From Deinococcales bacterium (GTDB taxonomy: Bacteria > Deinococcota > Deinococci > Deinococcales > JAAFIG01), in contig JAYWGM010000101.1 of the NCBI GenBank assembly GCA_043778225.1, positions 1 through 64,000 on the forward strand: 64,000 bases of DNA, in the 5' to 3' direction. The translations under genes were made by a program, and so were the position numbers. Below the pieces are notes generated by a model. It ran no database searches. It was not told the DNA's origin and saw nothing but the letters and a program-made list of their open reading frames with translations. Below are positions 1 through 64,000 of this stretch, piece after piece (position 1 is the first letter of the stretch; the number at the start of each line of letters is the position of its first letter).

Positions 1-30
1 ACCAATCAGGTGATACACTTCTAAAGCTAT

Positions 31-112
31 GCCGAAGTGGCGGAATGGTAGACGCACCCGACTCAAAATCGGACGGGAAACCGTGGGGGTTCGAGTCCCC
101 CCTTCGGCACCA
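31..112 (+). tRNA. tRNA-Leu (anticodon CAA)
   Basis: GCCGAAG acceptor stem pairs with CTTCGGC; D-loop GGAATGGTAGAC; anticodon arm CCGA-CTCAAAA-TCGG (CAA at 64-66); long variable arm; GGTTCGAGTCC T-loop; encoded CCA end. Confidence 0.96.
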
Positions 113-130
113 GCCTTTTTAAGGACAATC

Positions 131-367
131 ATGACAATCATTTTTTGGGTTTTACTGCTTATTTTTATCCTCACGGCTGCCAGCCTGATTTATTTGGTGC
201 TGCTCCAAGAACCCAAGCAGGGTGGTTTGACCTCGACCATGGGTGGCGGCGGTGCTTCGGATTTTATGAGCGGACGCGGCGCTTCGGGTGGCTTGGTCAC
301 ACTGACGGTTTATGGTGGCGCGGTCTTCATTGTTTTAGCAATTGCGCTGAATTTAATTCGTTTGTAA
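131..367 (+). CDS. secG: Preprotein translocase subunit SecG
   Basis: AAGGA RBS before ATG at 131; two TM helices flanking the VLLQEPKQGGL...GG motif typical of SecG. Confidence 0.9.
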   Translation: MTIIFWVLLLIFILTAASLIYLVLLQEPKQGGLTSTMGGGGASDFMSGRGASGGLVTLTVYGGAVFIVLAIALNLIRL

Positions 368-489
368 AGCAATAACGGCTATCACTATTAGGTCTCGAGT
401 TTCTTCGAGGCTTTGTTTTTGTGTCAAGGCTGTGTCAAGAAATGCGTTTCGGCGCGTCATATACGTTAAAAAAGCCTAAGCCAAATGGC

Positions 490-518
490 TTGACGTTCAT
501 CGGGCAGCCTGATATGTT
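490..518 (+). promoter_or_regulatory. Sigma-70-type promoter of the peptide ABC operon
   Basis: TTGACG (490-495), 17-nt spacer, TATGTT (513-518). Confidence 0.55.
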
Positions 519-609
519 TACATGGTTAGCACAACTCAGGCTTTTGCTTTGAGACCCAAAATACTCGAGACGAGCCTTTTGGTAATGGCTACACCTTTAG
601 GAGGATGGC

Positions 610-2367
610 ATGAAGAAAGCATTGGTAGCAATAGCTGCATTGGCGTTTGGGAGCAGCGCCGCAGCACAAGCGTTTGTTCACCCCGCAAAGTGGAGCGCCA
701 CAACGCCCGCCGAAGCAAAACGTGGTGGTACACTTCGCGATTTTTCGATTTCGGAATTTAAGACCTTTAACCCGTTCACATCATCAGAAGCCTCCAATAT
801 TCCAGATGAAATCTCATCTAATGGTAATGGTTTCTTGAGATTTGATACGGCAGCCAATGATTACGTGCCGTTCATGGCTTCGTCGTACACTGTCTCGCCA
901 GATAAATTGGTTTGGACATTTAACGTCCGTAAAGGTATGAAGTGGTCTGATGGTAAGCCAATTGTAGCTGATGATTGGGTCACAACTTTTAAGATTCACA
1001 CTGATGAAGATGTGGGTTCTAACAGCTACGACGGCTTTTTTATCAACGATAAGCCCATTGTTGTTTCCAAAGTAGATGACGATACAGTGCGTATTTTGTT
1101 CCCAACTGTGGATGCGACAGCAGTCGCCCAAGCGGGTTTTGCTCCTTGGCCTTCACATATTTTTGCACCTGTATATGCCAGTAAAGGTGCAGCAGGTATC
1201 AAAGCCATGTGGTCATTGTCCACCAAACCATCTGAAATTATTTCTAGTGGTGCTTTCAAACTCGAGAGTTACCGCACTGGCGAACGTGCAACACTCGAAC
1301 GTAACCCATTTTATGGCGAATGGAATAAAGACAGTGCTGGTGGTGCATTGCCGTACTTAGAAAACTATACTTTTAATATCGTTAAAGACCAAAACGCAGC
1401 TTTAGCAGCTTATTTGTCTGGTTCGATTGATACTTTTGGTGTTCGTGGAGCAGATGATTTGCGTCAAATTAAGGCTGCTACCGACAGTGGTGGTCTGAAA
1501 GCCGTCTTGCGTCCTAACATTGGTGCAGCCGCCTCGAGCCAATGGATTGTTTGGAACTGGAATCGTAAGTCTGATCCTTTCAAGCAAAAACTTTTCCGCG
1601 ATGCTAACTTCCGTCGTGCCATGAGTCACGTCACCAACCGCACTGCTATGGCAACTATTGTGCTTGGTGGTTTGGGTCAACCAGCTTACACCAGCGTTTA
1701 TGCGGCGTTTACCCAATGGATTTCACCAACAGCCAAGAAATTTGATTACAATCTTGAAGCTGCGGCTGGTTTGCTCTCGAAAATCGGTTTCTCCAAGAAA
1801 AACAGCGATGGCTACTTGGTCAACCGCGAAGGTAAGGTTCTCGAGTTTGACTTGAACACCAACGCAGGAAACACCACCCGTGAAGCCTACGGTAAAATCT
1901 TCACCGACGAAGCTAAAAAGATTGGTGTGAAGGTCAATTTCCGTCCAATTGACTTTAATACTTTGGTTGCGAGCTTAACCTCAGAAGGCGAAGACCGTAA
2001 GTTTGATTCGATTCTGCTTGGTTTATCTGGTGGAAGCCGTATTTACCCACTGGGTCAGAATGTTGAACCATGCGGTACAAACCTCCACGCCTTTAACACT
2101 TCGGGTAAGTGCCTTGCTCCTTGGGAAACCCAAGTCACAGCCCTTTACGCCCGTGGTCGTCAGGAACTCGACACCACCAAGCGTGTAGCGATTGCTAAGC
2201 AAGTCCAAGATGTACAAAGCAATGAACAAGCATGGGTGTATTTGGTTTCACCAAACGTTCACTTCACTTGGAATGCCCGTGTGCGTGGCGAACTCCCAAC
2301 GGCAATTGCCAGTTCGATTAACGGTTCAAGAACCGATGATTTGGCTTTGACTTGGATTGCACAATAA
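610..2367 (+). CDS. Peptide/nickel ABC transporter substrate-binding protein (family 5)
   Basis: Signal peptide; GGTL...KTFNPF; WTFNVRKGMKWSDGKP family-5 motif; GGAGG RBS. Confidence 0.93.
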   Translation: MKKALVAIAALAFGSSAAAQAFVHPAKWSATTPAEAKRGGTLRDFSISEFKTFNPFTSSEASNIPDEISSNGNGFLRFDTAANDYVPFMASSYTVSPDKLVWTFNVRKGMKWSDGKPIVADDWVTTFKIHTDEDVGSNSYDGFFINDKPIVVSKVDDDTVRILFPTVDATAVAQAGFAPWPSHIFAPVYASKGAAGIKAMWSLSTKPSEIISSGAFKLESYRTGERATLERNPFYGEWNKDSAGGALPYLENYTFNIVKDQNAALAAYLSGSIDTFGVRGADDLRQIKAATDSGGLKAVLRPNIGAAASSQWIVWNWNRKSDPFKQKLFRDANFRRAMSHVTNRTAMATIVLGGLGQPAYTSVYAAFTQWISPTAKKFDYNLEAAAGLLSKIGFSKKNSDGYLVNREGKVLEFDLNTNAGNTTREAYGKIFTDEAKKIGVKVNFRPIDFNTLVASLTSEGEDRKFDSILLGLSGGSRIYPLGQNVEPCGTNLHAFNTSGKCLAPWETQVTALYARGRQELDTTKRVAIAKQVQDVQSNEQAWVYLVSPNVHFTWNARVRGELPTAIASSINGSRTDDLALTWIAQ

Positions 2368-2379
2368 GTTTACTACTGT

Positions 2380-2403
2380 GTGGGGCGGAAAATTCCGCCC
2401 CAC
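2380..2403 (+). terminator. Intercistronic stem-loop after the SBP gene (mRNA stabiliser or partial terminator)
   Basis: GTGGGGCGGAA-AA-TTCCGCCCCAC perfect 11-bp stem. Confidence 0.7.
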
Positions 2404-2426
2404 TTAAATAAAAAGAGAGTTCTTAA

Positions 2427-3410
2427 ATGCTTGGATTTATAGCCCGTCGTTTTCTTAATTTAATCCCTGTTTTTATCGGGGCTACAATGCTGGTTTTTTT
2501 ATTGATTCAGGCAGCCCCCGGCAATTTTTTGGATGAACGTAAACTAGATGCCCGTACCACAGCCACAACCATTGAACGACTCGAGCGACAATTTGGTTTA
2601 GATAAGAGTTTGCCAGAACAATATGCGCTTTGGTTGGGAAATTTTGTAACTGGCAATCTTGGAATTTCTTTTGATAGCAATATCGCCGTTTGGGATTTAA
2701 TTGCCCCGAAAATTGGCAACAGCGCCATTTTGGTTTTTGGCGAACTGATTTTACTCTACTTAATTGCCGTCCCTATTGGTATTTATGGTGCAGTCCGACA
2801 GTATAGCCTCGGCGATAAAGTGATGAGTTTGGTTTCGTACTTCTTTATTGGCTTTCCATCATTTTTCTTGGCACTGCTAATCATCTTTGGGCTGGTCTGG
2901 TTTAAGCTGCGAACAGGATCGTTTTTGCTACCTGTCGGTGGTATGACTTCTGAAAATCATGCTTCCATGAGTTTTATCGGTCAAGTTTTGGATATTTTAT
3001 GGCATTTAATTGCACCAATGTTGGCTTTACTTATTGGGGATATTGCGGGTTTATCGCGCACCTTCCGCGCTCAGATGCTCGAGTTTCTCGGTCAGGACTT
3101 TGTGCGAACGGCTCGAGCCAAAGGCTTACCTGAACGGGTTGTCATTTATAAGCACACCTTACGAAATGCGCTAACGCCATTTATTGCGGGTATTGGTGCA
3201 TTGCTACCAGCTATTTTATCGGGGGCTGGCTTTATCGAAGTGGTCTTTAATTGGCCTGGTTTAACCCCCGTTTTTTTAGAAGCTATTAATAGCCAAGATT
3301 TATATGTGCTGTTAAGCACAACCGCTGTTTCCTTGGTTTTATTGGTTATTGGCAATTTAATCTCAGATTTTCTTCTCGCTGTCGTAGACCCACGAATTAG
3401 GTATTTTTAA
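2427..3410 (+). CDS. Peptide ABC transporter permease (OppB/DppB family)
   Basis: FGLDKSLPEQY and DFVRTARAKGL EAA-loop; ends DPRIRY. Confidence 0.93.
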   Translation: MLGFIARRFLNLIPVFIGATMLVFLLIQAAPGNFLDERKLDARTTATTIERLERQFGLDKSLPEQYALWLGNFVTGNLGISFDSNIAVWDLIAPKIGNSAILVFGELILLYLIAVPIGIYGAVRQYSLGDKVMSLVSYFFIGFPSFFLALLIIFGLVWFKLRTGSFLLPVGGMTSENHASMSFIGQVLDILWHLIAPMLALLIGDIAGLSRTFRAQMLEFLGQDFVRTARAKGLPERVVIYKHTLRNALTPFIAGIGALLPAILSGAGFIEVVFNWPGLTPVFLEAINSQDLYVLLSTTAVSLVLLVIGNLISDFLLAVVDPRIRYF

Positions 3411-4564
3411 TGAATAACTCTACTGTCAATTCTATTTCGACCCCTGATGCTCGAGAGGGAATGGCTGCCTACAGCAAGAGTCGTTTACAGGTAGCTTGGG
3501 AGCAGTTTCGCAAGCATCAATTGGCTTTATTTGGCGCTTTGATTTTGTTTGCGATGTATGTTGGCGCGATTTTCTCTCCATTCATCAGTCCCTATGGATT
3601 AACGGAGTACAGTACCAGCAACATCACTCGGTTTCATCCTCCGACACAAGTGCGCTTTTTTGATGAAAAGGGTGCATTTGGTTTTCCTTTTGTCTATGCC
3701 ACAAAATCAGAACTAGACATGACGACTTTTGCCCAAACCTATGTAGAACAGCCAAATATCAAATGTCCAATTCGCTTTTTTGTATCGCGCCCCGAACAGC
3801 CTTACAACTTATTTTTTGTGATTCCCACAAGTATTCGGCTTTTTGCAGTAGACCAGCCTTGCAATATCTTTTTAATGGGGGCAGATTTGTATGGACGTGA
3901 TGTCTTTACACGTTTGTGGTACGGCGCGGCGGTTAGCCTGACGATTGGAATTTTTGCAGTCACCCTCTCAACTGTGATTGGTTTAATCATGGGTGGTCTG
4001 GCTGGATATTATGGGGGTTGGATAGATAACCTTGTGATGCGCTTTATTGAGATTATTGGCGCAATTCCAGGATTATTTTTGTTGCTGACATTGACCTCGG
4101 TGTTACCCCAAGACATTAACCCTTTGCTGGTTTTTTACAGCATCATTTTTTTGCTTGGGTTAATTGGTTGGGGGGGATTAGCACGAACCGTTCGTTCGCA
4201 AATTAGTGCGCTTCGTGAATCGGATATGGTCCAAGCTGCCACAGCCTTAGGTGCTTCAGAAGCCAGAGTTATCGCTGTTCATATGTTGCCAATTACTTTT
4301 TCGCTCTTAATTGTCGGTTTGTCGCTTGGCATTCCAGGTGCAATTCTGGCAGAATCAGGATTGTCTTTTTTGGGTAGGGGAATTCGTGAGCCATACTCGA
4401 GTTGGGGTTCAATGATTGCCCAAGCGCAAGAAGGTGGATTTTCTAGCATTGCTTACCGACCTTGGATGCTAATCCCCGGATTCTTTATTGTGATTGCTGT
4501 CCTGTGCTGGCAATTCTTGGGCGATGGTTTGCGCGATGCACTAGACCCTCGAAAGCGCCAGTAA
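3410..4564 (+). CDS. Peptide ABC transporter permease (OppC/DppC family)
   Basis: [31 protein letters not shown] motifs. Confidence 0.93.
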
Positions 4565-4652
4565 GGCTGATGGTGCAAGCGCCCACAAAGCCGACTATCT
4601 AAGCGCCAATCATGGTAGATTGACCGATATTCTTTTTTGGAGGATTCTAATT

Positions 4653-5669
4653 ATGGCAAATACGCCCAGCAGCAGCGAAACGCTGGTTGAGGTCAACAAC
4701 CTCAAAACCTATTTTTACACCGACGAAGGCGTGGTCAAAAGCGTAGACGGTGTGACCTTCCACATTCAAAAAGGCGAGACCTTGGCGGTGGTCGGCGAGT
4801 CTGGCAGTGGTAAAAGCGTTACCAGCCTGAGCATCATGCGTCTCATCCCTAGCCCTCCCGGTAAAATCGTGGATGGCACGGTCATTTTTCGTGGACGAGA
4901 TGGGGTTGCTAAAGACCTGACCAAGGTTTCTGAAGCCGAAATGCGAAAAATTCGTGGCAACGAAGTCTCGATGATTTTCCAAGAACCAATGACCAGCCTA
5001 AATCCGGTCTATACGGTCGGCGACCAAATTGCCGAAGCGGTGGTACTGCACCAGAATAAATCCAAAAAAGAAGCCATGGAAGTCGCCATCACGATGCTCG
5101 AGTTGGTTGGTATCCCCGAGCCACGCCGCCGTGTAACCAATTATCCACATCAGATGTCTGGCGGTATGCGCCAACGGGTAATGATTGCCATGGCGCTCAG
5201 TTGCAATCCAGCCCTGCTGATTGCCGACGAACCAACTACAGCACTGGACGTAACGATTCAAGCCCAGATTTTAGACCTGATGCGTAAACTGCAACGTGAA
5301 ATCGGCATGAGTATTTTGTTTATTACCCACAATCTTGGGGTGGTTGCCGAAATGGCAGACCGCGTGGTCGTGATGTACGGCGGTCGAGTGGTCGAAGAAG
5401 GCGATGTGGTCGAGATTTTTAAGCGCCCTAAGCACCCGTACACGATGGGTCTACTGAACAGCATTCCTCGAGTAGACCATGCCATTATGGATCAAAAGCG
5501 GCTTGAGGCAATCCCCGGCAATGTGCCAAACCCACTGTACTTACCGAGTGGCTGCGCTTTTCATCCGCGCTGTAAATATGCGATAGATGCCTGTAAAGAA
5601 GCGATTCCAGCACTCGAGGACACGGGTACCGGACATATGAGCCGTTGTATTCGTTGGAAGGAGCTTTAA
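4653..5669 (+). CDS. Peptide ABC transporter ATPase (OppD/DppD family)
   Basis: GESGSGKS Walker [17 protein letters not shown]-terminal [16 protein letters not shown] before ATG at 4653. Confidence 0.94.
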
Positions 5670-5670
5670 G

Positions 5671-6684
5671 ATGACTGCACCTGTTCTTGATAAAAAACCG
5701 ATAGCGACTTCGGACGTGCCGCTTCTCGAGGTCAATAATCTGGTCAAATACTTTCCGATTCGCGGTGGCTTGTTGTCTCGAGTCGTGGCTAATGTCAAAG
5801 CAGTCAGCGACATTAGCTTTAAGATTGCCAAAGGCGAAGTCTTGGGCTTGGTTGGCGAATCTGGCTCGGGTAAAACCACCGCCGGACGGGCTTTATTGCG
5901 TTTAATTGAACCAACTTCGGGCGAAGTCAAGTTTAATGGCGTGGATGTCGTAAAGCTCTCAAAAACCGAGATGCGCGAGTACCGCAAAGAAATGCAGATT
6001 ATTTTCCAAGACCCATTTGCCAGCCTGAACCCACGCATGACGGTTGGCGATATTATTGGCGAAGCACTTTTAATTCATAATCTCGCCAAAGGGCAGGCTC
6101 GAGTTGACCGCGTTGCTGATTTGCTCAAGCGGGTCGGACTTAGCCCCGACCATATGCGCCGCTATCCACACGAATTTAGCGGTGGTCAGCGCCAGCGAAT
6201 TGGGATTGCTCGAGCCTTGGCAGTTGACCCTAAGTTTATTGTGGCAGACGAGCCAGTTTCGGCATTGGATGTTTCGATTCAAGCCCAAGTGGTGAATTTA
6301 CTCGAGGATTTACAGCGCGATTTGGATTTAACGCTCTTGTTTATTGCCCACGATCTTGGTGTGGTCGAGTACATCTGCGACCGTGTGGTGGTGATGTACC
6401 TTGGTAAAATCATGGAAGTTGCCCCTAGCCGCGAGTTGTACACCAACCCTAAGCACCCCTACACCGAAGCATTGTTAAGTGCCGCGCCAATTCCAGACCC
6501 GACCATCAAACGTGAGCGAATTATTCTCGAGGGCGATATTCCTTCGCCCATCAACCCGCCCAGTGGTTGTGTTTTCCGCACCCGTTGTCGCTATAAAATT
6601 ACCGAATGTGAACACACCGTTCCAGAACTTAAAGAAGTTGCCCCGGGGCATTTCAAAGCCTGTATCCGCGACGACGTTTTGTAA
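5671..6684 (+). CDS. Peptide ABC transporter ATPase (OppF/DppF family)
   Basis: [37 protein letters not shown]. Confidence 0.94.
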
Positions 6685-6698
6685 ATTCTCGAGCCAAA

Positions 6699-6729
6699 AA
6701 AAGCAGCAAGCAAATCGCTTGCTGCTTTT
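6699..6729. terminator. Bidirectional intrinsic terminator between convergent genes
   Basis: AAAAGCAGCAAGC-AAATC-GCTTGCTGCTTTT, with A and T tracts on both sides. Confidence 0.85.
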
Positions 6730-6733
6730 GAAT

Positions 6734-7093
6734 TTACATATTAAAACCAAACATCCGCATTTGGCGCTTGCCATCCTCGGACATTTTGCTGGGGGTCCAT
6801 GGTGGAGTCCAGACAAAATCTACGGTCACGGCTTCGACTCCCTCGAGCCGCATCAGGGCAAGTTCGACATCAGCCCGAATCATGTCTTGGACAGGGCAAC
6901 CAACCGAAGTTAAAGTCATTTCGACATCCACCACGCCAGAATCGCTAACCACAACCTTGTAGACCAAGCCCAAATCCACCACATTGACGGGGATTTCGGG
7001 GTCTTTAACGACTTTCATTGCCTCGAGAATTTGTTCCTCGGAGGGGATAGGATGATTTTGGGGGATGGTTGGTTCTGCTGTTGCTTGGGTCAT
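6734..7093 (-). CDS. Metal-sulfur cluster assembly factor (DUF59/SufT/PaaD-like)
   Basis: VKDPEIPVNVVDLGLVY, MTLTSVGCP, VWTPPWT motifs. Confidence 0.9.
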   Translation of the reverse strand: MTQATAEPTIPQNHPIPSEEQILEAMKVVKDPEIPVNVVDLGLVYKVVVSDSGVVDVEMTLTSVGCPVQDMIRADVELALMRLEGVEAVTVDFVWTPPWTPSKMSEDGKRQMRMFGFNM

Positions 7094-7103
7094 ATTTGCT
7101 CCT

Positions 7104-7127
7104 AGGTGAGGCGTGCCTCACCTCTAC
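7104..7127 (-). repeat. GTAG-type REP-like palindrome
   Basis: Minus strand reads GTAG-AGGTGAGGC-AC-GCCTCACCT. Confidence 0.45.
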
Positions 7128-7130
7128 GGT

Positions 7131-7436
7131 TTAGGATTCAGTTGGTAGACCGTCGGCTATCCAAGCGTTGATGCCGCCCTCGAGGTTTGAGACTTTATAG
7201 CCATGTTGGGCAGCAAACTGGGCAGCTTGGGCGCTGCGAACGCCACCCGCACAAATCAGCACGATTTCCTTTTCGGTTGGCATTTCGCTGTAGCGGGTCT
7301 GAAATTCTGACAACGGAATCAGGGTCGCGTTGGGCGCATGAACCGCATCCCATTCGTCTTGTTCGCGGACATCCACAAGGACTGCGCCAGACTCGAGACG
7401 GCTTTGGGCTTCTAGGGGTGTAATTCGGTCAAACAC
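7131..7436 (-). CDS. Rhodanese-like domain protein
   Basis: LVDVREQDEW, ICAGGVRS active-site loop, NLEGGINAW. Confidence 0.92.
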   Translation of the reverse strand: MFDRITPLEAQSRLESGAVLVDVREQDEWDAVHAPNATLIPLSEFQTRYSEMPTEKEIVLICAGGVRSAQAAQFAAQHGYKVSNLEGGINAWIADGLPTES

Positions 7437-7503
7437 GCGCCTAGCTTACTCGAGAAAGCAAAGGGCGTGTGTCTTTCATAAAACCTTGTAGAATTAGGGT
7501 CTG

Positions 7504-7950
7504 ATGACTCCAAAATCTTATGCCCGTAGTTTTGCCATGCACCGCGCTGCGCTGATTGAATTGCTCGAGAAAATTCCAGCCGAACAGGCTGATTTTAAGG
7601 CTTGGGACGGTGGCATGAGCTTTACCCGACTTGCCGACCACTTATCTGGCTCGAGCATCCGAATGGGAAAAATGCTGCATGGCGAAAAACCTGAGCCAAT
7701 CGAACCCAGCCCCGATTTTGCGGCGGCAATCGAACGCCTCAAAACAAATCTAGCCGATACCCAAGCGATGCTCCAGGGCATGACTCCCGAGGGCTTACAA
7801 AAAATCGTGCCAGCCTTTGGTGGGCGTGAAATGCCAATCGCCAATATGGTTGATTTTTTAATCCAACACGAAGCACACCACAAAGGACAGGTCTGGATGA
7901 TGGCACGGATGGTTGGAATTGAACCACAGATGTTTATCAAGATGGGTTAG
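7504..7950 (+). CDS. DinB/YfiT-family protein
   Basis: MSFTRLADHL and HEAHHKGQ metal-binding motif. Confidence 0.88.
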   Translation: MTPKSYARSFAMHRAALIELLEKIPAEQADFKAWDGGMSFTRLADHLSGSSIRMGKMLHGEKPEPIEPSPDFAAAIERLKTNLADTQAMLQGMTPEGLQKIVPAFGGREMPIANMVDFLIQHEAHHKGQVWMMARMVGIEPQMFIKMG

Positions 7951-8162
7951 TCTTTTTTGAGTTCGAGCAGCACCGCGTTTTTAACACCTTCACCAAAAAA
8001 GACCACGCCCGCGTTCAGCACACACAGCGCCAATGTGCCGTACCAAAACCACGGCTCATTGGCATTTTTAGCTCGAGCCGCATCGAGCGCTAAACTTGTG
8101 CCAAAGCCAATTAAACTTAGACCAAGCGGCGAATACAGCATCCATTTTACTCGAGGTGTCAT
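7947..8162 (-). CDS. Small two-TM membrane protein of unknown function
   Basis: TATAAT 6 nt before ATG at 8162; two hydrophobic segments. Confidence 0.65.
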   Translation of the reverse strand: MTPRVKWMLYSPLGLSLIGFGTSLALDAARAKNANEPWFWYGTLALCVLNAGVVFFGEGVKNAVLLELKKD

Positions 8163-8176
8163 GCACAAATTATAGT

Positions 8177-8278
8177 GCGTCATCGGTGGGTCATGGCACC
8201 TGATGGGCATCCCTTAAAGCTGCTTCCTTCCGGACCTGACTTGGTTCGAGAGCCATCACCGCATAACGCCGATGACGC
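8177..8278 (-). ncRNA. ffs: Signal recognition particle RNA (4.5S)
   Basis: Minus strand contains GTCAGGTCCGGAAGGAAGCAGC (SRP domain IV); ends pair (GCGTCATCGG/CCGATGACGC); TATACT -10 box just upstream. Confidence 0.95.
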
Positions 8279-8322
8279 GGGCAGGAGTATATGTCATTGC
8301 TGGGGTGCTTTACAATGGGTTC

Positions 8323-8856
8323 GTGAACCCGAAACTCGAGGTGCGCCCAATGCTCGAGATGCAGCCCAAAGACTGGGCGCAGTTCTATCGGTATTTTCGG
8401 GATAAAGAAATCGCCCAGTTAAACGGTGCGAATCCGATTTTTATGCCGCTTTGGTTATTCAAAAACATTGTTGTTGGCGAAGAAAAAAGTGGTGAGCGCA
8501 TTGGCTTAGCGATTTATTTTGACCAGATTTTTATTGGCAGCATCGAATTTTACGATATTCGTCAGCAGCCCAAAACGGCAGTGCTTGGGGTGCTGATTGG
8601 TGAAAAATCGCTTTGGGGAAAAGGCTTAGGGACACAAGCCTTGCGTTTGGCGCTCGAGTTTATTTTTAACAAAGATTTTGAGCGCATCAGCCTCGAGACC
8701 CTAGAAGACAACCAACGCGCCCGCTCGAGTTTTGAAAAAAATGGCTTTCGTTTTATTGGCACAAGCGACGCTGGCAAGCGCCGTTTTGCTAAATATGAAT
8801 TGTCGCGCAGGATGTGGCTCGAGTTATTTACAAGCCCAGCAAATCGTCAAAGCTGA
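8323..8856 (+). CDS. GNAT N-acetyltransferase (RimJ/RimL-like)
   Basis: IGEKSLWGKGLGT motif A and N-x-RA...FEKNGF; TACAAT 6 nt before GTG at 8323. Confidence 0.85.
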   Translation: MNPKLEVRPMLEMQPKDWAQFYRYFRDKEIAQLNGANPIFMPLWLFKNIVVGEEKSGERIGLAIYFDQIFIGSIEFYDIRQQPKTAVLGVLIGEKSLWGKGLGTQALRLALEFIFNKDFERISLETLEDNQRARSSFEKNGFRFIGTSDAGKRRFAKYELSRRMWLELFTSPANRQS

Positions 8857-10276
8857 GCGCTGCTTGGATTTTCTCGAGTCCCTCGCGTGGTTTTTTGCTT
8901 TGGGTTACTTCGAGTTTTTGATGGCGGCGCTTGGCTGTACCTTCTTCGAGTGTGTCTTTAGAAACCATCTCGATTAACTTAGCGCGTTTGCCAGGACGCG
9001 CCCGCAAAATTCGCCCAAGGCGCTGAACGTGTTCTCGGTGCGAACCCGTACCACTTAGCACCACCGCCAGACTGGCTTCTGGCACATCCACACCTTCGTT
9101 CAAAACCCGTGAAGCCACCAAGACTGGGTACACGCCACTGCGGAAGTTCTCGAGGATGCTGTGGCGTTCTTTGACTGGCGTTTGGTGGGTGATGGCTGGA
9201 ATCAAGAGTTTTCTAGAAATATCGTAGACCGTTTCGTTGTCGTCGGTAAAAATCAGGGTTCGTTCCTCGAGATGGTCTTGCAGCACCGTGTCAAGCATCC
9301 GAAGTTTAGCATCGCTGGCTTTGGATAAGCGTTTGAGTTCGCGGTGTGCCAACATGGCGCGGCGACCATCTGGGGTTTTAGCCGATTCGCGGATAAACCT
9401 TGACCAACCATCCAAGCCAGATAAACGAATGTTGCGTTTTTTCAAGAAAGCCGTGCGCGTCTCGAGGTGCATGGTGTACTCCTCGCGCTCGGCACTGGAT
9501 AAATCAATGCTCAGCCGCACCAAATCATAAGGCGCAAGCGCCCCACCAGCCAAATCTTCGGGATTGGCACGAAAAGCCACTTGCCCAACCAGTTCTAAAA
9601 TACTCGAGTGTCGCCCATCGGGTCGCTCGAGCGTGGCGGTTAAGCCCAAGCGGTACGGTGCAAGGCTATACTCGGCAATGGTTTTGTATAAATCACCCGC
9701 CAGATGATGGACTTCATCAAAAATCAACAAGCCCCAACGGTTGCCATTGTGTTCGATGAGCCTGTGGGCGCTGTCGTAGGTGCTGATTAAAATGTTTGAT
9801 AAATCCTTCGAGCCGCCACCGTGTAGCCCAATTTCGGTATTCGGAAAAGCAGCTTGTAAATTGGCAAACCACTGGTGCATCAAATCCAAAGTCGGCACAC
9901 AAATCAGGGTACTGCGCTGGGTGCGCTGCATGGCGAGCATCGCCAGAAAACTTTTGCCACTGCCAGTTGGCAGCACCACCACACCTTGCCGCCCAGCTTT
10001 TATCCATGCCTCGAGCGCCGCGCTTTGGTGGGCAAACGGTTTTTGGGTCAGGGCAAGCTGCAAATCTAAGTTCTCGAAGGCTTTGGCTTTATCCTCGAGC
10101 AGCACGTTGTCTTTTCGCAGCCCCTCGAGTAAGCGTCGGTACTGCCAAGCAGGGGCGCGAAGCCGCTCGATGCGGTCGTCCCATTCAGCAATGCCCGCCC
10201 ATGCGCCACTGGACGGCGGCGGATGCAGCAGCAATGTGCCACGGTCAAAGGTAAGTCGCGGCGTGACTCGAGCCAT
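8828..10276 (-). CDS. XPB/Rad25-like superfamily II helicase
   Basis: LPTGSGKS, FDEVHH, LGLTAT, LNEGVDVP, QRLGRILR motifs; N-terminal XPB-like DRD segment. Confidence 0.88.
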   Translation of the reverse strand: MARVTPRLTFDRGTLLLHPPPSSGAWAGIAEWDDRIERLRAPAWQYRRLLEGLRKDNVLLEDKAKAFENLDLQLALTQKPFAHQSAALEAWIKAGRQGVVVLPTGSGKSFLAMLAMQRTQRSTLICVPTLDLMHQWFANLQAAFPNTEIGLHGGGSKDLSNILISTYDSAHRLIEHNGNRWGLLIFDEVHHLAGDLYKTIAEYSLAPYRLGLTATLERPDGRHSSILELVGQVAFRANPEDLAGGALAPYDLVRLSIDLSSAEREEYTMHLETRTAFLKKRNIRLSGLDGWSRFIRESAKTPDGRRAMLAHRELKRLSKASDAKLRMLDTVLQDHLEERTLIFTDDNETVYDISRKLLIPAITHQTPVKERHSILENFRSGVYPVLVASRVLNEGVDVPEASLAVVLSGTGSHREHVQRLGRILRARPGKRAKLIEMVSKDTLEEGTAKRRHQKLEVTQSKKPREGLEKIQAALSFDDLLGL

Positions 10277-10359
10277 GGGGGTATTCTACCTTGAGCCAAG
10301 CACAGATTTTAAGGGCAGAGGTATTTCGGCAGAGGCGACATTAGTAGTAGACTGAGAGC

Positions 10360-11184
10360 GTGATTCGGTCACATTATCTTGAGCCACAAATAGTTCAGCT
10401 AAATCGTTTGAAGCCACCTTTGAAATGGGCTGGCGGGAAACGTTGGCTTGTGCCTAAATTACAATCACTTTGGCAGCAAAACCCACAGCAACGTTTAGTA
10501 GAGCCATTTAGTGGTGGGCTTGCAGTCTCACTTGGTTTGATGCCTCAAACTGCATTACTCAATGACATTAATCCTCATTTGATCAACTTCTATCACTGGT
10601 TACAACGTGGCTTAGTTTTTGAAATAGAACTGCGTTACGAGCGGTCATTGTTTCTCGAGCATCGTACTCGGTTCAATGATTTAGTACATAAAAAACTCGA
10701 ACAAACTAAAGAGGCGGCCGAACTCTTTTTTTATCTTAATCGCACGGGGTTCAATGGTTTATGTAGATTTAATAGAAGCGGCGAGTTTAATGTTCCTTTT
10801 GGTAAATACACCAATATCACCTATCCAAAAAACTTACTCGAATATAGGTATTATTTAGCCTCTTGGGTTTTTACTGTTGACGACTTTAGTGCAATGAATA
10901 TCGAACCAAATGATTTGATTTATGCTGACCCACCATACGATGTTGAGTTTACAAGCTATAATGCTGGCGGTTTTTCATGGAATGACCAGTTACGACTTGC
11001 GATATGGTTGAAAGCACACCCAGGTACAGTAATTGCTTCTAACCAAGCTACACCACGAATTATTGAACTCTATAGTGACCTTGGATTTCAAATTACAATA
11101 GTTGACGCACCACGAAGAATTTCTTGTGACGGAAATAGGGCGACAGCACGTGAAATTCTTGCGATGAAAACCATTTTAGACTAA
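10360..11184 (+). CDS. Dam-family (alpha class) DNA adenine methyltransferase
   Basis: PPLKWAGGK, EPFSGG, LNRTGFNGLCRFN...FNVPFG, DPPY. Confidence 0.92.
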   Translation: MIRSHYLEPQIVQLNRLKPPLKWAGGKRWLVPKLQSLWQQNPQQRLVEPFSGGLAVSLGLMPQTALLNDINPHLINFYHWLQRGLVFEIELRYERSLFLEHRTRFNDLVHKKLEQTKEAAELFFYLNRTGFNGLCRFNRSGEFNVPFGKYTNITYPKNLLEYRYYLASWVFTVDDFSAMNIEPNDLIYADPPYDVEFTSYNAGGFSWNDQLRLAIWLKAHPGTVIASNQATPRIIELYSDLGFQITIVDAPRRISCDGNRATAREILAMKTILD

Positions 11185-11568
11185 AGAAAAATAGAGTCTA
11201 AGCCAGTCTTCTAAGTCTTTGAACCAGACTACCTTACCTGTAGATAATAAATAACCAACCATGTTGGTGGAAAAACCATCTCCGTTTATCACAACCAGTC
11301 CTGCAATGGGCCAAGATTGAATATCTTCGATTGTTGATGGAATTTTTTCTTCGGCTGAACCACTTGTGCCTTGATACTTGCATTCAATTCCTAGTGTTTT
11401 TGTATTTGACGTGTTGCTAACAATTACATCAATGTAACGTTCTGCCCCCCAAATTCGTCGAGCCGCTTTTACTTCCGTTTTTGCATTTAAGCCGAGAGCG
11501 TGAGCCAACTCTACTACTTTTTGTTGAAGCTCTTTACCACTTTTGACTGCTAATCCTTTACCCGCCAT
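11176..11568 (-). CDS. Small PD-(D/E)XK nuclease, putative restriction endonuclease
   Basis: ID...IECKYQ...GSAEEK motif; convergent with the MTase and overlapping it by 9 bp. Confidence 0.75.
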   Translation of the reverse strand: MAGKGLAVKSGKELQQKVVELAHALGLNAKTEVKAARRIWGAERYIDVIVSNTSNTKTLGIECKYQGTSGSAEEKIPSTIEDIQSWPIAGLVVINGDGFSTNMVGYLLSTGKVVWFKDLEDWLRLYFSLV

Positions 11569-11685
11569 AAATCACCTCGTGACTACCTTAGCATAGCTTT
11601 TTATATGCTGCTGGTAGACACTAAATTTAAGTCGGTTTCTGTATTTTACTGATTTATTTGCCAGATTTTTTGTCCCTAAGGGGCT

Positions 11686-12060
11686 TTATCTAATTTGATG
11701 CACCAAGTCATTTCTCACAGCCAGCATAATAGTTTGAGGCATTATCTCTACTAACCAATAAGGTATTTCTGATACCAGTTCCTCTACGGGTAGCTCAAGC
11801 AAGGGAATGTAAAACCCATACACCAGCCCTTTAGGTAAACAGTACAAAGCGGTCACACGTAATTTGCAAACCATTTGAAGATCATCATTTATCCAGAAGT
11901 CAATATCGTCACTAAGTCGATATACCAATGCCTCTCTATCGTACCAAACACCCACTGAAACCAACTGTAACCCAATTTGGCGATTTGTAAGTTTCAGAGC
12001 TTGAATTTCGGATGGAATAAGTGCTTTCGTAAACACAACTGAGATTAGATTATTGGTCAT
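11686..12060 (-). CDS. Hypothetical protein
   Basis: 124-aa ORF in the AT-rich islet with TATACT 7 nt before ATG; no recognised motif. Confidence 0.55.
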   Translation of the reverse strand: MTNNLISVVFTKALIPSEIQALKLTNRQIGLQLVSVGVWYDREALVYRLSDDIDFWINDDLQMVCKLRVTALYCLPKGLVYGFYIPLLELPVEELVSEIPYWLVEIMPQTIMLAVRNDLVHQIR

Positions 12061-12168
12061 GGGCTAAAGTATAACACAATAATTGCAAGCAAGCAAGCAT
12101 TTAATTATGAAGAAGAGTTCTCTATAATTTTCTCAAAAGCAAGTACACTACTAAGAAGGTTAATAAAT

Positions 12169-12363
12169 ATGGAAAAAACTCGGATCGAAACAGAATTACA
12201 ACTAACTACTGAAGAGCGAGTTGTCCCCTTCAGTACCTATCTACGCCCAAGTCTACAAAAACGAGTCAAGCGCCTCGCCGTAGAACTCGAGACAACAGTA
12301 GCTTCGCTGGTCGAACAGGCACTCGAGGAATTTCTGGTGGCTCGAGAAAACCAAAAAAATTGA
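12169..12363 (+). CDS. Ribbon-helix-helix (CopG/ParG-like) DNA-binding protein
   Basis: FSTYL beta strand followed by two helices (RPSLQKRVKRLAVE, TVASLVEQALEEFL); AAGGT RBS. Confidence 0.7.
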   Translation: MEKTRIETELQLTTEERVVPFSTYLRPSLQKRVKRLAVELETTVASLVEQALEEFLVARENQKN

Positions 12364-12456
12364 TGCTGCCTCGAGCTTCCCATTTTGGCTTTTGAATCAT
12401 CAGCCAAATACAGTACAATATGGTCATTCTATGTGTTTTTACCGAGGAGCAAATCC

Positions 12457-13629
12457 GTGAAGTTTTACGTTATTGGTGATGTCACCGTTGACCATATGCA
12501 CTTTCTTGAACGTATTCCCGTGGCTGGCGAAGATGTCACGCCAAAGCACACCGTCTTGTTACCCGGTGGAGCAGGTGGCACAATGGCATACCACGCGGCA
12601 CACTTGGGGCATTCTGTGACACTGGCGGCTCGAGTCGGACAAGACCCATTTGCTTCGGTGGCGCTCGAGAACTTAAAAACCAGTGGAGTCAATCTTAAAG
12701 CCCTACAATACGATGCAAGCGTCATGACCAGCACCGTCACGATTTTAGTAACAACCGGCGCAGAACGCACCATGATTTCGGCAACGGGTGCAAATCGCCT
12801 ACTCGATGCGGCAAATCTCGAGAAAAAAAATCTTGAGGCTTCGGATGCGGTGGTGGTCAGTGCCTATGCGCTGATTAGCGGAGCGCAGCGCGAATACACT
12901 GTGGCTGCCATGAAGATGGCAAAAAAAGCCAATATCCCCGTTTTTATAGACCTCGGCACGGGCGCAGTCAATGCGGCGGGAACAAGTCTGCTCGAGATGG
13001 TCAAGGGTGCAGATTATTTACTGATGAATCAACTCGAGTTATTTAGAATTACGGGCGAAAACAGTATTTCCGAAGCCCTCGAGCAACTAGAAGCCTTGGG
13101 TTTACAGACCGTGGTGATTAAAGTTGGGGCGCTTGGGGCAATTTTATGGACTCCCAAAGAATCTGAATTACTCGAGGGCTACGCAGTTGAAGATGTGCTG
13201 GACACAACTGGGGCTGGCGATGCCTTTACAGTGGCGTTTGCTCATGCGGTGTTAAGCGATTTTACGCTATCTCGAGCCGTCGCCTATGCCAACATTGCTG
13301 GCGCGATGGCTGCCCAAGCGATTGGCGCACAAGGCGCAGAACTCAAGCACGAAGTGATTTATGAAATTTTGATCGAACGCGAAGCCCTGCGAGCCGCCAA
13401 GGTACTTGCCAAGCAAACTCGGGCTGGAAAGCGTCTTAAACCCAAAGAAATTGCGGCGGTTACACCCGTGGTGGTTGTGCCAAAAGCTGTCGCGCCAGTC
13501 TCGAGTAAAGTTGTTGCGCCAGTCTCGAATTTAGCTGCGCCAGTCATCAAAAAACCCAGTCTCGAGGTCAAAATACCAGAACCAGCCCTCGAAGAACCCA
13601 AAAAGCGCGGTCGCAAACGGGCAAGCTAA
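12457..13629 (+). CDS. PfkB/ribokinase-family carbohydrate kinase with low-complexity C-terminal tail
   Basis: PGGAGG, DTTGAGDAF signature; GAGGAG RBS before GTG at 12457. Confidence 0.88.
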   Translation: MKFYVIGDVTVDHMHFLERIPVAGEDVTPKHTVLLPGGAGGTMAYHAAHLGHSVTLAARVGQDPFASVALENLKTSGVNLKALQYDASVMTSTVTILVTTGAERTMISATGANRLLDAANLEKKNLEASDAVVVSAYALISGAQREYTVAAMKMAKKANIPVFIDLGTGAVNAAGTSLLEMVKGADYLLMNQLELFRITGENSISEALEQLEALGLQTVVIKVGALGAILWTPKESELLEGYAVEDVLDTTGAGDAFTVAFAHAVLSDFTLSRAVAYANIAGAMAAQAIGAQGAELKHEVIYEILIEREALRAAKVLAKQTRAGKRLKPKEIAAVTPVVVVPKAVAPVSSKVVAPVSNLAAPVIKKPSLEVKIPEPALEEPKKRGRKRAS

Positions 13630-13754
13630 ACTATTGTAGTCCAAGTGACCGCTAAATCTCTATAGTTCAAAAAGCGTATGTGATGCAAGTTGCCCAGTGT
13701 TAGGCTTTTGCCCAACATGGCTCGAGACCGCTCAACTCGAGTCGCTGAGGTAAG

Positions 13755-15605
13755 ATGCTCAAAGGTTTTCGTGGTCTTGGTTTTTTCTTTTTGCGTTATC
13801 GGTTGCAGTGGATACTTGGGATGGTCTGCGTTTTTTTCTCGGTTGGGATTTCCTTATTGGGTCCGCCATTTTTTGTTCGCTTTGTGATAGACGAACTCTA
13901 TGCGGGTCGGGCAACCCTCGAGACGGTAGCTTGGAATGCCTTTTATATTTTATTAACCACACTGGCAGCCAATGTGATTGTTTTTGTGCAACGCCAATTT
14001 AATGTCGTCTCGAGTTTTCGGGTGGCTTACGATGTCCGAAAAGCCATTTTTGACCAACTGACGCAACTTGACCAGACCTATTTTCATAACAATAAAACTG
14101 GCGACCTGATGAGCCGCTTAACCTCAGACCTGAACATGGTGCGAGAAATGCTTGGTTTTGGCATCAACGCGGGTTCGCAAACACTGCTGCGCTTATTTAT
14201 GAGTTTGGGCTTGATGCTCTGGTTATCGCCAACTTTGGGCTTAATTGTGGTGGCGGTTTTTCCATTGATTGCTGGCTTACTGGCTTTAATGATTGGCGTG
14301 ATTGCCAAGCGTTATGTGGCGGTGCAAGAACAGGCAAGTTTAATCAGTGCCAAAGCCCAAGAAAACTTTAGTGGCATTCGGGTGGTTAAAGGCTATGCCA
14401 TCGAAGACCGCGAAATTCTCGAGTACAAAAACATGAATGCTGAGTACAAAAAACGCAGCCTGCGCTTGGCGATTGTCGAAGCGCCACAATGGGCGGCGGT
14501 TGGTATTGCGATGAATACGGTTTTTGTGATTGTGCTGTTGGTCGGTTCTCGAGAACTGATTTTTCAGGGCGCACTGAGCGGTAATGCGTCCGCAAGTTTT
14601 GCTGGTTTAACACCCGGTAAATTTGTGCAGTTTTTTACCTACTTGTTTGAGCTCAGTTGGCCGATGCTTGCCATTGGCTGGATGACCAACATCTTTCAGC
14701 GTGGCTCGAGCAGTTGGACACGTCTACAAGAAATTCTCGATGCCAAAAGCGCCATCACCGACAACCGTGCTGACCCAAGCATCGAAGTGGTTCATGGCGC
14801 AATCGAATTTAAGGATGTCGGTTTCAAAGCCGATGGGCGCACGCTATTGTCTCATGTCAACCTGAGTATTCCCAAAGGTACAACGGTTGGCATTACAGGG
14901 CGAACTGGCAGTGGCAAAACTTTGTTGGCACAACTGATTGGGCGCTTAATCGAACCAAGTTCTGGGGTGCTGTTGATAGATGGTCAAGATGCCCGCACCA
15001 TTGCAGTTCAAACCCTGCGTGGCGCAATCGGACTTGTACCCCAAGAACCGTTTTTGTTTTCCGATAAATTATCCGAGAACATTGCTTTTGGTCTACCTAA
15101 CAGTACCCAAATTATTGAACCCAACATACCAGACTTAGAAAGGGTACAAAAAGCAGCCCGAATTGCTGGCTTATCCAAGGATGTCGCCGATTTCAAGGAG
15201 CAATTCGAGACCATTTTGGGCGAACGTGGCATTACCCTGAGCGGTGGACAACGCCAACGCACCGCCATTGCTCGGGCGATTGCTCGAGACCCCGCGATTC
15301 TGATTTTGGACGACAGCATGAGCGCTGTGGACACCGAGACCGAAGCCAGAATTTTATCGGAATTACGCACCGTTCTCGAGGGGCGCACCGTGATTTTAAT
15401 TGGTCACCGAGTCAGTACGCTGCGCTTTGCCGACAACATTGTGGTCTTAGAAAACGGCAGGGTTCTCGAGCAGGGTTCACACGAAAATTTAATTGCCCAA
15501 GGTGGCTATTATGCCGAAATGGAACGCAAACAAAGCCTGCAATCCGAACTCGAGACCGAATTGCCAGTTGCGGGTCATCAGCCAGTCGGGAGCTTACAAT
15601 CATGA
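13755..15605 (+). CDS. ABC exporter, fused permease/ATPase (MdlA-like half)
   Basis: KTGDLMSRLTSD; GRTGSGKT; LSGGQRQR; degenerate Walker B ILDDSMS. Confidence 0.9.
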   Translation: MLKGFRGLGFFFLRYRLQWILGMVCVFFSVGISLLGPPFFVRFVIDELYAGRATLETVAWNAFYILLTTLAANVIVFVQRQFNVVSSFRVAYDVRKAIFDQLTQLDQTYFHNNKTGDLMSRLTSDLNMVREMLGFGINAGSQTLLRLFMSLGLMLWLSPTLGLIVVAVFPLIAGLLALMIGVIAKRYVAVQEQASLISAKAQENFSGIRVVKGYAIEDREILEYKNMNAEYKKRSLRLAIVEAPQWAAVGIAMNTVFVIVLLVGSRELIFQGALSGNASASFAGLTPGKFVQFFTYLFELSWPMLAIGWMTNIFQRGSSSWTRLQEILDAKSAITDNRADPSIEVVHGAIEFKDVGFKADGRTLLSHVNLSIPKGTTVGITGRTGSGKTLLAQLIGRLIEPSSGVLLIDGQDARTIAVQTLRGAIGLVPQEPFLFSDKLSENIAFGLPNSTQIIEPNIPDLERVQKAARIAGLSKDVADFKEQFETILGERGITLSGGQRQRTAIARAIARDPAILILDDSMSAVDTETEARILSELRTVLEGRTVILIGHRVSTLRFADNIVVLENGRVLEQGSHENLIAQGGYYAEMERKQSLQSELETELPVAGHQPVGSLQS

Positions 15606-17440
15606 GAGAAGAAGACGCTTTCCAAAAACAATTTGATTGGCAACTGACCAAACGAATTTTTGGCTATTTACGCCCCTATCAGTGGGTCGCCATCGGCGCG
15701 TTGGTGCTGGCATTTTTGAACAGTGGCACAAATCGCCTTTACCCGTTTTTACAAGCCCAAGTCATCGACCAGTACCTGATTCCAAAAGCTGGTTCGAGTT
15801 TTGCTGGACTCAGCCTCGATGCTCGGTGGAATGGCGTGGTCACGATTGGCATTATTATCGGCTTGGTAGCACTGCTCGAGTTTGTGGTGCGCTTTGCTTT
15901 TAATTACACCCTTTCTTGGATGGGGCAGAGCGTGCTGTTTGATATTCGCGCCGATATTTTTAGTAAATTGCAGCGCTTGCCGCTTGCCTATTTTGACCGT
16001 AACCCCGTCGGGCGCTTGATTACTCGAGTCACTTCGGATGTGGATGCGATCAACAGCTTTATCACCGACGGCTTAATGACCTTGGTGCAAAGCACTTTTG
16101 TGATTCTGGCAACGGCGGTTTTGATGCTGACCCTGAATGTCAAACTGGCACTGGTGGCGTTTGCAGTCGTGCCGATTTTATTTGTGGCAATGCGCTTTTT
16201 TCAGACCCAATTTCGTAAAAGTTACCGCGAGATTCGGATTAAACAAGCCATTGTCAACACTGCCCTCAACGAAAACATCACCGGTATGGGAACGGTTCAA
16301 ATTTTTAACCGCGAAGCTCGGCAGCGCCGTGATTTTGACAAACTCAATTCGGCTTTTTTGGCTGAGTACCTCAAAAGCGTCAAGTGGTACAGCTATTTTT
16401 TCCCGACGGTCGGTATTATTGGCAATGCTGCACTGGCAGTCGTGATTTGGGTTGGTGGCAGCGATGCGGTTCAGAATGCGGTCAGTATTGGCGTACTGTA
16501 CGCTTTTACGCGCTATGTCTTTGATTTTTTTCGTCCGCTCGAGGATTTAAGCAATGTCTTAAACACCTTGCAAGCTGCGATGGCGAGTGCCGAACGAATT
16601 TTTGGTATTTTGGATGAACCCGAAGTCGTGACCGACGCGCCAGACGCTAAAAAAATTGTCGGCGGCTTTAAGGGCGAAGTGCAATTTAAGGATGTCTGGT
16701 TTAGCTATAAACCCGTGGGCGAAGAGGTTCTCGAGACCGATTGGGTTTTGCGTGGCATCAATCTCCACGTCCAGCCGGGGCAGAGTGTGGCGTTGGTTGG
16801 CGCAACTGGGGCGGGTAAAACCAGCATCATCAGTCTGCTCTCGAGGTTCTACGATATTCAAAAAGGCAGCATTCTGGTGGACGGCACAGATGTGCGCCAG
16901 ATTGCCCAGCGAGATTTGCGTAAACACGTTGGTGTGGTTTTACAAGATGTCTATTTGTTTAGTGGCACAATCGAATCGAACTTACGCATGAACGATGAAA
17001 CCATTCCACTCGAGAAAATCATTCAAGCCTGCAAATACGTTGGGGTTCACGAGTTTATATCGGGTCTTGCCAATGGTTATAAAACCGAAGTCAAAGAACG
17101 CGGCGCGACCCTTTCGACTGGGCAAAAACAGCTTTTGGCGTTTGCTCGAGCCTTAATTGCCAATCCAGATATTTTATTGGTCTTGGACGAAGCCACCGCC
17201 AATATAGACACCGAATCCGAGCTTCAAATTCAAGATGCCTTGGCAAAAGTCATGCACGGGCGCACTAGCATTATTATTGCCCACCGTTTAAGCACGATTA
17301 AAAACTGCGACCGCATCATTGTGATGCGAAAAGGCAAAATTGTCGAAGAGGGCAGCCACGACCAATTATTGCGTCAGGGCGGTTATTATGCCACGCTCTA
17401 CAACTTGCAGTACGCTGACCAAGAACTGGTTGGCGCATAG
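15602..17440 (+). CDS. ABC exporter, fused permease/ATPase (MdlB-like half)
   Basis: PVGRLITRVTSD; GATGAGKT; LSTGQKQ; LDEATANID. Confidence 0.9.
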   Translation: MREEDAFQKQFDWQLTKRIFGYLRPYQWVAIGALVLAFLNSGTNRLYPFLQAQVIDQYLIPKAGSSFAGLSLDARWNGVVTIGIIIGLVALLEFVVRFAFNYTLSWMGQSVLFDIRADIFSKLQRLPLAYFDRNPVGRLITRVTSDVDAINSFITDGLMTLVQSTFVILATAVLMLTLNVKLALVAFAVVPILFVAMRFFQTQFRKSYREIRIKQAIVNTALNENITGMGTVQIFNREARQRRDFDKLNSAFLAEYLKSVKWYSYFFPTVGIIGNAALAVVIWVGGSDAVQNAVSIGVLYAFTRYVFDFFRPLEDLSNVLNTLQAAMASAERIFGILDEPEVVTDAPDAKKIVGGFKGEVQFKDVWFSYKPVGEEVLETDWVLRGINLHVQPGQSVALVGATGAGKTSIISLLSRFYDIQKGSILVDGTDVRQIAQRDLRKHVGVVLQDVYLFSGTIESNLRMNDETIPLEKIIQACKYVGVHEFISGLANGYKTEVKERGATLSTGQKQLLAFARALIANPDILLVLDEATANIDTESELQIQDALAKVMHGRTSIIIAHRLSTIKNCDRIIVMRKGKIVEEGSHDQLLRQGGYYATLYNLQYADQELVGA

Positions 17441-17443
17441 CTT

Positions 17444-18019
17444 ATGCCGCTCGAGATGATGCCTTACCAATCGCGTTGGCAACTCGAATTTCAAGCGCTC
17501 GGCTCGAGTCTTCGCACAGCCCTTGGCGAGATGGCTTTACGCATAGACCACATTGGCAGTACCAGCGTCCCCGAGCTTATTGCCAAGGACATTATTGACA
17601 TTCAAGTGACGGTGGCTGACTTGGAGCATCCAGCCCTACAAACAGCCCTTGAAGAAGCGGGGTTTGTGTGGCGCGACGAGATTTGTTTTGACCATTGTCC
17701 ACCTGCCATGACCCTCGAGCCAGACCAACTCGAGAAACGGTATGCCCAGCTTTTAGCGCCACAGCGCAAAGCTCATATTCATATTCGCCAGATGGGGCGC
17801 TTTAATCAGTCGTATGCTTTGTTGTGCCGTGATTATTTACGAACCCATGCAGGGACAAGACAAGCCTATGCCGAGGTTAAACGTCAACTGGCTAGGTATT
17901 TTCCAGATAATGCCCAAGCCTACTACGATATTAAAGACCCAGCTTTTGATTTGTTTATGACCGGTGCTTGGGAGTGGGCAGCATGGACAAATTGGCAAAT
18001 GGCGGCTTCGGACGCTTGA
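17444..18019 (+). CDS. GrpB/UPF0157-family protein
   Basis: IDHIGSTSVP...AKDIIDIQV, HIHIR, RDYLR...AYAEVK. Confidence 0.88.
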   Translation: MPLEMMPYQSRWQLEFQALGSSLRTALGEMALRIDHIGSTSVPELIAKDIIDIQVTVADLEHPALQTALEEAGFVWRDEICFDHCPPAMTLEPDQLEKRYAQLLAPQRKAHIHIRQMGRFNQSYALLCRDYLRTHAGTRQAYAEVKRQLARYFPDNAQAYYDIKDPAFDLFMTGAWEWAAWTNWQMAASDA

Positions 18020-18096
18020 CCCTAGAACACTTCTCGGGTTTATCGGGCGCTTTTTTTAACACCCTTAATTGTGATTCAAAACTGCAAAATTTTAGT

Positions 18097-18417
18097 TTAA
18101 CGAAGTGGCTTATTCAAAAGCGCCTCGCGCTTAGTGCTTTGTTCGATATGCACAATCTCGAGGCTATGCTCGGTCTGACGGTAATACATTCGGTAGGGGC
18201 GCTCACCAAAAGAAAATAAATTATCGTAGCGCGGGTTAGGGACTTTGACCCCAAGGCTTGCGTCGCGCACCAAATCTTCGATTACGCCAATCAGCCGTTG
18301 GACGGTGCGGTCGGCAGCATCAATGCTGTGCTGCTCGAGGTGGTCATAAATCTCTTCGAGGTCTTCGCGGGCGCGGTCAGCCCATTCGATACGGACAGGA
18401 GCGGTGAGGTCGCTCAT
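18097..18417 (-). CDS. RelE/ParE-family toxin
   Basis: IEWADRAREDLEEIYDHL...PYRMYYR...LEIVHI pattern; start overlaps upstream stop (ATGA). Confidence 0.78.
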   Translation of the reverse strand: MSDLTAPVRIEWADRAREDLEEIYDHLEQHSIDAADRTVQRLIGVIEDLVRDASLGVKVPNPRYDNLFSFGERPYRMYYRQTEHSLEIVHIEQSTKREALLNKPLR

Positions 18418-18614
18418 GAAAAAGTCTTCTTCCGAAAGTGATTGCGTAATTTTTCGGTACTCCAAACCCGTTGGTTCTCGAGGTCAAGCACCCCCTGATG
18501 GATGCGTTCAAAGGTTTGAATGGCTCGCTTGAAATCATGCCAATTGGCTTCCTCGGGCATTGGTTCGAGAATCGCCAGCACTTCAGCTTGGACTATTGCC
18601 TTCATGTCAGCCAT
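18414..18614 (-). CDS. Putative antitoxin of the RelE/ParE pair
   Basis: 66 aa; LEPMPEEANW...IHQGVLDLENQRV pattern typical of small antitoxins; translationally coupled to the toxin. Confidence 0.68.
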   Translation of the reverse strand: MADMKAIVQAEVLAILEPMPEEANWHDFKRAIQTFERIHQGVLDLENQRVWSTEKLRNHFRKKTFS

Positions 18615-18715
18615 TGTACGAAAAAATTGATGGTTTGTGTGGGGTTTTTTAAGGTTACTCGAGCAAAATAGCTCAAACCTCAAAACCCCTCGCTCGCTCG
18701 GGCTATAATCAAAGC

Positions 18716-21238
18716 GTGTCGTTAAAAGGAACAGGTTCTGGCGTTTTACCACCACTACTCGAGCAGTATGTCAAATTGCGTGACCAGTACGCCGAATATG
18801 TGCTGCTTTTTCAGGTTGGCGATTTTTTTGAAGCCTTTGGCGAAGATGCCGAGCGCTTGTCTAAGCTCCTGAACATTACCCTGACCCACAAAGCCAGCAA
18901 GGATTTCTCGACCCCGATGGCTGGAATTCCGGTTCGGGCTGCCGAAACCCACATCGAACGGCTCTTAAAACTTGGGCAGCGAATTGCAGTTGCCGAGCAA
19001 GTCGAAGACCCAAGCACCGCCAAGGGTTTGGTTGAGCGAGCCGTGACCCAACTGATTACCCCCGGTACAGTGGCACTCGAGGATATTTTGCGCGGCGAAG
19101 AGAATTTTTTAGCCAGTGTTGCCAGTGGTGACGGCTATGCGCTGGCGCTTTTGGATGTCTCAACTGGCGAATTTCGCTGCTGTCAAGTCTCGAGCCGTGG
19201 GGCGCTGTACGACGAACTGGCTCGCTATCGTCCTGCCGAGGTTTTACTTGCGCCTGAACTCGAGGACAATCAGATTTTTATGCAGGAATTCAATAGCCGT
19301 TTTCCGGTTATGCGCTCGAGTGCCAGTTTTTTACTTGCCGATGCCGAAAAAGCCTTGACCATGCAGTTTGGCACACCACCCAGCCTGCTGGAGACCACCG
19401 CTTTACGCCGTGCTTGCGGTGCGGTTTTAGAATATGCCAGTCGGGTTCTCGAGCATCCGAATTTGCCATCGGTACGGCGTGTCCAACGTTACGACCCCGG
19501 AGCGCAAATGCGGCTTGATGAAGCCGCGCTCAGGGCGCTCGAGGTTTTTACGCCACTTTCACCGACTGCCCCCGAAAGCGCGACGCTGTTTGGCGCACTC
19601 AACGATACCCGCACTGCCCCCGGTCGGCGGCGCTTAAAGGCGTGGTTGCGAGCGCCGCTCTTGGATGCCCACCTGATTAGCGAGCGGCTCGAGGCGGTGG
19701 CGTGTCTCTACCGTGAGTCCGAAAGCCGCAAAGCCATTCGCGCCGCCCTCTACCGCGCTCATGACCTCGAGCGCCTAGCGACCCGAGTGGCAATGCAACG
19801 CGCCAATGCTCGAGATTTGAACGCCCTGCTTCGCACCCTCGAACTGATTCCAGAACTCCAAGCCTTGCTCGAGCCACTGGAAACGCGCTTACTCAAGGAT
19901 TTACAAACCCGCCTTGACCCCATTGCCCATGCTGCTGAATTGGTGCGGGCGGCTTTAATCGAAACGCCGCCCTTGCGCTTAACCGAAGGCGGGTTTATCA
20001 AAGATGGTTTTGATGCCGAACTTGACCAATGCCGCACTCGCGCCCTTGAAGGTCGGACATGGATTGCCCATCTCGAGGCATCTGAACGTATCCGCACGGG
20101 AATTGGCAGCCTCAAAGTTGGCTTTAACAATATTTTTGGCTATTACCTCGAGATTACCAATGCCCATAAAAATCTTGTCCCCGAAGATTACCGTGCGGTC
20201 GCAACCTTAAAAGACCGAATGCGTTTTACTCGCCCAGACTTGCGCGAAAAAGAGCGCGAAGTGCTGCATTTTGAGGAACGCGCCCAAGCCCGCGAGTACA
20301 CGGTTTTTCTCGAGCTTCGCAGTCAATTGGCTGCCCAGACCGAGCGTTTACAGTTACTTTCCAGTGCGATTGCCGATTTAGATGTGATTGCCAACCTGTC
20401 CGAAATTGCCGCCAGCCGTGGCTACACCATGCCAACCCTGCTCGAGACGGGCGATATTCAGATTCTCGAGGCACGTCATGCAGTGGTCGAAACGACCCTC
20501 GAAAATTTTGTACCAAACGATGTGCTGTTGTCCGACTCGAGCCGAATTCATTTGATTACCGGTCCAAACATGAGCGGCAAAAGCACCTTTTTGCGCCAGA
20601 CTGCTTTAATTGCGCTGCTGGCACAGGTCGGCTCATTTGTGCCAGCTAAAAGCGCCCAGCTACGGATTTTTGACCGAATTTTTACCCGCATTGGGGCATC
20701 CGACGACCTTGCGGGCGGGGCGAGTACCTTTATGGTCGAGATGCGCGAACTGGCGCAGATTTTGCATGGTGTTTCGGACAAAAGTCTGGTCATTTTAGAT
20801 GAAATCGGACGTGGCACTGGCACATACGACGGTTTAGCCATTGCCCAAGCGGCGATCGAATTTTTAAGCCAAACAGGGGCGGCGGTGCTATTTGCGACCC
20901 ATTACTTTGAACTGACCAAGCTCGAGACCAGTTTAGCAGGGGTGGTCAATATGCACGTGGCTGCCGAAGAAGAAGCCCAAAATGGACTGCGCTTTTATCA
21001 TCAAGTTATGCCGGGGGCTGCCAGCAAAAGCTATGGGGTTCATGTGGCACAACTGGCGGGGCTACCGCCAAGCGTCACGGCTCGAGCCAGTGCAATTTTA
21101 CGCGGGCTAGAAAATAATGCCAAAGACAGCGCCCAAAGTATCTCGGGACAGATTCTCGAACTCGAGATTTCTAGGCTTACGCCACTCGAGGGGTTAGCGA
21201 TGCTCGAGAAATTACAAAAGCAATTGCGTGGACACTAA
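18716..21238 (+). CDS. mutS: DNA mismatch repair protein MutS
   Basis: LFQVGDFFE, ITGPNMSGKST, STFMVEM, DEIGRGT, SYGVHVA. Confidence 0.97.
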   Translation: MSLKGTGSGVLPPLLEQYVKLRDQYAEYVLLFQVGDFFEAFGEDAERLSKLLNITLTHKASKDFSTPMAGIPVRAAETHIERLLKLGQRIAVAEQVEDPSTAKGLVERAVTQLITPGTVALEDILRGEENFLASVASGDGYALALLDVSTGEFRCCQVSSRGALYDELARYRPAEVLLAPELEDNQIFMQEFNSRFPVMRSSASFLLADAEKALTMQFGTPPSLLETTALRRACGAVLEYASRVLEHPNLPSVRRVQRYDPGAQMRLDEAALRALEVFTPLSPTAPESATLFGALNDTRTAPGRRRLKAWLRAPLLDAHLISERLEAVACLYRESESRKAIRAALYRAHDLERLATRVAMQRANARDLNALLRTLELIPELQALLEPLETRLLKDLQTRLDPIAHAAELVRAALIETPPLRLTEGGFIKDGFDAELDQCRTRALEGRTWIAHLEASERIRTGIGSLKVGFNNIFGYYLEITNAHKNLVPEDYRAVATLKDRMRFTRPDLREKEREVLHFEERAQAREYTVFLELRSQLAAQTERLQLLSSAIADLDVIANLSEIAASRGYTMPTLLETGDIQILEARHAVVETTLENFVPNDVLLSDSSRIHLITGPNMSGKSTFLRQTALIALLAQVGSFVPAKSAQLRIFDRIFTRIGASDDLAGGASTFMVEMRELAQILHGVSDKSLVILDEIGRGTGTYDGLAIAQAAIEFLSQTGAAVLFATHYFELTKLETSLAGVVNMHVAAEEEAQNGLRFYHQVMPGAASKSYGVHVAQLAGLPPSVTARASAILRGLENNAKDSAQSISGQILELEISRLTPLEGLAMLEKLQKQLRGH

Positions 21239-22369
21239 TTCCTTGGCTCGGTTACGCGCCCAAGCATCGGTGTCCGCAATACTCTCCCAGCTTAAATCAG
21301 TTTTTGGCGCTTCGGACAACACTTTTTCAATCAGCTTGGGAATCCCCAAATAACTCAGGCGTTGCTCGAGAAAGGCTTCTACGGCAACTTCATCGGCGGC
21401 ATTTAAGGCAACTGGCGCAACTCCGCCTAATCGCCCAGCCTCGTAAGCCAAGCCCAAACACGGAAACCGCTCAAAATTGACCGCCCGTAGCTCGAGATTA
21501 CCAATCAGGTTTAACGGCTCAAGCGGCGTGCTTGGGCGTTCTGCACCGGGAAATTCGATGCCCAAAGTCTCGAGGGCGCTTAAAATCGAATACTGAATCG
21601 GCAGGCGCATATCGGGCGCACCCAATTGGGCTTTAATCTGGTTATCCTTAAAGCGCACCATGCTGTGAATAAGGCTACCGGGTTGAATCAAAACCTTAAT
21701 TTGCTCGAGTGGAAAATCGTATAAATAATGCGCCTCGAGAACTTCTAGCCCTTTATTCATTAATGTACTCGAGTCAATCGTGACTTTTGCACCCATCACC
21801 CAGTTGGGATGTTTGAGCGCCATTTGCGGCGTGACTTGGCTTAAATCTTCGGGGGCATCACGGAAAGGTCCACCACTGGCGGTCAGGATTAACTCGGCAA
21901 CCTCGGCAATTCGTTCGCCGACAAGGCACTGATAGAGCGCACTGTGTTCGCTGTCCATTGGGGTTATTTTTGCGCCAGAGGCTTTGGCAATCTGCCACAT
22001 CAGCTTACCGCCGCAAACCATCGCTTCTTTGTTGGCAAGCGCCACGTGCCGCCCAGCCTCGAGCGCGGCTCTGGTTGGCGCGAGTCCAGCCAAACCGGGA
22101 ATTGCACCGACCACCACATCGGCAGGAAGCGTGGCAATTTCTTTTGGGTCAGAGACCACTTTGGTGTTGGGTAAGGCGGCTCGAGCCGCCGCTAGGATGC
22201 TTGGGTCTACGCTGAGCATAACTGGCTGAAACTCGAGGGTTTGGGCAACTGCTAACTCGAGGTTGCGCCCAGCCGCTAACCCCATCACGCGCCAACCGCG
22301 CCAGCGCACGACCTCGAGCGTTTGTGTGCCGATGCTGCCGGTGCTGCCGAGAATGCTGATGCTGGTCAT
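21212..22369 (-). CDS. dxr: 1-deoxy-D-xylulose-5-phosphate reductoisomerase
   Basis: LGSTGSIGTQTL, LANKE, DSEHSA, LTASGGPF, HPNWVMGAKVTIDS. Confidence 0.97.
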   Translation of the reverse strand: MTSISILGSTGSIGTQTLEVVRWRGWRVMGLAAGRNLELAVAQTLEFQPVMLSVDPSILAAARAALPNTKVVSDPKEIATLPADVVVGAIPGLAGLAPTRAALEAGRHVALANKEAMVCGGKLMWQIAKASGAKITPMDSEHSALYQCLVGERIAEVAELILTASGGPFRDAPEDLSQVTPQMALKHPNWVMGAKVTIDSSTLMNKGLEVLEAHYLYDFPLEQIKVLIQPGSLIHSMVRFKDNQIKAQLGAPDMRLPIQYSILSALETLGIEFPGAERPSTPLEPLNLIGNLELRAVNFERFPCLGLAYEAGRLGGVAPVALNAADEVAVEAFLEQRLSYLGIPKLIEKVLSEAPKTDLSWESIADTDAWARNRAKELVSTQLLL

Positions 22370-22410
22370 AAACAGATTATAGGACTCAAGTGGGGGACGA
22401 AAAACTGGTC

Positions 22411-22442
22411 TTTACCAAATTTTTACCTTCATCAGCTAATCT
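22411..22442 (+). promoter_or_regulatory. Putative OmpR-type direct-repeat site plus -10 box
   Basis: TTTACC at 22411 and 22422 (11-bp period), then TAATCT at 22437-22442. Confidence 0.45.
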
Positions 22443-22458
22443 ATGAAAAGGAGTCACC

Positions 22459-23505
22459 ATGAAAAAATCCAATCGAGTTCTGTTCGCGGCTGCAATCACC
22501 ACCGTTCTCTTTCTAGGCGCATACAGCATCCGTGCAGCGCAAAGCCAAACGGTTAAAGTCGCAGCCGATGCCACCAGCTTAAAAGTTGTGGCAAATGCCA
22601 ATGCTTTTCTCGAGACCCTGAGTGCTGCCCAACGCAGCAAAACAGTTTTTGCTTTTACCGATGCAACCCAAAAGACCAAATGGTCGAATTTGCCGACAGG
22701 AATTTTTGGGCGCAATGGCGTAAAAATCGGTGAATTAACCAGCCCACAAGAAACTGCCCTTTTTGCCTTGCTCTCGAGTGTCTTGAGCAGCCAAGGTTAT
22801 CAACAAATCATGCAGGTTATAGATGGCGATGAGGTGCTTAGATTAAGCACCAATGGTGGCAACTTGATTTTTGGACGAGCCGAGTATTATGTTTCTTTTT
22901 TAGGGACACCTTCAGCCACCAACCCATGGATTCTGCAATTTGGCGGACACCATATGGCAATTAACGCCACCGTAGCTGGTGCAGCCATTACTTTAACGCC
23001 CAGCCTAACCGGCGGACAACCGACCAAGTACACCTTAAATGGCGTTCAAGTTCAACCGATTATTGGCGAAGTCAATGCGGCTTTTGCCTTACTCAATGCC
23101 TTGGACACCACCCAAAAAAGTAGCGCAATTTTAGGCTCACAAGTGATTGATGTTATTCTTGGACCCGGACAAGACGGTAAAACCTTGCAACCCGAAGGCA
23201 TTAAAGCCAGCAGCCTGACCCAAAGCCAACAACAACTGCTGCTCGACTTGATCAAGACTCGAGTCGGAATTCTAAACGACGACGATACAACTGCCAAAAT
23301 GGACGAAATTAAAGCCAATTTAGCCAATACTTACTTTGCTTGGAGCGGCGCGACCACGGCTGGCGGTGCAGCCTATTTTCGTGTCACTGCGCCAACTCTG
23401 GTACTCGAGTTTTCGCCACAATCCATGGGTGGCGATGCGACCAATCATACCCATTCGATGTACCGCGACCCGACCAATGACTATGGCGTGAATCTTTATA
23501 AGTAA
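22459..23505 (+). CDS. Secreted DUF3500-like protein (paralog 1)
   Basis: Signal peptide; WSNLP...RNG, WILQFGGHHMAIN, HTHSMYRDPTNDYG motifs recalled for DUF3500. Confidence 0.78.
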   Translation: MKKSNRVLFAAAITTVLFLGAYSIRAAQSQTVKVAADATSLKVVANANAFLETLSAAQRSKTVFAFTDATQKTKWSNLPTGIFGRNGVKIGELTSPQETALFALLSSVLSSQGYQQIMQVIDGDEVLRLSTNGGNLIFGRAEYYVSFLGTPSATNPWILQFGGHHMAINATVAGAAITLTPSLTGGQPTKYTLNGVQVQPIIGEVNAAFALLNALDTTQKSSAILGSQVIDVILGPGQDGKTLQPEGIKASSLTQSQQQLLLDLIKTRVGILNDDDTTAKMDEIKANLANTYFAWSGATTAGGAAYFRVTAPTLVLEFSPQSMGGDATNHTHSMYRDPTNDYGVNLYK

Positions 23506-23518
23506 CCAAAGGAGAGCT

Positions 23519-24565
23519 ATGAACAAGAAAATTTTACTGGCAAGTCTAGCCCTGACGGGTGCTTTATTAACCGTTGGCATCTCGAGCATACAAGCCTATT
23601 CGCTGTCCCCAAGTGTTAAGACAAAAGCTGATGCCACCAGCCAAAAAGTGGTGGCGGCTGCCGAGGTTTTCTTAAAAACCCTCAGCGCGGCTGACCAAAA
23701 GAAAGTGCTATTCGACTGGGACGACCCCAAGCAACGATCCCAGTGGTCTAATTTTCCTGTTTCTGTTTTTCAACGCAATGGCATGACCCTAGCCCAGATG
23801 AATAACGCCCAACAGACGGCATTGTTTAATTTGTTGCAAACTGTGCTGAGTAAAAAAGGCTACGAGCAAATTGTTCAAGTCATGGATGGCGATGAAGTCT
23901 ACCAAACCACCAATGGCGGCGGCAGAGCGCTGTTTGGAAAAAACTTGTACTACGTTTCTTTTATTGGCTTGCCTAGTCTTACCAGTCCGTGGATTTTACA
24001 ATTCGGTGGACACCATATGGCGATTAACGCCACTGTGGCTGGTGCAGATATTGTTTTAACCCCCAGTTTGACTGGCGGGCAACCAACCAAGTACACCCTA
24101 AATGGCAAAACAGTTCAGCCAATTATTGCCGAACCAACCGCCGCCTTTAAGTTACTCAGCAGCCTCAGTAGTGCCGAACAAAAACAAGCGATTATTGGCT
24201 CGAGTTTTATAGATTTAATCCTTGGACCTGGCAAGGACGGCAAAAGCCTACAACCCGAAGGGATTCAAGCCTCGAGTTTAAGCGCAGCCCAGCAAACCTT
24301 GCTGCTCGATTTGGTGGCAACTCGAGTTGGCATATTGAACGACGAAGACGCAGCCGTAAAGATGGCAGAAATTAAAGCCAACATCGCCAAGACTTATTTT
24401 GCTTGGGCTGGTCCAACCACGGCGGGCAGTGCTGCCTATTTTCGGATTACTGCGCCGACCCTGATTCTCGAGTTTGCGCCACAGCGTGGCGACGATGCCA
24501 ATAACCACGTTCATTCGATGTACCGCGACCCAACCAACGACTACGGCGTGAATCTTTACAAATGA
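23519..24565 (+). CDS. Secreted DUF3500-like protein (paralog 2)
   Basis: Same length (348 aa) and same motifs as paralog 1. Confidence 0.78.
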   Translation: MNKKILLASLALTGALLTVGISSIQAYSLSPSVKTKADATSQKVVAAAEVFLKTLSAADQKKVLFDWDDPKQRSQWSNFPVSVFQRNGMTLAQMNNAQQTALFNLLQTVLSKKGYEQIVQVMDGDEVYQTTNGGGRALFGKNLYYVSFIGLPSLTSPWILQFGGHHMAINATVAGADIVLTPSLTGGQPTKYTLNGKTVQPIIAEPTAAFKLLSSLSSAEQKQAIIGSSFIDLILGPGKDGKSLQPEGIQASSLSAAQQTLLLDLVATRVGILNDEDAAVKMAEIKANIAKTYFAWAGPTTAGSAAYFRITAPTLILEFAPQRGDDANNHVHSMYRDPTNDYGVNLYK

Positions 24566-25194
24566 ACCTGATTCGGAGACTGATTTTGTTAGGGTGGCTG
24601 CTGCCAGTAGCAGTGGCTCACCCTGCGGATATGCTCGTACAGGCGGCGTACATTACCATCAGCCCAACAGCCATCAGACTCGAGTTAGACCAGACTGCTG
24701 GCGAATTGGTGGCAAAGGATTTTTTAGCGCAACTTGACTTGAATCAAAACGTCGTTATCAGCCCCGAAGAAGTGAAACAGTTCTCGAGCCGTGTTCTCGA
24801 GCAAATAGGTCTAGAGGTCAATAACCAACCAGTAAACTTGCAACTCGAGTCAAGTCAAATTCCGACCGTCGCCCAAGTTAAATTAGGTGGTGGACAATTG
24901 CAATTGGTTTTTATGGGTACGCCACGCGCCGTGGGTCAGAATCAGTTTGTCTTCAAAAATGGCTACGCCCCAGTCAAAAGTGCCTATCTTGCCAACGTCT
25001 TTGTGCAGTCTGGCGAGATCAAAATTATTTCGCAACAGCGTGACCAAACCCAGCAGACTTTTACAGTGGCGTATACGATTGCCCAGAGCGTCCTACCTCG
25101 AGTTTTTCCGTGGTGGCTTGGCTTGATTCCAATTTTTGGCATTTTGGCATGGTGGTTTGCTCGAGTTCGCAGCCCAAAGGCGGTTCAGGTATGA
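24562..25194 (+). CDS. Exported, C-terminally anchored protein with N-terminal His and EF-hand-like loop
   Basis: Signal peptide ending AVA-HP; DLNQNVVISPEE loop; C-terminal TM helix. Confidence 0.65.
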   Translation: MNLIRRLILLGWLLPVAVAHPADMLVQAAYITISPTAIRLELDQTAGELVAKDFLAQLDLNQNVVISPEEVKQFSSRVLEQIGLEVNNQPVNLQLESSQIPTVAQVKLGGGQLQLVFMGTPRAVGQNQFVFKNGYAPVKSAYLANVFVQSGEIKIISQQRDQTQQTFTVAYTIAQSVLPRVFPWWLGLIPIFGILAWWFARVRSPKAVQV

Positions 25195-26240
25195 AAATCA
25201 TCGTACTTTTTTTATGGTGCATCCTTGGCTACACCCAAGCCCACGAAATTTCGTTCAGTCAAATTAAGCTCGAGCAACAAGCCCAAGAAAGCCAAGTGCA
25301 GTTTAATTTACCAGTCAAAGATTTAGCGCGGCAACTCGAGCGGGTCAGTGTTGCCCAACTCTTAAACCTCAAGGATTTAGCGCAACTCGAGCCACAAATT
25401 TCAAAGCTGATTCAGTCAAGGCTGGTTTTTACACTGGCTGACCAGAGACTTATTTTTTCTGGGCTAAAACTCGAGCCATTGCCCAGCCGTCAAGAAGTAC
25501 GTGCCAGTTGGAAACTGACTGGACTTGGTTTTGATTCAAGTTTTTTAGTGCAAAGCCAAATTTTCCCCGATAATCCTTTGCATAAAACCTTTTTAGATGT
25601 TTACAAAAACGACCAACTCGAGCAGCAGTTGATTTTTGACGCTCAAAAAACTGAACATCAAATCACCAAAGCCGAGCAACCGATTTGGAATGTGCTTTGG
25701 ACATTTTTGCTCGAGGGTATCCGCCATATTTATATTGGACCAGACCATATTCTTTTTATTGTCAGCCTGATGCTGCTTGGTGGGAATTTACTGCAACTCT
25801 TAAAAATTGTTTCGGCGTTTACATTGGCGCACAGCGTCACCTTGGCATTGGCAACGCTTGGCATTTTGAATTTACCAGCCAGTCTTGTCGAGCCGATTAT
25901 TGCTGCCAGCATTGTTTTTGTCGGGGTACATAGTTTAGCCAGCAAAAACAAAACCGATTTGCGGATTTTATTTGCTTTTGGTTTTGGGCTGATTCATGGT
26001 TTTGGCTTTGCCAGTGTGCTGTCCGAACTCGAGTTACCGCAAAAAGCCTTAGCTTGGGCTTTATTGGCGTTTAATCTTGGCGTAGAAATGGGACAGATGT
26101 GCATTGTTTTGCTGGTTGCACCTTTGTTGGCACTGTTGCGTCGGCGTTCGCTGCACAATGCCGTCTTGGTGGTGCGCTTGGCTTCGGTGGGCGTGATTGC
26201 CATGGGTACATACTGGTTTATCGAACGAGTGACCGCTTAA
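25191..26240 (+). CDS. HupE/UreJ-family membrane protein with periplasmic N-domain
   Basis: GIRHIYIGPDHILF, FTLAHSVTL, FGLIHGFGFA, FNLGVEMGQ; signal peptide ending QA-HE. Confidence 0.88.
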   Translation: MKIIVLFLWCILGYTQAHEISFSQIKLEQQAQESQVQFNLPVKDLARQLERVSVAQLLNLKDLAQLEPQISKLIQSRLVFTLADQRLIFSGLKLEPLPSRQEVRASWKLTGLGFDSSFLVQSQIFPDNPLHKTFLDVYKNDQLEQQLIFDAQKTEHQITKAEQPIWNVLWTFLLEGIRHIYIGPDHILFIVSLMLLGGNLLQLLKIVSAFTLAHSVTLALATLGILNLPASLVEPIIAASIVFVGVHSLASKNKTDLRILFAFGFGLIHGFGFASVLSELELPQKALAWALLAFNLGVEMGQMCIVLLVAPLLALLRRRSLHNAVLVVRLASVGVIAMGTYWFIERVTA

Positions 26241-26241
26241 A

Positions 26242-26910
26242 ATGCGGCTACTGCTGATTGAAGATGACCAAGAATTGGCGACGCTGCTGCTTGAAGGACT
26301 GTCCAAAGATGGTTTTATGGTCGAACACACCGCCAATGCCACCCAAGGTTTTGCCCTTGGCAGCCTCGAGACCTTTGCTGTGATTGTCTTAGATGCCACG
26401 CTGCCCGAAGGGCTGGATGCCGGTTTTTTACTTGCCCAGCGCTTGCGCCAAGCGGGTTTAGACACCCCAATTTTATTTTTGACGGCTCGAGCCGATATGA
26501 CTTCTAAATTGCGTGGCTTAGAGTTGGGTGGCGATGATTACCTAGCCAAGCCTTTTGATTTCCGCGAATTACGGGCTCGCTTGCGTTCCTTGGTGCGCCG
26601 TTCGGGTGGGCGTTCGAGCAACTTCTTAAAATTGCCGTTTGATTTTGCAATCAATCTCGAGACCAGACAAGTACTTTTGGGGCAGCAACCGATTCATCTG
26701 ACCCCAAGGGAATATGGACTGCTCGAGTATTTAGCACTAAACACGGGCAGAATTTTTAGCCGCGACGATTTAATCGAACGCATTTGGTCTGGGGACTCGA
26801 GCGTCACTTCTAAAATTGTGGATGTTTATATCTCGAGTCTGCGCCGAAAACTGCATAATAATATCGTGGAAACGGTGCGTGGACGTGGCTACCGCTTGGG
26901 GGCAGAATGA
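26242..26910 (+). CDS. OmpR-family response regulator
   Basis: LLIEDD, VLD, GGDDYLAKPF receiver; C-terminal wHTH ending ETVRGRGYRL. Confidence 0.93.
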   Translation: MRLLLIEDDQELATLLLEGLSKDGFMVEHTANATQGFALGSLETFAVIVLDATLPEGLDAGFLLAQRLRQAGLDTPILFLTARADMTSKLRGLELGGDDYLAKPFDFRELRARLRSLVRRSGGRSSNFLKLPFDFAINLETRQVLLGQQPIHLTPREYGLLEYLALNTGRIFSRDDLIERIWSGDSSVTSKIVDVYISSLRRKLHNNIVETVRGRGYRLGAE

Positions 26911-28226
26911 GTCTGCGCTGGCGTTGAACCCTACTTTATACCGCCCTGATTGTGGTGATTGGTTTGGTGATTGGCACGGCGGTATTCTTGACAGTGCAGG
27001 CTGGTTTGTACCAAGTGCTTGACCGTTGGTTGTGGCAAGCCGCCCAAGATTTTGCTCGCCCATACAAATCTAAAAACGACGATAAGCCGCTTCCATCCAG
27101 AGGTCAAAATGGCAAAGCCGCCGACGAGGCTTTTTTTACGGTTTTTACCAAGGCTTCTGCTGCCAGTCAATATCTGGACTCGAGTCCAGTGATACCCGTT
27201 TTTGACCAAGGTATCCGCACCATTGCTGGCTATCGAGTCGCCATGCTCCAAGCCAACAACGGCTACTGGGTGCAAGCGGCTCGGCTCGAGACCGATACTC
27301 AAAACACGCTCGGGTCGGTGCAGCGCTTATTGCTTTGGGGAATTCCGATTTTAACTTTGGTCGGTTTGGGGTCTGGTTATGTGCTGGTTGGACGCGCTTT
27401 TAGACCGATAGATGCCGTCTCGGCAATGGCAAAACGAATTGCGCTTTCTGGGGAAGCCAAAGAACGTGTACCCGTGCCACGCGGACAAGATGAAATGGTG
27501 CGCTTGACTTCGACCGTCAATGCAATGCTCGAGCGTTTAGAACTGAGTTTGCAGCACGAACGAGCTTTTGCCTTGGCAGCCGCCCACGAGTTACGCACCC
27601 CTTTAACCAAGCTGCTGGCGCGAATTGAATTAACTTTAGAACAGCCACGCAGCCAAATCGAATACCAAAAAGCCCTGACCACACTCGAGAAATCGGCAAG
27701 CGCGATGAAGCGTTTGGTGCTGCACTTGCTGTCTTTTGCCGAGCGCCAAGCGGCTCAAAAAAGTCCGCTTGACTTAGCCGACCTTGCTTTAGAAATCTGT
27801 GAAGCGGCTTCTGAAACCTTACAAGAAAAAAAGCAGCACCTCGAGTTGGATTTATCCAGCGCTCCAATGCTTGGCGACCCTGAAGCCCTGCGTCTAGCGA
27901 TTGGCAATGTCCTTAAAAACGCGATGCTTCATACCCCAATTGGCTCGAGGATTTGGGTTGGTACAGGGCAAACACCAGACTGTACTTGGCTCGAGGTTGC
28001 CGATGATGGCTTGGGAATACAAGAAACCGAACTCGAGCGTCTGCGCCGCCCATTTCAGCGTGGGCTGGGGTTACAAAATATCGAGGGTTCGGGTTTGGGC
28101 TTGGCATTGGTGGACAGCATTGTTAAGCAACATTCTGGCAGCCTCGAGCCAACTCGAGCCGAGCAAGGCGGCTTATTGGTGCGGCTTATTTTTAATAAAA
28201 AACCGATACCCGAATCTATTATTTGA
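26907..28226 (+). pseudogene. HAMP sensor histidine kinase interrupted by an in-frame TGA at codon 7 (or shortened form starting at GTG 26952)
   Basis: ATG 26907 coupled to the RR stop reads MSLRWR*TLLYTALIVVIG; downstream AAHELRTPL H-box, NVLKNA, DDGLG and GSGLGL boxes are intact. Confidence 0.7.
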
Positions 28227-28240
28227 TGCTAGAATAAACC

Positions 28241-28540
28241 ATGAACACCGTTAAGCCAGAGCAGTTTCGTGGTGTAGCGCGTACTTTACGCGCCCATTAT
28301 GGCTTGCGCTACCTGATGCTGGTGCTGCTCGAGACCAAAAAGCAGGGTTTACTCGAGTGCTTATTGGTGCTGAACGGCGAAGTCAATACGGTGCGCGAAA
28401 TTCTGCGGGTCGAACCAGTTGCACGGCTGCACTCGAGTCTTCAAGTCGAACTGGCAATTTTCCCAATTTCAAAAAAAGACTGGGACGATGCACTTGAACC
28501 CGAAATTTGGGAAGCCCATTGGACTGGCACACAACTCTAA
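28241..28540 (+). CDS. Hypothetical protein, possibly a degenerate minimal nucleotidyltransferase fold
   Basis: TAGAAT 5 nt before ATG; 99 aa; fold call is weak. Confidence 0.55.
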   Translation: MNTVKPEQFRGVARTLRAHYGLRYLMLVLLETKKQGLLECLLVLNGEVNTVREILRVEPVARLHSSLQVELAIFPISKKDWDDALEPEIWEAHWTGTQL

Positions 28541-28558
28541 ATCATGTATACTGCGCCC

Positions 28559-28606
28559 ATGAAGTTTTTAGCGTTGTGTTGTTGCCCTCGAGTTCGAGTG
28601 GCGTAG
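28559..28606 (+). CDS. Leaderless Cys-rich leader peptide MKFLALCCCPRVRVA (putative cysS attenuator peptide)
   Basis: TATACT (28547-28552), 6 nt, ATG; TGT TGT TGC at 28577-28585; TAG at 28604-28606. Confidence 0.82.
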   Translation: MKFLALCCCPRVRVA

Positions 28607-28625
28607 TTGTGGTTTGAATCGCGTC

Positions 28626-28655
28626 CGCTCGAGTGTTTGTTCTCGAGCGTTTTTT
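28626..28655 (+). terminator. Attenuator terminator in the cysS leader
   Basis: CGCTCGAG-TGTTTGTT-CTCGAGCG followed by TTTTTT. Confidence 0.8.
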
Positions 28656-28682
28656 ATTTGGGAATTCCCAAAAAGAGGTCTT

Positions 28683-30131
28683 ATGATTACTGTTTTTAAT
28701 ACGTTAAGCCGCAGCAAAGAAGTTTTTGTGCCAAGTAGCCCAACCCATATTGGAATGTACCTTTGCGGTCCAACCGTCTATTCCGAGTCGCACCTTGGGC
28801 ATGGGCGTACTGGGGTTTCGTTTGATGTCATTCGGCGCTGGTTTACTTACCGTGGCTTTGCGGTGCGTTTTGTCTCTAACGTCACCGATGTCGGGCATAT
28901 CACTTCCGAAACCGACGATGACGGCGTAGACCGAATCGGGCAACGCGCTAAACTCGAGCGCGTTGAGCCAATGGAAATTGCCGACAAATATATGTGGGGT
29001 TATTTTCAAGATCTTGAGGCATTGGGGGTGCAAAAACCAAGCATCACCCCAAGGGCAACGGGTCATATTTTGGAGCAAATCGAAATGGTGCAGCGCTTAA
29101 TCGAGAACGGTCATGCTTATGAGCAGGATGGCAGTGTCTACTTTCGGGTGCGAAGTTTTGCCAAGTACGGACAACTGAGCGGTAAAAAAATAGATGACCT
29201 CGAGCATGGCACACGCGAAGGCGTGCGCGAGGACAAAGAAGACCCGCTCGATTTTGCCTTGTGGAAATTTGCCGAACCCGAACACATCATGCGCTGGAAT
29301 TCGCCGTGGGGCGAAGGCTTTCCCGGTTGGCACATCGAATGCTCGGCAATGGCACTCAAATACCTTGGACAAGGCTTTGATATTCACGCTGGCGGTCTAG
29401 ATTTACAATTCCCACACCACGAAGCCGAAATTGCCCAAGCCGAAGGGGCTGGCTACACCTTTGCCAAGTATTGGCTGCATGGCAATATGCTAACCATTGG
29501 CGGTGAAAAAATGAGCAAGTCCAAAGGCAACTTTATCACCCTTGCTGATTTTTACGCCACCAAAGCTGAACCGATGGTGCTGCGCCTTGCCTATATCCAA
29601 AGTCATTACCGCAGCATTGCCGAAATTGGTGATGAAACGATCGAAGGCGCAAAAACAGCTTTATCAAAACTGCGCGAAGTCAAACGCGAACTCGAGCGGC
29701 GTATCCCCGAAGCAGTGGCTGGCACTACTTTACTGCTCGAGAATGCCCTACAAAAAGCCACCACCGAATTTGAAGCTGCGCTGGACGATGATTTCAACAC
29801 CCCCAAAGGTTTAGCGGCGGTGTTTGACCTGACGAGGGAGGTCAACACAGCACTGACCTCTGGCGCTGGAAAAACCAGCCTCGAGAATGCTCTGAATTTC
29901 TATAACACCTTTGTCGGTGGTGTGCTTGGTTTGTACCACACGGCTCAGAACTCGGCTCGAGATGATGCCCAGTTGCTCGAGGGCTTAATGCAGATTGCGA
30001 TTGAAGCCCGTGGGGTTTACCGTCAAAACCGCGATTTTAGCCGCTCGGATGGCTTGCGCGACCGCCTCAAAAGCCTAGGCGTAACGCTCGAGGATACGGC
30101 GGTTGGCACACGCTGGAAACTCGAGACATGA
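28683..30131 (+). CDS. cysS: Cysteine--tRNA ligase
   Basis: [42 protein letters not shown] before ATG at 28683. Confidence 0.97.
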
Positions 30132-30793
30132 TTCAAGAAATTGCAGCCCAAATGGTTCAAATACAGGCAGGTAAGATCATCTTGAAGAACGAAAGAAGCC
30201 ACTTTCGTTGGATCGTACCAGTGCAGCCGTTTGCCATAAGTCAATTCGTCGTCACCCAAGAGCAGTACCAACTTTTTGCTCGAGATTTGGTTATCCAAGA
30301 ACAGGACAGTAAAAAGCCAGTTGTGGATGTTTCATGGCTTTCGGCAATTGCTTTTTGCGATTTTCTATCCGAAAAGGCTGGTTTAACAAGATGTTATTCA
30401 TGGGATTCGACTGGTCTAGTTTTATGCGACTGGACAGCCAATGGATACCGTTTACCCTCAGAAGCTGAATGGGAATTTGCTTGTAGGGCTGGCAGCACCG
30501 AGGTCAGGTACGGTGAGTTAAATGAGATTGGTTGGTATGAAGAAAACGCCGAAGCACAATTGCATCCAGTAGGCGCAAAAAAACCAAATGCGTTAGGGCT
30601 TTACGATACGATTGGCAACGTCTGGGAATGGTGCTGGGATGTTTTCGATGCCAAGGTTTACGGCGATTATCGGGTTTTTCGAGGCGGTGGTTGGAGCGAC
30701 CCTGCCCGCAGTTGCCGAGCTTCATGCCGCCGCAAAAGCCATCCAACTTTTTGTGTGGATGACCTTGGGTTTAGGTTAGCACAAACGATTTAA
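30128..30793 (+). CDS. Formylglycine-generating enzyme (FGE-sulfatase/SUMF1) family protein
   Basis: GYRLPSEAEWEFACRAG, PNALGLYDTIGNVWEWC, RGGGW, LGFRLA. Confidence 0.88.
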   Translation: MIQEIAAQMVQIQAGKIILKNERSHFRWIVPVQPFAISQFVVTQEQYQLFARDLVIQEQDSKKPVVDVSWLSAIAFCDFLSEKAGLTRCYSWDSTGLVLCDWTANGYRLPSEAEWEFACRAGSTEVRYGELNEIGWYEENAEAQLHPVGAKKPNALGLYDTIGNVWEWCWDVFDAKVYGDYRVFRGGGWSDPARSCRASCRRKSHPTFCVDDLGFRLAQTI

Positions 30794-30961
30794 CTCGAGA
30801 CTTGGCATAAACTCGAGCAATTCTGGAATCATGATTTGAATTTTCTGACCAAGCAGTTCTAGGGTGCTGGCTTCGGTACAAAGTCCAGGAATGTCGGTAC
30901 GCTCAGCAACCCAAACTTGGGCTTCTTCATCCCAGAAAGCATTGATGACAAAATTATTCAT
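30776..30961 (-). CDS. DUF1902/HicB-like small protein
   Basis: AFWDEEAQVWVA...DIPGLCTEA...IPELLE; TATGCT 7 nt before ATG. Confidence 0.7.
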   Translation of the reverse strand: MNNFVINAFWDEEAQVWVAERTDIPGLCTEASTLELLGQKIQIMIPELLEFMPSLELNRLC

Positions 30962-30988
30962 GGACTCGAGCATAGCATTGATTCAGAT

Positions 30989-31474
30989 TTAGGGTATCTC
31001 AATTTCAACCAGCTTTGGAAAGCCCACTGCCAATGCCGAAGCCTCGAGTTCGCCACCGACATCATAAAAACGTACTGCGCCATTCAAATCGCAAGTCCAG
31101 ACCTCGAGTGCGCCGCGTTCAAAGTACAATTTTCGTTTGCTCGAGATTTCACGCAGACTGTTGCTTGGCGATATAATTTCGACGCAGAGTTCTGGCGCTT
31201 GGGTCAAGTCGAGTTCGTCGCGGTGTAGCTTAAAAAATCCATAACTTGACCAAGCGACATCGGGTACTTTTACGCCTTTGCGCGTCCAAATAGCAGTTTC
31301 GGTACTGACAATCCCTTGTGGAAGATATTGTTCAATGATTCGGCACATCCGAGTTTGATAGATTCCATGTAGATACTTGGTTGGACTGATAACCACCTGC
31401 CCGTATTCATTGGTTTCAATTTTGAAGGGTAATTGACTTAAATCCTTGTGATTCACAATTTCTTGCCATGTCAT
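30989..31474 (-). CDS. Uma2-family endonuclease (DUF820)
   Basis: KVPDVAW, APELCVEIISPSN, YFERGALEVW. Confidence 0.88.
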   Translation of the reverse strand: MTWQEIVNHKDLSQLPFKIETNEYGQVVISPTKYLHGIYQTRMCRIIEQYLPQGIVSTETAIWTRKGVKVPDVAWSSYGFFKLHRDELDLTQAPELCVEIISPSNSLREISSKRKLYFERGALEVWTCDLNGAVRFYDVGGELEASALAVGFPKLVEIEIP

Positions 31475-31521
31475 TGCGCCACCTCTTGAAAGTCATTGTA
31501 GCAAAACCATAGACTCGAGCC

Positions 31522-32847
31522 ATGAAGCACCCCAAGATTCTTTCTGGTTCGGCTGCAAAATTGGCATTGACCCGTTCATTTGGTCAGCCCCAAGTGACAA
31601 GCGCCATGCTCGAGCGCAACCGAGTTTTGTTTGGGCAACCGCTGACTCCAGACCAAGCCGTGACAAAAATTCTCGAGGACATTCAAAAACATGGTGATGA
31701 GGCGGTTTTCGAGTATGCCACAAAACTGGATGGAATCCCGCAAGATGGTATCCAAGTGCCAAGGTCAGCTTGGCTCGAGGCTCGAGAAAACCTAGACCCA
31801 GACTTACTCCAAGCCATTCGTCAGGCGGTAACTCGAGTCAGAGATTTTCATTTGCGCCAGCCAACCCATGGCTTTCTCGAGCATACCGAATCTGGAGCGC
31901 TGGGGCAGTTGGTGCGTCCGCTCGAGCGAGTTGGCTTATACGCCCCGGCTGGGGCAAATCCACTGGCTTCAAGCGTGATTCACACCGCCGTGGTAGCGGG
32001 TGTGGCGGGTGTACCAGAAATTATCTTGTGTACTCCACCCAATAAAGCTGGTTTTGTAGACCCAACAACCTTGGTGGCGGCGCTCGAGAGTGGCGTGACC
32101 AAGGTTTTTGCGCTGGGTGGCGCGGTGGCGGTTGGGGCAATGGCATTTGGTACTACAACTGTGCCTCGAGTAGATAAAATTGGCGGTCCTGGCAACATTT
32201 ATACTGTCCTAGCAATGCGACAGGTCTATGGGCAAGTTGGGATTATTTCGCTGCCCGGTCCAACTGAAACACTGGTGCTGGCAGACGACACCGCTAATCC
32301 TGTTCATGTTGCCGCCGATTTACTGGCACAAGCCGAACACGTGGAGGCTGAGCCAGTGCTGATTGCCTTATCTAAGCACATTCTCAAAGCAACTTTGTTA
32401 GAACTCGAGCAACAACTGGCGAGCCTACCCGAGCCAAACCAGACTTGGGCACGGAACGCTTGGCAACAGCGCGGCAAAATTATTCTCGAGTCAAATTTAG
32501 AGACTGCCCTCGAGTTGGCGAATCATTATGCTCCCGAGCATTTGTGCTTACTGATTAAAAACCCGTGGGATGCTTTAGGGTTTGTCAAACACGCTGGCGG
32601 GGTTTTTATTGGCGAGTACAGCATGGAAGCCCTTGGCGATTATTTGGCAGGACCTAGCCATGTGATGCCAACCATGGGTACAGCCCGGTTTAGTAGTCCC
32701 GTCAATGTGCGCGATTTCCAAAAGATTATCAGTGTCGTGGCAGTCAATCGCCAGACCTTAGCGGCAACTGCCAAAGATGCAGCACGCTTGGCTCGAGCCG
32801 AGGGTTTAGAAGCCCACGCCCGAGCCATTGAATCGCGCAGTCCATAA
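31522..32847 (+). CDS. hisD: Histidinol dehydrogenase
   Basis: VDKIGGPGNIY, DLLAQAEH, YAPEHL, GDYLAGPSHVMPT, EGLEAHA. Confidence 0.96.
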   Translation: MKHPKILSGSAAKLALTRSFGQPQVTSAMLERNRVLFGQPLTPDQAVTKILEDIQKHGDEAVFEYATKLDGIPQDGIQVPRSAWLEARENLDPDLLQAIRQAVTRVRDFHLRQPTHGFLEHTESGALGQLVRPLERVGLYAPAGANPLASSVIHTAVVAGVAGVPEIILCTPPNKAGFVDPTTLVAALESGVTKVFALGGAVAVGAMAFGTTTVPRVDKIGGPGNIYTVLAMRQVYGQVGIISLPGPTETLVLADDTANPVHVAADLLAQAEHVEAEPVLIALSKHILKATLLELEQQLASLPEPNQTWARNAWQQRGKIILESNLETALELANHYAPEHLCLLIKNPWDALGFVKHAGGVFIGEYSMEALGDYLAGPSHVMPTMGTARFSSPVNVRDFQKIISVVAVNRQTLAATAKDAARLARAEGLEAHARAIESRSP

Positions 32848-32934
32848 AACGTGGCAAAGGTATGAATTGTCAGTTTAAGGCTACATTTGAGCCAAATCGC
32901 TCACGGTTTTAGACATCGGCGTAGAATACAACCA

Positions 32935-34137
32935 ATGTGGCGTTGGCTTTTGGTCATAACAGCTTTGGTAATCTACTTGGTTTTTCGTCCGAGTAGCGCT
33001 CCATGGCTAATTTGGATTGCTTTTTTGGCTGGTTTATTCTGGTTTTTATACCGCTCAGCCCCAAAAATTCGAGTCCAGCGCCACCTCGAGACCCCCCAAA
33101 CATTTACCAAAGAAGCTGTGGCGGTGCGCCTAGAGGTGCAAAGCTCGAGTTGGCTACCGGTGCTTTTTAGCCTCTCGGAAAACGTACCTCTGACCCTGAT
33201 TCCAGACCGACAAGTGGCGCTAAGTGGTTTATTTTGGGGAAACAGCAAACACATTCTCGAGTATCGGGTCTTGCCCAATATGCGTGGTGAATTTGTTTTT
33301 TCAGCGCTCAGTCTCGATTGGAGCGACCCACTTGGCTTATTTTTAAGGTACAGCAAAATCCATGCCGATACCACAACCCTATTGGTCTATCCGGGACTGC
33401 ATCCGCTTGAATTACCCGATTTACGGCGTCCACTTTTAGCCGATGGTCCAAAAGCCAAGTTTTTTGGTCTCGAGGATGCGCTCTCCTTGCGTGGGGTGCG
33501 TGATTATGTGGCGGGTGACGAATTGCGCCGTATTCATTGGAAACAAACCGCCCGCTTTGGCACAGACAACGGGCGTTATCAGCGCCTTGTGGTGCGCGAG
33601 TACGAACGGGTGGCTGCCACTGGGGTTCATGTTCACCTCGATGTGTCGAGTCGTGGAAGAATTGGCGAGATTTTCTTAGAAAGTGCCACCCGTTTGGCTG
33701 CCAGTTTACTCAAAAGCGCCAACCAACAAAACTTGCGGGTCAGTGTCTCGAGCGCCTTAGCCAACACCGAAAGCGGCTCGAGTTTTCAGGCTTTAGAATG
33801 GGCTTTTGCTTTTTTAGCAAGGCTTAAACTTGAGCCAGATGCACCACTGACCGTACCATTACCCGAAGCAGGGGCAAACCTCATTTTAATCACCGAACGC
33901 GCCCCAAGCGATTTGATCACTGGAGCAATTCATGCCCGAGCTAGAGCCGCCCGAGTGACCGTGATTGCTCTGCCAGAAGGCTTTTATCTCGAGCCGGGCG
34001 AGTCGGGTAGGGCTGTACACCATGCGCCACCCGACGAAATCCGCGAACTCAACCGCAAAGCGGGGGTTCTCGAGGAGGCTGGCGTACAGGTTGTGGTCTT
34101 GCGCGGCGACGAAAGCATCCTAAAACTTGTCTCTTAG
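32935..34137 (+). CDS. DUF58 (MoxR-associated vWA-like) membrane protein
   Basis: N-terminal TMs; DPLGLF; GVRDYVAGDELRRIHWKQTAR. Confidence 0.85.
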   Translation: MWRWLLVITALVIYLVFRPSSAPWLIWIAFLAGLFWFLYRSAPKIRVQRHLETPQTFTKEAVAVRLEVQSSSWLPVLFSLSENVPLTLIPDRQVALSGLFWGNSKHILEYRVLPNMRGEFVFSALSLDWSDPLGLFLRYSKIHADTTTLLVYPGLHPLELPDLRRPLLADGPKAKFFGLEDALSLRGVRDYVAGDELRRIHWKQTARFGTDNGRYQRLVVREYERVAATGVHVHLDVSSRGRIGEIFLESATRLAASLLKSANQQNLRVSVSSALANTESGSSFQALEWAFAFLARLKLEPDAPLTVPLPEAGANLILITERAPSDLITGAIHARARAARVTVIALPEGFYLEPGESGRAVHHAPPDEIRELNRKAGVLEEAGVQVVVLRGDESILKLVS

Positions 34138-34151
34138 GGTAGTCTAAGACC

Positions 34152-34988
34152 ATGAATGGTAAAACAGTCGTGGTTACGGGTGCAAGCAATGGTATTGGGG
34201 CAGTTACCGCCCTCGAATTGGCACGGATGGGCGCTCGAGTGCTGCTTGTGGTTCGCAACGAAAGCAAGGGAAAGGCGGTACTCGAGCAGATTAAAACCCA
34301 AACAGGGCAAAGCGCCGAGCTATTTTTAGCCGATTTATCACTTATCAAAGAAACCCGCCGTGTCTCCGAAGAAATCAGCCGCGCTGCCCCAAGCATAGAT
34401 GTGTTGGTTAATAACGCTGGTGGTATTTTTACCGAACGGCTCGAGACCAAAGAGGGCTTAGAGATGACTTTTGCGCTCAATCATATGGCATATTTTGCCC
34501 TAACCACGCTCTTACTACCAAACCTGAAAGCGGCTGGTAACGCCCGCGTGGTCAGTGTCTCGAGCAACGCCCACACGATGGCGCGAATCCGTTGGGACGA
34601 CCTCCAAGCCAAACAAAAATTTAATGGCACAACTGCCTATGGCAATTCTAAACTGATGAATTTACTCTTTAGCAACGAACTCTCGCGGCAACTTGAGGGG
34701 ACTGGCATGACCAGCAACGCGCTTCATCCGGGTGTGGTCTCGACCGGTTTTGCTCAGAACGCGACTGGCGCTTGGAAATGGTTTTTTAGCCTTGCCAAAC
34801 CATTTTTAATCACCCCAGAAAAAGGCGCAGAGACCAGTATTTACTTAGCCTCGAGCCTCGAAATCGAAAGTGCCACCGCGATGTACTGGGATAAAAAACG
34901 CCCTGTTCAACCCAGCGCCGCCGCACTCGACCAGACCAGTCAAAAGCACCTTTGGCTCGAGTCAGAAAAAATCATGGCAAGCCTGTAA
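34152..34988 (+). CDS. Short-chain dehydrogenase/reductase (retinol-dehydrogenase-like)
   Basis: TGASNGIG, VNNAG, YGNSK, HPGVVST. Confidence 0.92.
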   Translation: MNGKTVVVTGASNGIGAVTALELARMGARVLLVVRNESKGKAVLEQIKTQTGQSAELFLADLSLIKETRRVSEEISRAAPSIDVLVNNAGGIFTERLETKEGLEMTFALNHMAYFALTTLLLPNLKAAGNARVVSVSSNAHTMARIRWDDLQAKQKFNGTTAYGNSKLMNLLFSNELSRQLEGTGMTSNALHPGVVSTGFAQNATGAWKWFFSLAKPFLITPEKGAETSIYLASSLEIESATAMYWDKKRPVQPSAAALDQTSQKHLWLESEKIMASL

Positions 34989-35052
34989 ATTTGTGATATG
35001 AAAATTTTGCACACGACAACCCAGACGTGTATTTTGACTGATTAACCGACTA

Positions 35053-35100
35053 AGCGACCCTGCCCGTGAGCGACCACGCCCGTCAGCGACCCAGCCCGTA
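35053..35100 (+). repeat. 3 x 16-bp tandem repeat (AGCGACCnnGCCCGTn)
   Basis: Units at 35053, 35069 and 35085. Confidence 0.85.
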
Positions 35101-35169
35101 AGGTGCATCTTTAGGGTCAAGACAGGTGCGCGTTTGTGGTCAAGAGAGGTGCGTGTTCAGGGTCAAGAT
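35101..35169 (+). repeat. 3 x 23-bp tandem repeat (AGGTGC...GGTCAAGA)
   Basis: Units at 35101, 35124 and 35147; a similar unit at 37188-37210. Confidence 0.85.
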
Positions 35170-35237
35170 GGTCAAATAAGAGTGATTAAGTTAATTCGGT
35201 ATAAGGTGGTCAGTAAAACAAGCCCCGCTCCTCCCAG

Positions 35238-35312
35238 TAACCTCATCGCTTGAGAGAACCGCTTTACTCGTCGCTTGAGAGAGCCGCTTTACTCGTCGCT
35301 CGAGAGAACCGC
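35238..35312 (-). repeat. 3 x 25-bp tandem copies of the lepA 3' end
   Basis: TAACCTCATCGCTTGAGAGAACCGC / TTTACTCGTCGCTTGAGAGAGCCGC / TTTACTCGTCGCTCGAGAGAACCGC; the last contains the lepA stop. Confidence 0.9.
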
Positions 35313-37079
35313 CAAGAAGGCTTCTTGCGGCACTTCGACTGTACCGATTGACTTCATGCGTTTGCGTCCTTTTTTCTGCTTATTTAAGAGTTTCTTTTTA
35401 CGGCTAATATCGCCACCGTAACATTTTGCCAGCACATCCTTGCGGTAGGCTTTGACAGTTGAACGGGCAATGATTTTTGCGCCAATCGCCGCCTGAATTG
35501 GAATCGGAAACATTTGCCGCGGAATCACTTCTGCCATTTTTTCAACGATTTTTCTGCCCATAAATTCGCTCTTATCGCGGTGGCAAATAATCGCTAAGGC
35601 ATCCACAATTTCGTTGTTGACCAAAATGCCAACTTTGACCAAATCGTTTTCTTGATAGCCAATCTGTTCGTAATCCATGCTGGCATAACCTCGCGACAGG
35701 CTCTTCAAGCGGTCGTGAAAATCGTACAGCACTTCGCCAAACGGCACTTCATAGCGCAGTTCTACGCGCTTACCGACATAGACCAAATCTTTCATGTTGC
35801 CGCGCTTTTCGACCAACAACTGCATAGCACTGCCAACGTACTCTTCGGGCAGAATAACCGATAGCTTAATGTATGGCTCTTCGATTCTTTCGATGCGGTC
35901 GGCAGTTGGCAAATGGGCTGGGTTCTGCATTTCAAAAATTGTGCCATCGGTTTTGGTGACACGGTAAATCACACTTGGCGCGGTGGCAATTAAATCCAAG
36001 TCAAATTCGCGCTCGAGCCTTTCTTGCACCACTTCGGCATGAAGTAAACCCAAGAATCCACAGCGAAAACCAAAGCCCAGCGCCTCGGAGGTTTCGGGTT
36101 CAAAATGCAGCGCCGCATCGTTGAGTTGTAGTTTCTCGAGCGCGTCGCGCATTCGTGGGTAATCAGCCGTCTCGGTTGGGTACAAACCACTAAAAACCAC
36201 AGGCTGGGATGGCTTAAAGCCCGGAAAAGGCGAGGCTGTGACTCGAGTTGCGCCAGTCACGGTATCGCCAACTTGGGCATCGTGGATGTCTTTGATGCTG
36301 GCGGTAAACCAGCCAACCTCGCCAGCGCTCAACGAACCAATTTTCTCGAGTGCGGGGCGAAAAACCCCGACTTCATCCACGATACATTCTTTTTCGGTGT
36401 TCCAGAATTTCACACGGTCGCCGGGCGTGATGCTGCCCTCGAGAACCCGAATAAACGGAATCACGCCCTGATAACTGGTGTAGACACTATCAAAAACCAA
36501 GGCTTTAAGCGGTGCGGCAGGGTCGCCAGATGGGGCTGGAATCCGCGCCACAATTGCCTCGAGAATTTCAACCACACCCTCGCCCGTTTTACCACTGGCA
36601 AAGAGCGCATTTTCGGCTGGAATACCAATCACTTGCTCGAGTTCCATTGCCGCTTCAACTGGCATGGCGCTGGGTAAATCAATTTTATTGACGACTGGCA
36701 CAATTAAAAGGTCGCTCTCGACCGCCAAATAGGCGTTGACAATCGTTTGTGCCTCGACTCCTTGGCTGGCATCCACCAAAAGCAGCACGCCTTCGCAGGC
36801 AGCCAAACTGCGCGAGACTTCGTAGTTAAAATCGACATGACCGGGGGTGTCGATCAGGTGAAAAATATAGCTCTGCCCGTCTTTTGCGACATAATCTAAA
36901 CGCACTGGGGTTGCCTTAATCGTGATGCCACGCTCACGCTCGAGGTCGAGGGTATCGAGGGTTTGTTCGCGGCGGTCTCGGTCGGTCATTGCCCCACAGA
37001 CATCAAGAATCCTGTCCGCAAGGGTACTCTTCCCATGGTCTACATGGGCAATAATAGAAAAATTACGGATGTTGCTCAC
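35289..37079 (-). CDS. lepA: Elongation factor 4 (LepA)
   Basis: [55 protein letters not shown]. Confidence 0.98.
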
Positions 37080-37138
37080 AATGCTTTTGAGTCTAGCAAA
37101 CTAAGATGGGGTGGAATGTCTTTAGACACCAAAAAGCA

Positions 37139-37210
37139 GGACAGACACGAGGGTCTGTCCCTAGAGTAAGGGGCGACCCAGCCTGACAGGTGTATCTTTG
37201 GGGTCAAGAA
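37139..37210. repeat. REP-like hairpin plus a single copy of the 16-mer/23-mer composite seen downstream of lepA
   Basis: GGACAGAC-N6-GTCTGTCC hairpin; GCGACCCAGCC at 37173; AGGTGTATCTTTGGGGTCAAGAA at 37188. Confidence 0.65.
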
Positions 37211-37350
37211 CTGTGTTCGCCTGTGACAAACGACGACTTTATAAACACGCTCTGAGAATTTTGCTACAAAACTGGTAGCGATTCGCCAATTGTCGGTTTC
37301 GGGCGATTGGTATGGTCATGGGCTATTCCTAAATTACTTGCTCGAGTCAA

Positions 37351-37379
37351 TCTCGGGGTGCAAAACTTGCACCCCGAGA
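37351..37379. terminator. Stem-loop downstream of the lipoprotein gene
   Basis: TCTCGGGGTGCAA-AAC-TTGCACCCCGAGA perfect 13-bp stem. Confidence 0.7.
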
Positions 37380-37389
37380 CGAACAAAGA

Positions 37390-39597
37390 TTAGGGTTTGA
37401 ATTTAGCCACAACTGTAAATGGCGCATTAAGTGTATTGTTCCCAAAGCCAGTGCCAAATGCCATGGCACTGCTGTCTGGTAAACCAACCACACCTGTAAA
37501 AACCGAATCAAAGCTGAGGCTGTTACTTAGGTTGGTATACCCGAGCAGCATTTTGCCACCGACCCCAAAGGTAGGGTCTAAGCTACCATCTTGGTTGAGC
37601 CGCACAGCCGCAAAGTCGTTGGTGTTGGCTGCGCCGACCATCATGATTTTGTTGTTTGCCAGAACCGTGATGGCTCGAGGAAGGTGCAGGTTTGCATTGA
37701 AGCTCACGTCTATGCGTCCGTCGGTGTCAAAACTGAGGTCGAGGCTACCATCGGCTGCCAAACGAACCACACTGTACAATTCGGTGGTGACATCACGAAT
37801 CAGCAAAAGCAATCTGCCTTGAGCATCCAAAGTTACACGGCTGCGGGCGTTAATTGAACTTAAAATCAGCCCTGCATTGCTGATTGGTCGGCTTTGATAG
37901 CTTGCATCCACCGTGCCATCTTGCAGGATACGAGTGATATTGATCGCTGGGGTTACACCAGGATTTGAATCTTTAATGACAATAAAGCGCCCTAACGAAT
38001 CGGTTAAAGCAATGGCTGAGTCTGTGGAAAGCACACCCGGAATCGTAATTGCTTTGCGTCCATCACCATCAAAGTCTGGGTCTAAGTTGCCACCGGGGGT
38101 TAAGCGAATCAATTCGTTTTGGGTGATAAACAAGAAGCGACCCAATTCAACTTGGGCAAAGGTTAAGACATCGCCCACGCCTGCACCAATCACACCACTG
38201 CTCAGTTGGGTTGCACCATTTGTACCAAAACTCGAGTCCAAAGTACCATTTGGGTTCAAACGGATAATTTGCCGATTGTCGTGAACAAAGATTTTATTGT
38301 CGGCTTGGAGTACAAATTGGCTTGGACTCACAAACCCTAGTGCCGTGGGAGGATTAAAAGTGCTGTCGAGCGTCCCATCGGCGTTAAGGCGTGCGATGCC
38401 AAAAGTGCCAGCCGTGACCAGTATTTTGCCATCTGGTTGCCTTAGATTAAAACGACCATTGATGTTCGGGGTGGTCTTAAAACCAGCCAATGGCAGATTG
38501 GTGAAACTCGAGTCCAAGGCGCTGTCACCAAGGTTGGTGGCTTTAGGTTGTTCAAAACGACTCAGCACGCTGGTTTCAACCAGAAGGGTTTGTACAATTC
38601 CACCGCCAGTGCCTTTAATCGTAAAGTTTTGTGCGCCAGAAGGGGTATTCAAACCCGCAGTCATAAACATATTGGTATTTGTACCGTTTTCGACCCGCAT
38701 ATCTTGTGGTACGCCCTGAGCGCTAATCACCACAGCAGCCGTAAAACCAGCTTTGCGTTCGACATTGACTGTAAAATTACTGCGAACTTCTTGTAAAATT
38801 GGCGTTTCTATGGCAGTGGTACTGAGCCTAAAGCCCAAGGTGCTGGCTGGCAGAACTGTTAATTGCACCACGGTGCTTCTGGAAATTCCGTTTGCCACAC
38901 CGACCATTCTCATGGCATAGACTCCGGGCAGGGTGTTATTGGCAAGGCTTAATGTGACCAGCGAAGTATTCTGATTGGGCGGATTGACTGTCGGCACAGG
39001 GTTCTTATTAAAAACAGCACTGACTCCAAGCGGTAAATTCTCGAGCGTTAATTGGACATTGCCACTAAAGGCTGGGTCTATTTCTTTGACGTTAATGCCA
39101 AATTTGGCGGTAAAACCGGGTTCGGCACTGAACACATTGGGGGTTGCAGTCAGGGTGTAGACCAAACCTGTGAGGGCTGGAACAACGACGTTGATATTGG
39201 TACTGACGGTGATGGCTGCGGCTTGGGCTTTAAGGTTTTTTCCGGATATGCCATCAATCGCAACACCAAGCACTTTTAAGGTGTATGTACCGGGGGCAAC
39301 ATTTTTACCAACTTTAAGGCGCACACCACAGTCGCCGTTGCTCGAGTCGCGGGTCCATTCTTGGGTAAAACCAGTCGGTAAGTTCTCGAAAGTCATCTGT
39401 ACAAGGTCAGTAAAGCCAGCCTCTCGCTCGAGCGCCACAAAACTGGTGGCTTCGCCGCCGACTGGAATCTCGAGGCTGATTTCGGCGGGTTTGAGCTTAA
39501 AGGTGGCGGCTGGTGGCGGAATGGGTGTAGGGATGTTGCAAGCCACAATCAAGAGTCCAAAGGCAAGCAAGCCACTGATTTGATGTCCTAATTTCAT
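37390..39597 (-). CDS. Surface lipoprotein with three Ig-like repeats and a delta-60-repeat beta-propeller
   Basis: AAGGAG RBS; lipobox LIVAC; repeated GF..V......LP.G units; repeated RLnxDGxLDxsF / QPDGKILV units. Confidence 0.82.
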   Translation of the reverse strand: MKLGHQISGLLAFGLLIVACNIPTPIPPPAATFKLKPAEISLEIPVGGEATSFVALEREAGFTDLVQMTFENLPTGFTQEWTRDSSNGDCGVRLKVGKNVAPGTYTLKVLGVAIDGISGKNLKAQAAAITVSTNINVVVPALTGLVYTLTATPNVFSAEPGFTAKFGINVKEIDPAFSGNVQLTLENLPLGVSAVFNKNPVPTVNPPNQNTSLVTLSLANNTLPGVYAMRMVGVANGISRSTVVQLTVLPASTLGFRLSTTAIETPILQEVRSNFTVNVERKAGFTAAVVISAQGVPQDMRVENGTNTNMFMTAGLNTPSGAQNFTIKGTGGGIVQTLLVETSVLSRFEQPKATNLGDSALDSSFTNLPLAGFKTTPNINGRFNLRQPDGKILVTAGTFGIARLNADGTLDSTFNPPTALGFVSPSQFVLQADNKIFVHDNRQIIRLNPNGTLDSSFGTNGATQLSSGVIGAGVGDVLTFAQVELGRFLFITQNELIRLTPGGNLDPDFDGDGRKAITIPGVLSTDSAIALTDSLGRFIVIKDSNPGVTPAINITRILQDGTVDASYQSRPISNAGLILSSINARSRVTLDAQGRLLLLIRDVTTELYSVVRLAADGSLDLSFDTDGRIDVSFNANLHLPRAITVLANNKIMMVGAANTNDFAAVRLNQDGSLDPTFGVGGKMLLGYTNLSNSLSFDSVFTGVVGLPDSSAMAFGTGFGNNTLNAPFTVVAKFKP

Positions 39598-39647
39598 GAT
39601 TTTCTCCTTAAAAAACGCGAGGGCTAAAGAACGAACTGCCAAATTTT

Positions 39648-39866
39648 TTACAAAACCTCCTGTCGAAACCAAAGGCGAAATGGACTGTGGGATTGCCGAA
39701 CAAGCCACTCGGCAATCAACTGCCAAGCAACAAGTTCGGCACGTGGCTCGAGACCAGACCGAGGTATAACTCGAGCGATGCGCTCGAATTTGACAGCCGT
39801 CCGTAGTCTCGAGGTACGAGAAGGACTTATCTGAGGCTGCACTGGTTTGACCGATTCGAGTACCAT
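39648..39866 (-). CDS. Possible small protein between regulator and lipoprotein
   Basis: 72-aa ORF, co-oriented, fills the gap; no recognised motif. Confidence 0.35.
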   Translation of the reverse strand: MVLESVKPVQPQISPSRTSRLRTAVKFERIARVIPRSGLEPRAELVAWQLIAEWLVRQSHSPFRLWFRQEVL

Positions 39867-39900
39867 GCCAATAGCATCTGGTAATCAGACTAACGGCTGA

Positions 39901-42900
39901 CTAACGGCTGGTTATGGCTCGAGTTTCAAGTGGGCTTAACTGCACCCCGACCTCATGAAAACGCACTTGGGCTTGGCTATATAACTGTTCTGCCCCAAGC
40001 GCATCCCCAGAGGCTAACAAGGCATCTCTGGCTAACATCACGGCATCGAGTTCATACGGTTCTGCCTCGAGCCAAATCAGGGCTAATCGCGCGGCTTCAT
40101 CAGGATTTTTGATGATTGCATTTTCGATATAGGCAGTCAAAGCCTGATAAATTCGGTTGCGTGCCATCGAATCCTGCCCACCAGCGAAATCTGCCAGCCA
40201 TGCACCACGCCACAAAGTAGAATCGGCGGTCTGTAAAAAAGTTTCGGCATCGGTACGAACCTCATCCCCAAGTGCATAACCCGTGCTGGTACGCACAATC
40301 ACATTCTGCCCAAGATGGCTGCGTAAACGATAAATCAGTTGTTGTAAGGCAGCAATGGCGGCGCTTTCCTCAAAATTTAGATAGAGTAAATCCAGTAACT
40401 CGAGTTGACTGATTTCGCCTTGTCCGCGCAAGCGCAATTCGGACAGTAAAGCCAACAATTCACGTCCCTTGGCAGCTTTATAATTTATGGGTAAGCCGTC
40501 GCGTTCAAATTGTAACGAACCGAGATTGGCAATTCTAAAACTGGTTTGCAGAGGTGCTTTTTGTCGCTGCTCGAGGTCTGGCATAAAGCGGTACAGCACA
40601 AACAATAAACCACCCAGTTCTTGGGTTTTTAAGCGCTGCTCGAGGTCAAGGGCTAACGTGCGGTCTTGGGTCATACGAACCAACTCAAGTTCGATGAAAT
40701 CTTTTTCTTCTGTAAACTGCGGCGCGTTCTGAGCTTCTGATAAGGCTTTTACAGCCGCATCTCGAGAATTCTGTCGCTCGAGAATAAAGGCTTGTTGCCA
40801 CGGCGTAAAACCCGTCTCGAGTTGAATTTCTTGGGCATACTTTTTGGCTATCTCGAGATGACCAAACCGCGCCTCGAGTTCAATAAGTTTTAACTTTGCT
40901 TCTTTATAAATATCGGAAGTAGCAGCAGTTATTCGTAAAATTTCACGGGCATATTTTATGGCGAGTAGCTCATCCAAAGCGGCTGCCCGTTGGCTGTAGA
41001 GCATCATCAGGTGGGCGTAAAGCATTGGCGCAAAAACAGCTTGAGTGACCCGTACAGTTTGTAAATACTCAAGGAAATACCGTTCGGCTAATTCAAACTG
41101 ACCTAGCCAACGCAAAGCTGCGGCTAAGTTAAGTTCGGCTGCCATGCTTTCACCGAGGTTATATTCAAGCGTTAATTTGATACTCTTTTGAGCAGCCACA
41201 ACAGCCTCTTGGTATTGCTTTGTCCAAAGGTAGCAACTGCTTAAATTCGCCTGCAAGGTTGCAAATTGTCTTAATTCGTTGATGTCAGCTTTTGCGATTT
41301 TCACTTGTGGCTCGAGCAAAGCAATACCGCTTTTTATAGCCATAACCGCTTTTGGATACTGCCGCTCGGTTTTAAGTAGATTTGCCATAGAGTTTAAGAT
41401 AACCGCTTGTGCCATGAACGAAAGAGAGGGTAAGGCTTTGGCGACTTCAAGCCAATACCAACTTCTTTTGGTATTCCCTAGGTTGGCATAGGCTTCTGCA
41501 ACGGTTCTGTACAGGTTAAAACTGGCACTGGCATGAATTTCAGGATGGTTTTCCCAAAGCTGGGTAAGATATTGAAAGCCCACGCTATCTTTTTTGGCAA
41601 ACCAGACAAGAATTTCTTGGTAGATTTTCTGGCAATTTTGCTCGGCTGTTAAGTGATTTGGCAATAAAGTTAAGGTGCGTTTTCCGTCCTCAAACAATCC
41701 AAAAGCCGCTAACCAATTGGCTTTTTTGAGCAAAACTGGTACTTCTAGTAAAGGGGCTTCTATTGCCACATCTAAGAGTTGAAGTGCCGCTTTTGGGTCA
41801 TGATTGACCAAAACCAAAGCCAATTCAAACGCCATTTTCGGACGTTCGGGACTATTTATGAACTCGAGTAATTGTACTTTTAAGGACAATGCCTGAGGCA
41901 CTTCTTTGTTCTGCTCGAGTTCAGCAATGGCTTTTTCAAGCAGTGCCTTGGCGTGTAGCGGTTCGAGTTTGGCGAACTCGAGCAATGCCGCCGCCATGAC
42001 TGGAGGCGCAACTGGCAATAATTTTCGGGCTGCCAACTGCAAAAGCTGTTTTTGGGTGTGTCGAAAAACTTCCGAGAATAACGGGTGGGCAATGCTAAAC
42101 TGCGAATCCAAAACCCCATGATTTTGCAAGGTCAGCCGCGCCGCTTCAAAAGGCTGATTTGGTAATTGACTGGCGGGTTGCCATAACTCGAACGAATCGG
42201 CAATTAAAATTCGTAAGCCAAAAACACCAGAAAGTACCGTGTCGGTCACAATTGGTTCTAACATATTCTCAATTAATGCCTCGAGACTGCTCGGCATGGT
42301 GAGCGCAGTCGGTTCTCGCCAATGCCAGTCTTTACCATCGCTCCAAACTGAACCTTGACGCATCAAGAGTTTTAGAAACTCGAGTAAAAAGAGCGGATTT
42401 CCACTGGCTCGAGGTAAAATCCAATCAAGCGTAGCCTTTGGTAAGGCTGCTCCGAGTTTAGTGGCGAGTAAGGCTTGACTGGCATCGGAACTCAACACCT
42501 CGAGCGGTAAAGCCTCGAATTCGGAAGGCGGCAAACCTCGGCTGGTTGCCAAAATCCCCACGCCTCGAGTTGTTTTTATGGCTTTAGCTACGCTATTCCA
42601 AAAGATTTGTTGCTCGAGGCTGGCTTCGTGAATATCCTCGAGATGCAGCACAAATGGCGCAAGGCTCACAAGCCATGCCGCCACGGCTTCGGCAGCAGCC
42701 GTTAATTTTATTTCGTTGCGCTGCAAACGTTGCAAGGTTGTTTGGACATGACCAGCCACTCGTCCAACTCGAGGTAGACGCAAAAAGAACTGGTCAGAAT
42801 TGGCGATCGCATGAAGGCTGACACTTTTGATTGGCAAGGCTTTTAGCACCAACTGGGCAGTATGGGTTTTACCAATGCCCGCATGACCAACCAGACAAAG

Positions 42901-42960
42901 CACCAAACCAAAACGTCGGGAAGCCAGTTTGGAAAATTTTTGCTCGAGCAAAGCAATCAT
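39901..42960 (-). CDS. STAND-type AAA ATPase / TPR / C-terminal wHTH-BTAD (SARP-like) transcriptional regulator
   Basis: GHAGIGKT P-loop, LEDIH, ASGNPLFLLE; helical TPR-like middle; ELLALL...LQQLIYRLR...GYALG...LWRGAWL. Confidence 0.8.
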   Translation of the reverse strand: MIALLEQKFSKLASRRFGLVLCLVGHAGIGKTHTAQLVLKALPIKSVSLHAIANSDQFFLRLPRVGRVAGHVQTTLQRLQRNEIKLTAAAEAVAAWLVSLAPFVLHLEDIHEASLEQQIFWNSVAKAIKTTRGVGILATSRGLPPSEFEALPLEVLSSDASQALLATKLGAALPKATLDWILPRASGNPLFLLEFLKLLMRQGSVWSDGKDWHWREPTALTMPSSLEALIENMLEPIVTDTVLSGVFGLRILIADSFELWQPASQLPNQPFEAARLTLQNHGVLDSQFSIAHPLFSEVFRHTQKQLLQLAARKLLPVAPPVMAAALLEFAKLEPLHAKALLEKAIAELEQNKEVPQALSLKVQLLEFINSPERPKMAFELALVLVNHDPKAALQLLDVAIEAPLLEVPVLLKKANWLAAFGLFEDGKRTLTLLPNHLTAEQNCQKIYQEILVWFAKKDSVGFQYLTQLWENHPEIHASASFNLYRTVAEAYANLGNTKRSWYWLEVAKALPSLSFMAQAVILNSMANLLKTERQYPKAVMAIKSGIALLEPQVKIAKADINELRQFATLQANLSSCYLWTKQYQEAVVAAQKSIKLTLEYNLGESMAAELNLAAALRWLGQFELAERYFLEYLQTVRVTQAVFAPMLYAHLMMLYSQRAAALDELLAIKYAREILRITAATSDIYKEAKLKLIELEARFGHLEIAKKYAQEIQLETGFTPWQQAFILERQNSRDAAVKALSEAQNAPQFTEEKDFIELELVRMTQDRTLALDLEQRLKTQELGGLLFVLYRFMPDLEQRQKAPLQTSFRIANLGSLQFERDGLPINYKAAKGRELLALLSELRLRGQGEISQLELLDLLYLNFEESAAIAALQQLIYRLRSHLGQNVIVRTSTGYALGDEVRTDAETFLQTADSTLWRGAWLADFAGGQDSMARNRIYQALTAYIENAIIKNPDEAARLALIWLEAEPYELDAVMLARDALLASGDALGAEQLYSQAQVRFHEVGVQLSPLETRAITSR

Positions 42961-43043
42961 AATTAACTCTACACCGCAATTTTCTTTGGATGTTTTAGGC
43001 TGTGTTCAGCTTGACTTCAATTTGAAATGGCAAATTAAAAGCC

Positions 43044-44204
43044 ATGAAGAAGTTTTTTATCGGTTTTTCGGTGGCGGCAGTCTCGAGTCTGACCTTGGCA
43101 CAAGCCCCACAAGCAGCCAATGCCAAAGGATTAAAACTGACCCTAAAAACATCCGAGCCATTTATTCAAAAAGGTCAGCTAAAGCTCGAGATTATCCAAA
43201 AAAGTTTTTTACTCGAGCCAAAAGAATTATCAGCCAACAATAAAATAACTGCCAAGCTGAGCCAAAAACTCGAGTCTATTTTTAAGGGCATTAACCGCGT
43301 TGGCAAGGATGCTCGTTTTGAAAACGAAAAAGGTTCTTGGGTCGCCCGTCAGCGCAGCGCTTGGCAAGTCAACCAAGCACAAACTCGAGAAAATATCCTT
43401 AAAGCCATTGAATCGGGTGCAGCCACGGCTGAAATTAGCTTGGATGTGACCACCCCAAAACGCAATGTTCGTAATTGGGCAGAGTCTGGAATCACCACAC
43501 TGTTCGCCAAAGGTAGCTCGAGCTTCAAGGGTTCGCCAAGTTTTCGGGTCAAGAACATTATTGTCGCGGCTTCAAAACTCGATAACGATTATCTCGAGGA
43601 AAGCCAAGAACTGGATTTTAACGATTCGATTGGCGCAATCAATAAAGCCACAGGATTTGTCGAAGGGTTTGTGATTGTCGACGGCACGCTCGAAAAAGAG
43701 GATGGTGGCGGGATTTGTCAGGTCAGTACGACTTTATTTCGAGCCGCTTACAATGGTGGCTTACCGATAACCGAGCGCCATGAGCATTCGCACCGTGTTT
43801 CGTACTACGACCCAGTTGGTTTTGAAGCCACGGTTTATGCACCAAGTAAAAACCTTAAATTTAAGAACGATTCAGGTGGCACATTGCTGATTCAAGCCGA
43901 ATGGAACGAAAAAGCCCAAACGCTTGGCTTCTTCTTTTTCGGTCGCGCCCCCAACCGTCAGGTGAGTGTTTCTGCGCCAGTCATCAGCGATTTCAAAGCC
44001 GCAGCCGCGCCGAGTTTTAGTGCCGACCCCAAGATGCGGCTGGGTGCATCACGCCAAATTGACAGCCCAATGCAGGGCATGACCAGCCTGATTATCCGCA
44101 CAATTCGCAAAGATGGCAAGGTGAGTAAAGACACCCTAAAAAGTGTCTATCAACCTTGGGGTGCGGTTTATGCTGTCCATCCAAACGATCAAAGGCTGCG
44201 CTAA
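43044..44204 (+). CDS. VanW-family protein
   Basis: GGGICQVSTTLFRA, ERHEHS, GFEATV...LKFKND; signal peptide. Confidence 0.9.
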   Translation: MKKFFIGFSVAAVSSLTLAQAPQAANAKGLKLTLKTSEPFIQKGQLKLEIIQKSFLLEPKELSANNKITAKLSQKLESIFKGINRVGKDARFENEKGSWVARQRSAWQVNQAQTRENILKAIESGAATAEISLDVTTPKRNVRNWAESGITTLFAKGSSSFKGSPSFRVKNIIVAASKLDNDYLEESQELDFNDSIGAINKATGFVEGFVIVDGTLEKEDGGGICQVSTTLFRAAYNGGLPITERHEHSHRVSYYDPVGFEATVYAPSKNLKFKNDSGGTLLIQAEWNEKAQTLGFFFFGRAPNRQVSVSAPVISDFKAAAAPSFSADPKMRLGASRQIDSPMQGMTSLIIRTIRKDGKVSKDTLKSVYQPWGAVYAVHPNDQRLR

Positions 44205-44545
44205 TAAAAACCAAATACAGGCTACCTGTGCAATAAGGTTACTCGTGACAGTTCGGACTCGAGATTTGTGGTGGTTTATCGCCAAAAGTTTAGAAGAACA
44301 AGGCGAATTTGACATTCCATGTTTGGACATCGTTTTAAGTATCTCCCCGCAATGTTTTAGGTGTTTTTCCTAAAACATTTTGCGACTAGAAGGAGTAAGG
44401 ACAGCGTATCTACCGCCGAAGTGACAGATTTGCCGTATTTTGAAAAATCTAAAACAAAGGCGGTAGATACTTAACACTCGAGCAAATCTACACAGGCATC
44501 GCATTCTAAGTTTTGTCTCATGCCTTACCAGTTAAACTTTAAGCA

Positions 44546-45955
44546 ATGACCAAGCAAATTACGATTCTGCACACCAACGATATTCACGGACGTACCGAGG
44601 GGCTGGCTCGAGTGGCAACACTGGTGGAAGAAACTCGAGAGAAAACCAATCATCCTGTGTTGTACTTTGACGCTGGTGACATCGAAGAAACCAATACACG
44701 ACTCTCGAGTTTAACCAAGGGCGTGGCAATGCACCGTTTACTCAGTGCAGCAGGTTGTAATGCTGCTGCCGTTGGCAATGGCGGGCTACTGCGCTACTCC
44801 CAAAGTATTCTCGAGCAGTACGCCAAAACCGCGAGTTACCCGCTTTTTCTTGCTAATCTGGTCATGGCAGATGGCTCGAGTATTGCGGGTGTGCAGCCAA
44901 GTGGAATACTCGAGGTGAACGGTGTCAAGCTCGGGATTATTGGACTAACCGACCCGTTTGACGCATACACAAGTTTTTTTGGACTGACTGAACTCGAGAT
45001 TATTCCGCTCGCCAGGAAACTATCCGATGAATTGCGTTCTCAAGGTGCAGATTTAATTATTGTCCTTTCGCATTTGGGTTGGCAACATGGCGAACCTCAT
45101 GCCGAGAGATTCAATGACCAGCAACTTGCAAACGCTTTACAAAACGAAATTGATTTGATTATCGGCGCTCATACACATCATCTACTCGAGAACGGGCAAC
45201 GCATCGGGCGGGTTTGGGTGGCGCAAACAGGCAATTATGCTGAGCATCTGGGACGAATCGAACTCGAGCAAACAAACATGGGTTGGGAAGTCAAATCTTG
45301 CAGCACCCAAGCGATTCTCGAGAGTGTAAAACCTGCTGCTATCATTCTCGAGGAAATCGCAAAAATCGAAGCCGAACTCGAGACTTGGTTAGCCGAACCG
45401 CTCTGCACCCTCGAGTCTGATTTAACCCACGCTCCAAGTGCCGAATGTGCCGCAGGGAATTTACTCGCCGATGCCCTGCGCGATTACTGGAATGCCGACA
45501 TTGGCGTTTGCCTTGGCTTAATCGGCTTTAGCAGCCAAATAAAAGCAGGTATTGTGACTCGAGGCGATGTTTTTGAACGTGTGACCAGTGCCGCTAACCC
45601 GGGAATCACGACCATGTTTGGCTGGCAAATCCTCGAGATGCTTTCCCTTGGTTTGGACACTGAAGAAGCCGCCGAGAAACCCAAGCATCACCGAGGAGCA
45701 ATGCGCGGAATGCTGCACCTCTCGAACATGAAACGCAAGAATGAACAATGGTTTGTTGGCAATACAGCTCTGAGTTTTGATCAAATGTACACCGTTGCCA
45801 GCAGTGATGCAGAAGTTAATTTCAGCACAAGTTTAGTCCCAAAAGATTGGAAACTCGAGGTTCAGTATCATAGCGACATCATTATGCGTGAAGTTCTCGA
45901 GAAATACATGGTCAAGCACAAGCAAATTCAACCTCGAATTAGTCAGGTTGCTTGA
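44546..45955 (+). CDS. Metallophosphoesterase / 5'-nucleotidase family (no signal peptide)
   Basis: ILHTNDIHG, DAGD, VGN, VLSHLG, IIGAHTH; C-terminal GNLLADA domain. Confidence 0.88.
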   Translation: MTKQITILHTNDIHGRTEGLARVATLVEETREKTNHPVLYFDAGDIEETNTRLSSLTKGVAMHRLLSAAGCNAAAVGNGGLLRYSQSILEQYAKTASYPLFLANLVMADGSSIAGVQPSGILEVNGVKLGIIGLTDPFDAYTSFFGLTELEIIPLARKLSDELRSQGADLIIVLSHLGWQHGEPHAERFNDQQLANALQNEIDLIIGAHTHHLLENGQRIGRVWVAQTGNYAEHLGRIELEQTNMGWEVKSCSTQAILESVKPAAIILEEIAKIEAELETWLAEPLCTLESDLTHAPSAECAAGNLLADALRDYWNADIGVCLGLIGFSSQIKAGIVTRGDVFERVTSAANPGITTMFGWQILEMLSLGLDTEEAAEKPKHHRGAMRGMLHLSNMKRKNEQWFVGNTALSFDQMYTVASSDAEVNFSTSLVPKDWKLEVQYHSDIIMREVLEKYMVKHKQIQPRISQVA

Positions 45956-46044
45956 ATAATGTTTGTTCAACTTTTCGGAAAAGATTATATTTGGTTTCCG
46001 ACCACCACTTGCTTTAGCCTTGACCGATTTTGCGCTTTCCTAAG

Positions 46045-46668
46045 TCAAAACAAAGTCGTTTGTGGAATCTCGAGTTGGCTGTCGGTTTTGTCTGGCAGCG
46101 CCTCGAGTGCAGCCTTAACCGCCTTAATATCCTGCCAAGTCAGCCATTTGGGTCCACCAACGGTTCGCACCGCATTGCGTAATAAATAAGCTGGGTGAAA
46201 CATCGGCAGTAAAGGTATCGGGGTACTGAGTTTTTTGAATTCTGTCCACTGTCCACGGGTTTTGGTAATGCCTTGGCTAGTCTCAAGCGCCCATTGGGTT
46301 GGTACATTGCCGAGGGTCACTAAAATTTGTGGGCGTATTAACTTAATTTGCTCGAGTAGCCAATGGTCGCAACTGGCAATTTCTTCGGGTTCTGGGTTGC
46401 GGTTTTGTGGTGGGCGGCACTTGACCACGTTGGCGATGTAAATATCGGCTCGGTTCATGCCAACCGCCCCGAGAATTTGCTCGAGCAGTTGCCCAGCTTG
46501 TCCAACAAATGGTTTGCCGGTACGGTCTTCTTCTTGCCCAGGTCCTTCGCCAATCATCATCAGACGGGCATCGGGGTCTCCCTGCCCAAAAACCACATTT
46601 TGGCGGGTGCTGGCAAGTTTACAAGTGGTGCAAGTGCTGCACATTTGCCCAAGTTGCTCGAGGTTCAT
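46045..46668 (-). CDS. Uracil-DNA glycosylase, family 4
   Basis: CTTCKL Fe-S ligands, IGEGPG, PFVG, NVVKCRPP, FHPAYLLR. Confidence 0.93.
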   Translation of the reverse strand: MNLEQLGQMCSTCTTCKLASTRQNVVFGQGDPDARLMMIGEGPGQEEDRTGKPFVGQAGQLLEQILGAVGMNRADIYIANVVKCRPPQNRNPEPEEIASCDHWLLEQIKLIRPQILVTLGNVPTQWALETSQGITKTRGQWTEFKKLSTPIPLLPMFHPAYLLRNAVRTVGGPKWLTWQDIKAVKAALEALPDKTDSQLEIPQTTLF

Positions 46669-47393
46669 TGGCTGACCTGCACAATTTCGATGTTCCAAAG
46701 TCCGATTTTTTTTGCGGCTCGGATGGCTTTTTTGCCTTGCCCAGCCCGAATTGCGCCCATAAAGTCTGGATTTTGAGAAAGTGCTGTTAAAACCCAAAAA
46801 TCGCCCCAAACCTCGAGACCCCAAGCACTTTTCATGCTGCGGCTGGCAACTTCCCAGATATTTTGTCCCATGTCCTCGAGTGCCGCAATATAGTGCGTTT
46901 GCCCATCGGTGGCTGGGTTGGCTTTGACTTGGCGGCGGTAAGCAGCTTGTTCTTGGCGGTTCATTTGCTCGAGTGTGCCAACTTTACAGTAATGGTTGCT
47001 GAGGGCGCTAAAGGTATCGCGGCAACGGGCTGGGCGGGCTTCGTAGGCGGTACACGCCCCGGTGCTTTGGTCTAAAAGTGGGCAATAGCCGATTTTCTCG
47101 CGGTGCTGCTGAAAATACTGATTCCAACTGGTGGCGCGGTTGGCATTTTGAATGATTTCTTTGGCGCGTATATCCATGCTTTTTTGTTGCTCGAGCGAGA
47201 GTTTTTGGGCGGTCAAGAGGGCTTCGGGCAGGCTGACACGAATTGGAAAATTACAGCAATTCATACAGCCAGCGTGGCAATGAACTTTGCCGCCTTGACG
47301 GGTAAAGTCTGTCATCCATGTGCTGGCTTGCTGTCCATACAAGGCATAGGCTCGAGCCACCGCATTGATGATTGGCTGGTCTGGATTGGGCAT
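46665..47393 (-). CDS. YkgJ-family (CxxxCxxCC) cysteine-cluster protein
   Basis: CHAGCMNCC, CPLL...CTAYEARPARCR. Confidence 0.85.
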   Translation of the reverse strand: MPNPDQPIINAVARAYALYGQQASTWMTDFTRQGGKVHCHAGCMNCCNFPIRVSLPEALLTAQKLSLEQQKSMDIRAKEIIQNANRATSWNQYFQQHREKIGYCPLLDQSTGACTAYEARPARCRDTFSALSNHYCKVGTLEQMNRQEQAAYRRQVKANPATDGQTHYIAALEDMGQNIWEVASRSMKSAWGLEVWGDFWVLTALSQNPDFMGAIRAGQGKKAIRAAKKIGLWNIEIVQVSQ

Positions 47394-47524
47394 TGCCTAG
47401 TTTATCAGAGCCAGTCTTCATAGCCCAAGCCCAGCAGTTTTATTCCTCATTACGATGCCCAGCACGTGGTACTCATTTTTGCAGTTGTGATAGACAATGC
47501 CAAGGTGTGCTACACTGCGCCACA

Positions 47525-47839
47525 ATGACTGGTCTGAGCAAATTAAAAACCATTCGTCCATTGCGGACTTTTGTACCACAGTTGCTTTTAACCTTGGTTT
47601 TAGCGGCTGGCTTGGTGCAATTGACCATCTGGACAGGTGCAACTTTGTATCGTCATTTGGATGCTGCCCAAGCCTCAAACCTAGAACTGCAAAAAATCAG
47701 TGCCTTAAAACTCGAGCTTAAATTGCTGACCGAGCGTGCTAAACAAGCCCGTGAGGATAAACTCTACCTCGAGCGCTTGGCGCGTAAACAGGGTTTTGTG
47801 CGGCGTGGCGAAACCGTGATTGTGCCTCGGGTCAAATGA
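47525..47839 (+). CDS. Septum formation initiator (FtsB/DivIC-like)
   Basis: TM helix, coiled coil, YLERLARKQGFVRRGE. Confidence 0.75.
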   Translation: MTGLSKLKTIRPLRTFVPQLLLTLVLAAGLVQLTIWTGATLYRHLDAAQASNLELQKISALKLELKLLTERAKQAREDKLYLERLARKQGFVRRGETVIVPRVK

Positions 47840-48051
47840 ACCAAGTCGGGGTGCTTGCATTGCTCGAGGTGGTCTCGGGTCTTGAAGTCAGTGTTGGGCA
47901 AATCTGCGGCGGGCGGGTGGCAGCTGTCTGGTTAGGCGATTGCCTCGAGCTTGTGTCGTGTACCCTCGAGCCATTTGAATTATCCGATGCGGTTTTGTGT
48001 CGGACTCGAGCCTTGCAGTTTGTGGCTGAGATTCAAGCAATTCTTGATTAA
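47836..48051 (+). CDS. Hypothetical protein
   Basis: ATGA coupling to the upstream gene; no motif. Confidence 0.4.
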   Translation: MNQVGVLALLEVVSGLEVSVGQICGGRVAAVWLGDCLELVSCTLEPFELSDAVLCRTRALQFVAEIQAILD

Positions 48052-48174
48052 ACGGGCGTTTGTGTCTGGACAACTTGTGATAAATAGTGCAAGCTATTGG
48101 CACTGAGGGCGGATGCCTTCTGCCAAGGCGTTAAACTCTTGGTTAAGCGCCACTCGAGGCTTTAAGGATAAATT

Positions 48175-50391
48175 ATGTTCAAGAAAATAGCTGATTTGGT
48201 TGCCACTCGCCCTGTTTGGATACTTGGATTCTGGGCAATTGTGCTGCTGCTTTGTATCTTGCCAGCTTCCTTGACGGGTAAAAATCTGGTTGGCAATGCC
48301 AGTGCTTTACCGGGCAGCGAAGCCGAACGGGTCAATCAAATTATCGAAAATGAATTTAAGCTCGAGCGCGTAGATACGACACTGGTTGTGACCGAAAGCA
48401 CTCCACAAGCCGATAACGCAGCTTTCCTCGAGCAGTACAAGTTGCTGGTGACTAAGCTCGAGGCAATCGAAGGCGTAAACAGCGTCACGCGCTTTGATGC
48501 CGACAGCCCCTTAAAACTGACGGGCGAAGTTGGTGGCAAACTGATTCGTGCCACAATTCTCAGCACCCGTCTGACCGAACCCAACCCAGTTCTCGAGGCG
48601 ATTCGCAAAACTGCACTTGAAGCCAACCTGCCAGAAACCAAGGTTTTTGTAACGGGTGCAAGTGCAATCACCAAAGATTTTCTTGAGAAATCCGAAGAGG
48701 ACACCAAGAACAGCGAATTGGCAGCCTTACCTTTAATTGCACTGGTTTTGGTTTTTGCCTTTGGCGCACTGGTGGCGGCGGGTATTCCAATTTTGGTCGG
48801 CGTGGTTTCGATTACCATCACCATGGCGGCTGTTTACGGTATCACCCAGTTTATTGAAGTCTCGAGTTTTGCCCAAGCAGTTGTTACCATGCTCGGCTTG
48901 GGGGCTGGGATAGATTACGCGCTTTTGATGGTCAATCGTTTCCGCGAAGAATTAGCCCACGGACACGCCCCGCGAGTTGCCGCCGCCAACACCACCCGCA
49001 CCGCCGGACGAGCCGTTGGCTTTAGCGGTTTAACGGTGGCGATTGCCATGGCTGCCCTTTTAATTCCCAACCTGACTTTTGTTCGCAGCATGGGAATAGC
49101 GGGTGTACTGGTGGTTTTAATGACGGTGCTGGTCAGCACCACGGCTGTACCAGCCTTGCTGGCTTTAATTGGCGACCGCGTCAACAGTCCACGCAAACTA
49201 CAATTTAAGCTGACCTCGAGCGGTAAGGGCAGTTTTTTCTGGGCAAATGTCGCCGAAAAGGTCATGCAGCGACCAATTCCTTGGGTGATGGGCGTGGTCG
49301 CGTTTCTGCTTTTGGTTGCCAGTCCAGCCCTGAATATGCAGCTTGGTTATACGGGTGCATTTGGGCTCTCTTCGAGCGTTGAATCACGGCGTGGTTTAGA
49401 ACTGATTCGCCCACTTGAACTCGGTGGCAGTTTAGACCAATTTGAAATCATTCTCGAGACCGATAATTTCCGTGAAGCCCGCAATAAATGGCGTGCTTTG
49501 GATGCCGACATTGCCAAATGGGATGAAGTTCGCTTGGTGATTTCACCGTTCCTGACTTCTCGAGCCGATTTTTCGACCGATACTGGTGGCAATAGCTTAG
49601 CCGCCCTGACCAACCTGACCGAGCGCAGCATCTCCAAAGACCGCAAATACTTACGCCTTTCGGTGATTCCAAAAGATGCGGTTCGTCCTACCGAAATTCC
49701 AGCTTGGCTCGAGAAACTACGCATCGCTGGCAAAAATGCTGGTTTTGACAAAGTGCTGTTGGGTGGCGCTCCAGTTGGCAGCCAAGAATTTACCAATGCG
49801 CTGGTCAGCGCCATGCCAATTGCGATTATTGCGGTTTTTATCGCCACCTTTATCCTTTTAGCCATCGCGTTTAGAAGCATTGTGATTCCGATTAAAAGCA
49901 TCATCATGAATACCCTGACTGTGGCTGCCAGCTATGGCGTGATTACCTTGGTTTTCCAAAATGGTTTCTTGGCGGATTTTTTCAAGATTCCGACCGACAT
50001 TGGCGCAATAGACTCGAGCCTGCCGTTGGTGATGTTTGCCGTTACTTTTGGGCTGAGCATGGACTACGAAATTTTTCTGCTCTCGAGGGTTCAAGAGGCA
50101 CACTTGGCTGGCATGAACACCCACGATGCGGTCAAAAGTGCGGTGCAAAGTACGGCTGGCGTGATTACCAGTGCGGCACTGATTATGCTGATTGTCTTTG
50201 GTGCGTTTGTCTCTGGCGAGGTGGTTGCCAATAAAACGATTGGGCTTGGCTTGGCGGTGGCGGTCTTTTTAGATGCGACGCTGGTGCGCTTGGTGCTTGT
50301 TCCCGCCGTGATGATGCTGGCTGGCGAATGGAACTGGTGGCTGCCTAAGCGCCTTGCTAAGGTCATGCCCAAGCTCAGTCTCGAGCATTAA
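48175..50391 (+). CDS. MMPL/RND-family transporter
   Basis: GLGAGIDYAL...RFREEL; FGLSMDYEIFLLSRVQE; DATLVRLVLVPA...GEWNWW. Confidence 0.92.
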   Translation: MFKKIADLVATRPVWILGFWAIVLLLCILPASLTGKNLVGNASALPGSEAERVNQIIENEFKLERVDTTLVVTESTPQADNAAFLEQYKLLVTKLEAIEGVNSVTRFDADSPLKLTGEVGGKLIRATILSTRLTEPNPVLEAIRKTALEANLPETKVFVTGASAITKDFLEKSEEDTKNSELAALPLIALVLVFAFGALVAAGIPILVGVVSITITMAAVYGITQFIEVSSFAQAVVTMLGLGAGIDYALLMVNRFREELAHGHAPRVAAANTTRTAGRAVGFSGLTVAIAMAALLIPNLTFVRSMGIAGVLVVLMTVLVSTTAVPALLALIGDRVNSPRKLQFKLTSSGKGSFFWANVAEKVMQRPIPWVMGVVAFLLLVASPALNMQLGYTGAFGLSSSVESRRGLELIRPLELGGSLDQFEIILETDNFREARNKWRALDADIAKWDEVRLVISPFLTSRADFSTDTGGNSLAALTNLTERSISKDRKYLRLSVIPKDAVRPTEIPAWLEKLRIAGKNAGFDKVLLGGAPVGSQEFTNALVSAMPIAIIAVFIATFILLAIAFRSIVIPIKSIIMNTLTVAASYGVITLVFQNGFLADFFKIPTDIGAIDSSLPLVMFAVTFGLSMDYEIFLLSRVQEAHLAGMNTHDAVKSAVQSTAGVITSAALIMLIVFGAFVSGEVVANKTIGLGLAVAVFLDATLVRLVLVPAVMMLAGEWNWWLPKRLAKVMPKLSLEH

Positions 50392-50446
50392 AAACTGTAG
50401 GCAACACCCCTTGTTATACCTGATTGGTTTTCATAATATATGAAGC

Positions 50447-50532
50447 GGTCAACGGGAGTGCCGTCCTTAGAACACGGCTGAGAAATATCCCCTGAACCTG
50501 ACGCGGTTAATACCGCCGTAGGGAGCGTGACC
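50447..50532 (+). ncRNA. TPP riboswitch
   Basis: GGAGTGC...GCTGAGA...CCC-TGAACCTGA...GGTTAATACC...GTAGGGA consensus; hairpin over the SD just upstream of thiB. Confidence 0.93.
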
Positions 50533-50591
50533 AGACACCCGAGGAGACTCGAGGTCTGACGCTTCCTCTTTCGCTCGAAAGGGGATTTTTT

Positions 50592-51614
50592 ATGCAAAAA
50601 GCAGTTTGTTTTGGTGTCGTAGCGCTCTTGGCTGGTTTCTCGAGCGCCCAACAAAGAACCGTAACGGTTATCACTCACGATTCATTTAATCTTTCTAAAG
50701 AAGTTGTGCAAGCCTTTGAACAAAGAGAAAAGATCAAAATTGCTTTTATCAAAGGTGGCGATGCTGGCGCAATGACCAACCGTTTAGTTTTAACCAAAGA
50801 AAGCCCGATTGCCGATGTGGTCTACGGGATTGATAACACTTTATTGGCTCGAGCCTTAAAGGCAGACATCCTCGAGGTTTACCGCCCTCAAGCGGCTGCT
50901 TTGCTCGAGAAAAACACGCTGCTGGATTCAAAATGGCGCATCAGCCCAGTGGATTATGGTTATGTTGCGCTGAATTATGATTTGGCGTGGTTTGAAAAAA
51001 ATAAACTGGCATTGCCAAAAACCCTTGAGGATTTGACCAAACCCGCCTATAAAGGGCTGCTGGTGCTGCAAAACCCTGCCACCTCGAGTCCGGGCTTGGC
51101 GTTTTTATTAGGCACAATCAAGCACTTTGGCGAACAGGGCGCATTTAATTTTTGGGCAGCCCTACAAAAAAACGACCTCAAAGTCACCTCGGGCTGGGAA
51201 GTCGCGTACTACACCGATTTTAGCCGCAATGGTGGCTCGAGACCAATCGTGGTTTCGTATGCCTCGAGTCCAGCCGCCGAAGTTTTTTATGGCGACGGAA
51301 AAACCGCCACCACGGCTAATTTACTGCTGCTCGGCTCAAGCTTTTTGCAAATTGAAGGGGTAGCGATGCTGAAAGGCGCTAAAAACCCCGACCTTGCCAA
51401 AAAATTTATAGACTTTATGCTCGAGCCAGCCACCCAAACCGATATTCCAAGCCAGATGTGGGTGTATCCAAGTCGGCGCGGTATTACCCTGCCAGAGGTC
51501 TTTCAGTTTGCCCAAAAACCGCTACAAATCTCGAGCCTATCGCCAAGTACGATTGCCGCCAACGAAAAACGCTGGGTGCAGCGCTGGACAGAAGTTGTGC
51601 TGCAAAAGCGCTAA
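50592..51614 (+). CDS. thiB: Thiamine ABC transporter substrate-binding protein
   Basis: THDSF, ADVVYGIDN, PATSSPGLAFL, VSYASSP, WVYP; downstream of a TPP riboswitch. Confidence 0.9.
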   Translation: MQKAVCFGVVALLAGFSSAQQRTVTVITHDSFNLSKEVVQAFEQREKIKIAFIKGGDAGAMTNRLVLTKESPIADVVYGIDNTLLARALKADILEVYRPQAAALLEKNTLLDSKWRISPVDYGYVALNYDLAWFEKNKLALPKTLEDLTKPAYKGLLVLQNPATSSPGLAFLLGTIKHFGEQGAFNFWAALQKNDLKVTSGWEVAYYTDFSRNGGSRPIVVSYASSPAAEVFYGDGKTATTANLLLLGSSFLQIEGVAMLKGAKNPDLAKKFIDFMLEPATQTDIPSQMWVYPSRRGITLPEVFQFAQKPLQISSLSPSTIAANEKRWVQRWTEVVLQKR

Positions 51615-51632
51615 GTTTGCTATGCTGCCCTT

Positions 51633-52085
51633 ATGACTACCCTGGCTGAGATTCGCCAAGCCACCCTTGCCGACCTCGAGATTCTTGTGCCGCTTTTTGA
51701 TGCTTACCGCCAATTCTATAAACAAACCCCAGATTTGGCGGGCGCTCGAGCTTACTTACAAGCCCGTCTTGAGCGCCAAGAAGCCACTGTTTTTCTTGCC
51801 CAAAAGGATGGGCTAGTTTTGGCATTTGCGCTTTTATACGACACCTTCTCGAGTGTTCCGATGCAGCACTTGACAATTCTTAACGACCTCTACACCGTCC
51901 CCGAAGCTCGAGGTATGGGCTTGGCTTCGGCTTTAGTCGAGGCGGCTCGAGTTTATGCCCAGAGCCAAAAATCGGTTTTTTTGCGCTTGCGAACGGCTCA
52001 GGATAATTTTATTGCTCAAAGTCTCTACGAGCGGCTTGGCTTTGTCAAAGACGAAGTGTATCTGACTTATAACCTAAAGCCGTAA
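51633..52085 (+). CDS. GNAT N-acetyltransferase
   Basis: LNDLYTVPEARGMG, TAQDNFIAQSLYERLGF. Confidence 0.9.
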   Translation: MTTLAEIRQATLADLEILVPLFDAYRQFYKQTPDLAGARAYLQARLERQEATVFLAQKDGLVLAFALLYDTFSSVPMQHLTILNDLYTVPEARGMGLASALVEAARVYAQSQKSVFLRLRTAQDNFIAQSLYERLGFVKDEVYLTYNLKP

Positions 52086-52086
52086 A

Positions 52087-53229
52087 TCACAATGCCCCAA
52101 TACGTCGGACTGCTTCGGCGATTTGCTCGAGGCTACAGGCATAGGAAAGGCGCACTTTGCCAAATGCCCGAAAATCTGTACCGGGAACAACCGCCACTTT
52201 GGCTTCTTCGAGAATGATTTTGGCTGCCTCGGCTTCGTCCGAATGTATGCGGGTCGTGTCTGCCAGCACATAAAACGCGCCATCTGGGGTCGGGGTCGGG
52301 CAACCAATCGCGTTTAAGCCAGCCACAATCGCATTGCGCCGTTCTAAAAAGGCGGCTCGAGCCATTTCTATGTATGCCTTGGTGTCGTTGAGGGCGGCGA
52401 TCGTTGCCCACTGGGCGATGCTGTTGGCGCTGCTGGTGGTTTGCCCCTGAATCGCATCCATGGCTTTGATAATATGGGCTGGTGCGGCGGCAAAACCAAT
52501 CCGCCAACCCGTCATGCTGTAGGCTTTAGAAGCCCCGTTAATCGTAATCACCCGTTCTGGATTCAATCTGCCAGCGCTGATGGGCAACGCACCCGTATAG
52601 GTGATGTGTTCGTACATTTCGTCGGTCATGACCCAAAGGTCGTGTTTTTCGGCAATTTCCATGATGCCAGCTATTGTTTGGTCCGAATAAACCACCCCAG
52701 ATGGATTGCTTGGGCTGTTCAAAATAATCATTTTGGTTTTAGCGGTCACGGCGTTCTCGAGCGCCGAGAGTTCTAACTGATAGCCATGAGCAGCTTCGGT
52801 GTCCACAAAAACAGGAATTCCACCAAACATCTGAACTTGCTCGGGGTAGGTGACCCAAAATGGCGCGGGGATAATCACTTCGTCGCCAGGGTTAATCAGG
52901 GCAAAACAGGCATTGTACAACGCCTGTTTGCCGCCGCTCGTAACTTGAATTTGCCCAATGCCATACTCGAGTTTATTTTCGCGCTTAAATTTGGCAGCAA
53001 TCGCTTCGCGCAGTTCTGGTACACCCAGACTTGGGGTGTACTTGGTTTTGCCACGCGCCAAGGCTTCTCGAGCCGCATCTTTGATGTGTTCGGGGGTGTC
53101 AAAATCGGGTTCGCCAACCGACATCGAAATGATGTCTATGCCCGAGCGTTTTAATTCCATGGCTCGAGCCGTCACGGCAACCGTACTCGAGGGTTTGAGT
53201 TTGCTGCTGGCAACAGAAAGTGGCTTCAT
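52087..53229 (-). CDS. PLP-dependent class I aminotransferase (aspartate aminotransferase-like)
   Basis: GEPDF, NSPSNPSG, DEMY, SKAYSMTGWRIG; TATATT 7 nt before ATG at 53229. Confidence 0.92.
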   Translation of the reverse strand: MKPLSVASSKLKPSSTVAVTARAMELKRSGIDIISMSVGEPDFDTPEHIKDAAREALARGKTKYTPSLGVPELREAIAAKFKRENKLEYGIGQIQVTSGGKQALYNACFALINPGDEVIIPAPFWVTYPEQVQMFGGIPVFVDTEAAHGYQLELSALENAVTAKTKMIILNSPSNPSGVVYSDQTIAGIMEIAEKHDLWVMTDEMYEHITYTGALPISAGRLNPERVITINGASKAYSMTGWRIGFAAAPAHIIKAMDAIQGQTTSSANSIAQWATIAALNDTKAYIEMARAAFLERRNAIVAGLNAIGCPTPTPDGAFYVLADTTRIHSDEAEAAKIILEEAKVAVVPGTDFRAFGKVRLSYACSLEQIAEAVRRIGAL

Positions 53230-53273
53230 GCTGGTCAATATACCTTGGGAGGAGATGGTGATTTGGCTATTTT

Positions 53274-54047
53274 TTAGAAATCCTCCCAAGCAATCTGGCT
53301 GATTCCAAACCTTGGCACAGCCACTCGAGTCCCGCCAAGCGCAAAGACTTCTTGGCTAAAAACTTGGCTCGAGCTTTGGCTATGCAGTTCAGGCAGCAGT
53401 TTATCGATGCCACTGCCAATCGCGCTCTGGCTTTGGTGTGCCAGAATGGCTTGGCGTTTTGACTCCAGAACTGCCGTGCAATCGATGCTTAAAAATGGGT
53501 CTGAAAGTGCAAATTCGGCACTGTCAAAACTGCCAAAGCCAGCCTGGTTAAAGCGCTCGAGCATTGCAACCGTTGGCATGATGTACAACAACTGCTTGGG
53601 GGCTTGGCTCGAGAAAAATGCCGCACTGGCAATTCGGTGCGTAGCAATGTGGTCTGGGTGTCCATAAAACCCGCGTGGGTCAAAGGTCAGCAGCACATCT
53701 GGCTGCGTTTGGGCAATCACGGCTGCCACTTCTCGAGCCACGGCAAATATATCGGCATCCACCAAACGATTTGATAATTGGCTGGGGCGACGAAAACCGC
53801 TGTCGTGGTACTCGAGAAAACGCGGTGCTTGTGTGCCTAGAATCTGGCAGGCTTTTTCTAACTCGAGTTGGCGCAGTTGGGCAATGGTGCGTCCAGCCAG
53901 CAGTTGTGGGGCAACATGACCCGCCTCGCCTCGAGTTAGGCACAGCAGGTCTATGTGAACCCCTTGGGCTGCCAGCCGTGCCAGTGTGCCGCCACAGCAA
54001 AAACTTTCATCGTCTGGATGTGCAAAAACAGCAAGTAGTCTGGGCAT
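53274..54047 (-). CDS. PIG-L/LmbE-family deacetylase (MshB/BshB-like)
   Basis: AHPDDE, TRGEAG, GFYGHPDH, HQSQ. Confidence 0.88.
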   Translation of the reverse strand: MPRLLAVFAHPDDESFCCGGTLARLAAQGVHIDLLCLTRGEAGHVAPQLLAGRTIAQLRQLELEKACQILGTQAPRFLEYHDSGFRRPSQLSNRLVDADIFAVAREVAAVIAQTQPDVLLTFDPRGFYGHPDHIATHRIASAAFFSSQAPKQLLYIMPTVAMLERFNQAGFGSFDSAEFALSDPFLSIDCTAVLESKRQAILAHQSQSAIGSGIDKLLPELHSQSSSQVFSQEVFALGGTRVAVPRFGISQIAWEDF

Positions 54048-54121
54048 CATGCAATCATAGCCCAAGGCGACGTATAATCTTAGAACGAGCAACACAAAAA
54101 CAAAAGCTCGCTGGAGGCGGT

Positions 54122-55393
54122 ATGAAAAAGAGATATGCAGTTGGTGTGGTGGCATTAGGCGCGGCATTAGCAATGGGAGTCAGCGCTCAGGGCAGCAAAA
54201 CCCCTGTTTTGTACTGGCAATATCAATTTGACAGCAAAGTCAATTTTGTCAACGAATTGATGGCAGAATTTAATAAAGCCAACCCAGACATCGAAGTCAA
54301 ACAAGAAAACTTTCCGTATGCCGATTACATCGCTAAAGTCAAAAGCGCGGTCGGGGCTGGACAAGGACCAGATGTGGTCAACCTGTTTTACGGCTGGATT
54401 CCAGATTGGGTGGCTGGCGGTTATTTGCAAGCCCTACCGACATCGGCATTTAGTGCCAAAGCCCTCGAGGAAAGCGTTGGACCACTGGCAAAAGCTGGCA
54501 AAGTCAACAACCAATACTGGGCAGTGCCAACCGCCGTGCGTACCCTAGCAATTTTTTACAACAAGGATTTATTTAAGGCAGCCGGTATCACAAAAACGCC
54601 GCGCACCTGGGCAGAATTTGAAGCGGCTGGCAAGAAAATCCAAAAGACCGAAAATGGCAAAACCACAATTGCTGGTATTGCGATTCAGCCTGAAGGTCAA
54701 GACCACCATCTGTTCCGCGAAGTCCTGAGCCGTCAATGGGGCGGTAAGCCATACACGGGCGACTTTAAGCAAATTACGTACAACAGCAGCGCTGGTCTCG
54801 AGGCGTTCAAATGGTACACTGGTCTGATTGAACGTGGTGCAGCCACTCGAGGTCTCGATATGCTGCCCGGTTCGGGCAATGCGTACCGCGATACTTTTAT
54901 TTCTGGCAAAGCGGGCATGATTGTCGACGGTTCGTTTGCGATTGGGGCAATCCGCAGTGGCGCAAAGTTTGATTGGGGCGTATTTGAACTGCCAACCAAA
55001 GAACTTGGTGGCGTGCGGGCAAACTTTGGTTCGTACTGGGTGCATGGCGTAACCCCCAATGCCAAAGGTGCAAAACTTGAAGCCAGCACCAAATGGCTTA
55101 AATTTCTGACTTCCGACCCCGTCCAGCGCCGTTGGTTACAAAAAATTGGCGAAATCCCAGCCAGTGCTACTTTGGCAAGCGATAAAGCCTTGCGTAACGA
55201 CCCCGTGTTTGGACCATTTGTGGCAAGTTTGCCGTTTGCTCGAGCCACCTATTTTGTGGACGAAGCCGGTCAACGCAAAGCCATGTCGGACGCGATGAAT
55301 AGCGTTTGGCTGACCAAAGCTGCACCAAGCGAAGCACTGAAAGCCTCGGCAAGTGGCGAACAAAAACTGCTCGATATGTTCTTCAAGAAGTAA
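54122..55393 (+). CDS. Sugar ABC transporter substrate-binding protein (family 1)
   Basis: GGAGG RBS; signal peptide; FNKANPDIEV, FYNKDLF, PRTWAEF, GKAGM. Confidence 0.88.
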   Translation: MKKRYAVGVVALGAALAMGVSAQGSKTPVLYWQYQFDSKVNFVNELMAEFNKANPDIEVKQENFPYADYIAKVKSAVGAGQGPDVVNLFYGWIPDWVAGGYLQALPTSAFSAKALEESVGPLAKAGKVNNQYWAVPTAVRTLAIFYNKDLFKAAGITKTPRTWAEFEAAGKKIQKTENGKTTIAGIAIQPEGQDHHLFREVLSRQWGGKPYTGDFKQITYNSSAGLEAFKWYTGLIERGAATRGLDMLPGSGNAYRDTFISGKAGMIVDGSFAIGAIRSGAKFDWGVFELPTKELGGVRANFGSYWVHGVTPNAKGAKLEASTKWLKFLTSDPVQRRWLQKIGEIPASATLASDKALRNDPVFGPFVASLPFARATYFVDEAGQRKAMSDAMNSVWLTKAAPSEALKASASGEQKLLDMFFKK

Positions 55394-55407
55394 ATTTAAG
55401 GGGTCAG

Positions 55408-55436
55408 TAAAGGCGAGCCTAGCTCGCCTTTATTTT
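55408..55436 (+). terminator. Intrinsic terminator
   Basis: TAAAGGCGAGC-CTA-GCTCGCCTTTA-TTTT. Confidence 0.75.
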
Positions 55437-55571
55437 GCTCGAGCCAAGAAAAAATACCCACTTGAGCTTCAGCTTGGTGGTGTAAACTTGAGTCATAACC
55501 GAATCTGTGGGCTGTAGCTTGCACTGGTTAAACTAAGCCGCGAGTTGCGGAAAAAAATCAAAGGAGAAATC

Positions 55572-56174
55572 ATGAAATACGAATTACCAGCCCTGACCTA
55601 TGCCCCCGAAGCCCTCGAGCCACACATTGACACCGCCACGATGCAGATTCATCATGGTAAGCACCACCAAGCCTATGTCAATAACTTAAACGCTGCCCTC
55701 GAGAAGCACCCAGAACTGACCATGCCACTCGAGGAAATGCTGCACGACCTCTCCAAAGTACCAGAAGACATTCGCGGCGCGGTTCGCAACAACGGCGGCG
55801 GACATTACAACCACGCCTTTTTCTGGACACTGATGACCCCCGGTGGCTCGAGTACCCCGGTTGGCGATTTGGCGGCGGCAATTACCCAAATGGGTGGCTT
55901 AGATACCCTAAAAGAAAAAGTCAATGCGGCTGGCACAACCCGTTTTGGCTCAGGCTGGGCATGGTTGGTGGTCAAAAATGGAGCGCTTGAAGTGGTCAGC
56001 ACCGCCAATCAGGACACCCCACTCGAGTTAGGTGCAAAACCAGTCTTGGGTGTGGATGTCTGGGAACACGCTTATTACCTCAAATACCAAAACTTGCGCC
56101 CTAAGTACCTCGAGTCTTGGTGGAATGTCGTTAATTGGGATGTTGCCGAAAAGAATTACCACGCAGCAAAATAG
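55572..56174 (+). CDS. sodA: Superoxide dismutase, Mn-type
   Basis: [35 protein letters not shown]. Confidence 0.93.
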
Positions 56175-56179
56175 TTTTA

Positions 56180-56253
56180 TCACCTCATAGCCTGTAGGAA
56201 TGTTCACCTCATAGCCTGTAGGGATGTCACCTCACTTGTTGGGGTGATTTTTT
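56180..56253 (+). terminator. sodA terminator preceded by tandem duplications of its 5' arm
   Basis: TCACCTCATAGCCTGTAGG twice, then TCACCTCA-CTTGT-TGGGGTGA-TTTTTT. Confidence 0.7.
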
Positions 56254-56269
56254 CTTGGTAACGTCTGCC

Positions 56270-56893
56270 ATGCCTCAAGTGCTGATTGTTGTTGCCACAC
56301 CACTCGAAGCCAAGCGCTTGCCAGAATTGCCAAACTCGAGGGTTGTGGTTTCGGGAATTGGCGCAGTCAACGCTGCCCTGACGACCTATGCTGCCCTGCT
56401 CGAGCAACCCGCCGATTTGGTTTTGTCGGTTGGGATTGCTGGAGCGTACCCAAATTCGGGTTTGGCACTGACCGATTGCATTGTCTCAAGCCAAATGGTC
56501 TACGCTGGGCTTGGGGTGCAAAATGGGTCTCGAGTAGATGCCCTAACCTTCCCAATTGCCCCAGATATTTTCCAGATTTTACCCGCTTGGCAGGGCGCAC
56601 AAGCCTTATCCAGCGCGGCGGGGTTGCCGTGTGGCACAATTGCCACGCTCGAGACCGTGACCACCGACATGGCTCGAGCCGAGGCTATTGAAAAACAATT
56701 TGAAGCTCGAGCCGAAGCCATGGAAGGGGCTGGGGTTGCCCAAGCTGGACTGCGTTTGGCTGTACCAGCCCTCGAGCTACGCAGTATCAGCAACATGGTG
56801 ACAGATAGGCAAAACTGGCAACTACAAGCCGCCCTCGAGCGCTTAGGGACAACACTCGAGGGCAATTGGGACACGTTGCTTGATTTACTTTAA
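56270..56893 (+). CDS. mqnB: Futalosine hydrolase
   Basis: VVATPLEA, SGIGAVNAA, GIAGAY, EAMEGAGVA, ELRSISN. Confidence 0.82.
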   Translation: MPQVLIVVATPLEAKRLPELPNSRVVVSGIGAVNAALTTYAALLEQPADLVLSVGIAGAYPNSGLALTDCIVSSQMVYAGLGVQNGSRVDALTFPIAPDIFQILPAWQGAQALSSAAGLPCGTIATLETVTTDMARAEAIEKQFEARAEAMEGAGVAQAGLRLAVPALELRSISNMVTDRQNWQLQAALERLGTTLEGNWDTLLDLL

Positions 56894-57363
56894 GCCACAA
56901 TCACGGCGTTGGCATGAGCATGACGATGCTCGAGTTCGCTGGGGGTGGCTTCGCGGATGCCGACAACCTTGACCCAAAACTCGAGTGAATTACCCGCCAA
57001 GGGGTGATTAAAGTCCACCAAGGCTTCTTCGCCTTCGATTTCCAAGACCACAAAACTGACCGCTTCGCCGTCTTCGTTTTCGCCCGTATAATGCCCACCA
57101 ATTTCGAGTTCGTCGTCAAAACTGTCTATCGGAATGGTCTGAATCATCTCTTCATCAAAGACCCCGTAGCCTTCGTCTGGTTCGATATAAATTGTTTTTT
57201 CTTCGCCCAGTTTCATACCTGCCAACGCCTTCTCGAGTCCAACGATGATGTTGCCATAACCATGCAAGTAAAGCAGTGGCTCGCCTTCGGATTCGTCCAC
57301 AATTTCTTCTTCGACCCGCAGCCGATACTCGAGGCTGACCACATCATCTTTTTGAATTGACAT
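56890..57363 (-). CDS. slyD: FKBP-type peptidyl-prolyl isomerase SlyD
   Basis: YLHGYGNIIVGLEKAL, VDFNHPLAG, REATPSELEHRHAH. Confidence 0.92.
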   Translation of the reverse strand: MSIQKDDVVSLEYRLRVEEEIVDESEGEPLLYLHGYGNIIVGLEKALAGMKLGEEKTIYIEPDEGYGVFDEEMIQTIPIDSFDDELEIGGHYTGENEDGEAVSFVVLEIEGEEALVDFNHPLAGNSLEFWVKVVGIREATPSELEHRHAHANAVIVA

Positions 57364-57373
57364 AAAAAACTCC

Positions 57374-57823
57374 TTAGCGGCTCGAGGCTCGAATCAACTC
57401 TAAAATGCTCCAGAGTGGTCGTTCTGCCTCAAAGCCAATATCTACACCGTACACCGAAAAGGCACGATTGCGAATGGCGCTTACGTCCCCAAATTCCTCG
57501 AGCGTGGTCGCATCGTTCAAAAATACGTTGTCGTAATCTAAGTGCAGCACCTTGGCAAAAAAATCTCGAGCCAAGGCTGCCTGAGCATCAACTCGAGATG
57601 TACTCGAGAACATTTCTTCGGGGGCTTCGCCGGGAATCGGCAGAGGTTTACCAACCGCCGCATGATAAATCAGCCGTTCATCGTATAAACGTTGTAATTC
57701 TTGCAGCGCCTCGTTTTGGGTTTGACCTGTGGCAATGAGGGCGTAAAACTCGAGCAAGGAGGCTTCCCAGACGTTCCAGTCGTCGCGGTGGGCTATTTTT
57801 AGGGTGTAATCGTTGAGCATCAT
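57374..57823 (-). CDS. Hypothetical protein with HicB-like N-terminus
   Basis: W-A-L-EF--LIATGQTQNEAL...GKPLPIP HicB-like pattern. Confidence 0.6.
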   Translation of the reverse strand: MMLNDYTLKIAHRDDWNVWEASLLEFYALIATGQTQNEALQELQRLYDERLIYHAAVGKPLPIPGEAPEEMFSSTSRVDAQAALARDFFAKVLHLDYDNVFLNDATTLEEFGDVSAIRNRAFSVYGVDIGFEAERPLWSILELIRASSR

Positions 57824-57831
57824 GGCGAGCT

Positions 57832-58077
57832 TTAAGAATCTTGAATGCGATCGAGAAAATCTGGTTCTCGAGAAGGAATTCGAGATAAAACACCTGTAAA
57901 TGCTGTTTCACTTGCTCGAATGGCGCGTTGTAGTAAATAATCTTCGGTCATTAAACTACTGACTTTTTCAGTCACCGCACTGACAATCAATTGGTTCATA
58001 CTGATGTTTTCTTGGTCAGCCAAGGCTTTTAAGTTTTTTTGCAAAGAATTTGGTAAACGAATGGTCATCGCGCTCAT
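57832..58077 (-). CDS. RHH antitoxin
   Basis: MTIRLPNSL...LADQENISMNQLI; coupled to the PIN gene. Confidence 0.8.
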   Translation of the reverse strand: MSAMTIRLPNSLQKNLKALADQENISMNQLIVSAVTEKVSSLMTEDYLLQRAIRASETAFTGVLSRIPSREPDFLDRIQDS

Positions 58078-58490
58078 AAAGAACCCCCTAATGTTTTTAG
58101 AAAATCGCTCGGTGTGACTGCTTTAATCCCGAGTTGTTCACAGCCCTTAAAATCACGTAAATTATGTGTGACAATACATTTTGCAGCACTATTAAAAGCC
58201 ACTTCAAGAACCATGTTATCTTTTGGGTCGGATAAAAAAGGTCGCCATAAATAATCAATAGGTTGGTGTTTAGCTTTCAGGACTATAAAATCAAGCAAGA
58301 CCTGAATATCTCCAGCAGACAAAGAGTGCAGACCTTTGCGGGAAAGTACATCTTCGTACTCGAGAATCAGCGCAATAGAAATAATCGGCTGGAACGAATC
58401 GGCTTTAACATGGCGTAAAAGTTGATAGGAAGCCCCTAAGGATGAGCGCACCGCAGAGACCAGAACATTTGTATCGAGAACCGCCTGCAC
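58074..58490 (-). CDS. PIN-domain toxin
   Basis: VLDTNVLVSA, LEYEDV, DPKDNMVLEVA, IVTHNLRDF. Confidence 0.88.
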   Translation of the reverse strand: MQAVLDTNVLVSAVRSSLGASYQLLRHVKADSFQPIISIALILEYEDVLSRKGLHSLSAGDIQVLLDFIVLKAKHQPIDYLWRPFLSDPKDNMVLEVAFNSAAKCIVTHNLRDFKGCEQLGIKAVTPSDFLKTLGGSL

Positions 58491-58540
58491 CCATCAACGG
58501 TATCATATTTATAACCGCTTTTCAATAGACAAGTGTAGCC

Positions 58541-59494
58541 CTAAACGCACAACTCGAGAATCAGACGCTCTAAGGTCAGCCGTGGCTCGAGTCCACTTTT
58601 CATGCCAGCATCGGCTTCGAGCAGCAGCTTTTGTTCTTGGCGCACACTACTTTCTTTGTAGCGCCGCACGGCTTCGAGGGCTTTCTGGGCGCGAAATTCA
58701 TGCACCGCTAAGGTCTTGGCGGCTTCTTTGGGGCTAACCACGCCATCGCGGGCTTTCAGGGCATAAGCTCGAGCCAGCAGCCCATAATGCCCTTGGAGTG
58801 CGCCAAGCAGCTTAAAAGGGTCTTCGCCGGTGTTCAAAAGCCGCTCGAGGTGTTCCCAAGCCTCTTTGGGCTTTCGCGCCACCAGTGCATCCGTGACCAC
58901 AAACATCGTGGTCGGTTGGACGGCATTGACCACTTTGGCAACCGTGACCACATCGAGTTTAACTTCGATTAACGCCAATTTCTCGAGTTCACTGGCAAGA
59001 ATCGCTAATTCGTCTGGAAAAGTATCGGCTAATAATTTTGGCACGTCTTTCTCGAGCGGCAATTTCATTTTTTTAGCGCGGTCAGCCACCCAAGCAATCA
59101 GTCCGCCTTTGGTTGGAGTCGGCAGCGCTATCAGTTCAAAACCGAGTTTTTCATAGTGTTTGGCGCGAGCTTCTTGGGCTTTTTTCTTTCGCATCACTTC
59201 ACTGCTCGATTCCGAACTTGTCCAGTTTTCGCTGTCCAAAAGCACGGCAATCGCCTCTGGGGCGGTTGCCAGCAAATCGGCAATCGGTTTGTAGTCTTTG
59301 GTACTCGAGACATCTAAGACCACATTGGCAACCCCAAATAGTCCGCCCTGTAAATGCGGCGAGACCATAGCTTGGGTCAATTCTTCGTCCAGCCATGGCA
59401 CATCTCGAGGCGACAAGCCCCGTTTTATCAGGTAGGCTCGCGCCGCTTCGTGAATCAAAAACGCATTGCCAACCAGTGCCAGTGCCACAAGCAC
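58541..59494 (-). CDS. holA: DNA polymerase III subunit delta
   Basis: SPHLQGG, LASELEKL, MFVVTDAL, GEDPFKLLGAL, D..MKSG...LERLIL. Confidence 0.82.
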   Translation of the reverse strand: MLVALALVGNAFLIHEAARAYLIKRGLSPRDVPWLDEELTQAMVSPHLQGGLFGVANVVLDVSSTKDYKPIADLLATAPEAIAVLLDSENWTSSESSSEVMRKKKAQEARAKHYEKLGFELIALPTPTKGGLIAWVADRAKKMKLPLEKDVPKLLADTFPDELAILASELEKLALIEVKLDVVTVAKVVNAVQPTTMFVVTDALVARKPKEAWEHLERLLNTGEDPFKLLGALQGHYGLLARAYALKARDGVVSPKEAAKTLAVHEFRAQKALEAVRRYKESSVRQEQKLLLEADAGMKSGLEPRLTLERLILELCV

Positions 59495-59544
59495 AGCTTA
59501 TCATTTTGTTGGCAGACCAAGACGCAATTTGTTAGTATCCCAAT

Positions 59545-60243
59545 ATGCAATTTGTTAAGGCAGTACCGCCTTTGCAGTGGATTTTTATTGTGCTTGGTTG
59601 GGCTTTACTTGTGGCTGGTGTGGTTGCCAACCAAGTGACCCTGCTGACCTTGGGGACAATTACCGCCGATTTCTTAGCGGTTTACTTACTGTATCTGATT
59701 TCGACCCGCACCCCAAAAGCCTGGCAACAGACCATTTTTGGTTTTGTGATTGGGATGCTGGTGATTGGCTTATCCGACTTGGCAGTGCTGGCTGGCTTAG
59801 ACAGCCTCGAGCCGCCTTTGAGTCTGTTGGGGGCGCTGCTTTTTTTGCTTGCCAGTCTGGCTTTACCGATGCTGCTTGAGCGCCAAGGGATGTACAAAAA
59901 AGGTTTTGCCTTACAAATTGTTTTGATTGCGGCAGCCGTTGCCATCCTTGTTTCGGCACTGCTGACGATTTTATTCCAGCCACCGATGCTCCGCATTGCT
60001 TACCAGACCACAGGCTTATTTCTCTCGAGCTTATTTATCATGCAGAGCCAAGATTTTGCGGGTGGCGCAATTGGGCGGGTTTTGCGGATGCTTTCGATTG
60101 CTTTTGCGGTCTCGAGTTTTTCGCAAGTGGCTTTTGCGGTCATCCCAAGTTTAGCGGTGCTGCCAATCATTCCAGACCTTGCGCGTCAGGCTTTCTGGAT
60201 GGCTGGCACAACTTTATTGGCATTTGTACCCAGCCGAAAATGA
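59545..60243 (+). CDS. Multi-pass membrane protein of unknown function
   Basis: About 7-8 hydrophobic segments; TAGTAT 6 nt before ATG. Confidence 0.7.
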   Translation: MQFVKAVPPLQWIFIVLGWALLVAGVVANQVTLLTLGTITADFLAVYLLYLISTRTPKAWQQTIFGFVIGMLVIGLSDLAVLAGLDSLEPPLSLLGALLFLLASLALPMLLERQGMYKKGFALQIVLIAAAVAILVSALLTILFQPPMLRIAYQTTGLFLSSLFIMQSQDFAGGAIGRVLRMLSIAFAVSSFSQVAFAVIPSLAVLPIIPDLARQAFWMAGTTLLAFVPSRK

Positions 60244-60779
60244 AGCTCTCTGGGGCGGTCTTGGCGGGTGGGCGTTCGAGCCGTTTTGGCACAGACAAAG
60301 CCCAGTTTATATGGCATCAAAAAACCTTGCTCGAGTGGGCGTTGGGTAGTTTTATAGGCTTAGAAGACGTGATGGTGATTGGCGGCTCGAGTGCCACGAT
60401 TCCCGACCCAGAGCCATTTCTTGGGGCGCTCCATGGTGTAAAAAGCGCCCTCGAGAATGCAGTTTACCCTCGGGTCGCCATCATGGCGTGTGATATGCCC
60501 AACCTCAGCCCCGCCTATTGGCGGTTTCTCGAGTCAGATAAAGCCGATATTGTGATTCCCCAAAATAAAAACGGGCAACTCGAGCCACTGGCGGCAATTT
60601 ACTCAAGGGCGTGTTTGGGGCTGGTGCAAAACGCAATTACTCGAGGCGACTTAAAACTTTCGGGCTGGTGGCAAGCCCAGACCGAATTCAGCGTTCGGGT
60701 TGTAACATGGCAAGAACTCGAACCATTTTTCCCGAGCGATATTTTTTTGAATGCCAATTATCTCGAGGATTTATCGTGA
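60240..60779 (+). CDS. mobA: Molybdenum cofactor guanylyltransferase
   Basis: LAGGRSSRFGTDKA, ACDMP, EPLAAIY, FLNAN. Confidence 0.88.
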   Translation: MKLSGAVLAGGRSSRFGTDKAQFIWHQKTLLEWALGSFIGLEDVMVIGGSSATIPDPEPFLGALHGVKSALENAVYPRVAIMACDMPNLSPAYWRFLESDKADIVIPQNKNGQLEPLAAIYSRACLGLVQNAITRGDLKLSGWWQAQTEFSVRVVTWQELEPFFPSDIFLNANYLEDLS

Positions 60780-62899
60780 CCCGCCTAATCATGATTTTTA
60801 TTTGCTTTTTCTTGAGTGCTGCCCGAGCCGAAACGCTCGAAACCCAAGACACCGCCCAATTATGGCAAGCTGCCCAAGCCGTGATGCTCGAGGTGGCTGG
60901 TCAAAAAATACCAGAAAACCCCGAGCCAGATGGTTTACGTGGCATTGTGGCATGGTTGCTCGAGCAGGTGGCTCGACCGCCGCCAGCTTGGTTTTTGGGC
61001 GGCGTTATTCAGGCTCAGGCGGGTTTAACTTTGCCCGATACTCGAGCAGCAGCGCGACGCATGGCGTGGCTACAAGCTAGGCAATTCCCAAGTTTAGCCG
61101 ATTTGAACCTGTCGGTTAGTAGCAACGCTTTTGAGTCTCGAGCCGAGTTTGGCAGGGCTTTTGCTGAGTATTTAATCCAGCGTTGTGGGCTAAATAAACT
61201 TAAAACCATCCTGAAGTTTTTTTATGCCAATTGGAGTTTATCCGATGCTTTCTTCGAGGTGCTGGGCGTTCGGCTTGAGCAATTATTTGAGGATTGGCGG
61301 GTTCTCGAGGTTAATCGTGCCACCCAACAAGCTGACCAACTCGAGGCAACTGGCTTACCGACTGGTGAGGTGGTGGCACAGGATTTGGGTACAACCGTTT
61401 GGCTTTCGGATACGGATTTCATCACTGTTCAAAGCACTGGCTTGTACCGTGGGCAAATCAATCAACCCAAGCTCGAGTTGCTGGCTCGTTTACCATCCGT
61501 ACCATCGCGCCTGAGTTTGGCGACCGATGGTGCTTTAATTTACTCGAGACCTCGAGCTTACGGCACAATTTCTGGCGAAGTCTTTCGGTTTTTGAATGGT
61601 CAAGAACAACAACTGACCATTGGCGCAAATTCCACCGAGGCTGTGGCAGATGGTGCGTGTGTTATCTATGCTAAAGCCGCCTCGAGCTTATGGCATTGGT
61701 GCAACGGTCTGGAAAAATTGCTTTGGACTGCCCCAAAAGGCTGGCGCATTGGGCATTTGGCGGCTCGAGAAAACAAAATTGCCATGACCGTGGTTCGTGG
61801 CACTTTTTGGGATATTGCAGTGCTGCAAAATGGCGTTCTCGAGTTGCAAACCTCAGATTTAGCCCACGATGAAACACCGATTTGGCTCGATTCAACAACC
61901 CTACTTTACTCGAGTGACCGCCTTGGCACACCGCAACTTTGGCGCATTCGGCTGGGCGAAAAAGCCAGCCAACAAGTCACCGCCATTCTGGGTGGTGCAT
62001 TTGACCCCAAGCTGCTGCCAAACGGGTTGTACAGTTTCTCGAGCTTTGCAGGACTTGGTACAGAAACCCGCTTGGTCAGTCTCGAGAACGGTCTTGCTGT
62101 CGCGCTTGAGTTTTCGCAAACCCAAATTCCCAATAGCCCAGTCCCAAGCCCCTCAAGCCTGCTGCCAGATATTGGTATTGGTTTCTCGAGCGGGATTGGA
62201 TTAGAAGCTAAAGGCAACAATGGTGTTTTGGCATATCGTCTGGCTGGCGGTTACGACTTATTTGGTGTGGCTGGTTTTGGCGCGGATTTTTCCTTGCGTT
62301 TTGCGCCATTCCAAGGCTGGCAATTGACCGCCAACGGCAGCAGCAATCAGGCTCGAGGCTATGGCATTTTGGCTCGAGTGACATGGTCTGGGACTGGCGA
62401 AATTTTTACGCAAAGGGTCGGCGTGGTGTTTTCGCCGTTTATCACGCTCGATAATGGTCTACCAATTGTTTGGTTTGATTTTGGGCTGGGGGCTGGCTCG
62501 AGCGACGCTTGGGGCTACATCACCCAAAACTGGCAACTTTCTACCCGAATCAACAGCCAAGCCCAATACAGCCTTGGTCTAGGTCTGGCTGATTCTCTGG
62601 CAGGCGCGACCTTCGAGACCAGTTTGGGCGCTTCTGGCACATTGGGGGCTGCGCCAGTCTTGTCAGCACGTTTGGCGGCTCGAGCCTCCTTGCCTATCTT
62701 TTGGCGCTTTGGTGATGGTGTGCTGAGTTTTGAGCGCTTGACGTTCTACACTTCTGGTTCACTCTCGAGTCGAGAAGTGGCTTTTTGGTTGCAAATTCTG
62801 CTGGATGGCGTACTGAATTACAACACGGTTTTTACACTTGGACTCGAGCTTGGTTACTCGAGTCGCGGCGCATGGGTCTTTGGGCTTGTCTGGCGCTAA
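60776..62899 (+). CDS. Exported protein with TolB-like beta-propeller and probable C-terminal beta-barrel
   Basis: Signal peptide; LLYSSDRLGTPQLW PD40-like repeat; alternating beta strands with terminal aromatic residues. Confidence 0.6.
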   Translation: MTRLIMIFICFFLSAARAETLETQDTAQLWQAAQAVMLEVAGQKIPENPEPDGLRGIVAWLLEQVARPPPAWFLGGVIQAQAGLTLPDTRAAARRMAWLQARQFPSLADLNLSVSSNAFESRAEFGRAFAEYLIQRCGLNKLKTILKFFYANWSLSDAFFEVLGVRLEQLFEDWRVLEVNRATQQADQLEATGLPTGEVVAQDLGTTVWLSDTDFITVQSTGLYRGQINQPKLELLARLPSVPSRLSLATDGALIYSRPRAYGTISGEVFRFLNGQEQQLTIGANSTEAVADGACVIYAKAASSLWHWCNGLEKLLWTAPKGWRIGHLAARENKIAMTVVRGTFWDIAVLQNGVLELQTSDLAHDETPIWLDSTTLLYSSDRLGTPQLWRIRLGEKASQQVTAILGGAFDPKLLPNGLYSFSSFAGLGTETRLVSLENGLAVALEFSQTQIPNSPVPSPSSLLPDIGIGFSSGIGLEAKGNNGVLAYRLAGGYDLFGVAGFGADFSLRFAPFQGWQLTANGSSNQARGYGILARVTWSGTGEIFTQRVGVVFSPFITLDNGLPIVWFDFGLGAGSSDAWGYITQNWQLSTRINSQAQYSLGLGLADSLAGATFETSLGASGTLGAAPVLSARLAARASLPIFWRFGDGVLSFERLTFYTSGSLSSREVAFWLQILLDGVLNYNTVFTLGLELGYSSRGAWVFGLVWR

Positions 62900-64000
62900 C
62901 GCTGCCCGATTTGTAAAATCCCAAGGCACATCTCATCCACTGTACCTTCGCCCCAAACGGTGTAGCGCGGTTTGACCCGAGTACCACCAATTTCGGGTTG
63001 AACTTCGGGTGCATTATCGTATTGGCAGGTCACCCGCACTTGGTCGCCGTTTTGTAGGTCTATCGGCTTCTCGAGCCAGTAACTGCTCTGCCAATGGAAA
63101 TCCCAACGTGGAATCTCGAGGATCGTTTGACTTTTGTTTTCGCGGACTAGCTCGAGTTTAATCGCTTGCCCAAGCAAGTGCATATGTCCAAGCATCCCGT
63201 AAATAGCCAGCTTGGCATCTGGGGCTAAACGCATCGGGAAAGTGCATTTGTTAATCACTTTTCCAGCCGAACCAGAAGTAAATTGCTCGAGGCTGCTGCC
63301 GCAGAAATTAACAAAAACTGGATTTTTGAACAATGCCGAAGTCCCATCGCCCATGCGGGAGGCTCGAGCATAGGCAGCATCGCGGTGGCATGGGTCGGCT
63401 GGGTCGGTTGGGTATGCGCCAAGGCATGGAATTTCGACTGGTGCAAGGATAATCCCCGAGTTCAGACGTTTGATTGGGGCTTCTTTGGGGGCAAAGTACA
63501 ATTCGGCTTTGCTTTGGTCAGAACCTTTACCACCAAGTAAATTGTAATGCAGTTGCAAAACCAGCACATCGCCGGGATTGATTTGTGTGCCAGTACCTTG
63601 GGGGTAATCAACGCTGCCCTGTCCGGGTGCCCAAACGCCAACAATGTTGGGCGTGCCAAGGTTATTGCCCGGTCCACCAAAACATGGGTAGCCAAGTCGT
63701 CCATCGGTGGCTTTGTTCTCGAGTTGTACTGCACTTTCGGCTTTGGTCTTGTCTATTTGAAAAATAACCACATGATGCACAATTTTTTTGTTGGCTGGCA
63801 CGATGTTATAGGCATTCATAAAACGCGATTCGGACAATTTAGGGTCAAAAATAAAGCAGCGATATTCGTCGGTCAGGCTGGCATCGGGCAGAAACTCCGA
63901 TTTTGGGCTTAAAACCATGTCGGGTTGGCGTTTTTGGCTGCTCGAGACGGCTTGGGTTGCCACAACTTTACCAAGCGGCGCACCCGCCCACGCCCAATTG
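62896..64000 (-). CDS. Copper type II ascorbate-dependent monooxygenase-like protein (5' end outside the window)
   Basis: DEYRCF, VHHV, QLHYN, GHMHLLG, WDFHWQ, DEMC; frame stays open to the window edge (NWAWAGAPLG). Confidence 0.8.
   Translation of the reverse strand, partial: NWAWAGAPLGKVVATQAVSSSQKRQPDMVLSPKSEFLPDASLTDEYRCFIFDPKLSESRFMNAYNIVPANKKIVHHVVIFQIDKTKAESAVQLENKATDGRLGYPCFGGPGNNLGTPNIVGVWAPGQGSVDYPQGTGTQINPGDVLVLQLHYNLLGGKGSDQSKAELYFAPKEAPIKRLNSGIILAPVEIPCLGAYPTDPADPCHRDAAYARASRMGDGTSALFKNPVFVNFCGSSLEQFTSGSAGKVINKCTFPMRLAPDAKLAIYGMLGHMHLLGQAIKLELVRENKSQTILEIPRWDFHWQSSYWLEKPIDLQNGDQVRVTCQYDNAPEVQPEIGGTRVKPRYTVWGEGTVDEMCLGILQIGQR

What the first reader, a model, noticed from the sequence alone, without database searches (positions are those of the whole stretch)
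391..63950. CTCGAG is a highly iterated palindrome (HIP1-like) throughout the window
Seen: CTCGAG recurs constantly. By hand I count about 22 copies in mutS (2.5 kb), against about 0.6 expected for a random hexamer. It occurs in all frames (Leu-Glu, Ser-Ser/Arg, x-Arg-x such as Ala-Arg-Ala), in genes on both strands and in intergenic DNA, so protein-level selection does not explain it. Known: cyanobacterial HIP1 (GCGATCGC) is the classic case and has been linked to cognate methyltransferases. Inference: an analogous methylation- or repair-driven HIP system, or a chromosome-organisation or uptake signal. Density falls in the AT-rich MTase islet (about 1 site in 10360-12160) and in the first opp genes (about 8 in 4 kb), so it may also date DNA acquisition.
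Basis: partly seen in the sequence, partly recalled or inferred. Interest (0 to 1): 0.8.

Follow-up and report, generated by a model that had tools for sequence, protein, structure and literature searches.

The report
Hyper-abundant CTCGAG palindrome, Deinococcales genome
The six-letter palindrome CTCGAG occurs about every 160 bases throughout this uncultured Deinococcus relative, is actively kept and created even at the cost of changing proteins, and resembles the cyanobacterial HIP1 repeat but without any shared methylase that could explain it.

Summary
Observation confirmed. The window holds 415 CTCGAG copies against 8.6 expected. The 4.03-Mb genome holds 24,877, which is 26.7 times expectation. 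Density is equal in genes and spacers and is raised in all three frames, 9-fold above a codon-preserving shuffle. The scan had already reported this word for this genome and its relatives.

New here:
- The unit is the exact hexamer: no informative flanks, no enriched one-off variants, all six positions alike.
- Copies are 70% conserved with a relative at 78.5% identity, against 31% for other hexamers.
- 69% of all Leu-Glu pairs are spelled CTCGAG, falling to 30% when another copy lies 6-11 bp away. This site-to-site interference spans about two helical turns.
- No methyltransferase ortholog or class tracks the 19 CTCGAG-rich genomes, and no Vsr was found.
- A weaker form of the same pressure exists in two GC-rich outgroup genomes.

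Best reading, at about 40%: a word read by a sequence-specific DNA-binding protein that marks "own" DNA. Low density correctly flags the imported methyltransferase islet, but not the old opp operon.

The parts
394..63946 (.). Field of 415 CTCGAG copies. Mean gap is 153 bp and median gap is 110 bp. In crude ORFs, 217 copies lie in frame 0, 66 in frame 1 and 63 in frame 2. Coding density is 6.46 per kb and non-coding density is 6.61 per kb.
18716..21238 (+). mutS, carrying 22 copies (8.7 per kb). 17 are Leu-Glu codon pairs, 2 lie in frame 1 and 3 lie in frame 2. 22 of 43 synonymous opportunities are used.
10654..12285 (.). The longest CTCGAG-free gap of the window (1,632 bp, GC 0.39). It holds an imported restriction-modification-like islet: a D12-class adenine methyltransferase (10360-11184, +), a PD-(D/E)XK nuclease (11176-11568, -) and an unassigned 124-aa ORF (11686-12060, -).
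610..6684 (+). opp-like ABC transporter operon, with low density (2.0 per kb in 610-4564). It is conserved across the family and is poor in the word in relatives too. It has few synonymous opportunities (4.3-9.7 per kb). Only the binding-protein gene is under-saturated (3 of 17).
31774..31786 (.). The closest pair of copies in the window, with starts 7 bp apart. This is an example of the rare close pairs. A spacing of 6 bp never occurs in the genome, because it would create the avoided word GAGCTC.

Best explanation
CTCGAG is a true highly iterated palindrome. A genome-wide, context-blind fixation bias keeps existing copies and favours new ones wherever the DNA can bear them.

Shown:
- The unit is the exact hexamer.
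- Copies are kept and made far beyond what codon usage explains, and they have inflated the Leu-Glu and Ser-Ser dipeptides.
- Density is the same in genes and spacers. It is lower only in tRNAs, in the most conserved segments, in genes offering few opportunities, and in imported DNA.

Inferred:
- All-or-none reading of a 6-bp palindrome, together with an exclusion zone that looks steric, points to a sequence-specific, probably dimeric, protein bound to duplex DNA.
- Each occupiable copy would give a small advantage at fixation, either through selection or through biased conversion when kin DNA recombines.
- The word would then act as a density-coded mark of 'own' DNA. The most plausible setting is DNA exchange and recombination, as is now proposed for HIP1.

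The cognate methyltransferase on which the HIP1 models rest was not found here.
For: Exact hexamer.
- Flanking positions carry at most 0.033 bit.
- 24,877 of the 36,442 TCGA tetramers (68%) lie inside the word.
- The nine one-off variant pairs sit at 0.15-1.40 times expectation, against 26.7 for the word itself.

Kept.
- In 285,276 aligned columns with G003 at 78.5% identity, 69.7% of copies are conserved. Other hexamers are at 30.6% and GC-matched hexamers at 29.8%. It is the most conserved of all hexamers with at least 300 occurrences.
- Given the same amino acid, CTC is kept 655/844 times inside the word and 254/758 outside. GAG is 681/833 against 364/776. TCG is 263/312 against 316/618. 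CGA is 196/286 against 172/455.

Made.
- 12,817 of 18,541 Leu-Glu pairs are spelled CTCGAG, although CTC is 18% of Leu codons and GAG 38% of Glu codons.
- Synonymous opportunities are used at 0.69, 0.56 and 0.42 in the three frames.
- Leu-Glu is the most inflated dipeptide (observed/expected 2.33, against 0.97 for Glu-Leu).

Context-blind.
- The profile is flat around ORF starts and stops, and shows no trend with conservation except in windows at 85% identity or more.

Interference.
- The hazard of the next copy rises from 1.95 per kb (6-12 bp) to 7.5-7.7 per kb (90-200 bp). Six control words have flat or falling hazards.
- The share of Leu-Glu pairs spelled CTCGAG rises from 0.30 to 0.79 with distance to the nearest other copy. 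This replicates in G003 (0.31 to 0.68) and in the window itself.
- Pair correlation is 0.28-0.45 up to 18 bp, against 0.57-0.91 for generic GC-rich inverted 6-mers.

Local turnover.
- Private copies of the two genomes are 1.36-fold enriched at 12-90 bp apart, against 1.12-fold for 300 control words.

Clade-wide.
- All 19 genomes of family f1 carry 4.3-6.8 copies per kb.
- Weaker signs of the same kind appear in two outgroup genomes, against a flat baseline in unrelated bacteria.

Analogy.
- Methylated HIP1 raises transformation more than 100-fold in Synechococcus PCC 7002 (abstract).
- HIP1 has been proposed as a clade watermark for DNA uptake (abstract and section 14).
Against: - No reader protein was identified. 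Nothing here shows binding, uptake or recombination.
- Selection and biased conversion cannot be told apart from these data.
- A 6-mer at one copy per 160 bp is about six times denser and much shorter than any uptake sequence I know of (recalled).
- Thermus uptake is reported to be sequence-independent (recalled, not checked here).
- From 24 to 60 bp the repulsion is no stronger than for generic GC-rich inverted repeats (0.83-0.88 against 0.87-0.91). Only the zone under about 24 bp is specific.
- The turnover excess is modest, about 2.7 sd above the control level.
- The two virus records rich in the word could not be tied to this family.
- Genes were called crudely, and the relatives are draft bins.
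Confidence: 0.4

Rival explanations
1. Binding site of an abundant sequence-specific nucleoid protein. Weak selection at each of about 25,000 sites maintains the word for chromosome folding or compaction. The function is internal architecture, not DNA exchange.
For: - Density is uniform and context-blind.
- There is a steric-looking exclusion zone under about 24 bp.
- The hazard reaches a plateau, and there are modest signs of local compensation.
- Positional conservation resembles that used to argue for selection on HIP1 (methods section).
Against: - No candidate protein was found.
- Nucleoid proteins with strict 6-bp specificity at this number of sites are unknown to me (recalled).
- Long-range periodicity was not tested, because the genome is in 107 contigs.
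- The old opp operon stays poor in the word in 6 genomes, which fits poorly with a need for even coverage.
Confidence: 0.22
2. Methylation-directed repair ratchet in the sense of Elhai. A CTCGAG- or TCGA-specific methyltransferase marks the word, and a methyl-dependent nick or mismatch repair fixes changes that create it.
For: - The model was built for HIP1 and the alternate HIPs (abstract and section 3.4).
- This genome has about 24 methyltransferase ORFs, many with native CTCGAG density.
- One of them (L023) has a TaqI-like specificity domain.
- CTCGAG-specific methyltransferases exist elsewhere (passages).
Against: Seven enzymes were profiled and none tracks family f1.
- L012 is patchy.
- L011 is confined to genus g1.
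- L023 is in 3 of 31 genomes.
- L027 has close orthologs in only 3 other genomes.
- L026 is in 2 of 31.
- L030 is in 3 of 31.
- L029 has no ortholog in 5 lean genomes, only 25-27% identity in 2 of them.

At class level:
- G010 (91% complete) has no C5 enzyme.
- The closed genome G013 has no PF01555 match.
- G002 and G012 have no PF02384 match.

Other points:
- No Vsr was found.
- The two cytosines change to T about equally often (97 and 109), and all six positions vary.
- Density is six times the roughly 1 per kb saturation that the model predicts.

Caveats: the genomes are draft bins, 13 ORFs were not profiled singly, and unrelated enzymes could share one specificity.
Confidence: 0.15
3. No reader at all: a by-product of codon-pair, translational or dinucleotide bias, or relics of a mobile repeat.
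For: - Frame 0 (Leu-Glu) is the largest class, at 12,817 of 21,702 copies.
- A fourth-order Markov model nearly absorbs the excess (21,466 expected). This happens only because the pentamers are themselves dominated by the word.
Against: - Density in spacers is equal to that in genes.
- Frames 1 and 2 are 11- and 15-fold above the shuffle.
- Flanks carry no information, so it is not a repeat element.
- The 122 distinct contexts among the 123 closest pairs are nearly all unique.
- The reverse word GAGCTC is almost absent, with 24 copies.
Confidence: 0.03

Closest known systems
HIP1 (GCGATCGC) and the alternate HIPs of cyanobacteria (PMC4390886: abstract and section 3.4 read; PMC5861425: abstract and conservation methods read)
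   Same: - It is a palindromic word, tens of times over-represented, in genes and spacers.
- It is positionally conserved between genomes beyond the background rate and beyond codon usage.
- It is clade-wide, and imported DNA lacks it.
   Different: - It is a hexamer, not an octamer, and occurs in another phylum.
- It is about six times denser: one per 160 bp, against about one per kb.
- No cognate methyltransferase is shared by the rich genomes.
- One-off variants are not biased to the outer positions.
- Proteins are visibly rewritten (Leu-Glu 2.33-fold).
- Short-range interference is shown here; I did not see it described for HIP1 in the parts I read.
DNA uptake sequences of Neisseria (DUS) and Pasteurellaceae (USS) (recalled, not read here)
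   Same: - Short words accumulated genome-wide in a clade, in genes and spacers.
- They are thought to spread by biased uptake and recombination.
- They mark kin DNA.
   Different: - Those are non-palindromic 9-12-mers at about one per kb.
- Uptake bias there is shown experimentally. Here nothing is known of uptake, and the word is far shorter and denser.
Chi sites (recalled)
   Same: An over-represented word that marks own DNA during recombination. Kamoku and Nielsen compare HIP1 to Chi (abstract).
   Different: Chi is an asymmetric, strand-biased octamer at about one per 5 kb. It is read by RecBCD or AddAB, which, from recall, this phylum lacks.
CCWGG excess through Vsr very-short-patch repair in E. 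coli (recalled)
   Same: A repair enzyme tied to a methylated site biases substitution towards that site.
   Different: - No Vsr was found.
- The deamination neighbour CTTGAG is not depleted; it is at 1.40 times expectation.
- The scale of enrichment is an order of magnitude larger.
XhoI, PaeR7I and BsuMI type restriction-modification on CTCGAG (recalled; predicted M. smegmatis pair, PMC7526240, passages read)
   Same: The recognition word is the same. Sister genus g7 of this order is nearly devoid of it, as expected of a restricted site.
   Different: Here the word is enriched, not avoided. No XhoI-family nuclease was found, though that search had no positive control.

Membership tests
Highly iterated palindromes (HIP class) | A palindromic word many-fold over expectation, genome-wide | tested here: met
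   24,877 copies against 931 expected. 9.3-fold over the synonymous shuffle.
Highly iterated palindromes (HIP class) | Present in coding DNA (all frames) and in non-coding DNA | tested here: met
   6.17 against 6.16 per kb. All three frames are raised 8- to 15-fold.
Highly iterated palindromes (HIP class) | Sites conserved between genomes beyond background and beyond codon usage (criterion of Xu et al. 2018) | tested here: met
   69.7% against 30.6%. Codons inside the word are kept 0.69-0.84 of the time, against 0.34-0.51 outside.
Highly iterated palindromes (HIP class) | A methyltransferase specific for the word or its core is present wherever the word is abundant (Elhai 2015) | tested here: not met
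   Seven enzymes and five classes were profiled, and none is common to the f1 genomes searched. Caveats: draft bins, and 13 ORFs were not profiled singly.
Highly iterated palindromes (HIP class) | One-off variants biased to the outer positions, revealing an inner methylated core (Elhai 2015) | tested here: not met
   One-off differences against G003 number 117 at positions 1/6, 67 at 2/5 and 124 at 3/4. Genome counts show no core pattern.
Highly iterated palindromes (HIP class) | Periodicity of 10-90 kb along the chromosome (Xu et al. 2018) | not tested
Highly iterated palindromes (HIP class) | Methylation-dependent gain in transformation | not testable with these tools
   Needs a bench assay (for HIP1).
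DNA uptake sequences (DUS/USS) | Preferential uptake of DNA carrying the word | not testable with these tools
   No culture is available.
DNA uptake sequences (DUS/USS) | A clade-specific word accumulated in genes and spacers and lacking from imported DNA | tested here: met
DNA uptake sequences (DUS/USS) | An asymmetric 9-12-mer at about one per kb, with graded tolerance of variants (recalled definition) | tested here: not met
   It is a palindromic 6-mer at 6.2 per kb, and one-off variants are not enriched.
Vsr-type very-short-patch repair drive | A Vsr endonuclease is present | tested here: not met
   PF03852 gave 0 matches in G000 (89% complete). The control rang in 3 named genomes.
Vsr-type very-short-patch repair drive | Depletion of the T-for-C neighbour of the word | tested here: not met
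   CTTGAG/CTCAAG is at 1.40 and TTCGAG/CTCGAA at 1.37 times expectation.
Restriction target (XhoI type) | A cognate nuclease is present and the site is avoided | tested here: not met
   The site is enriched 26.7-fold. PF04555 was not found, but nothing rang in the controls, so that half is inconclusive.
Dispersed repeat element (REP/MITE) | Conserved sequence beyond the core | tested here: not met
   Flanks carry at most 0.033 bit per position.

The most novel reading that the evidence does not exclude
CTCGAG is a methylation-independent, density-coded 'self' watermark of Deinococcales DNA. A conserved protein of the uptake, recombination or defence machinery reads it. DNA is treated as kin according to how many occupiable copies it carries per few hundred bases. 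The pressure is order-wide and graded: strong in this family, weak in the Thermus-like G025 and in G290, and reversed in genus g7, where the word is nearly absent and probably restricted.
Probability: 0.2. Interest if true: 0.9.

Novelty: new variant of a known kind. Interest (0 to 1): 0.75.

Why it matters
HIP1 has been an open puzzle for three decades, and so far only cyanobacteria show the phenomenon. Here is an independent case in another phylum. It is six times denser, it visibly rewrites proteins, and it apparently has no shared methylase.

This case separates what is general about such words from what may be particular to cyanobacteria:
- General: reading of the exact word, positional maintenance, and absence from imported DNA.
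- Possibly particular to cyanobacteria: orphan methylases and an inner methylated core.

The short-range interference gives any future mechanism a number to explain. The weaker form in cultivable GC-rich relatives would make the question testable at the bench.

Practical uses:
- The word flags imported DNA, with caveats.
- It biases codon and dipeptide statistics, which annotation and phylogenetic models should take into account.

Tried and rejected
1. Methyltransferase candidates. L011, L012, L023 (TaqI-like domain), L026, L027, L030 and L029 were each profiled and none tracks the family. NCBIfam and Pfam gave no specificities. The PDB search for L023 found only generic gamma-class relatives.

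2. XhoI nuclease family PF04555. No match was found, and there was no positive control, so this is uninformative.

3. Hairpin avoidance as the cause of interference. Generic GC-rich inverted 6-mers are depleted only at 6-11 bp. This can explain the weak tail from 24 to 60 bp, but not the zone under 24 bp.

4. Variable protein segments as the cause of the turnover signal. Controls show 1.12-fold against 1.36-fold, so they explain only part of it.

5. Viruses as a test of restriction against mimicry. Two records rich in the word (G031, G035) have GC 0.59-0.63, and their palindrome profiles are uncorrelated with this genome (Spearman 0.13 and -0.02). They are not used as evidence.

6. Public runs. 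Only assembled contigs of what is probably the source study were offered. Contigs hide rare variants, so read laying was not used and no population test was made.

7. Fourth-order Markov expectation (ratio 1.16). Rejected as a null model, because the pentamers are themselves made of the word.

8. Polarised gain and loss with an outgroup. Not attempted: same-genus relatives are 72-83% identical with little synteny, and the result would not separate selection from biased conversion.


Full report

The window has 415 CTCGAG copies. 100 dinucleotide-preserving shuffles gave a mean of 8.55 (sd 2.67, maximum 19).

The whole genome (107 contigs, 4.03 Mb, GC 48.7%) has 24,877 copies against 931 expected, one per 162 bp. 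CTCGAG is the commonest hexamer. Many other hexamer palindromes are nearly absent. GGCGCC occurs 3 times, GGGCCC once, AGGCCT once and GACGTC once. The reversed word GAGCTC occurs 24 times.

The scan had noted the word before, in another piece of this genome and in related genomes. One of those notes carries the mark 'part of it fell'; I could not see which part. I therefore re-derived everything used below.

**It is not a protein or codon effect**

I worked on 3,280 crude ORFs, taken as longest non-overlapping ORFs of at least 120 aa.
- Shuffling synonymous codons within genes gives 2,261-2,426 copies, against 21,702 observed.
- All three frames are raised 8- to 15-fold.
- Coding and non-coding densities are 6.17 and 6.16 per kb.
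- 12,817 of 18,541 Leu-Glu pairs are spelled CTCGAG, although CTC is 18% of Leu codons and GAG 38% of Glu codons.
- Synonymous opportunities are used at 0.69, 0.56 and 0.42 in frames 0, 1 and 2.
- Leu-Glu is the most inflated dipeptide of the proteome (observed/expected 2.33, against 0.97 for Glu-Leu). Ser-Ser is at 1.58. The word has therefore changed protein sequences.

Density is flat around ORF starts and stops. It does not depend on conservation, except in windows at 85% identity or more, where it is 4.3 per kb. The 68 tRNA genes hold 6 copies where 33 would be expected at the genome's density.

**Anatomy of the word**

- Flanking positions carry at most 0.033 bit.
- 68% of all TCGA tetramers lie inside CTCGAG.
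- The nine one-off variant pairs sit at 0.15-1.40 times expectation, and the three transition neighbours are the highest.
- There is no gradient towards the word: only the perfect hexamer is favoured.
- The four palindromic 8-mer extensions are all below their margins, and CCTCGAGG is at 0.30.

**Copies are maintained**

400 kb of the same-genus genome G003 gave 285,276 aligned columns at 78.5% identity.
- 1,131 copies are shared, 646 are private to G000 and 387 are private to G003.
- Conservation is 69.7%, against 30.6% for all other hexamers and 29.8% for GC-matched ones. It is the highest of any hexamer with at least 300 occurrences.
- Given an unchanged amino acid, codons inside the word are kept far more often than the same codons outside: CTC 0.776 against 0.335, GAG 0.818 against 0.469, TCG 0.843 against 0.511, and CGA 0.685 against 0.378.
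- Where a copy is private, 308 of 1,033 aligned hexamers differ at one base. These differences fall on all positions (117 at 1/6, 67 at 2/5, 124 at 3/4), and 257 of them are transitions. The two cytosines change to T about equally often, 97 and 109 times.

**Copies interfere with each other**

This is the main new result.
- The hazard of meeting the next copy rises from 1.95 per kb at 6-12 bp to 7.5-7.7 per kb at 90-200 bp. It then falls as heterogeneity takes over. Six control words show only flat or falling hazards, which is all that a mixture of Poisson rates can give.
- With the protein sequence fixed, the share of Leu-Glu pairs spelled CTCGAG is 0.30 when another copy lies 6-11 bp away. 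It then runs 0.42, 0.59, 0.65, 0.68, 0.71 and 0.75, reaching 0.78-0.79 at 90-199 bp.
- The same is seen in G003 (0.31, 0.53, 0.58, 0.68) and within the window alone. It is weak in the two outgroup genomes.
- Pair correlation is 0.32, 0.28, 0.45, 0.70 and 0.84 for 6-9, 9-12, 12-18, 18-24 and 24-30 bp. Generic GC-rich inverted 6-mers give 0.57, 0.67, 0.91, 0.99 and 0.91.
- So the specific exclusion covers about two helical turns, and the weak tail beyond is no greater than generic.
- Spacing 6 never occurs, because it would create GAGCTC.
- Private copies of G000 and G003 are 1.36-fold enriched at 12-90 bp from each other, against 1.12-fold for 300 control words. That is about 2.7 sd above the control level, a modest sign of local replacement.

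**Distribution**

- All 19 genomes of family f1, this one included, have 4.3-6.8 copies per kb.
- The 12 genomes of four other families have 0.03-2.9 per kb (genome sizes are rounded).
- A fixed-spacing pair pattern run over 301 genomes of the order gives 31-80 pairs per Mb in f1.
- In genus g7, only 7 of 86 genomes have any match.

I fetched 200 kb from each of two of those GC-rich genomes. Values below are, with the unrelated GC-rich baseline.

| Measure | G025 | G290 | Baseline: 19 unrelated GC-rich loci, 186 kb |
|---|---|---|---|
| Share of Leu-Glu spelled CTCGAG | 0.67 | 0.75 | 0.31 |
| Predicted from codon frequencies | 0.36 | 0.22 | 0.24 |
| Copies relative to synonymous shuffle | 2.0-fold | 3.2-fold | not measured |
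| Leu-Glu observed/expected | 1.56 | 2.10 | 1.01 |
| Copies per kb | 3.09 | 3.88 | 0.85 |

So the pressure is graded across the order and is not confined to f1. Record titles call the closest named relatives uncultured Deinococcales or Deinococcota bins.

**Search for a cognate enzyme**

The genome has about 24 methyltransferase ORFs, many with native CTCGAG density. It has no Vsr.

Profiles of individual enzymes:

| Enzyme | Type | Result |
|---|---|---|
| L012 | C5 | patchy over 31 genomes |
| L011 | C5 | genus g1 only |
| L023 | gamma N6 with TaqI-like domain | 3 of 31 genomes |
| L027 | — | close orthologs in 3 other genomes |
| L026 | — | 2 of 31 genomes |
| L030 | D12 | 3 of 31 genomes |
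| L029 | Dam | only 25-27% matches, in 2 of 5 lean genomes |

By class:
- PF00145 is found in 17 of 18 other f1 genomes, with none in G010.
- PF01555 is found in 15 of 18, with none in the closed genome G013.
- PF02384 is found in 16 of 18.
- PF07669 and PF02086 match all 5 lean genomes, but through unrelated or weak hits.

Thirteen ORFs were not profiled singly. The class results exclude the C5 and beta-class ones among them from being universal. Draft bins and non-orthologous enzymes with one shared specificity remain as caveats.

**The dating idea**

- Of the 19 gaps of 1.5 kb or more, 13 have GC below 0.40. The window's islet is one of them.
- The islet's methyltransferase has only two 68% matches elsewhere. 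It sits beside a PD-(D/E)XK nuclease.
- The opp operon is syntenic at 75-76% identity in six same-genus genomes and is recognisable in other genera.
- The opp operon is poor in the word in all 5 relatives fetched, at 2.3-3.1 per kb.
- Its permease and ATPase genes offer few opportunities (4.3-8.9 per kb, against 13-17 in mutS-like genes), but they use 0.40-0.67 of them. Only the binding-protein gene is under-saturated, at 3 of 17.

Density therefore mixes protein constraint with residence time.

**Interpretation**

Shown:
- The exact word is read as a unit.
- Copies are both maintained and created.
- The pressure is blind to context.
- There is short-range interference.
- The distribution is clade-wide and graded.

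Inferred:
- A sequence-specific duplex-binding protein reads the word, and its benefit is limited by occupancy.
- This acts through selection or through biased conversion. These data cannot tell the two apart.

By analogy with recent HIP1 work, I favour a mark of own DNA used in exchange or recombination, at about 40%. In that work, transformation is enhanced when HIP1 is methylated (abstract), and HIP1 is proposed as a clade watermark for uptake. The rivals are a nucleoid-architecture role (about 22%), the methylation-directed repair ratchet (about 15%), and no reader at all (about 3%). The rest is unassigned.

**Literature**

Four searches found no report of CTCGAG hyper-abundance. The HIP search lists only cyanobacterial work. 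Subscription journals are largely outside that library.

Noticed in passing
whole genome G000 (window shows the same; the single GAGCTC is at 14649-14654): Extreme avoidance of other hexamer palindromes. 33 of the 64 lie below 0.1 times expectation, for example GGCGCC 3 copies, GGGCCC 1, AGGCCT 1, GACGTC 1, CTGCAG 13 and GAGCTC 24. This fits a very heavy restriction-modification history; about 24 methyltransferase ORFs were found.
   Followed up: partly
whole genome G000: The 8-mer palindrome CCTCGAGG is specifically depleted among CTCGAG contexts: 243 copies, 0.30 of the value expected from its margins. In line with this, Pro-Arg-Gly is spelled through the word in only 12 of 142 cases, against 0.5-0.7 for similar tripeptides.
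   Followed up: no
whole genome G000: TTCGAA occurs only 34 times in 4 Mb, and 13 of those copies lie inside tRNA genes (T-arm).
   Followed up: no
L268:1-320 and L273 end (virus record G035, 110,308 bp, direct terminal repeats): Both ends of this GC-rich environmental virus genome carry an array of a 15-bp unit containing CTCGAG, with eight regular copies followed by looser ones. The genome has 318 CTCGAG copies and no GAGCTC. The host is unknown, and the virus is not evidently tied to this family.
   Followed up: partly
G000:C99:39125-40366 (L013): A C5 cytosine methyltransferase fused to an N-terminal MerR-type helix-turn-helix domain.
   Followed up: no
G000:C1:34616-37834 (L027) and G000:C99:49951-52971 (L024): Two proteins of about 1,000-1,070 aa have a weak N6 methyltransferase domain and a strong Type ISP C-terminal specificity domain. 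Pfam found no helicase or nuclease domain in them. Both have native CTCGAG density.
   Followed up: partly
window 8177-8275 (-), 50444-50542 (+), 31-109 (+): Signal-recognition-particle RNA, a TPP riboswitch and a tRNA. None of them contains CTCGAG.
   Followed up: yes
window 8828-10276 (-): An XPB/Rad25-like helicase with an XPB damage-recognition domain lies next to the imported methyltransferase islet. The helicase itself is conserved across the family.
   Followed up: partly
genus g7 of family f3 (86 genomes; G020, G024, G028): CTCGAG is nearly absent there: 128-457 copies in 4.2-4.8 Mb. This is the opposite extreme within the same order and suggests a CTCGAG-cutting restriction system. 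Genus g56 of the same family (G290) is enriched.
   Followed up: partly

Follow-up and report, generated by a model that had tools for sequence, protein, structure and literature searches.

The cysS gene of this uncultured Deinococcales bacterium is very probably controlled by a ribosome-mediated transcription attenuator that senses charged tRNA-Cys through a leader peptide made from a leaderless mRNA, as read from the sequence and from RNA-fold models. In the window, that is, the whole 64,000-nucleotide stretch of DNA that was analysed, cysS is found at 28683..30131 on the forward (+) strand, like all stranded features described below. This putative regulated gene encodes a cysteine--tRNA ligase of 482 aa (TIGR00435 in NCBIfam, 452 bits, E 2.8e-135, above the cutoff), which was matched in 41/41 genomes of the order. 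The genes upstream on the same strand encode a response regulator (26242-26910) and a kinase (26952-28226), followed by a 99-aa ORF (28241-28540). T-boxes are the usual control of cysS in Firmicutes. A T-box leader was rejected for the cysS of the window, as scanning 27500-29500 against Rfam at E ≤ 10 gave no T-box covariance-model match and returned two snoRNA chance matches alone.

The leader is preceded by a -10 box, TATACT (28547..28552), which starts 12 nt 5′ of an ATG (28559-61) and is separated from it by 6 nt. A -35-like hexamer, CTGGCA (28524..28529), lies in the 3′-terminal part of the 99-codon ORF upstream; it is assigned by its consensus match alone, and an independent scan scored CTGGCA-17-TATACT as promoter-like, with 9/12 matches. 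The ATG begins an ORF that reads MKFLALCCCPRVRVA including its stop codon (28559..28606; TAG at 28604-06). This ORF is of the leaderless type, with no Shine-Dalgarno sequence 5′ of it, and the A of its ATG (28559) is the predicted transcription start. Across the genome, TANNNT precedes first-ATG long ORFs at the modal offset of -12 in 246/2,096 cases, compared with a background of ~36, and the -12 offset of TATACT is thus the genome-wide signature of leaderless genes here. The ORF has 15 codons, three of them for Cys (ATG AAG TTT TTA GCG TTG TGT TGT TGC CCT CGA GTT CGA GTG GCG TAG), and the tandem TGT TGT TGC (28577..28585) forms the putative sensor.

Four segments with alternative partners can be drawn from the sensor onward. 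Segment 1, GCCCUCG (28584..28590), is the 5′ half of a local hairpin present in both the minimum-energy and the centroid folds, in which 28584-90 is predicted to pair with 28595-602. This hairpin was absent from the first-pass annotation of the stretch and supplies the fourth segment, an anti-antiterminator. Segment 2, UUCGAGUGGCGU (28593..28604), contains the core GAGUGG at 28596-601 and may pair with either segment 1 or segment 3. A weak spacer hairpin of 5 pairs, two of them G-U, bridges the distance from the stop codon to the terminator (28609..28622), and its sequence is not conserved in the family alignment. Segment 3, CCGCUCGAG (28625..28633), would serve both as the 5′ arm of the terminator and as the 3′ strand of the antiterminator, whose pairing rests on TCGAGTGG (28594-601) being complementary to CCGCTCGA (28625-32) with one G-U. 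Segment 4, CUCGAGCG (28642..28649), is the 3′ arm of the terminator and is followed directly by a U-tract of six T (28650..28655). Between the leader ORF and cysS, these parts make up a predicted intrinsic terminator at 28626-55 of -14.3 kcal/mol, with CGCTCGAG (28626-33) and CTCGAGCG (28642-49) flanking eight unspecified nucleotides ahead of the T6 and forming 8 pairs, 6 of them G-C. Counted from +1 through the U-tract, the leader is very compact at 97 nt. A perfect 16-nt palindrome, TTTGGGAATTCCCAAA (28657..28672), separates the terminator from the ribosome-binding site of cysS; it occurs once in the 4.03-Mb genome and was found in none of the 7 further genomes of the genus. The cysS Shine-Dalgarno sequence, AGAGG (28674..28678), sits 4 nt 5′ of the ATG.

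The observation of a leader ORF with hairpin elements is confirmed as real. The first-pass annotation had placed TATACT and the ATG 6 nt later, the 15-codon ORF with its Cys codons, and a segment at 28594-601 able to pair with 28625-32 over the left arm of the terminator, and all were found at those positions. Its terminator coordinates were likewise borne out, although cysS begins 27 nt from the T-run rather than 28.

In the proposed mechanism, transcription would begin 7 nt past TATACT, with the A of the ATG (28559) or an adjacent nucleotide as +1, and a 70S ribosome would load on the 5′-AUG of the leader. When Cys-tRNA(Cys) is scarce, the ribosome would halt once the first Cys codon (28577), or the second (28580), enters the A site, covering segment 1 (28584-90) and leaving segment 2 (28593-604) free. 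Segment 2 would then pair with segment 3 (here 28621-33), the terminator hairpin would be blocked, and RNA polymerase would continue into cysS to give more CysRS. When Cys-tRNA is plentiful, the ribosome would reach the stop codon (28604-06) and cover segment 2, such that segments 3 and 4 would form the terminator and the transcript would end in the U-tract (28650-55). With no ribosome, 1:2 and 3:4 would both form, and this state should terminate too. We infer the transcription start, translation of the short ORF (sORF), termination and the cysteine response; of the six sequencing runs listed as containing the stretch in whole or in part, none is RNA.

Constrained folding, with the ribosome positioned at Cys1, Cys3 or the stop codon, or absent, agrees with the earlier proposal that stalling at Cys frees the pairing segment, which a ribosome at the stop codon would hide. 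For the full leader, placing the A site on Cys1 gives the antiterminator as the minimum-energy fold (-21.4 kcal/mol); the terminator takes its place when the ribosome has moved to Cys3 or the stop codon, or is absent. The minimum-energy fold of the leader thus switches with ribosome position, and the attenuation interpretation of the first-pass annotation is supported. Moving the ribosome edge by 2 nt leaves the conformers only ~1 kcal/mol apart. Among nascent leaders from 18 genomes of the family, the predicted pairing of segment 2 with the terminator 5′ arm amounts to -11.8 to -20.3 kcal/mol under a Cys1 stall, compared with only -0.5 to -5.5 kcal/mol for a ribosome at the stop codon.

The antiterminator of the window's leader has a z of -3.6 against 300 dinucleotide shuffles. 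It reaches p ≤ 0.05 against shuffles in only 9/24 leaders tested, and in 0/6 leaders of the Deinococcus-like genus g7 in this simple shuffle test. When 28592-28620 was swapped for 3,000 random genomic 29-mers, 4.9% paired equally well or better, rising to 17% among the CTCGAG-containing replacements (n=423). The alternative pairing lies only in the ~5% tail of the genomic background because CTCGAG is over-represented and builds stems, and by itself it is weak evidence. Covariation gives the same caution: in the 19-sequence family alignment, 0 pairs changed on both sides in the terminator stem and 1 pair in the antiterminator stem, no better than column shuffles for either. The covarying stems that the first-pass annotation had proposed to look for in relatives did not appear. 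This is because the pairing segments are nearly invariant in sequence, and the predicted helices draw their support entirely from conservation, with paired cells across the family at 91% for segments 3 and 4 and 86% for segments 2 and 3.

The palindrome CTCGAG occurs 24,877 times in the 4.03 Mb, compared with 931 expected (27-fold over-represented), and exact copies are found in segments 1, 3 and 4, with the one-letter variant TTCGAG in segment 2. A palindrome pairs with any other copy of itself, and the word thus offers a stock of helices that exclude one another. In theory, a CTCGAG-rich genome could assemble a terminator, a third copy and a short ORF by chance, without any sensing function. 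The word recurs once per 162 nt, 446 triplets fall within 61 nt, 161 close pairs adjoin T-runs, and the pairing itself is only a 5% tail of the background, all of which speak for such an assembly. However, random placement would give ~1,378 triplets, so close clusters are in fact rarer than expected. Moreover, Cys accounts for just 0.68% of residues in the genome's long ORFs (823,804 residues); the chance of at least 3 Cys in 14 residues is therefore ~1e-4, and these residues fall in an ORF that starts 6 nt past a -10 box and 5′ of the gene that charges tRNA-Cys. An outgroup was drawn from the 80 matches listed in a CysRS alignment search by leaving out 6 Deinococcota loci. A leaderless-type Cys sORF was found ≤250 nt from cysS in 4/74 of these other-phyla loci among the matches listed, and adjacent Cys codons in 1/74. 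Chance assembly also fits poorly with a design that is kept in 35/41 genomes of the order, including in g7, which lacks CTCGAG-based stems; conservation disfavours it, and on the sequence comparisons it appears extremely improbable.

A leader was scored when a -10 box was followed after 5-9 nt by ATG or GTG opening a Cys-containing ORF of ≤30 codons 5′ of cysS. By this definition the design is found 5′ of cysS in 35/41 genomes of the order: 19/19 in our genome's own family (f1), 6/6 in f3, 5/6 in f2, 4/5 in f4, and 1/5 plus one ambiguous case in f5. The sORF-plus-terminator design recurs 5′ of cysS throughout the 19 family genomes, and a hairpin plus U-run was recognized in 18/19 family leaders. 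Conserved Cys codons, which the first-pass annotation had named as a check, are kept in 19/19 family genomes. Their number ranges from 2 to 5 per leader in the family and from 1 to 5 across the order, and they are retained with synonymous changes, as in TGT TGT TGC here versus TGC TGC TGT in genome G002. The family alignment also keeps TATACT or TATAAT, and the core GAGYGG shows little or no variation in 19/19 genomes. In all 19, it starts 16-22 nt 3′ of the first Cys codon, at -8 to +2 nt relative to the stop codon. The six g7 genomes each have a Cys sORF at cysS (such as MTTLCCLR, MKTVCCSPLR and MPALCCLPMR) with a hairpin plus U-run (6/6 leaders), and their stems lack CTCGAG (GACCGCGCC...GGCGCGGTC). 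On the 3′ side, a 221-aa FGE/EgtB-like gene was considered as a conserved operon partner and rejected, being present in only 3/30 loci.

In some relatives in f2 and f4, the Cys sORF is followed by no clear hairpin-plus-U terminator, as in Thermus-like lineages, where the sequence is CGCCGAUGUCGGCG with UGU in the loop. The readout may thus not be termination everywhere, and such cases bear on a second explanation, in which the Cys sORF senses Cys-tRNA with a translational or mRNA-stability readout and the hairpin with its T6 serves mainly as the terminator of the upstream two-component operon. The same-strand genes at 26242-28540 do need a terminator, and mycobacterial polycysteine leaderless sORFs unmask a ribosome-binding site, according to bioRxiv 10.1101/834739. 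Here, however, the cysS Shine-Dalgarno sequence (28674-78) lies 19 nt past the U-tract and is paired with the sORF region in no predicted fold, and the overlap of the terminator with the alternative helix is just that of classical attenuators. The hairpin with its U-run also recurs at the rates given above in the family and in g7, and in genome G007 the leader and terminator stay with cysS even though the upstream DNA is unrelated. A translational readout at the window's cysS is therefore unlikely, and transcription attenuation is the preferred reading.

The sORF could also matter for its product, either a Cys-rich micropeptide with, say, metal or redox activity or a trans-acting RNA, the terminated leader of ~97 nt, and be located beside cysS without controlling it. 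The C-terminal CCCPRVRVA is identical in 7/8 genomes of the genus, as a functional peptide would predict, and in Sinorhizobium, sRNAs and peptides that derive from attenuators are reported to function in trans (PMC7968998). However, the N-terminal residues vary freely (KFLAL, KSLLS, KPSAL, NALLL...), and beyond the genus the peptides have only Cys in common (...HGCCYRL, ...CCCCP, MTTLCCLR, MRPARRCRR). The conserved C-terminal codons within the genus double as RNA pairing segments, so their conservation is explained at the nucleotide level. We thus regard a peptide or trans-acting RNA as very improbable.

The differing stems suggest a speculative history, which we put forward tentatively and consider doubtful: HIP1-like CTCGAG may be raw material for terminators and riboregulators, in line with the 161 close pairs that adjoin T-runs, with the Cys sensor of cysS ancient in the order and rebuilt by each lineage. 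On this reading, the rebuilt forms would be the CTCGAG stems in the present family, G+C-rich stems in Deinococcus, and a single CGA-UGU dicodon in Thermus- or Truepera-like lineages (f2 and f4), often without a clear terminator. CTCGAG was not found in the literature as a described iterated palindrome, and a search for highly iterated palindromes in Deinococc- gave cyanobacterial matches only.

The first-pass annotation did not know of this arrangement for cysS in Deinococcota, but it had been described: in Deinococcus deserti, the transcription start of cysS was mapped onto the AUG of a 10-aa leader peptide with two Cys, proposed to act by transcription attenuation (de Groot et al. 2014, Genome Biol Evol 6:932, PMC4007540). 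The two leaders share the phylum, the gene, a -10 motif just 5′ of the 5′-AUG and tandem Cys codons. There are differences: the start of the D. deserti leader was mapped, whereas the leaderless start here is predicted from sequence, and the leader here has 15 codons and three Cys rather than 10 and two, with no leader sequence similarity. D. deserti belongs to a different family (CysRS 57-59% identical), and unlike in its leader, the stems here are built from the family's CTCGAG word and an explicit four-segment switch can be drawn. Searches for subsequent studies of leader peptides in Deinococcus or Thermus gave nothing relevant beyond the 2014 paper. One g7 genome has a sORF of the same dimensions, the 10-aa, 2-Cys MKTVCCSPLR.

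Leader-peptide attenuators are classical in Proteobacteria, with trpL, hisL and pheL/pheM of pheST as examples. Set beside the classical mechanism as summarised in PMC4007540, the predicted cysS leader has the same four segments (1:2, 2:3, 3:4), with the regulatory codons just 5′ of segment 1 and an intrinsic terminator at the end. As in pheST, an aminoacyl-tRNA synthetase would be controlled via the codons of its own amino acid; the cysS leader differs from the classical cases in sensing cysteine and in its compactness. In Rhodobacterales, the uORFC-8-2 motif occurs only 5′ of cysS, has two tandem Cys codons and was proposed to act by ribosome-mediated attenuation, according to Brewer et al. 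2021 (RNA Biol 18:2417, PMC8632094). It resembles the present leader in its cysS target, its tandem Cys uORF and its stems ending in a U-run, but it is alphaproteobacterial, has its Cys codons at positions 14-15 inside the first stem and is not described as leaderless; the comparison is by description, as the motif was not among the Rfam models matched. Finally, the mycobacterial 'Cys ribulon' consists of polycysteine leaderless sORFs whose cysteine response was shown experimentally (Canestrari et al., bioRxiv 10.1101/834739). These share with the present leader leaderless translation, a run of Cys codons and a stall, here proposed, that remodels the downstream RNA structure. Here, by contrast, cysS is the target and a predicted intrinsic terminator is the readout; the mycobacterial unmasking of a ribosome-binding site without a terminator is not matched, as a canonical terminator follows the sORF.

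The genome itself holds other candidate amino-acid leaders. A genome-wide leader scan gave 438 matches, which was too permissive, and a filtered list of 29 was used. It includes leaders at trpE (MKPNGTNWWWQLG with a terminator; WWW codon run), asd (MNFTNTTTTI; TTTT codon run), leuS (MIRSGLLLAGALLD; LLL..LL codon run) and proS (MILVLHPQPPTT...). The trait of de Groot-type leaders is therefore seen at cysS with its CCC and in the sister cases trpE, asd and leuS of the same genome. Scanning the genome for TGYTGYTGY gave 15 leaderless-like sORFs, and 17 CC or C.C sORFs with terminator-like hairpins were found; neither scan revealed a second Cys leader in this genome. The annotated genes 3′ of the other Cys sORF candidates encode an EnvC-like protein, an FtsH fragment, a threonine aldolase and one unknown. 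A 'Cys ribulon' in this genome was rejected because no annotated gene 3′ of the candidates is sulfur-related.

Overall, sensing of charged Cys-tRNA by the ribosome is the most likely function of this leader, which is conserved and of an already described kind. It opens no new class of mechanism, and instead provides a clean, compact and fully drawable, if predicted, example of ribosomal cysteine sensing on a leaderless mRNA. In annotation, the ~125 nt 5′ of cysS in these MAGs should carry a sORF and an attenuator feature. Its presence in 35/41 genomes, and in the majority in 4/5 families of the order, shows that the cysS leader is no oddity of D. deserti. With leaders that differ in apparent readout and in their number of Cys codons (1 to 5), the order is a natural series for asking how many sensor codons are needed, and it also suits the question of how RNA polymerase and leaderless initiation are coordinated in time.

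The leader of cysS, read on the forward strand like cysS and the flanking ORFs, carries a -10 box, TATACT (28547-52), followed 6 nt later by the ATG (28559) of a 15-codon small open reading frame (sORF), MKFLALCCCPRVRVA (28559-28606, stop codon 28604-06), with the Cys codons TGT TGT TGC at 28577-85 (Cys1 to Cys3). Next come a terminator, CGCTCGAG-N8-CTCGAGCG then T6 (28626-55), and the start of cysS (28683), preceded by AGAGG. A pattern scan independently recovered CTGGCA-17-TATACT together with the terminator. The first-pass annotation had placed the box, ATG, three-Cys sORF and hairpin with T6 correctly; its terminator does precede cysS, but 27 nt separate the T-run from the cysS start, where the annotation gave 28. 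The 482-residue product of cysS is a cysteine--tRNA ligase (CysRS; NCBIfam TIGR00435, 452 bits), and a search of 2 kb around the site at E <= 10 matched neither a T-box nor another relevant Rfam family, returning only two snoRNA chance matches. Between the U-tract and the cysS Shine-Dalgarno lies a perfect 16-nt palindrome, TTTGGGAATTCCCAAA (28657-28672), present once in this genome and missing from the genus's other genomes, which may have been inserted recently or may be an operator-like site.

Upstream, a response-regulator-like ORF, a histidine-kinase-like ORF (both named by eye from translations) and a 99-aa ORF together occupy 26242-28540. The last has no NCBIfam match, is conserved in six of the seven genus loci searched (L001-L007) and contains the leader's -35-like region in its 3' end. 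Downstream, a 221-aa gene (30128-30793) overlaps the cysS stop (ATGA) and has weak sulfatase-modifying-factor/EgtB/PvdO domain family matches, all under cutoffs; since just 3 of 30 loci have it close to cysS, we rejected it as a conserved operon partner.

Six sequencing runs contain the stretch, none of them recorded as RNA, and the evidence for the predicted leaderless start of the sORF is indirect: no Shine-Dalgarno precedes it, and its -10 box starts exactly at -12. Across the genome (4.03 Mb, 48.7% G+C, in 107 contigs, the window being C101), TANNNT stands at -12 from the first ATG in 246 of 2,096 long ORFs and at -13 in 142 (388 combined), as against ~36 per offset elsewhere, and GGAG/GAGG shows a separate peak at -12 to -8. 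Leaderless genes look common in this genome, judging by these start regions.

The minimum-energy fold of the leader reveals a local hairpin directly past the Cys codons (28584-90 : 28595-602) that the first-pass annotation does not mention. This hairpin completes the four-segment layout of a classical attenuator, with segment 1 at 28584-90, segment 2 at 28593-604, segment 3 at 28625-33 and segment 4 at 28642-49; 1:2 is the local hairpin, 2:3 the antiterminator and 3:4 the terminator. Nascent leaders were folded with the terminator 3' arm not yet made and all RNA blocked to 12 nt past the A-site codon. With the ribosome on Cys1, the freed segment pairs with the terminator 5' arm at -18.1 kcal/mol in the window and at -11.8 to -20.3 kcal/mol in the 18 family leaders tested; with the ribosome at the stop codon, this pairing falls to -0.5 to -5.5 kcal/mol. 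As had been proposed, the minimum-energy fold of the full leader switches in silico from antiterminator to terminator with ribosome position: the antiterminator is predicted at Cys1 (-21.4 kcal/mol; also at Cys2 with the ribosome edge set to +12), the terminator at Cys3 (-20.4 kcal/mol) and at the stop codon (-14.3 kcal/mol), and the terminator plus 1:2 hairpin without a ribosome (-28.1 kcal/mol). All 19 family leaders share a core, GAGYGG, with little or no variation. Measured to its start, the core lies 16-22 nt past the first Cys codon and -8 to +2 nt relative to the stop codon; this spacing is the geometry required by the attenuator model.

We examined up to 400 nt upstream of cysS in all 41 genomes of the order (30 loci from a CysRS search and 11 fetched separately) for TANNNT, a gap of 5-9 nt, an ATG/GTG start and an ORF with <=30 codons containing Cys and ending before cysS. 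CysRS is 88-92% identical to that of six same-genus genomes, 66-72% to the family's other genera and 49-59% to the order's other four families. The placement in Deinococcota made at first pass holds. The pattern is present in 35 of the 41 genomes: 19/19 in the window's own family, 6/6 in the G+C-rich, Deinococcus-like family (MTTLCCLR, MKTVCCSPLR, MPALCCLPMR), and 5/6, 4/5 and 1/5 in families f2, f4 and f5, the last with one further ambiguous locus (L029) whose ORF runs into cysS. The expected retention of Cys codons among relatives is thus borne out. Within the genus the peptide ends ...CCCPRVRVA in seven genomes and is MVFVLCCCRPHVRAA in the eighth; elsewhere in the family it reads RCCAACCCPRAA, ACAACRPPRA, ...HGCCYRL and variants, or ...CCCCP. 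Five genomes lack the pattern outright. Four of them (L031-L033 of one genus, and L040) carry a TATAAT or TACCCT box 7 nt before the ATG of cysS, so that cysS itself looks leaderless and the attenuator has apparently been lost, judging from sequence; in L034 neither leader pattern nor such a box was seen.

Outside the Cys codons the leader peptides are unrelated to one another, the codons themselves vary synonymously (TGT TGT TGC versus TGC TGC TGT), and G007 keeps its leader although the DNA upstream is unrelated. That this conserved ORF serves as a functional peptide or marks a trans-acting RNA is highly improbable. Chance assembly of such parts is the least probable reading of all: Cys makes up 0.68% of residues in long ORFs of this genome, so the probability of at least three in 14 residues is ~1e-4. 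All ingroup leaders lie <=212 nt from cysS; as a background rate, among the matches listed, 4 of 74 cysS loci of other phyla, scanned to 250 nt, have any such Cys sORF, and one has adjacent Cys.

The alternative-fold evidence is weaker than it first appears. The leader's stems are built from CTCGAG (for example 28587-92, 28628-33 and 28642-47), of which the 4.03-Mb genome has 24,877 copies where 931 are expected (27-fold, ~1 per 162 nt), with 3-nt periodicity in their spacings; several other palindromes hardly occur (GACGTC 1, AGGCCT 1, GGGCCC 1, GGCGCC 3, CGGCCG 7, CTTAAG 8). Counting the other way, closely spaced CTCGAG copies are scarcer than random placement would give, both as pairs (1,133 gaps of 9-22 nt versus 1,958; 161 close pairs adjoin T-runs) and as triplets within 61 nt (446 versus ~1,378); three copies in 61 nt are therefore not a by-product of density. 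Among the 19 family leaders, the terminator is paired in 91% of cells (slid controls 19-49%) with no pair changed on both sides, and the antiterminator in 86% (13-47%) with one; the covarying stems that the first-pass annotation suggested looking for are absent, neither helix beating column shuffles. Against dinucleotide shuffles the window antiterminator has z = -3.6, and p <= 0.05 is reached in only 9 of 24 leaders and in none of the six Deinococcus-like ones. When 28592-28620 was swapped for 3,000 random genomic 29-mers, 4.9% paired equally well, as did 17% of the 423 containing CTCGAG. The argument therefore rests on conservation of Cys codons, terminator and spacing, not on one helix's energy, and these support the attenuation reading first put forward: the cysS leader is probably a Cys-tRNA-sensing attenuator that would work through its terminator.

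In families other than the window's own, single-Cys leaders encode the Cys with UGU, and in 12 of 13 the codon directly before it is CGA, a rare Arg codon (L025-L028, L030, L035, L036, L038, L039, L052, L054, L096; the exception, L037, has CGG). One possibility is that CGA-UGU forms a sensitised sensor dicodon, another that it is a structural motif; in Thermus-like genomes the loop of GCCGAUGUCGGC contains the UGU. A clear U-tract terminator is missing from several of the single-Cys leaders, and the Meiothermus-like ones (…PRC-stop) have one. A readout that is translational or acts via stability, not through the terminator, is unlikely for cysS here; according to Canestrari et al. (bioRxiv 10.1101/834739), mycobacterial polycysteine leaderless sORFs, whose cysteine response was shown experimentally, act via unmasking of the ribosome-binding site.

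A filtered scan of the genome (-10 box, 6-8 nt, start codon, ORF <=32 codons, good hairpin and T-run, downstream ORF >=120 codons) yielded 29 candidate leaders. Leaderless-type examples with a terminator are MKPNGTNWWWQLG before trpE (C32:27976-29726, reverse strand), MNFTNTTTTI before asd (C52:32847-34031, forward), MIRSGLLLAGALLD before leuS (C91:1179-3802, reverse), MILVLHPQPPTT... (MILVLHPQPPTTKCLILAVGGGA) before proS (C1:5876-7800, forward) and MEVTLSLFTSFA before pheS (C91:14295-15479, forward). Genome-wide Cys-sORF scans, with annotation of downstream genes, found no second Cys leader. Predicted leaderless leader peptides are a general device of this organism.

In Deinococcus deserti, the cysS transcription start was mapped onto the AUG of a 10-aa, two-Cys peptide, as stated by de Groot et al. 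(2014, PMC4007540); later literature on Deinococcus or Thermus leader peptides yielded nothing further relevant. In Rhodobacterales, Brewer et al. (2021, PMC8632094) described uORFC-8-2, whose 145 examples lie before cysS and combine a U-run with tandem Cys codons. Leader-peptide control of this kind is thus already known, and the cysS leader adds a further case, contributing its order-wide distribution, an explicit four-segment model and a switch written in the family's iterated palindrome.
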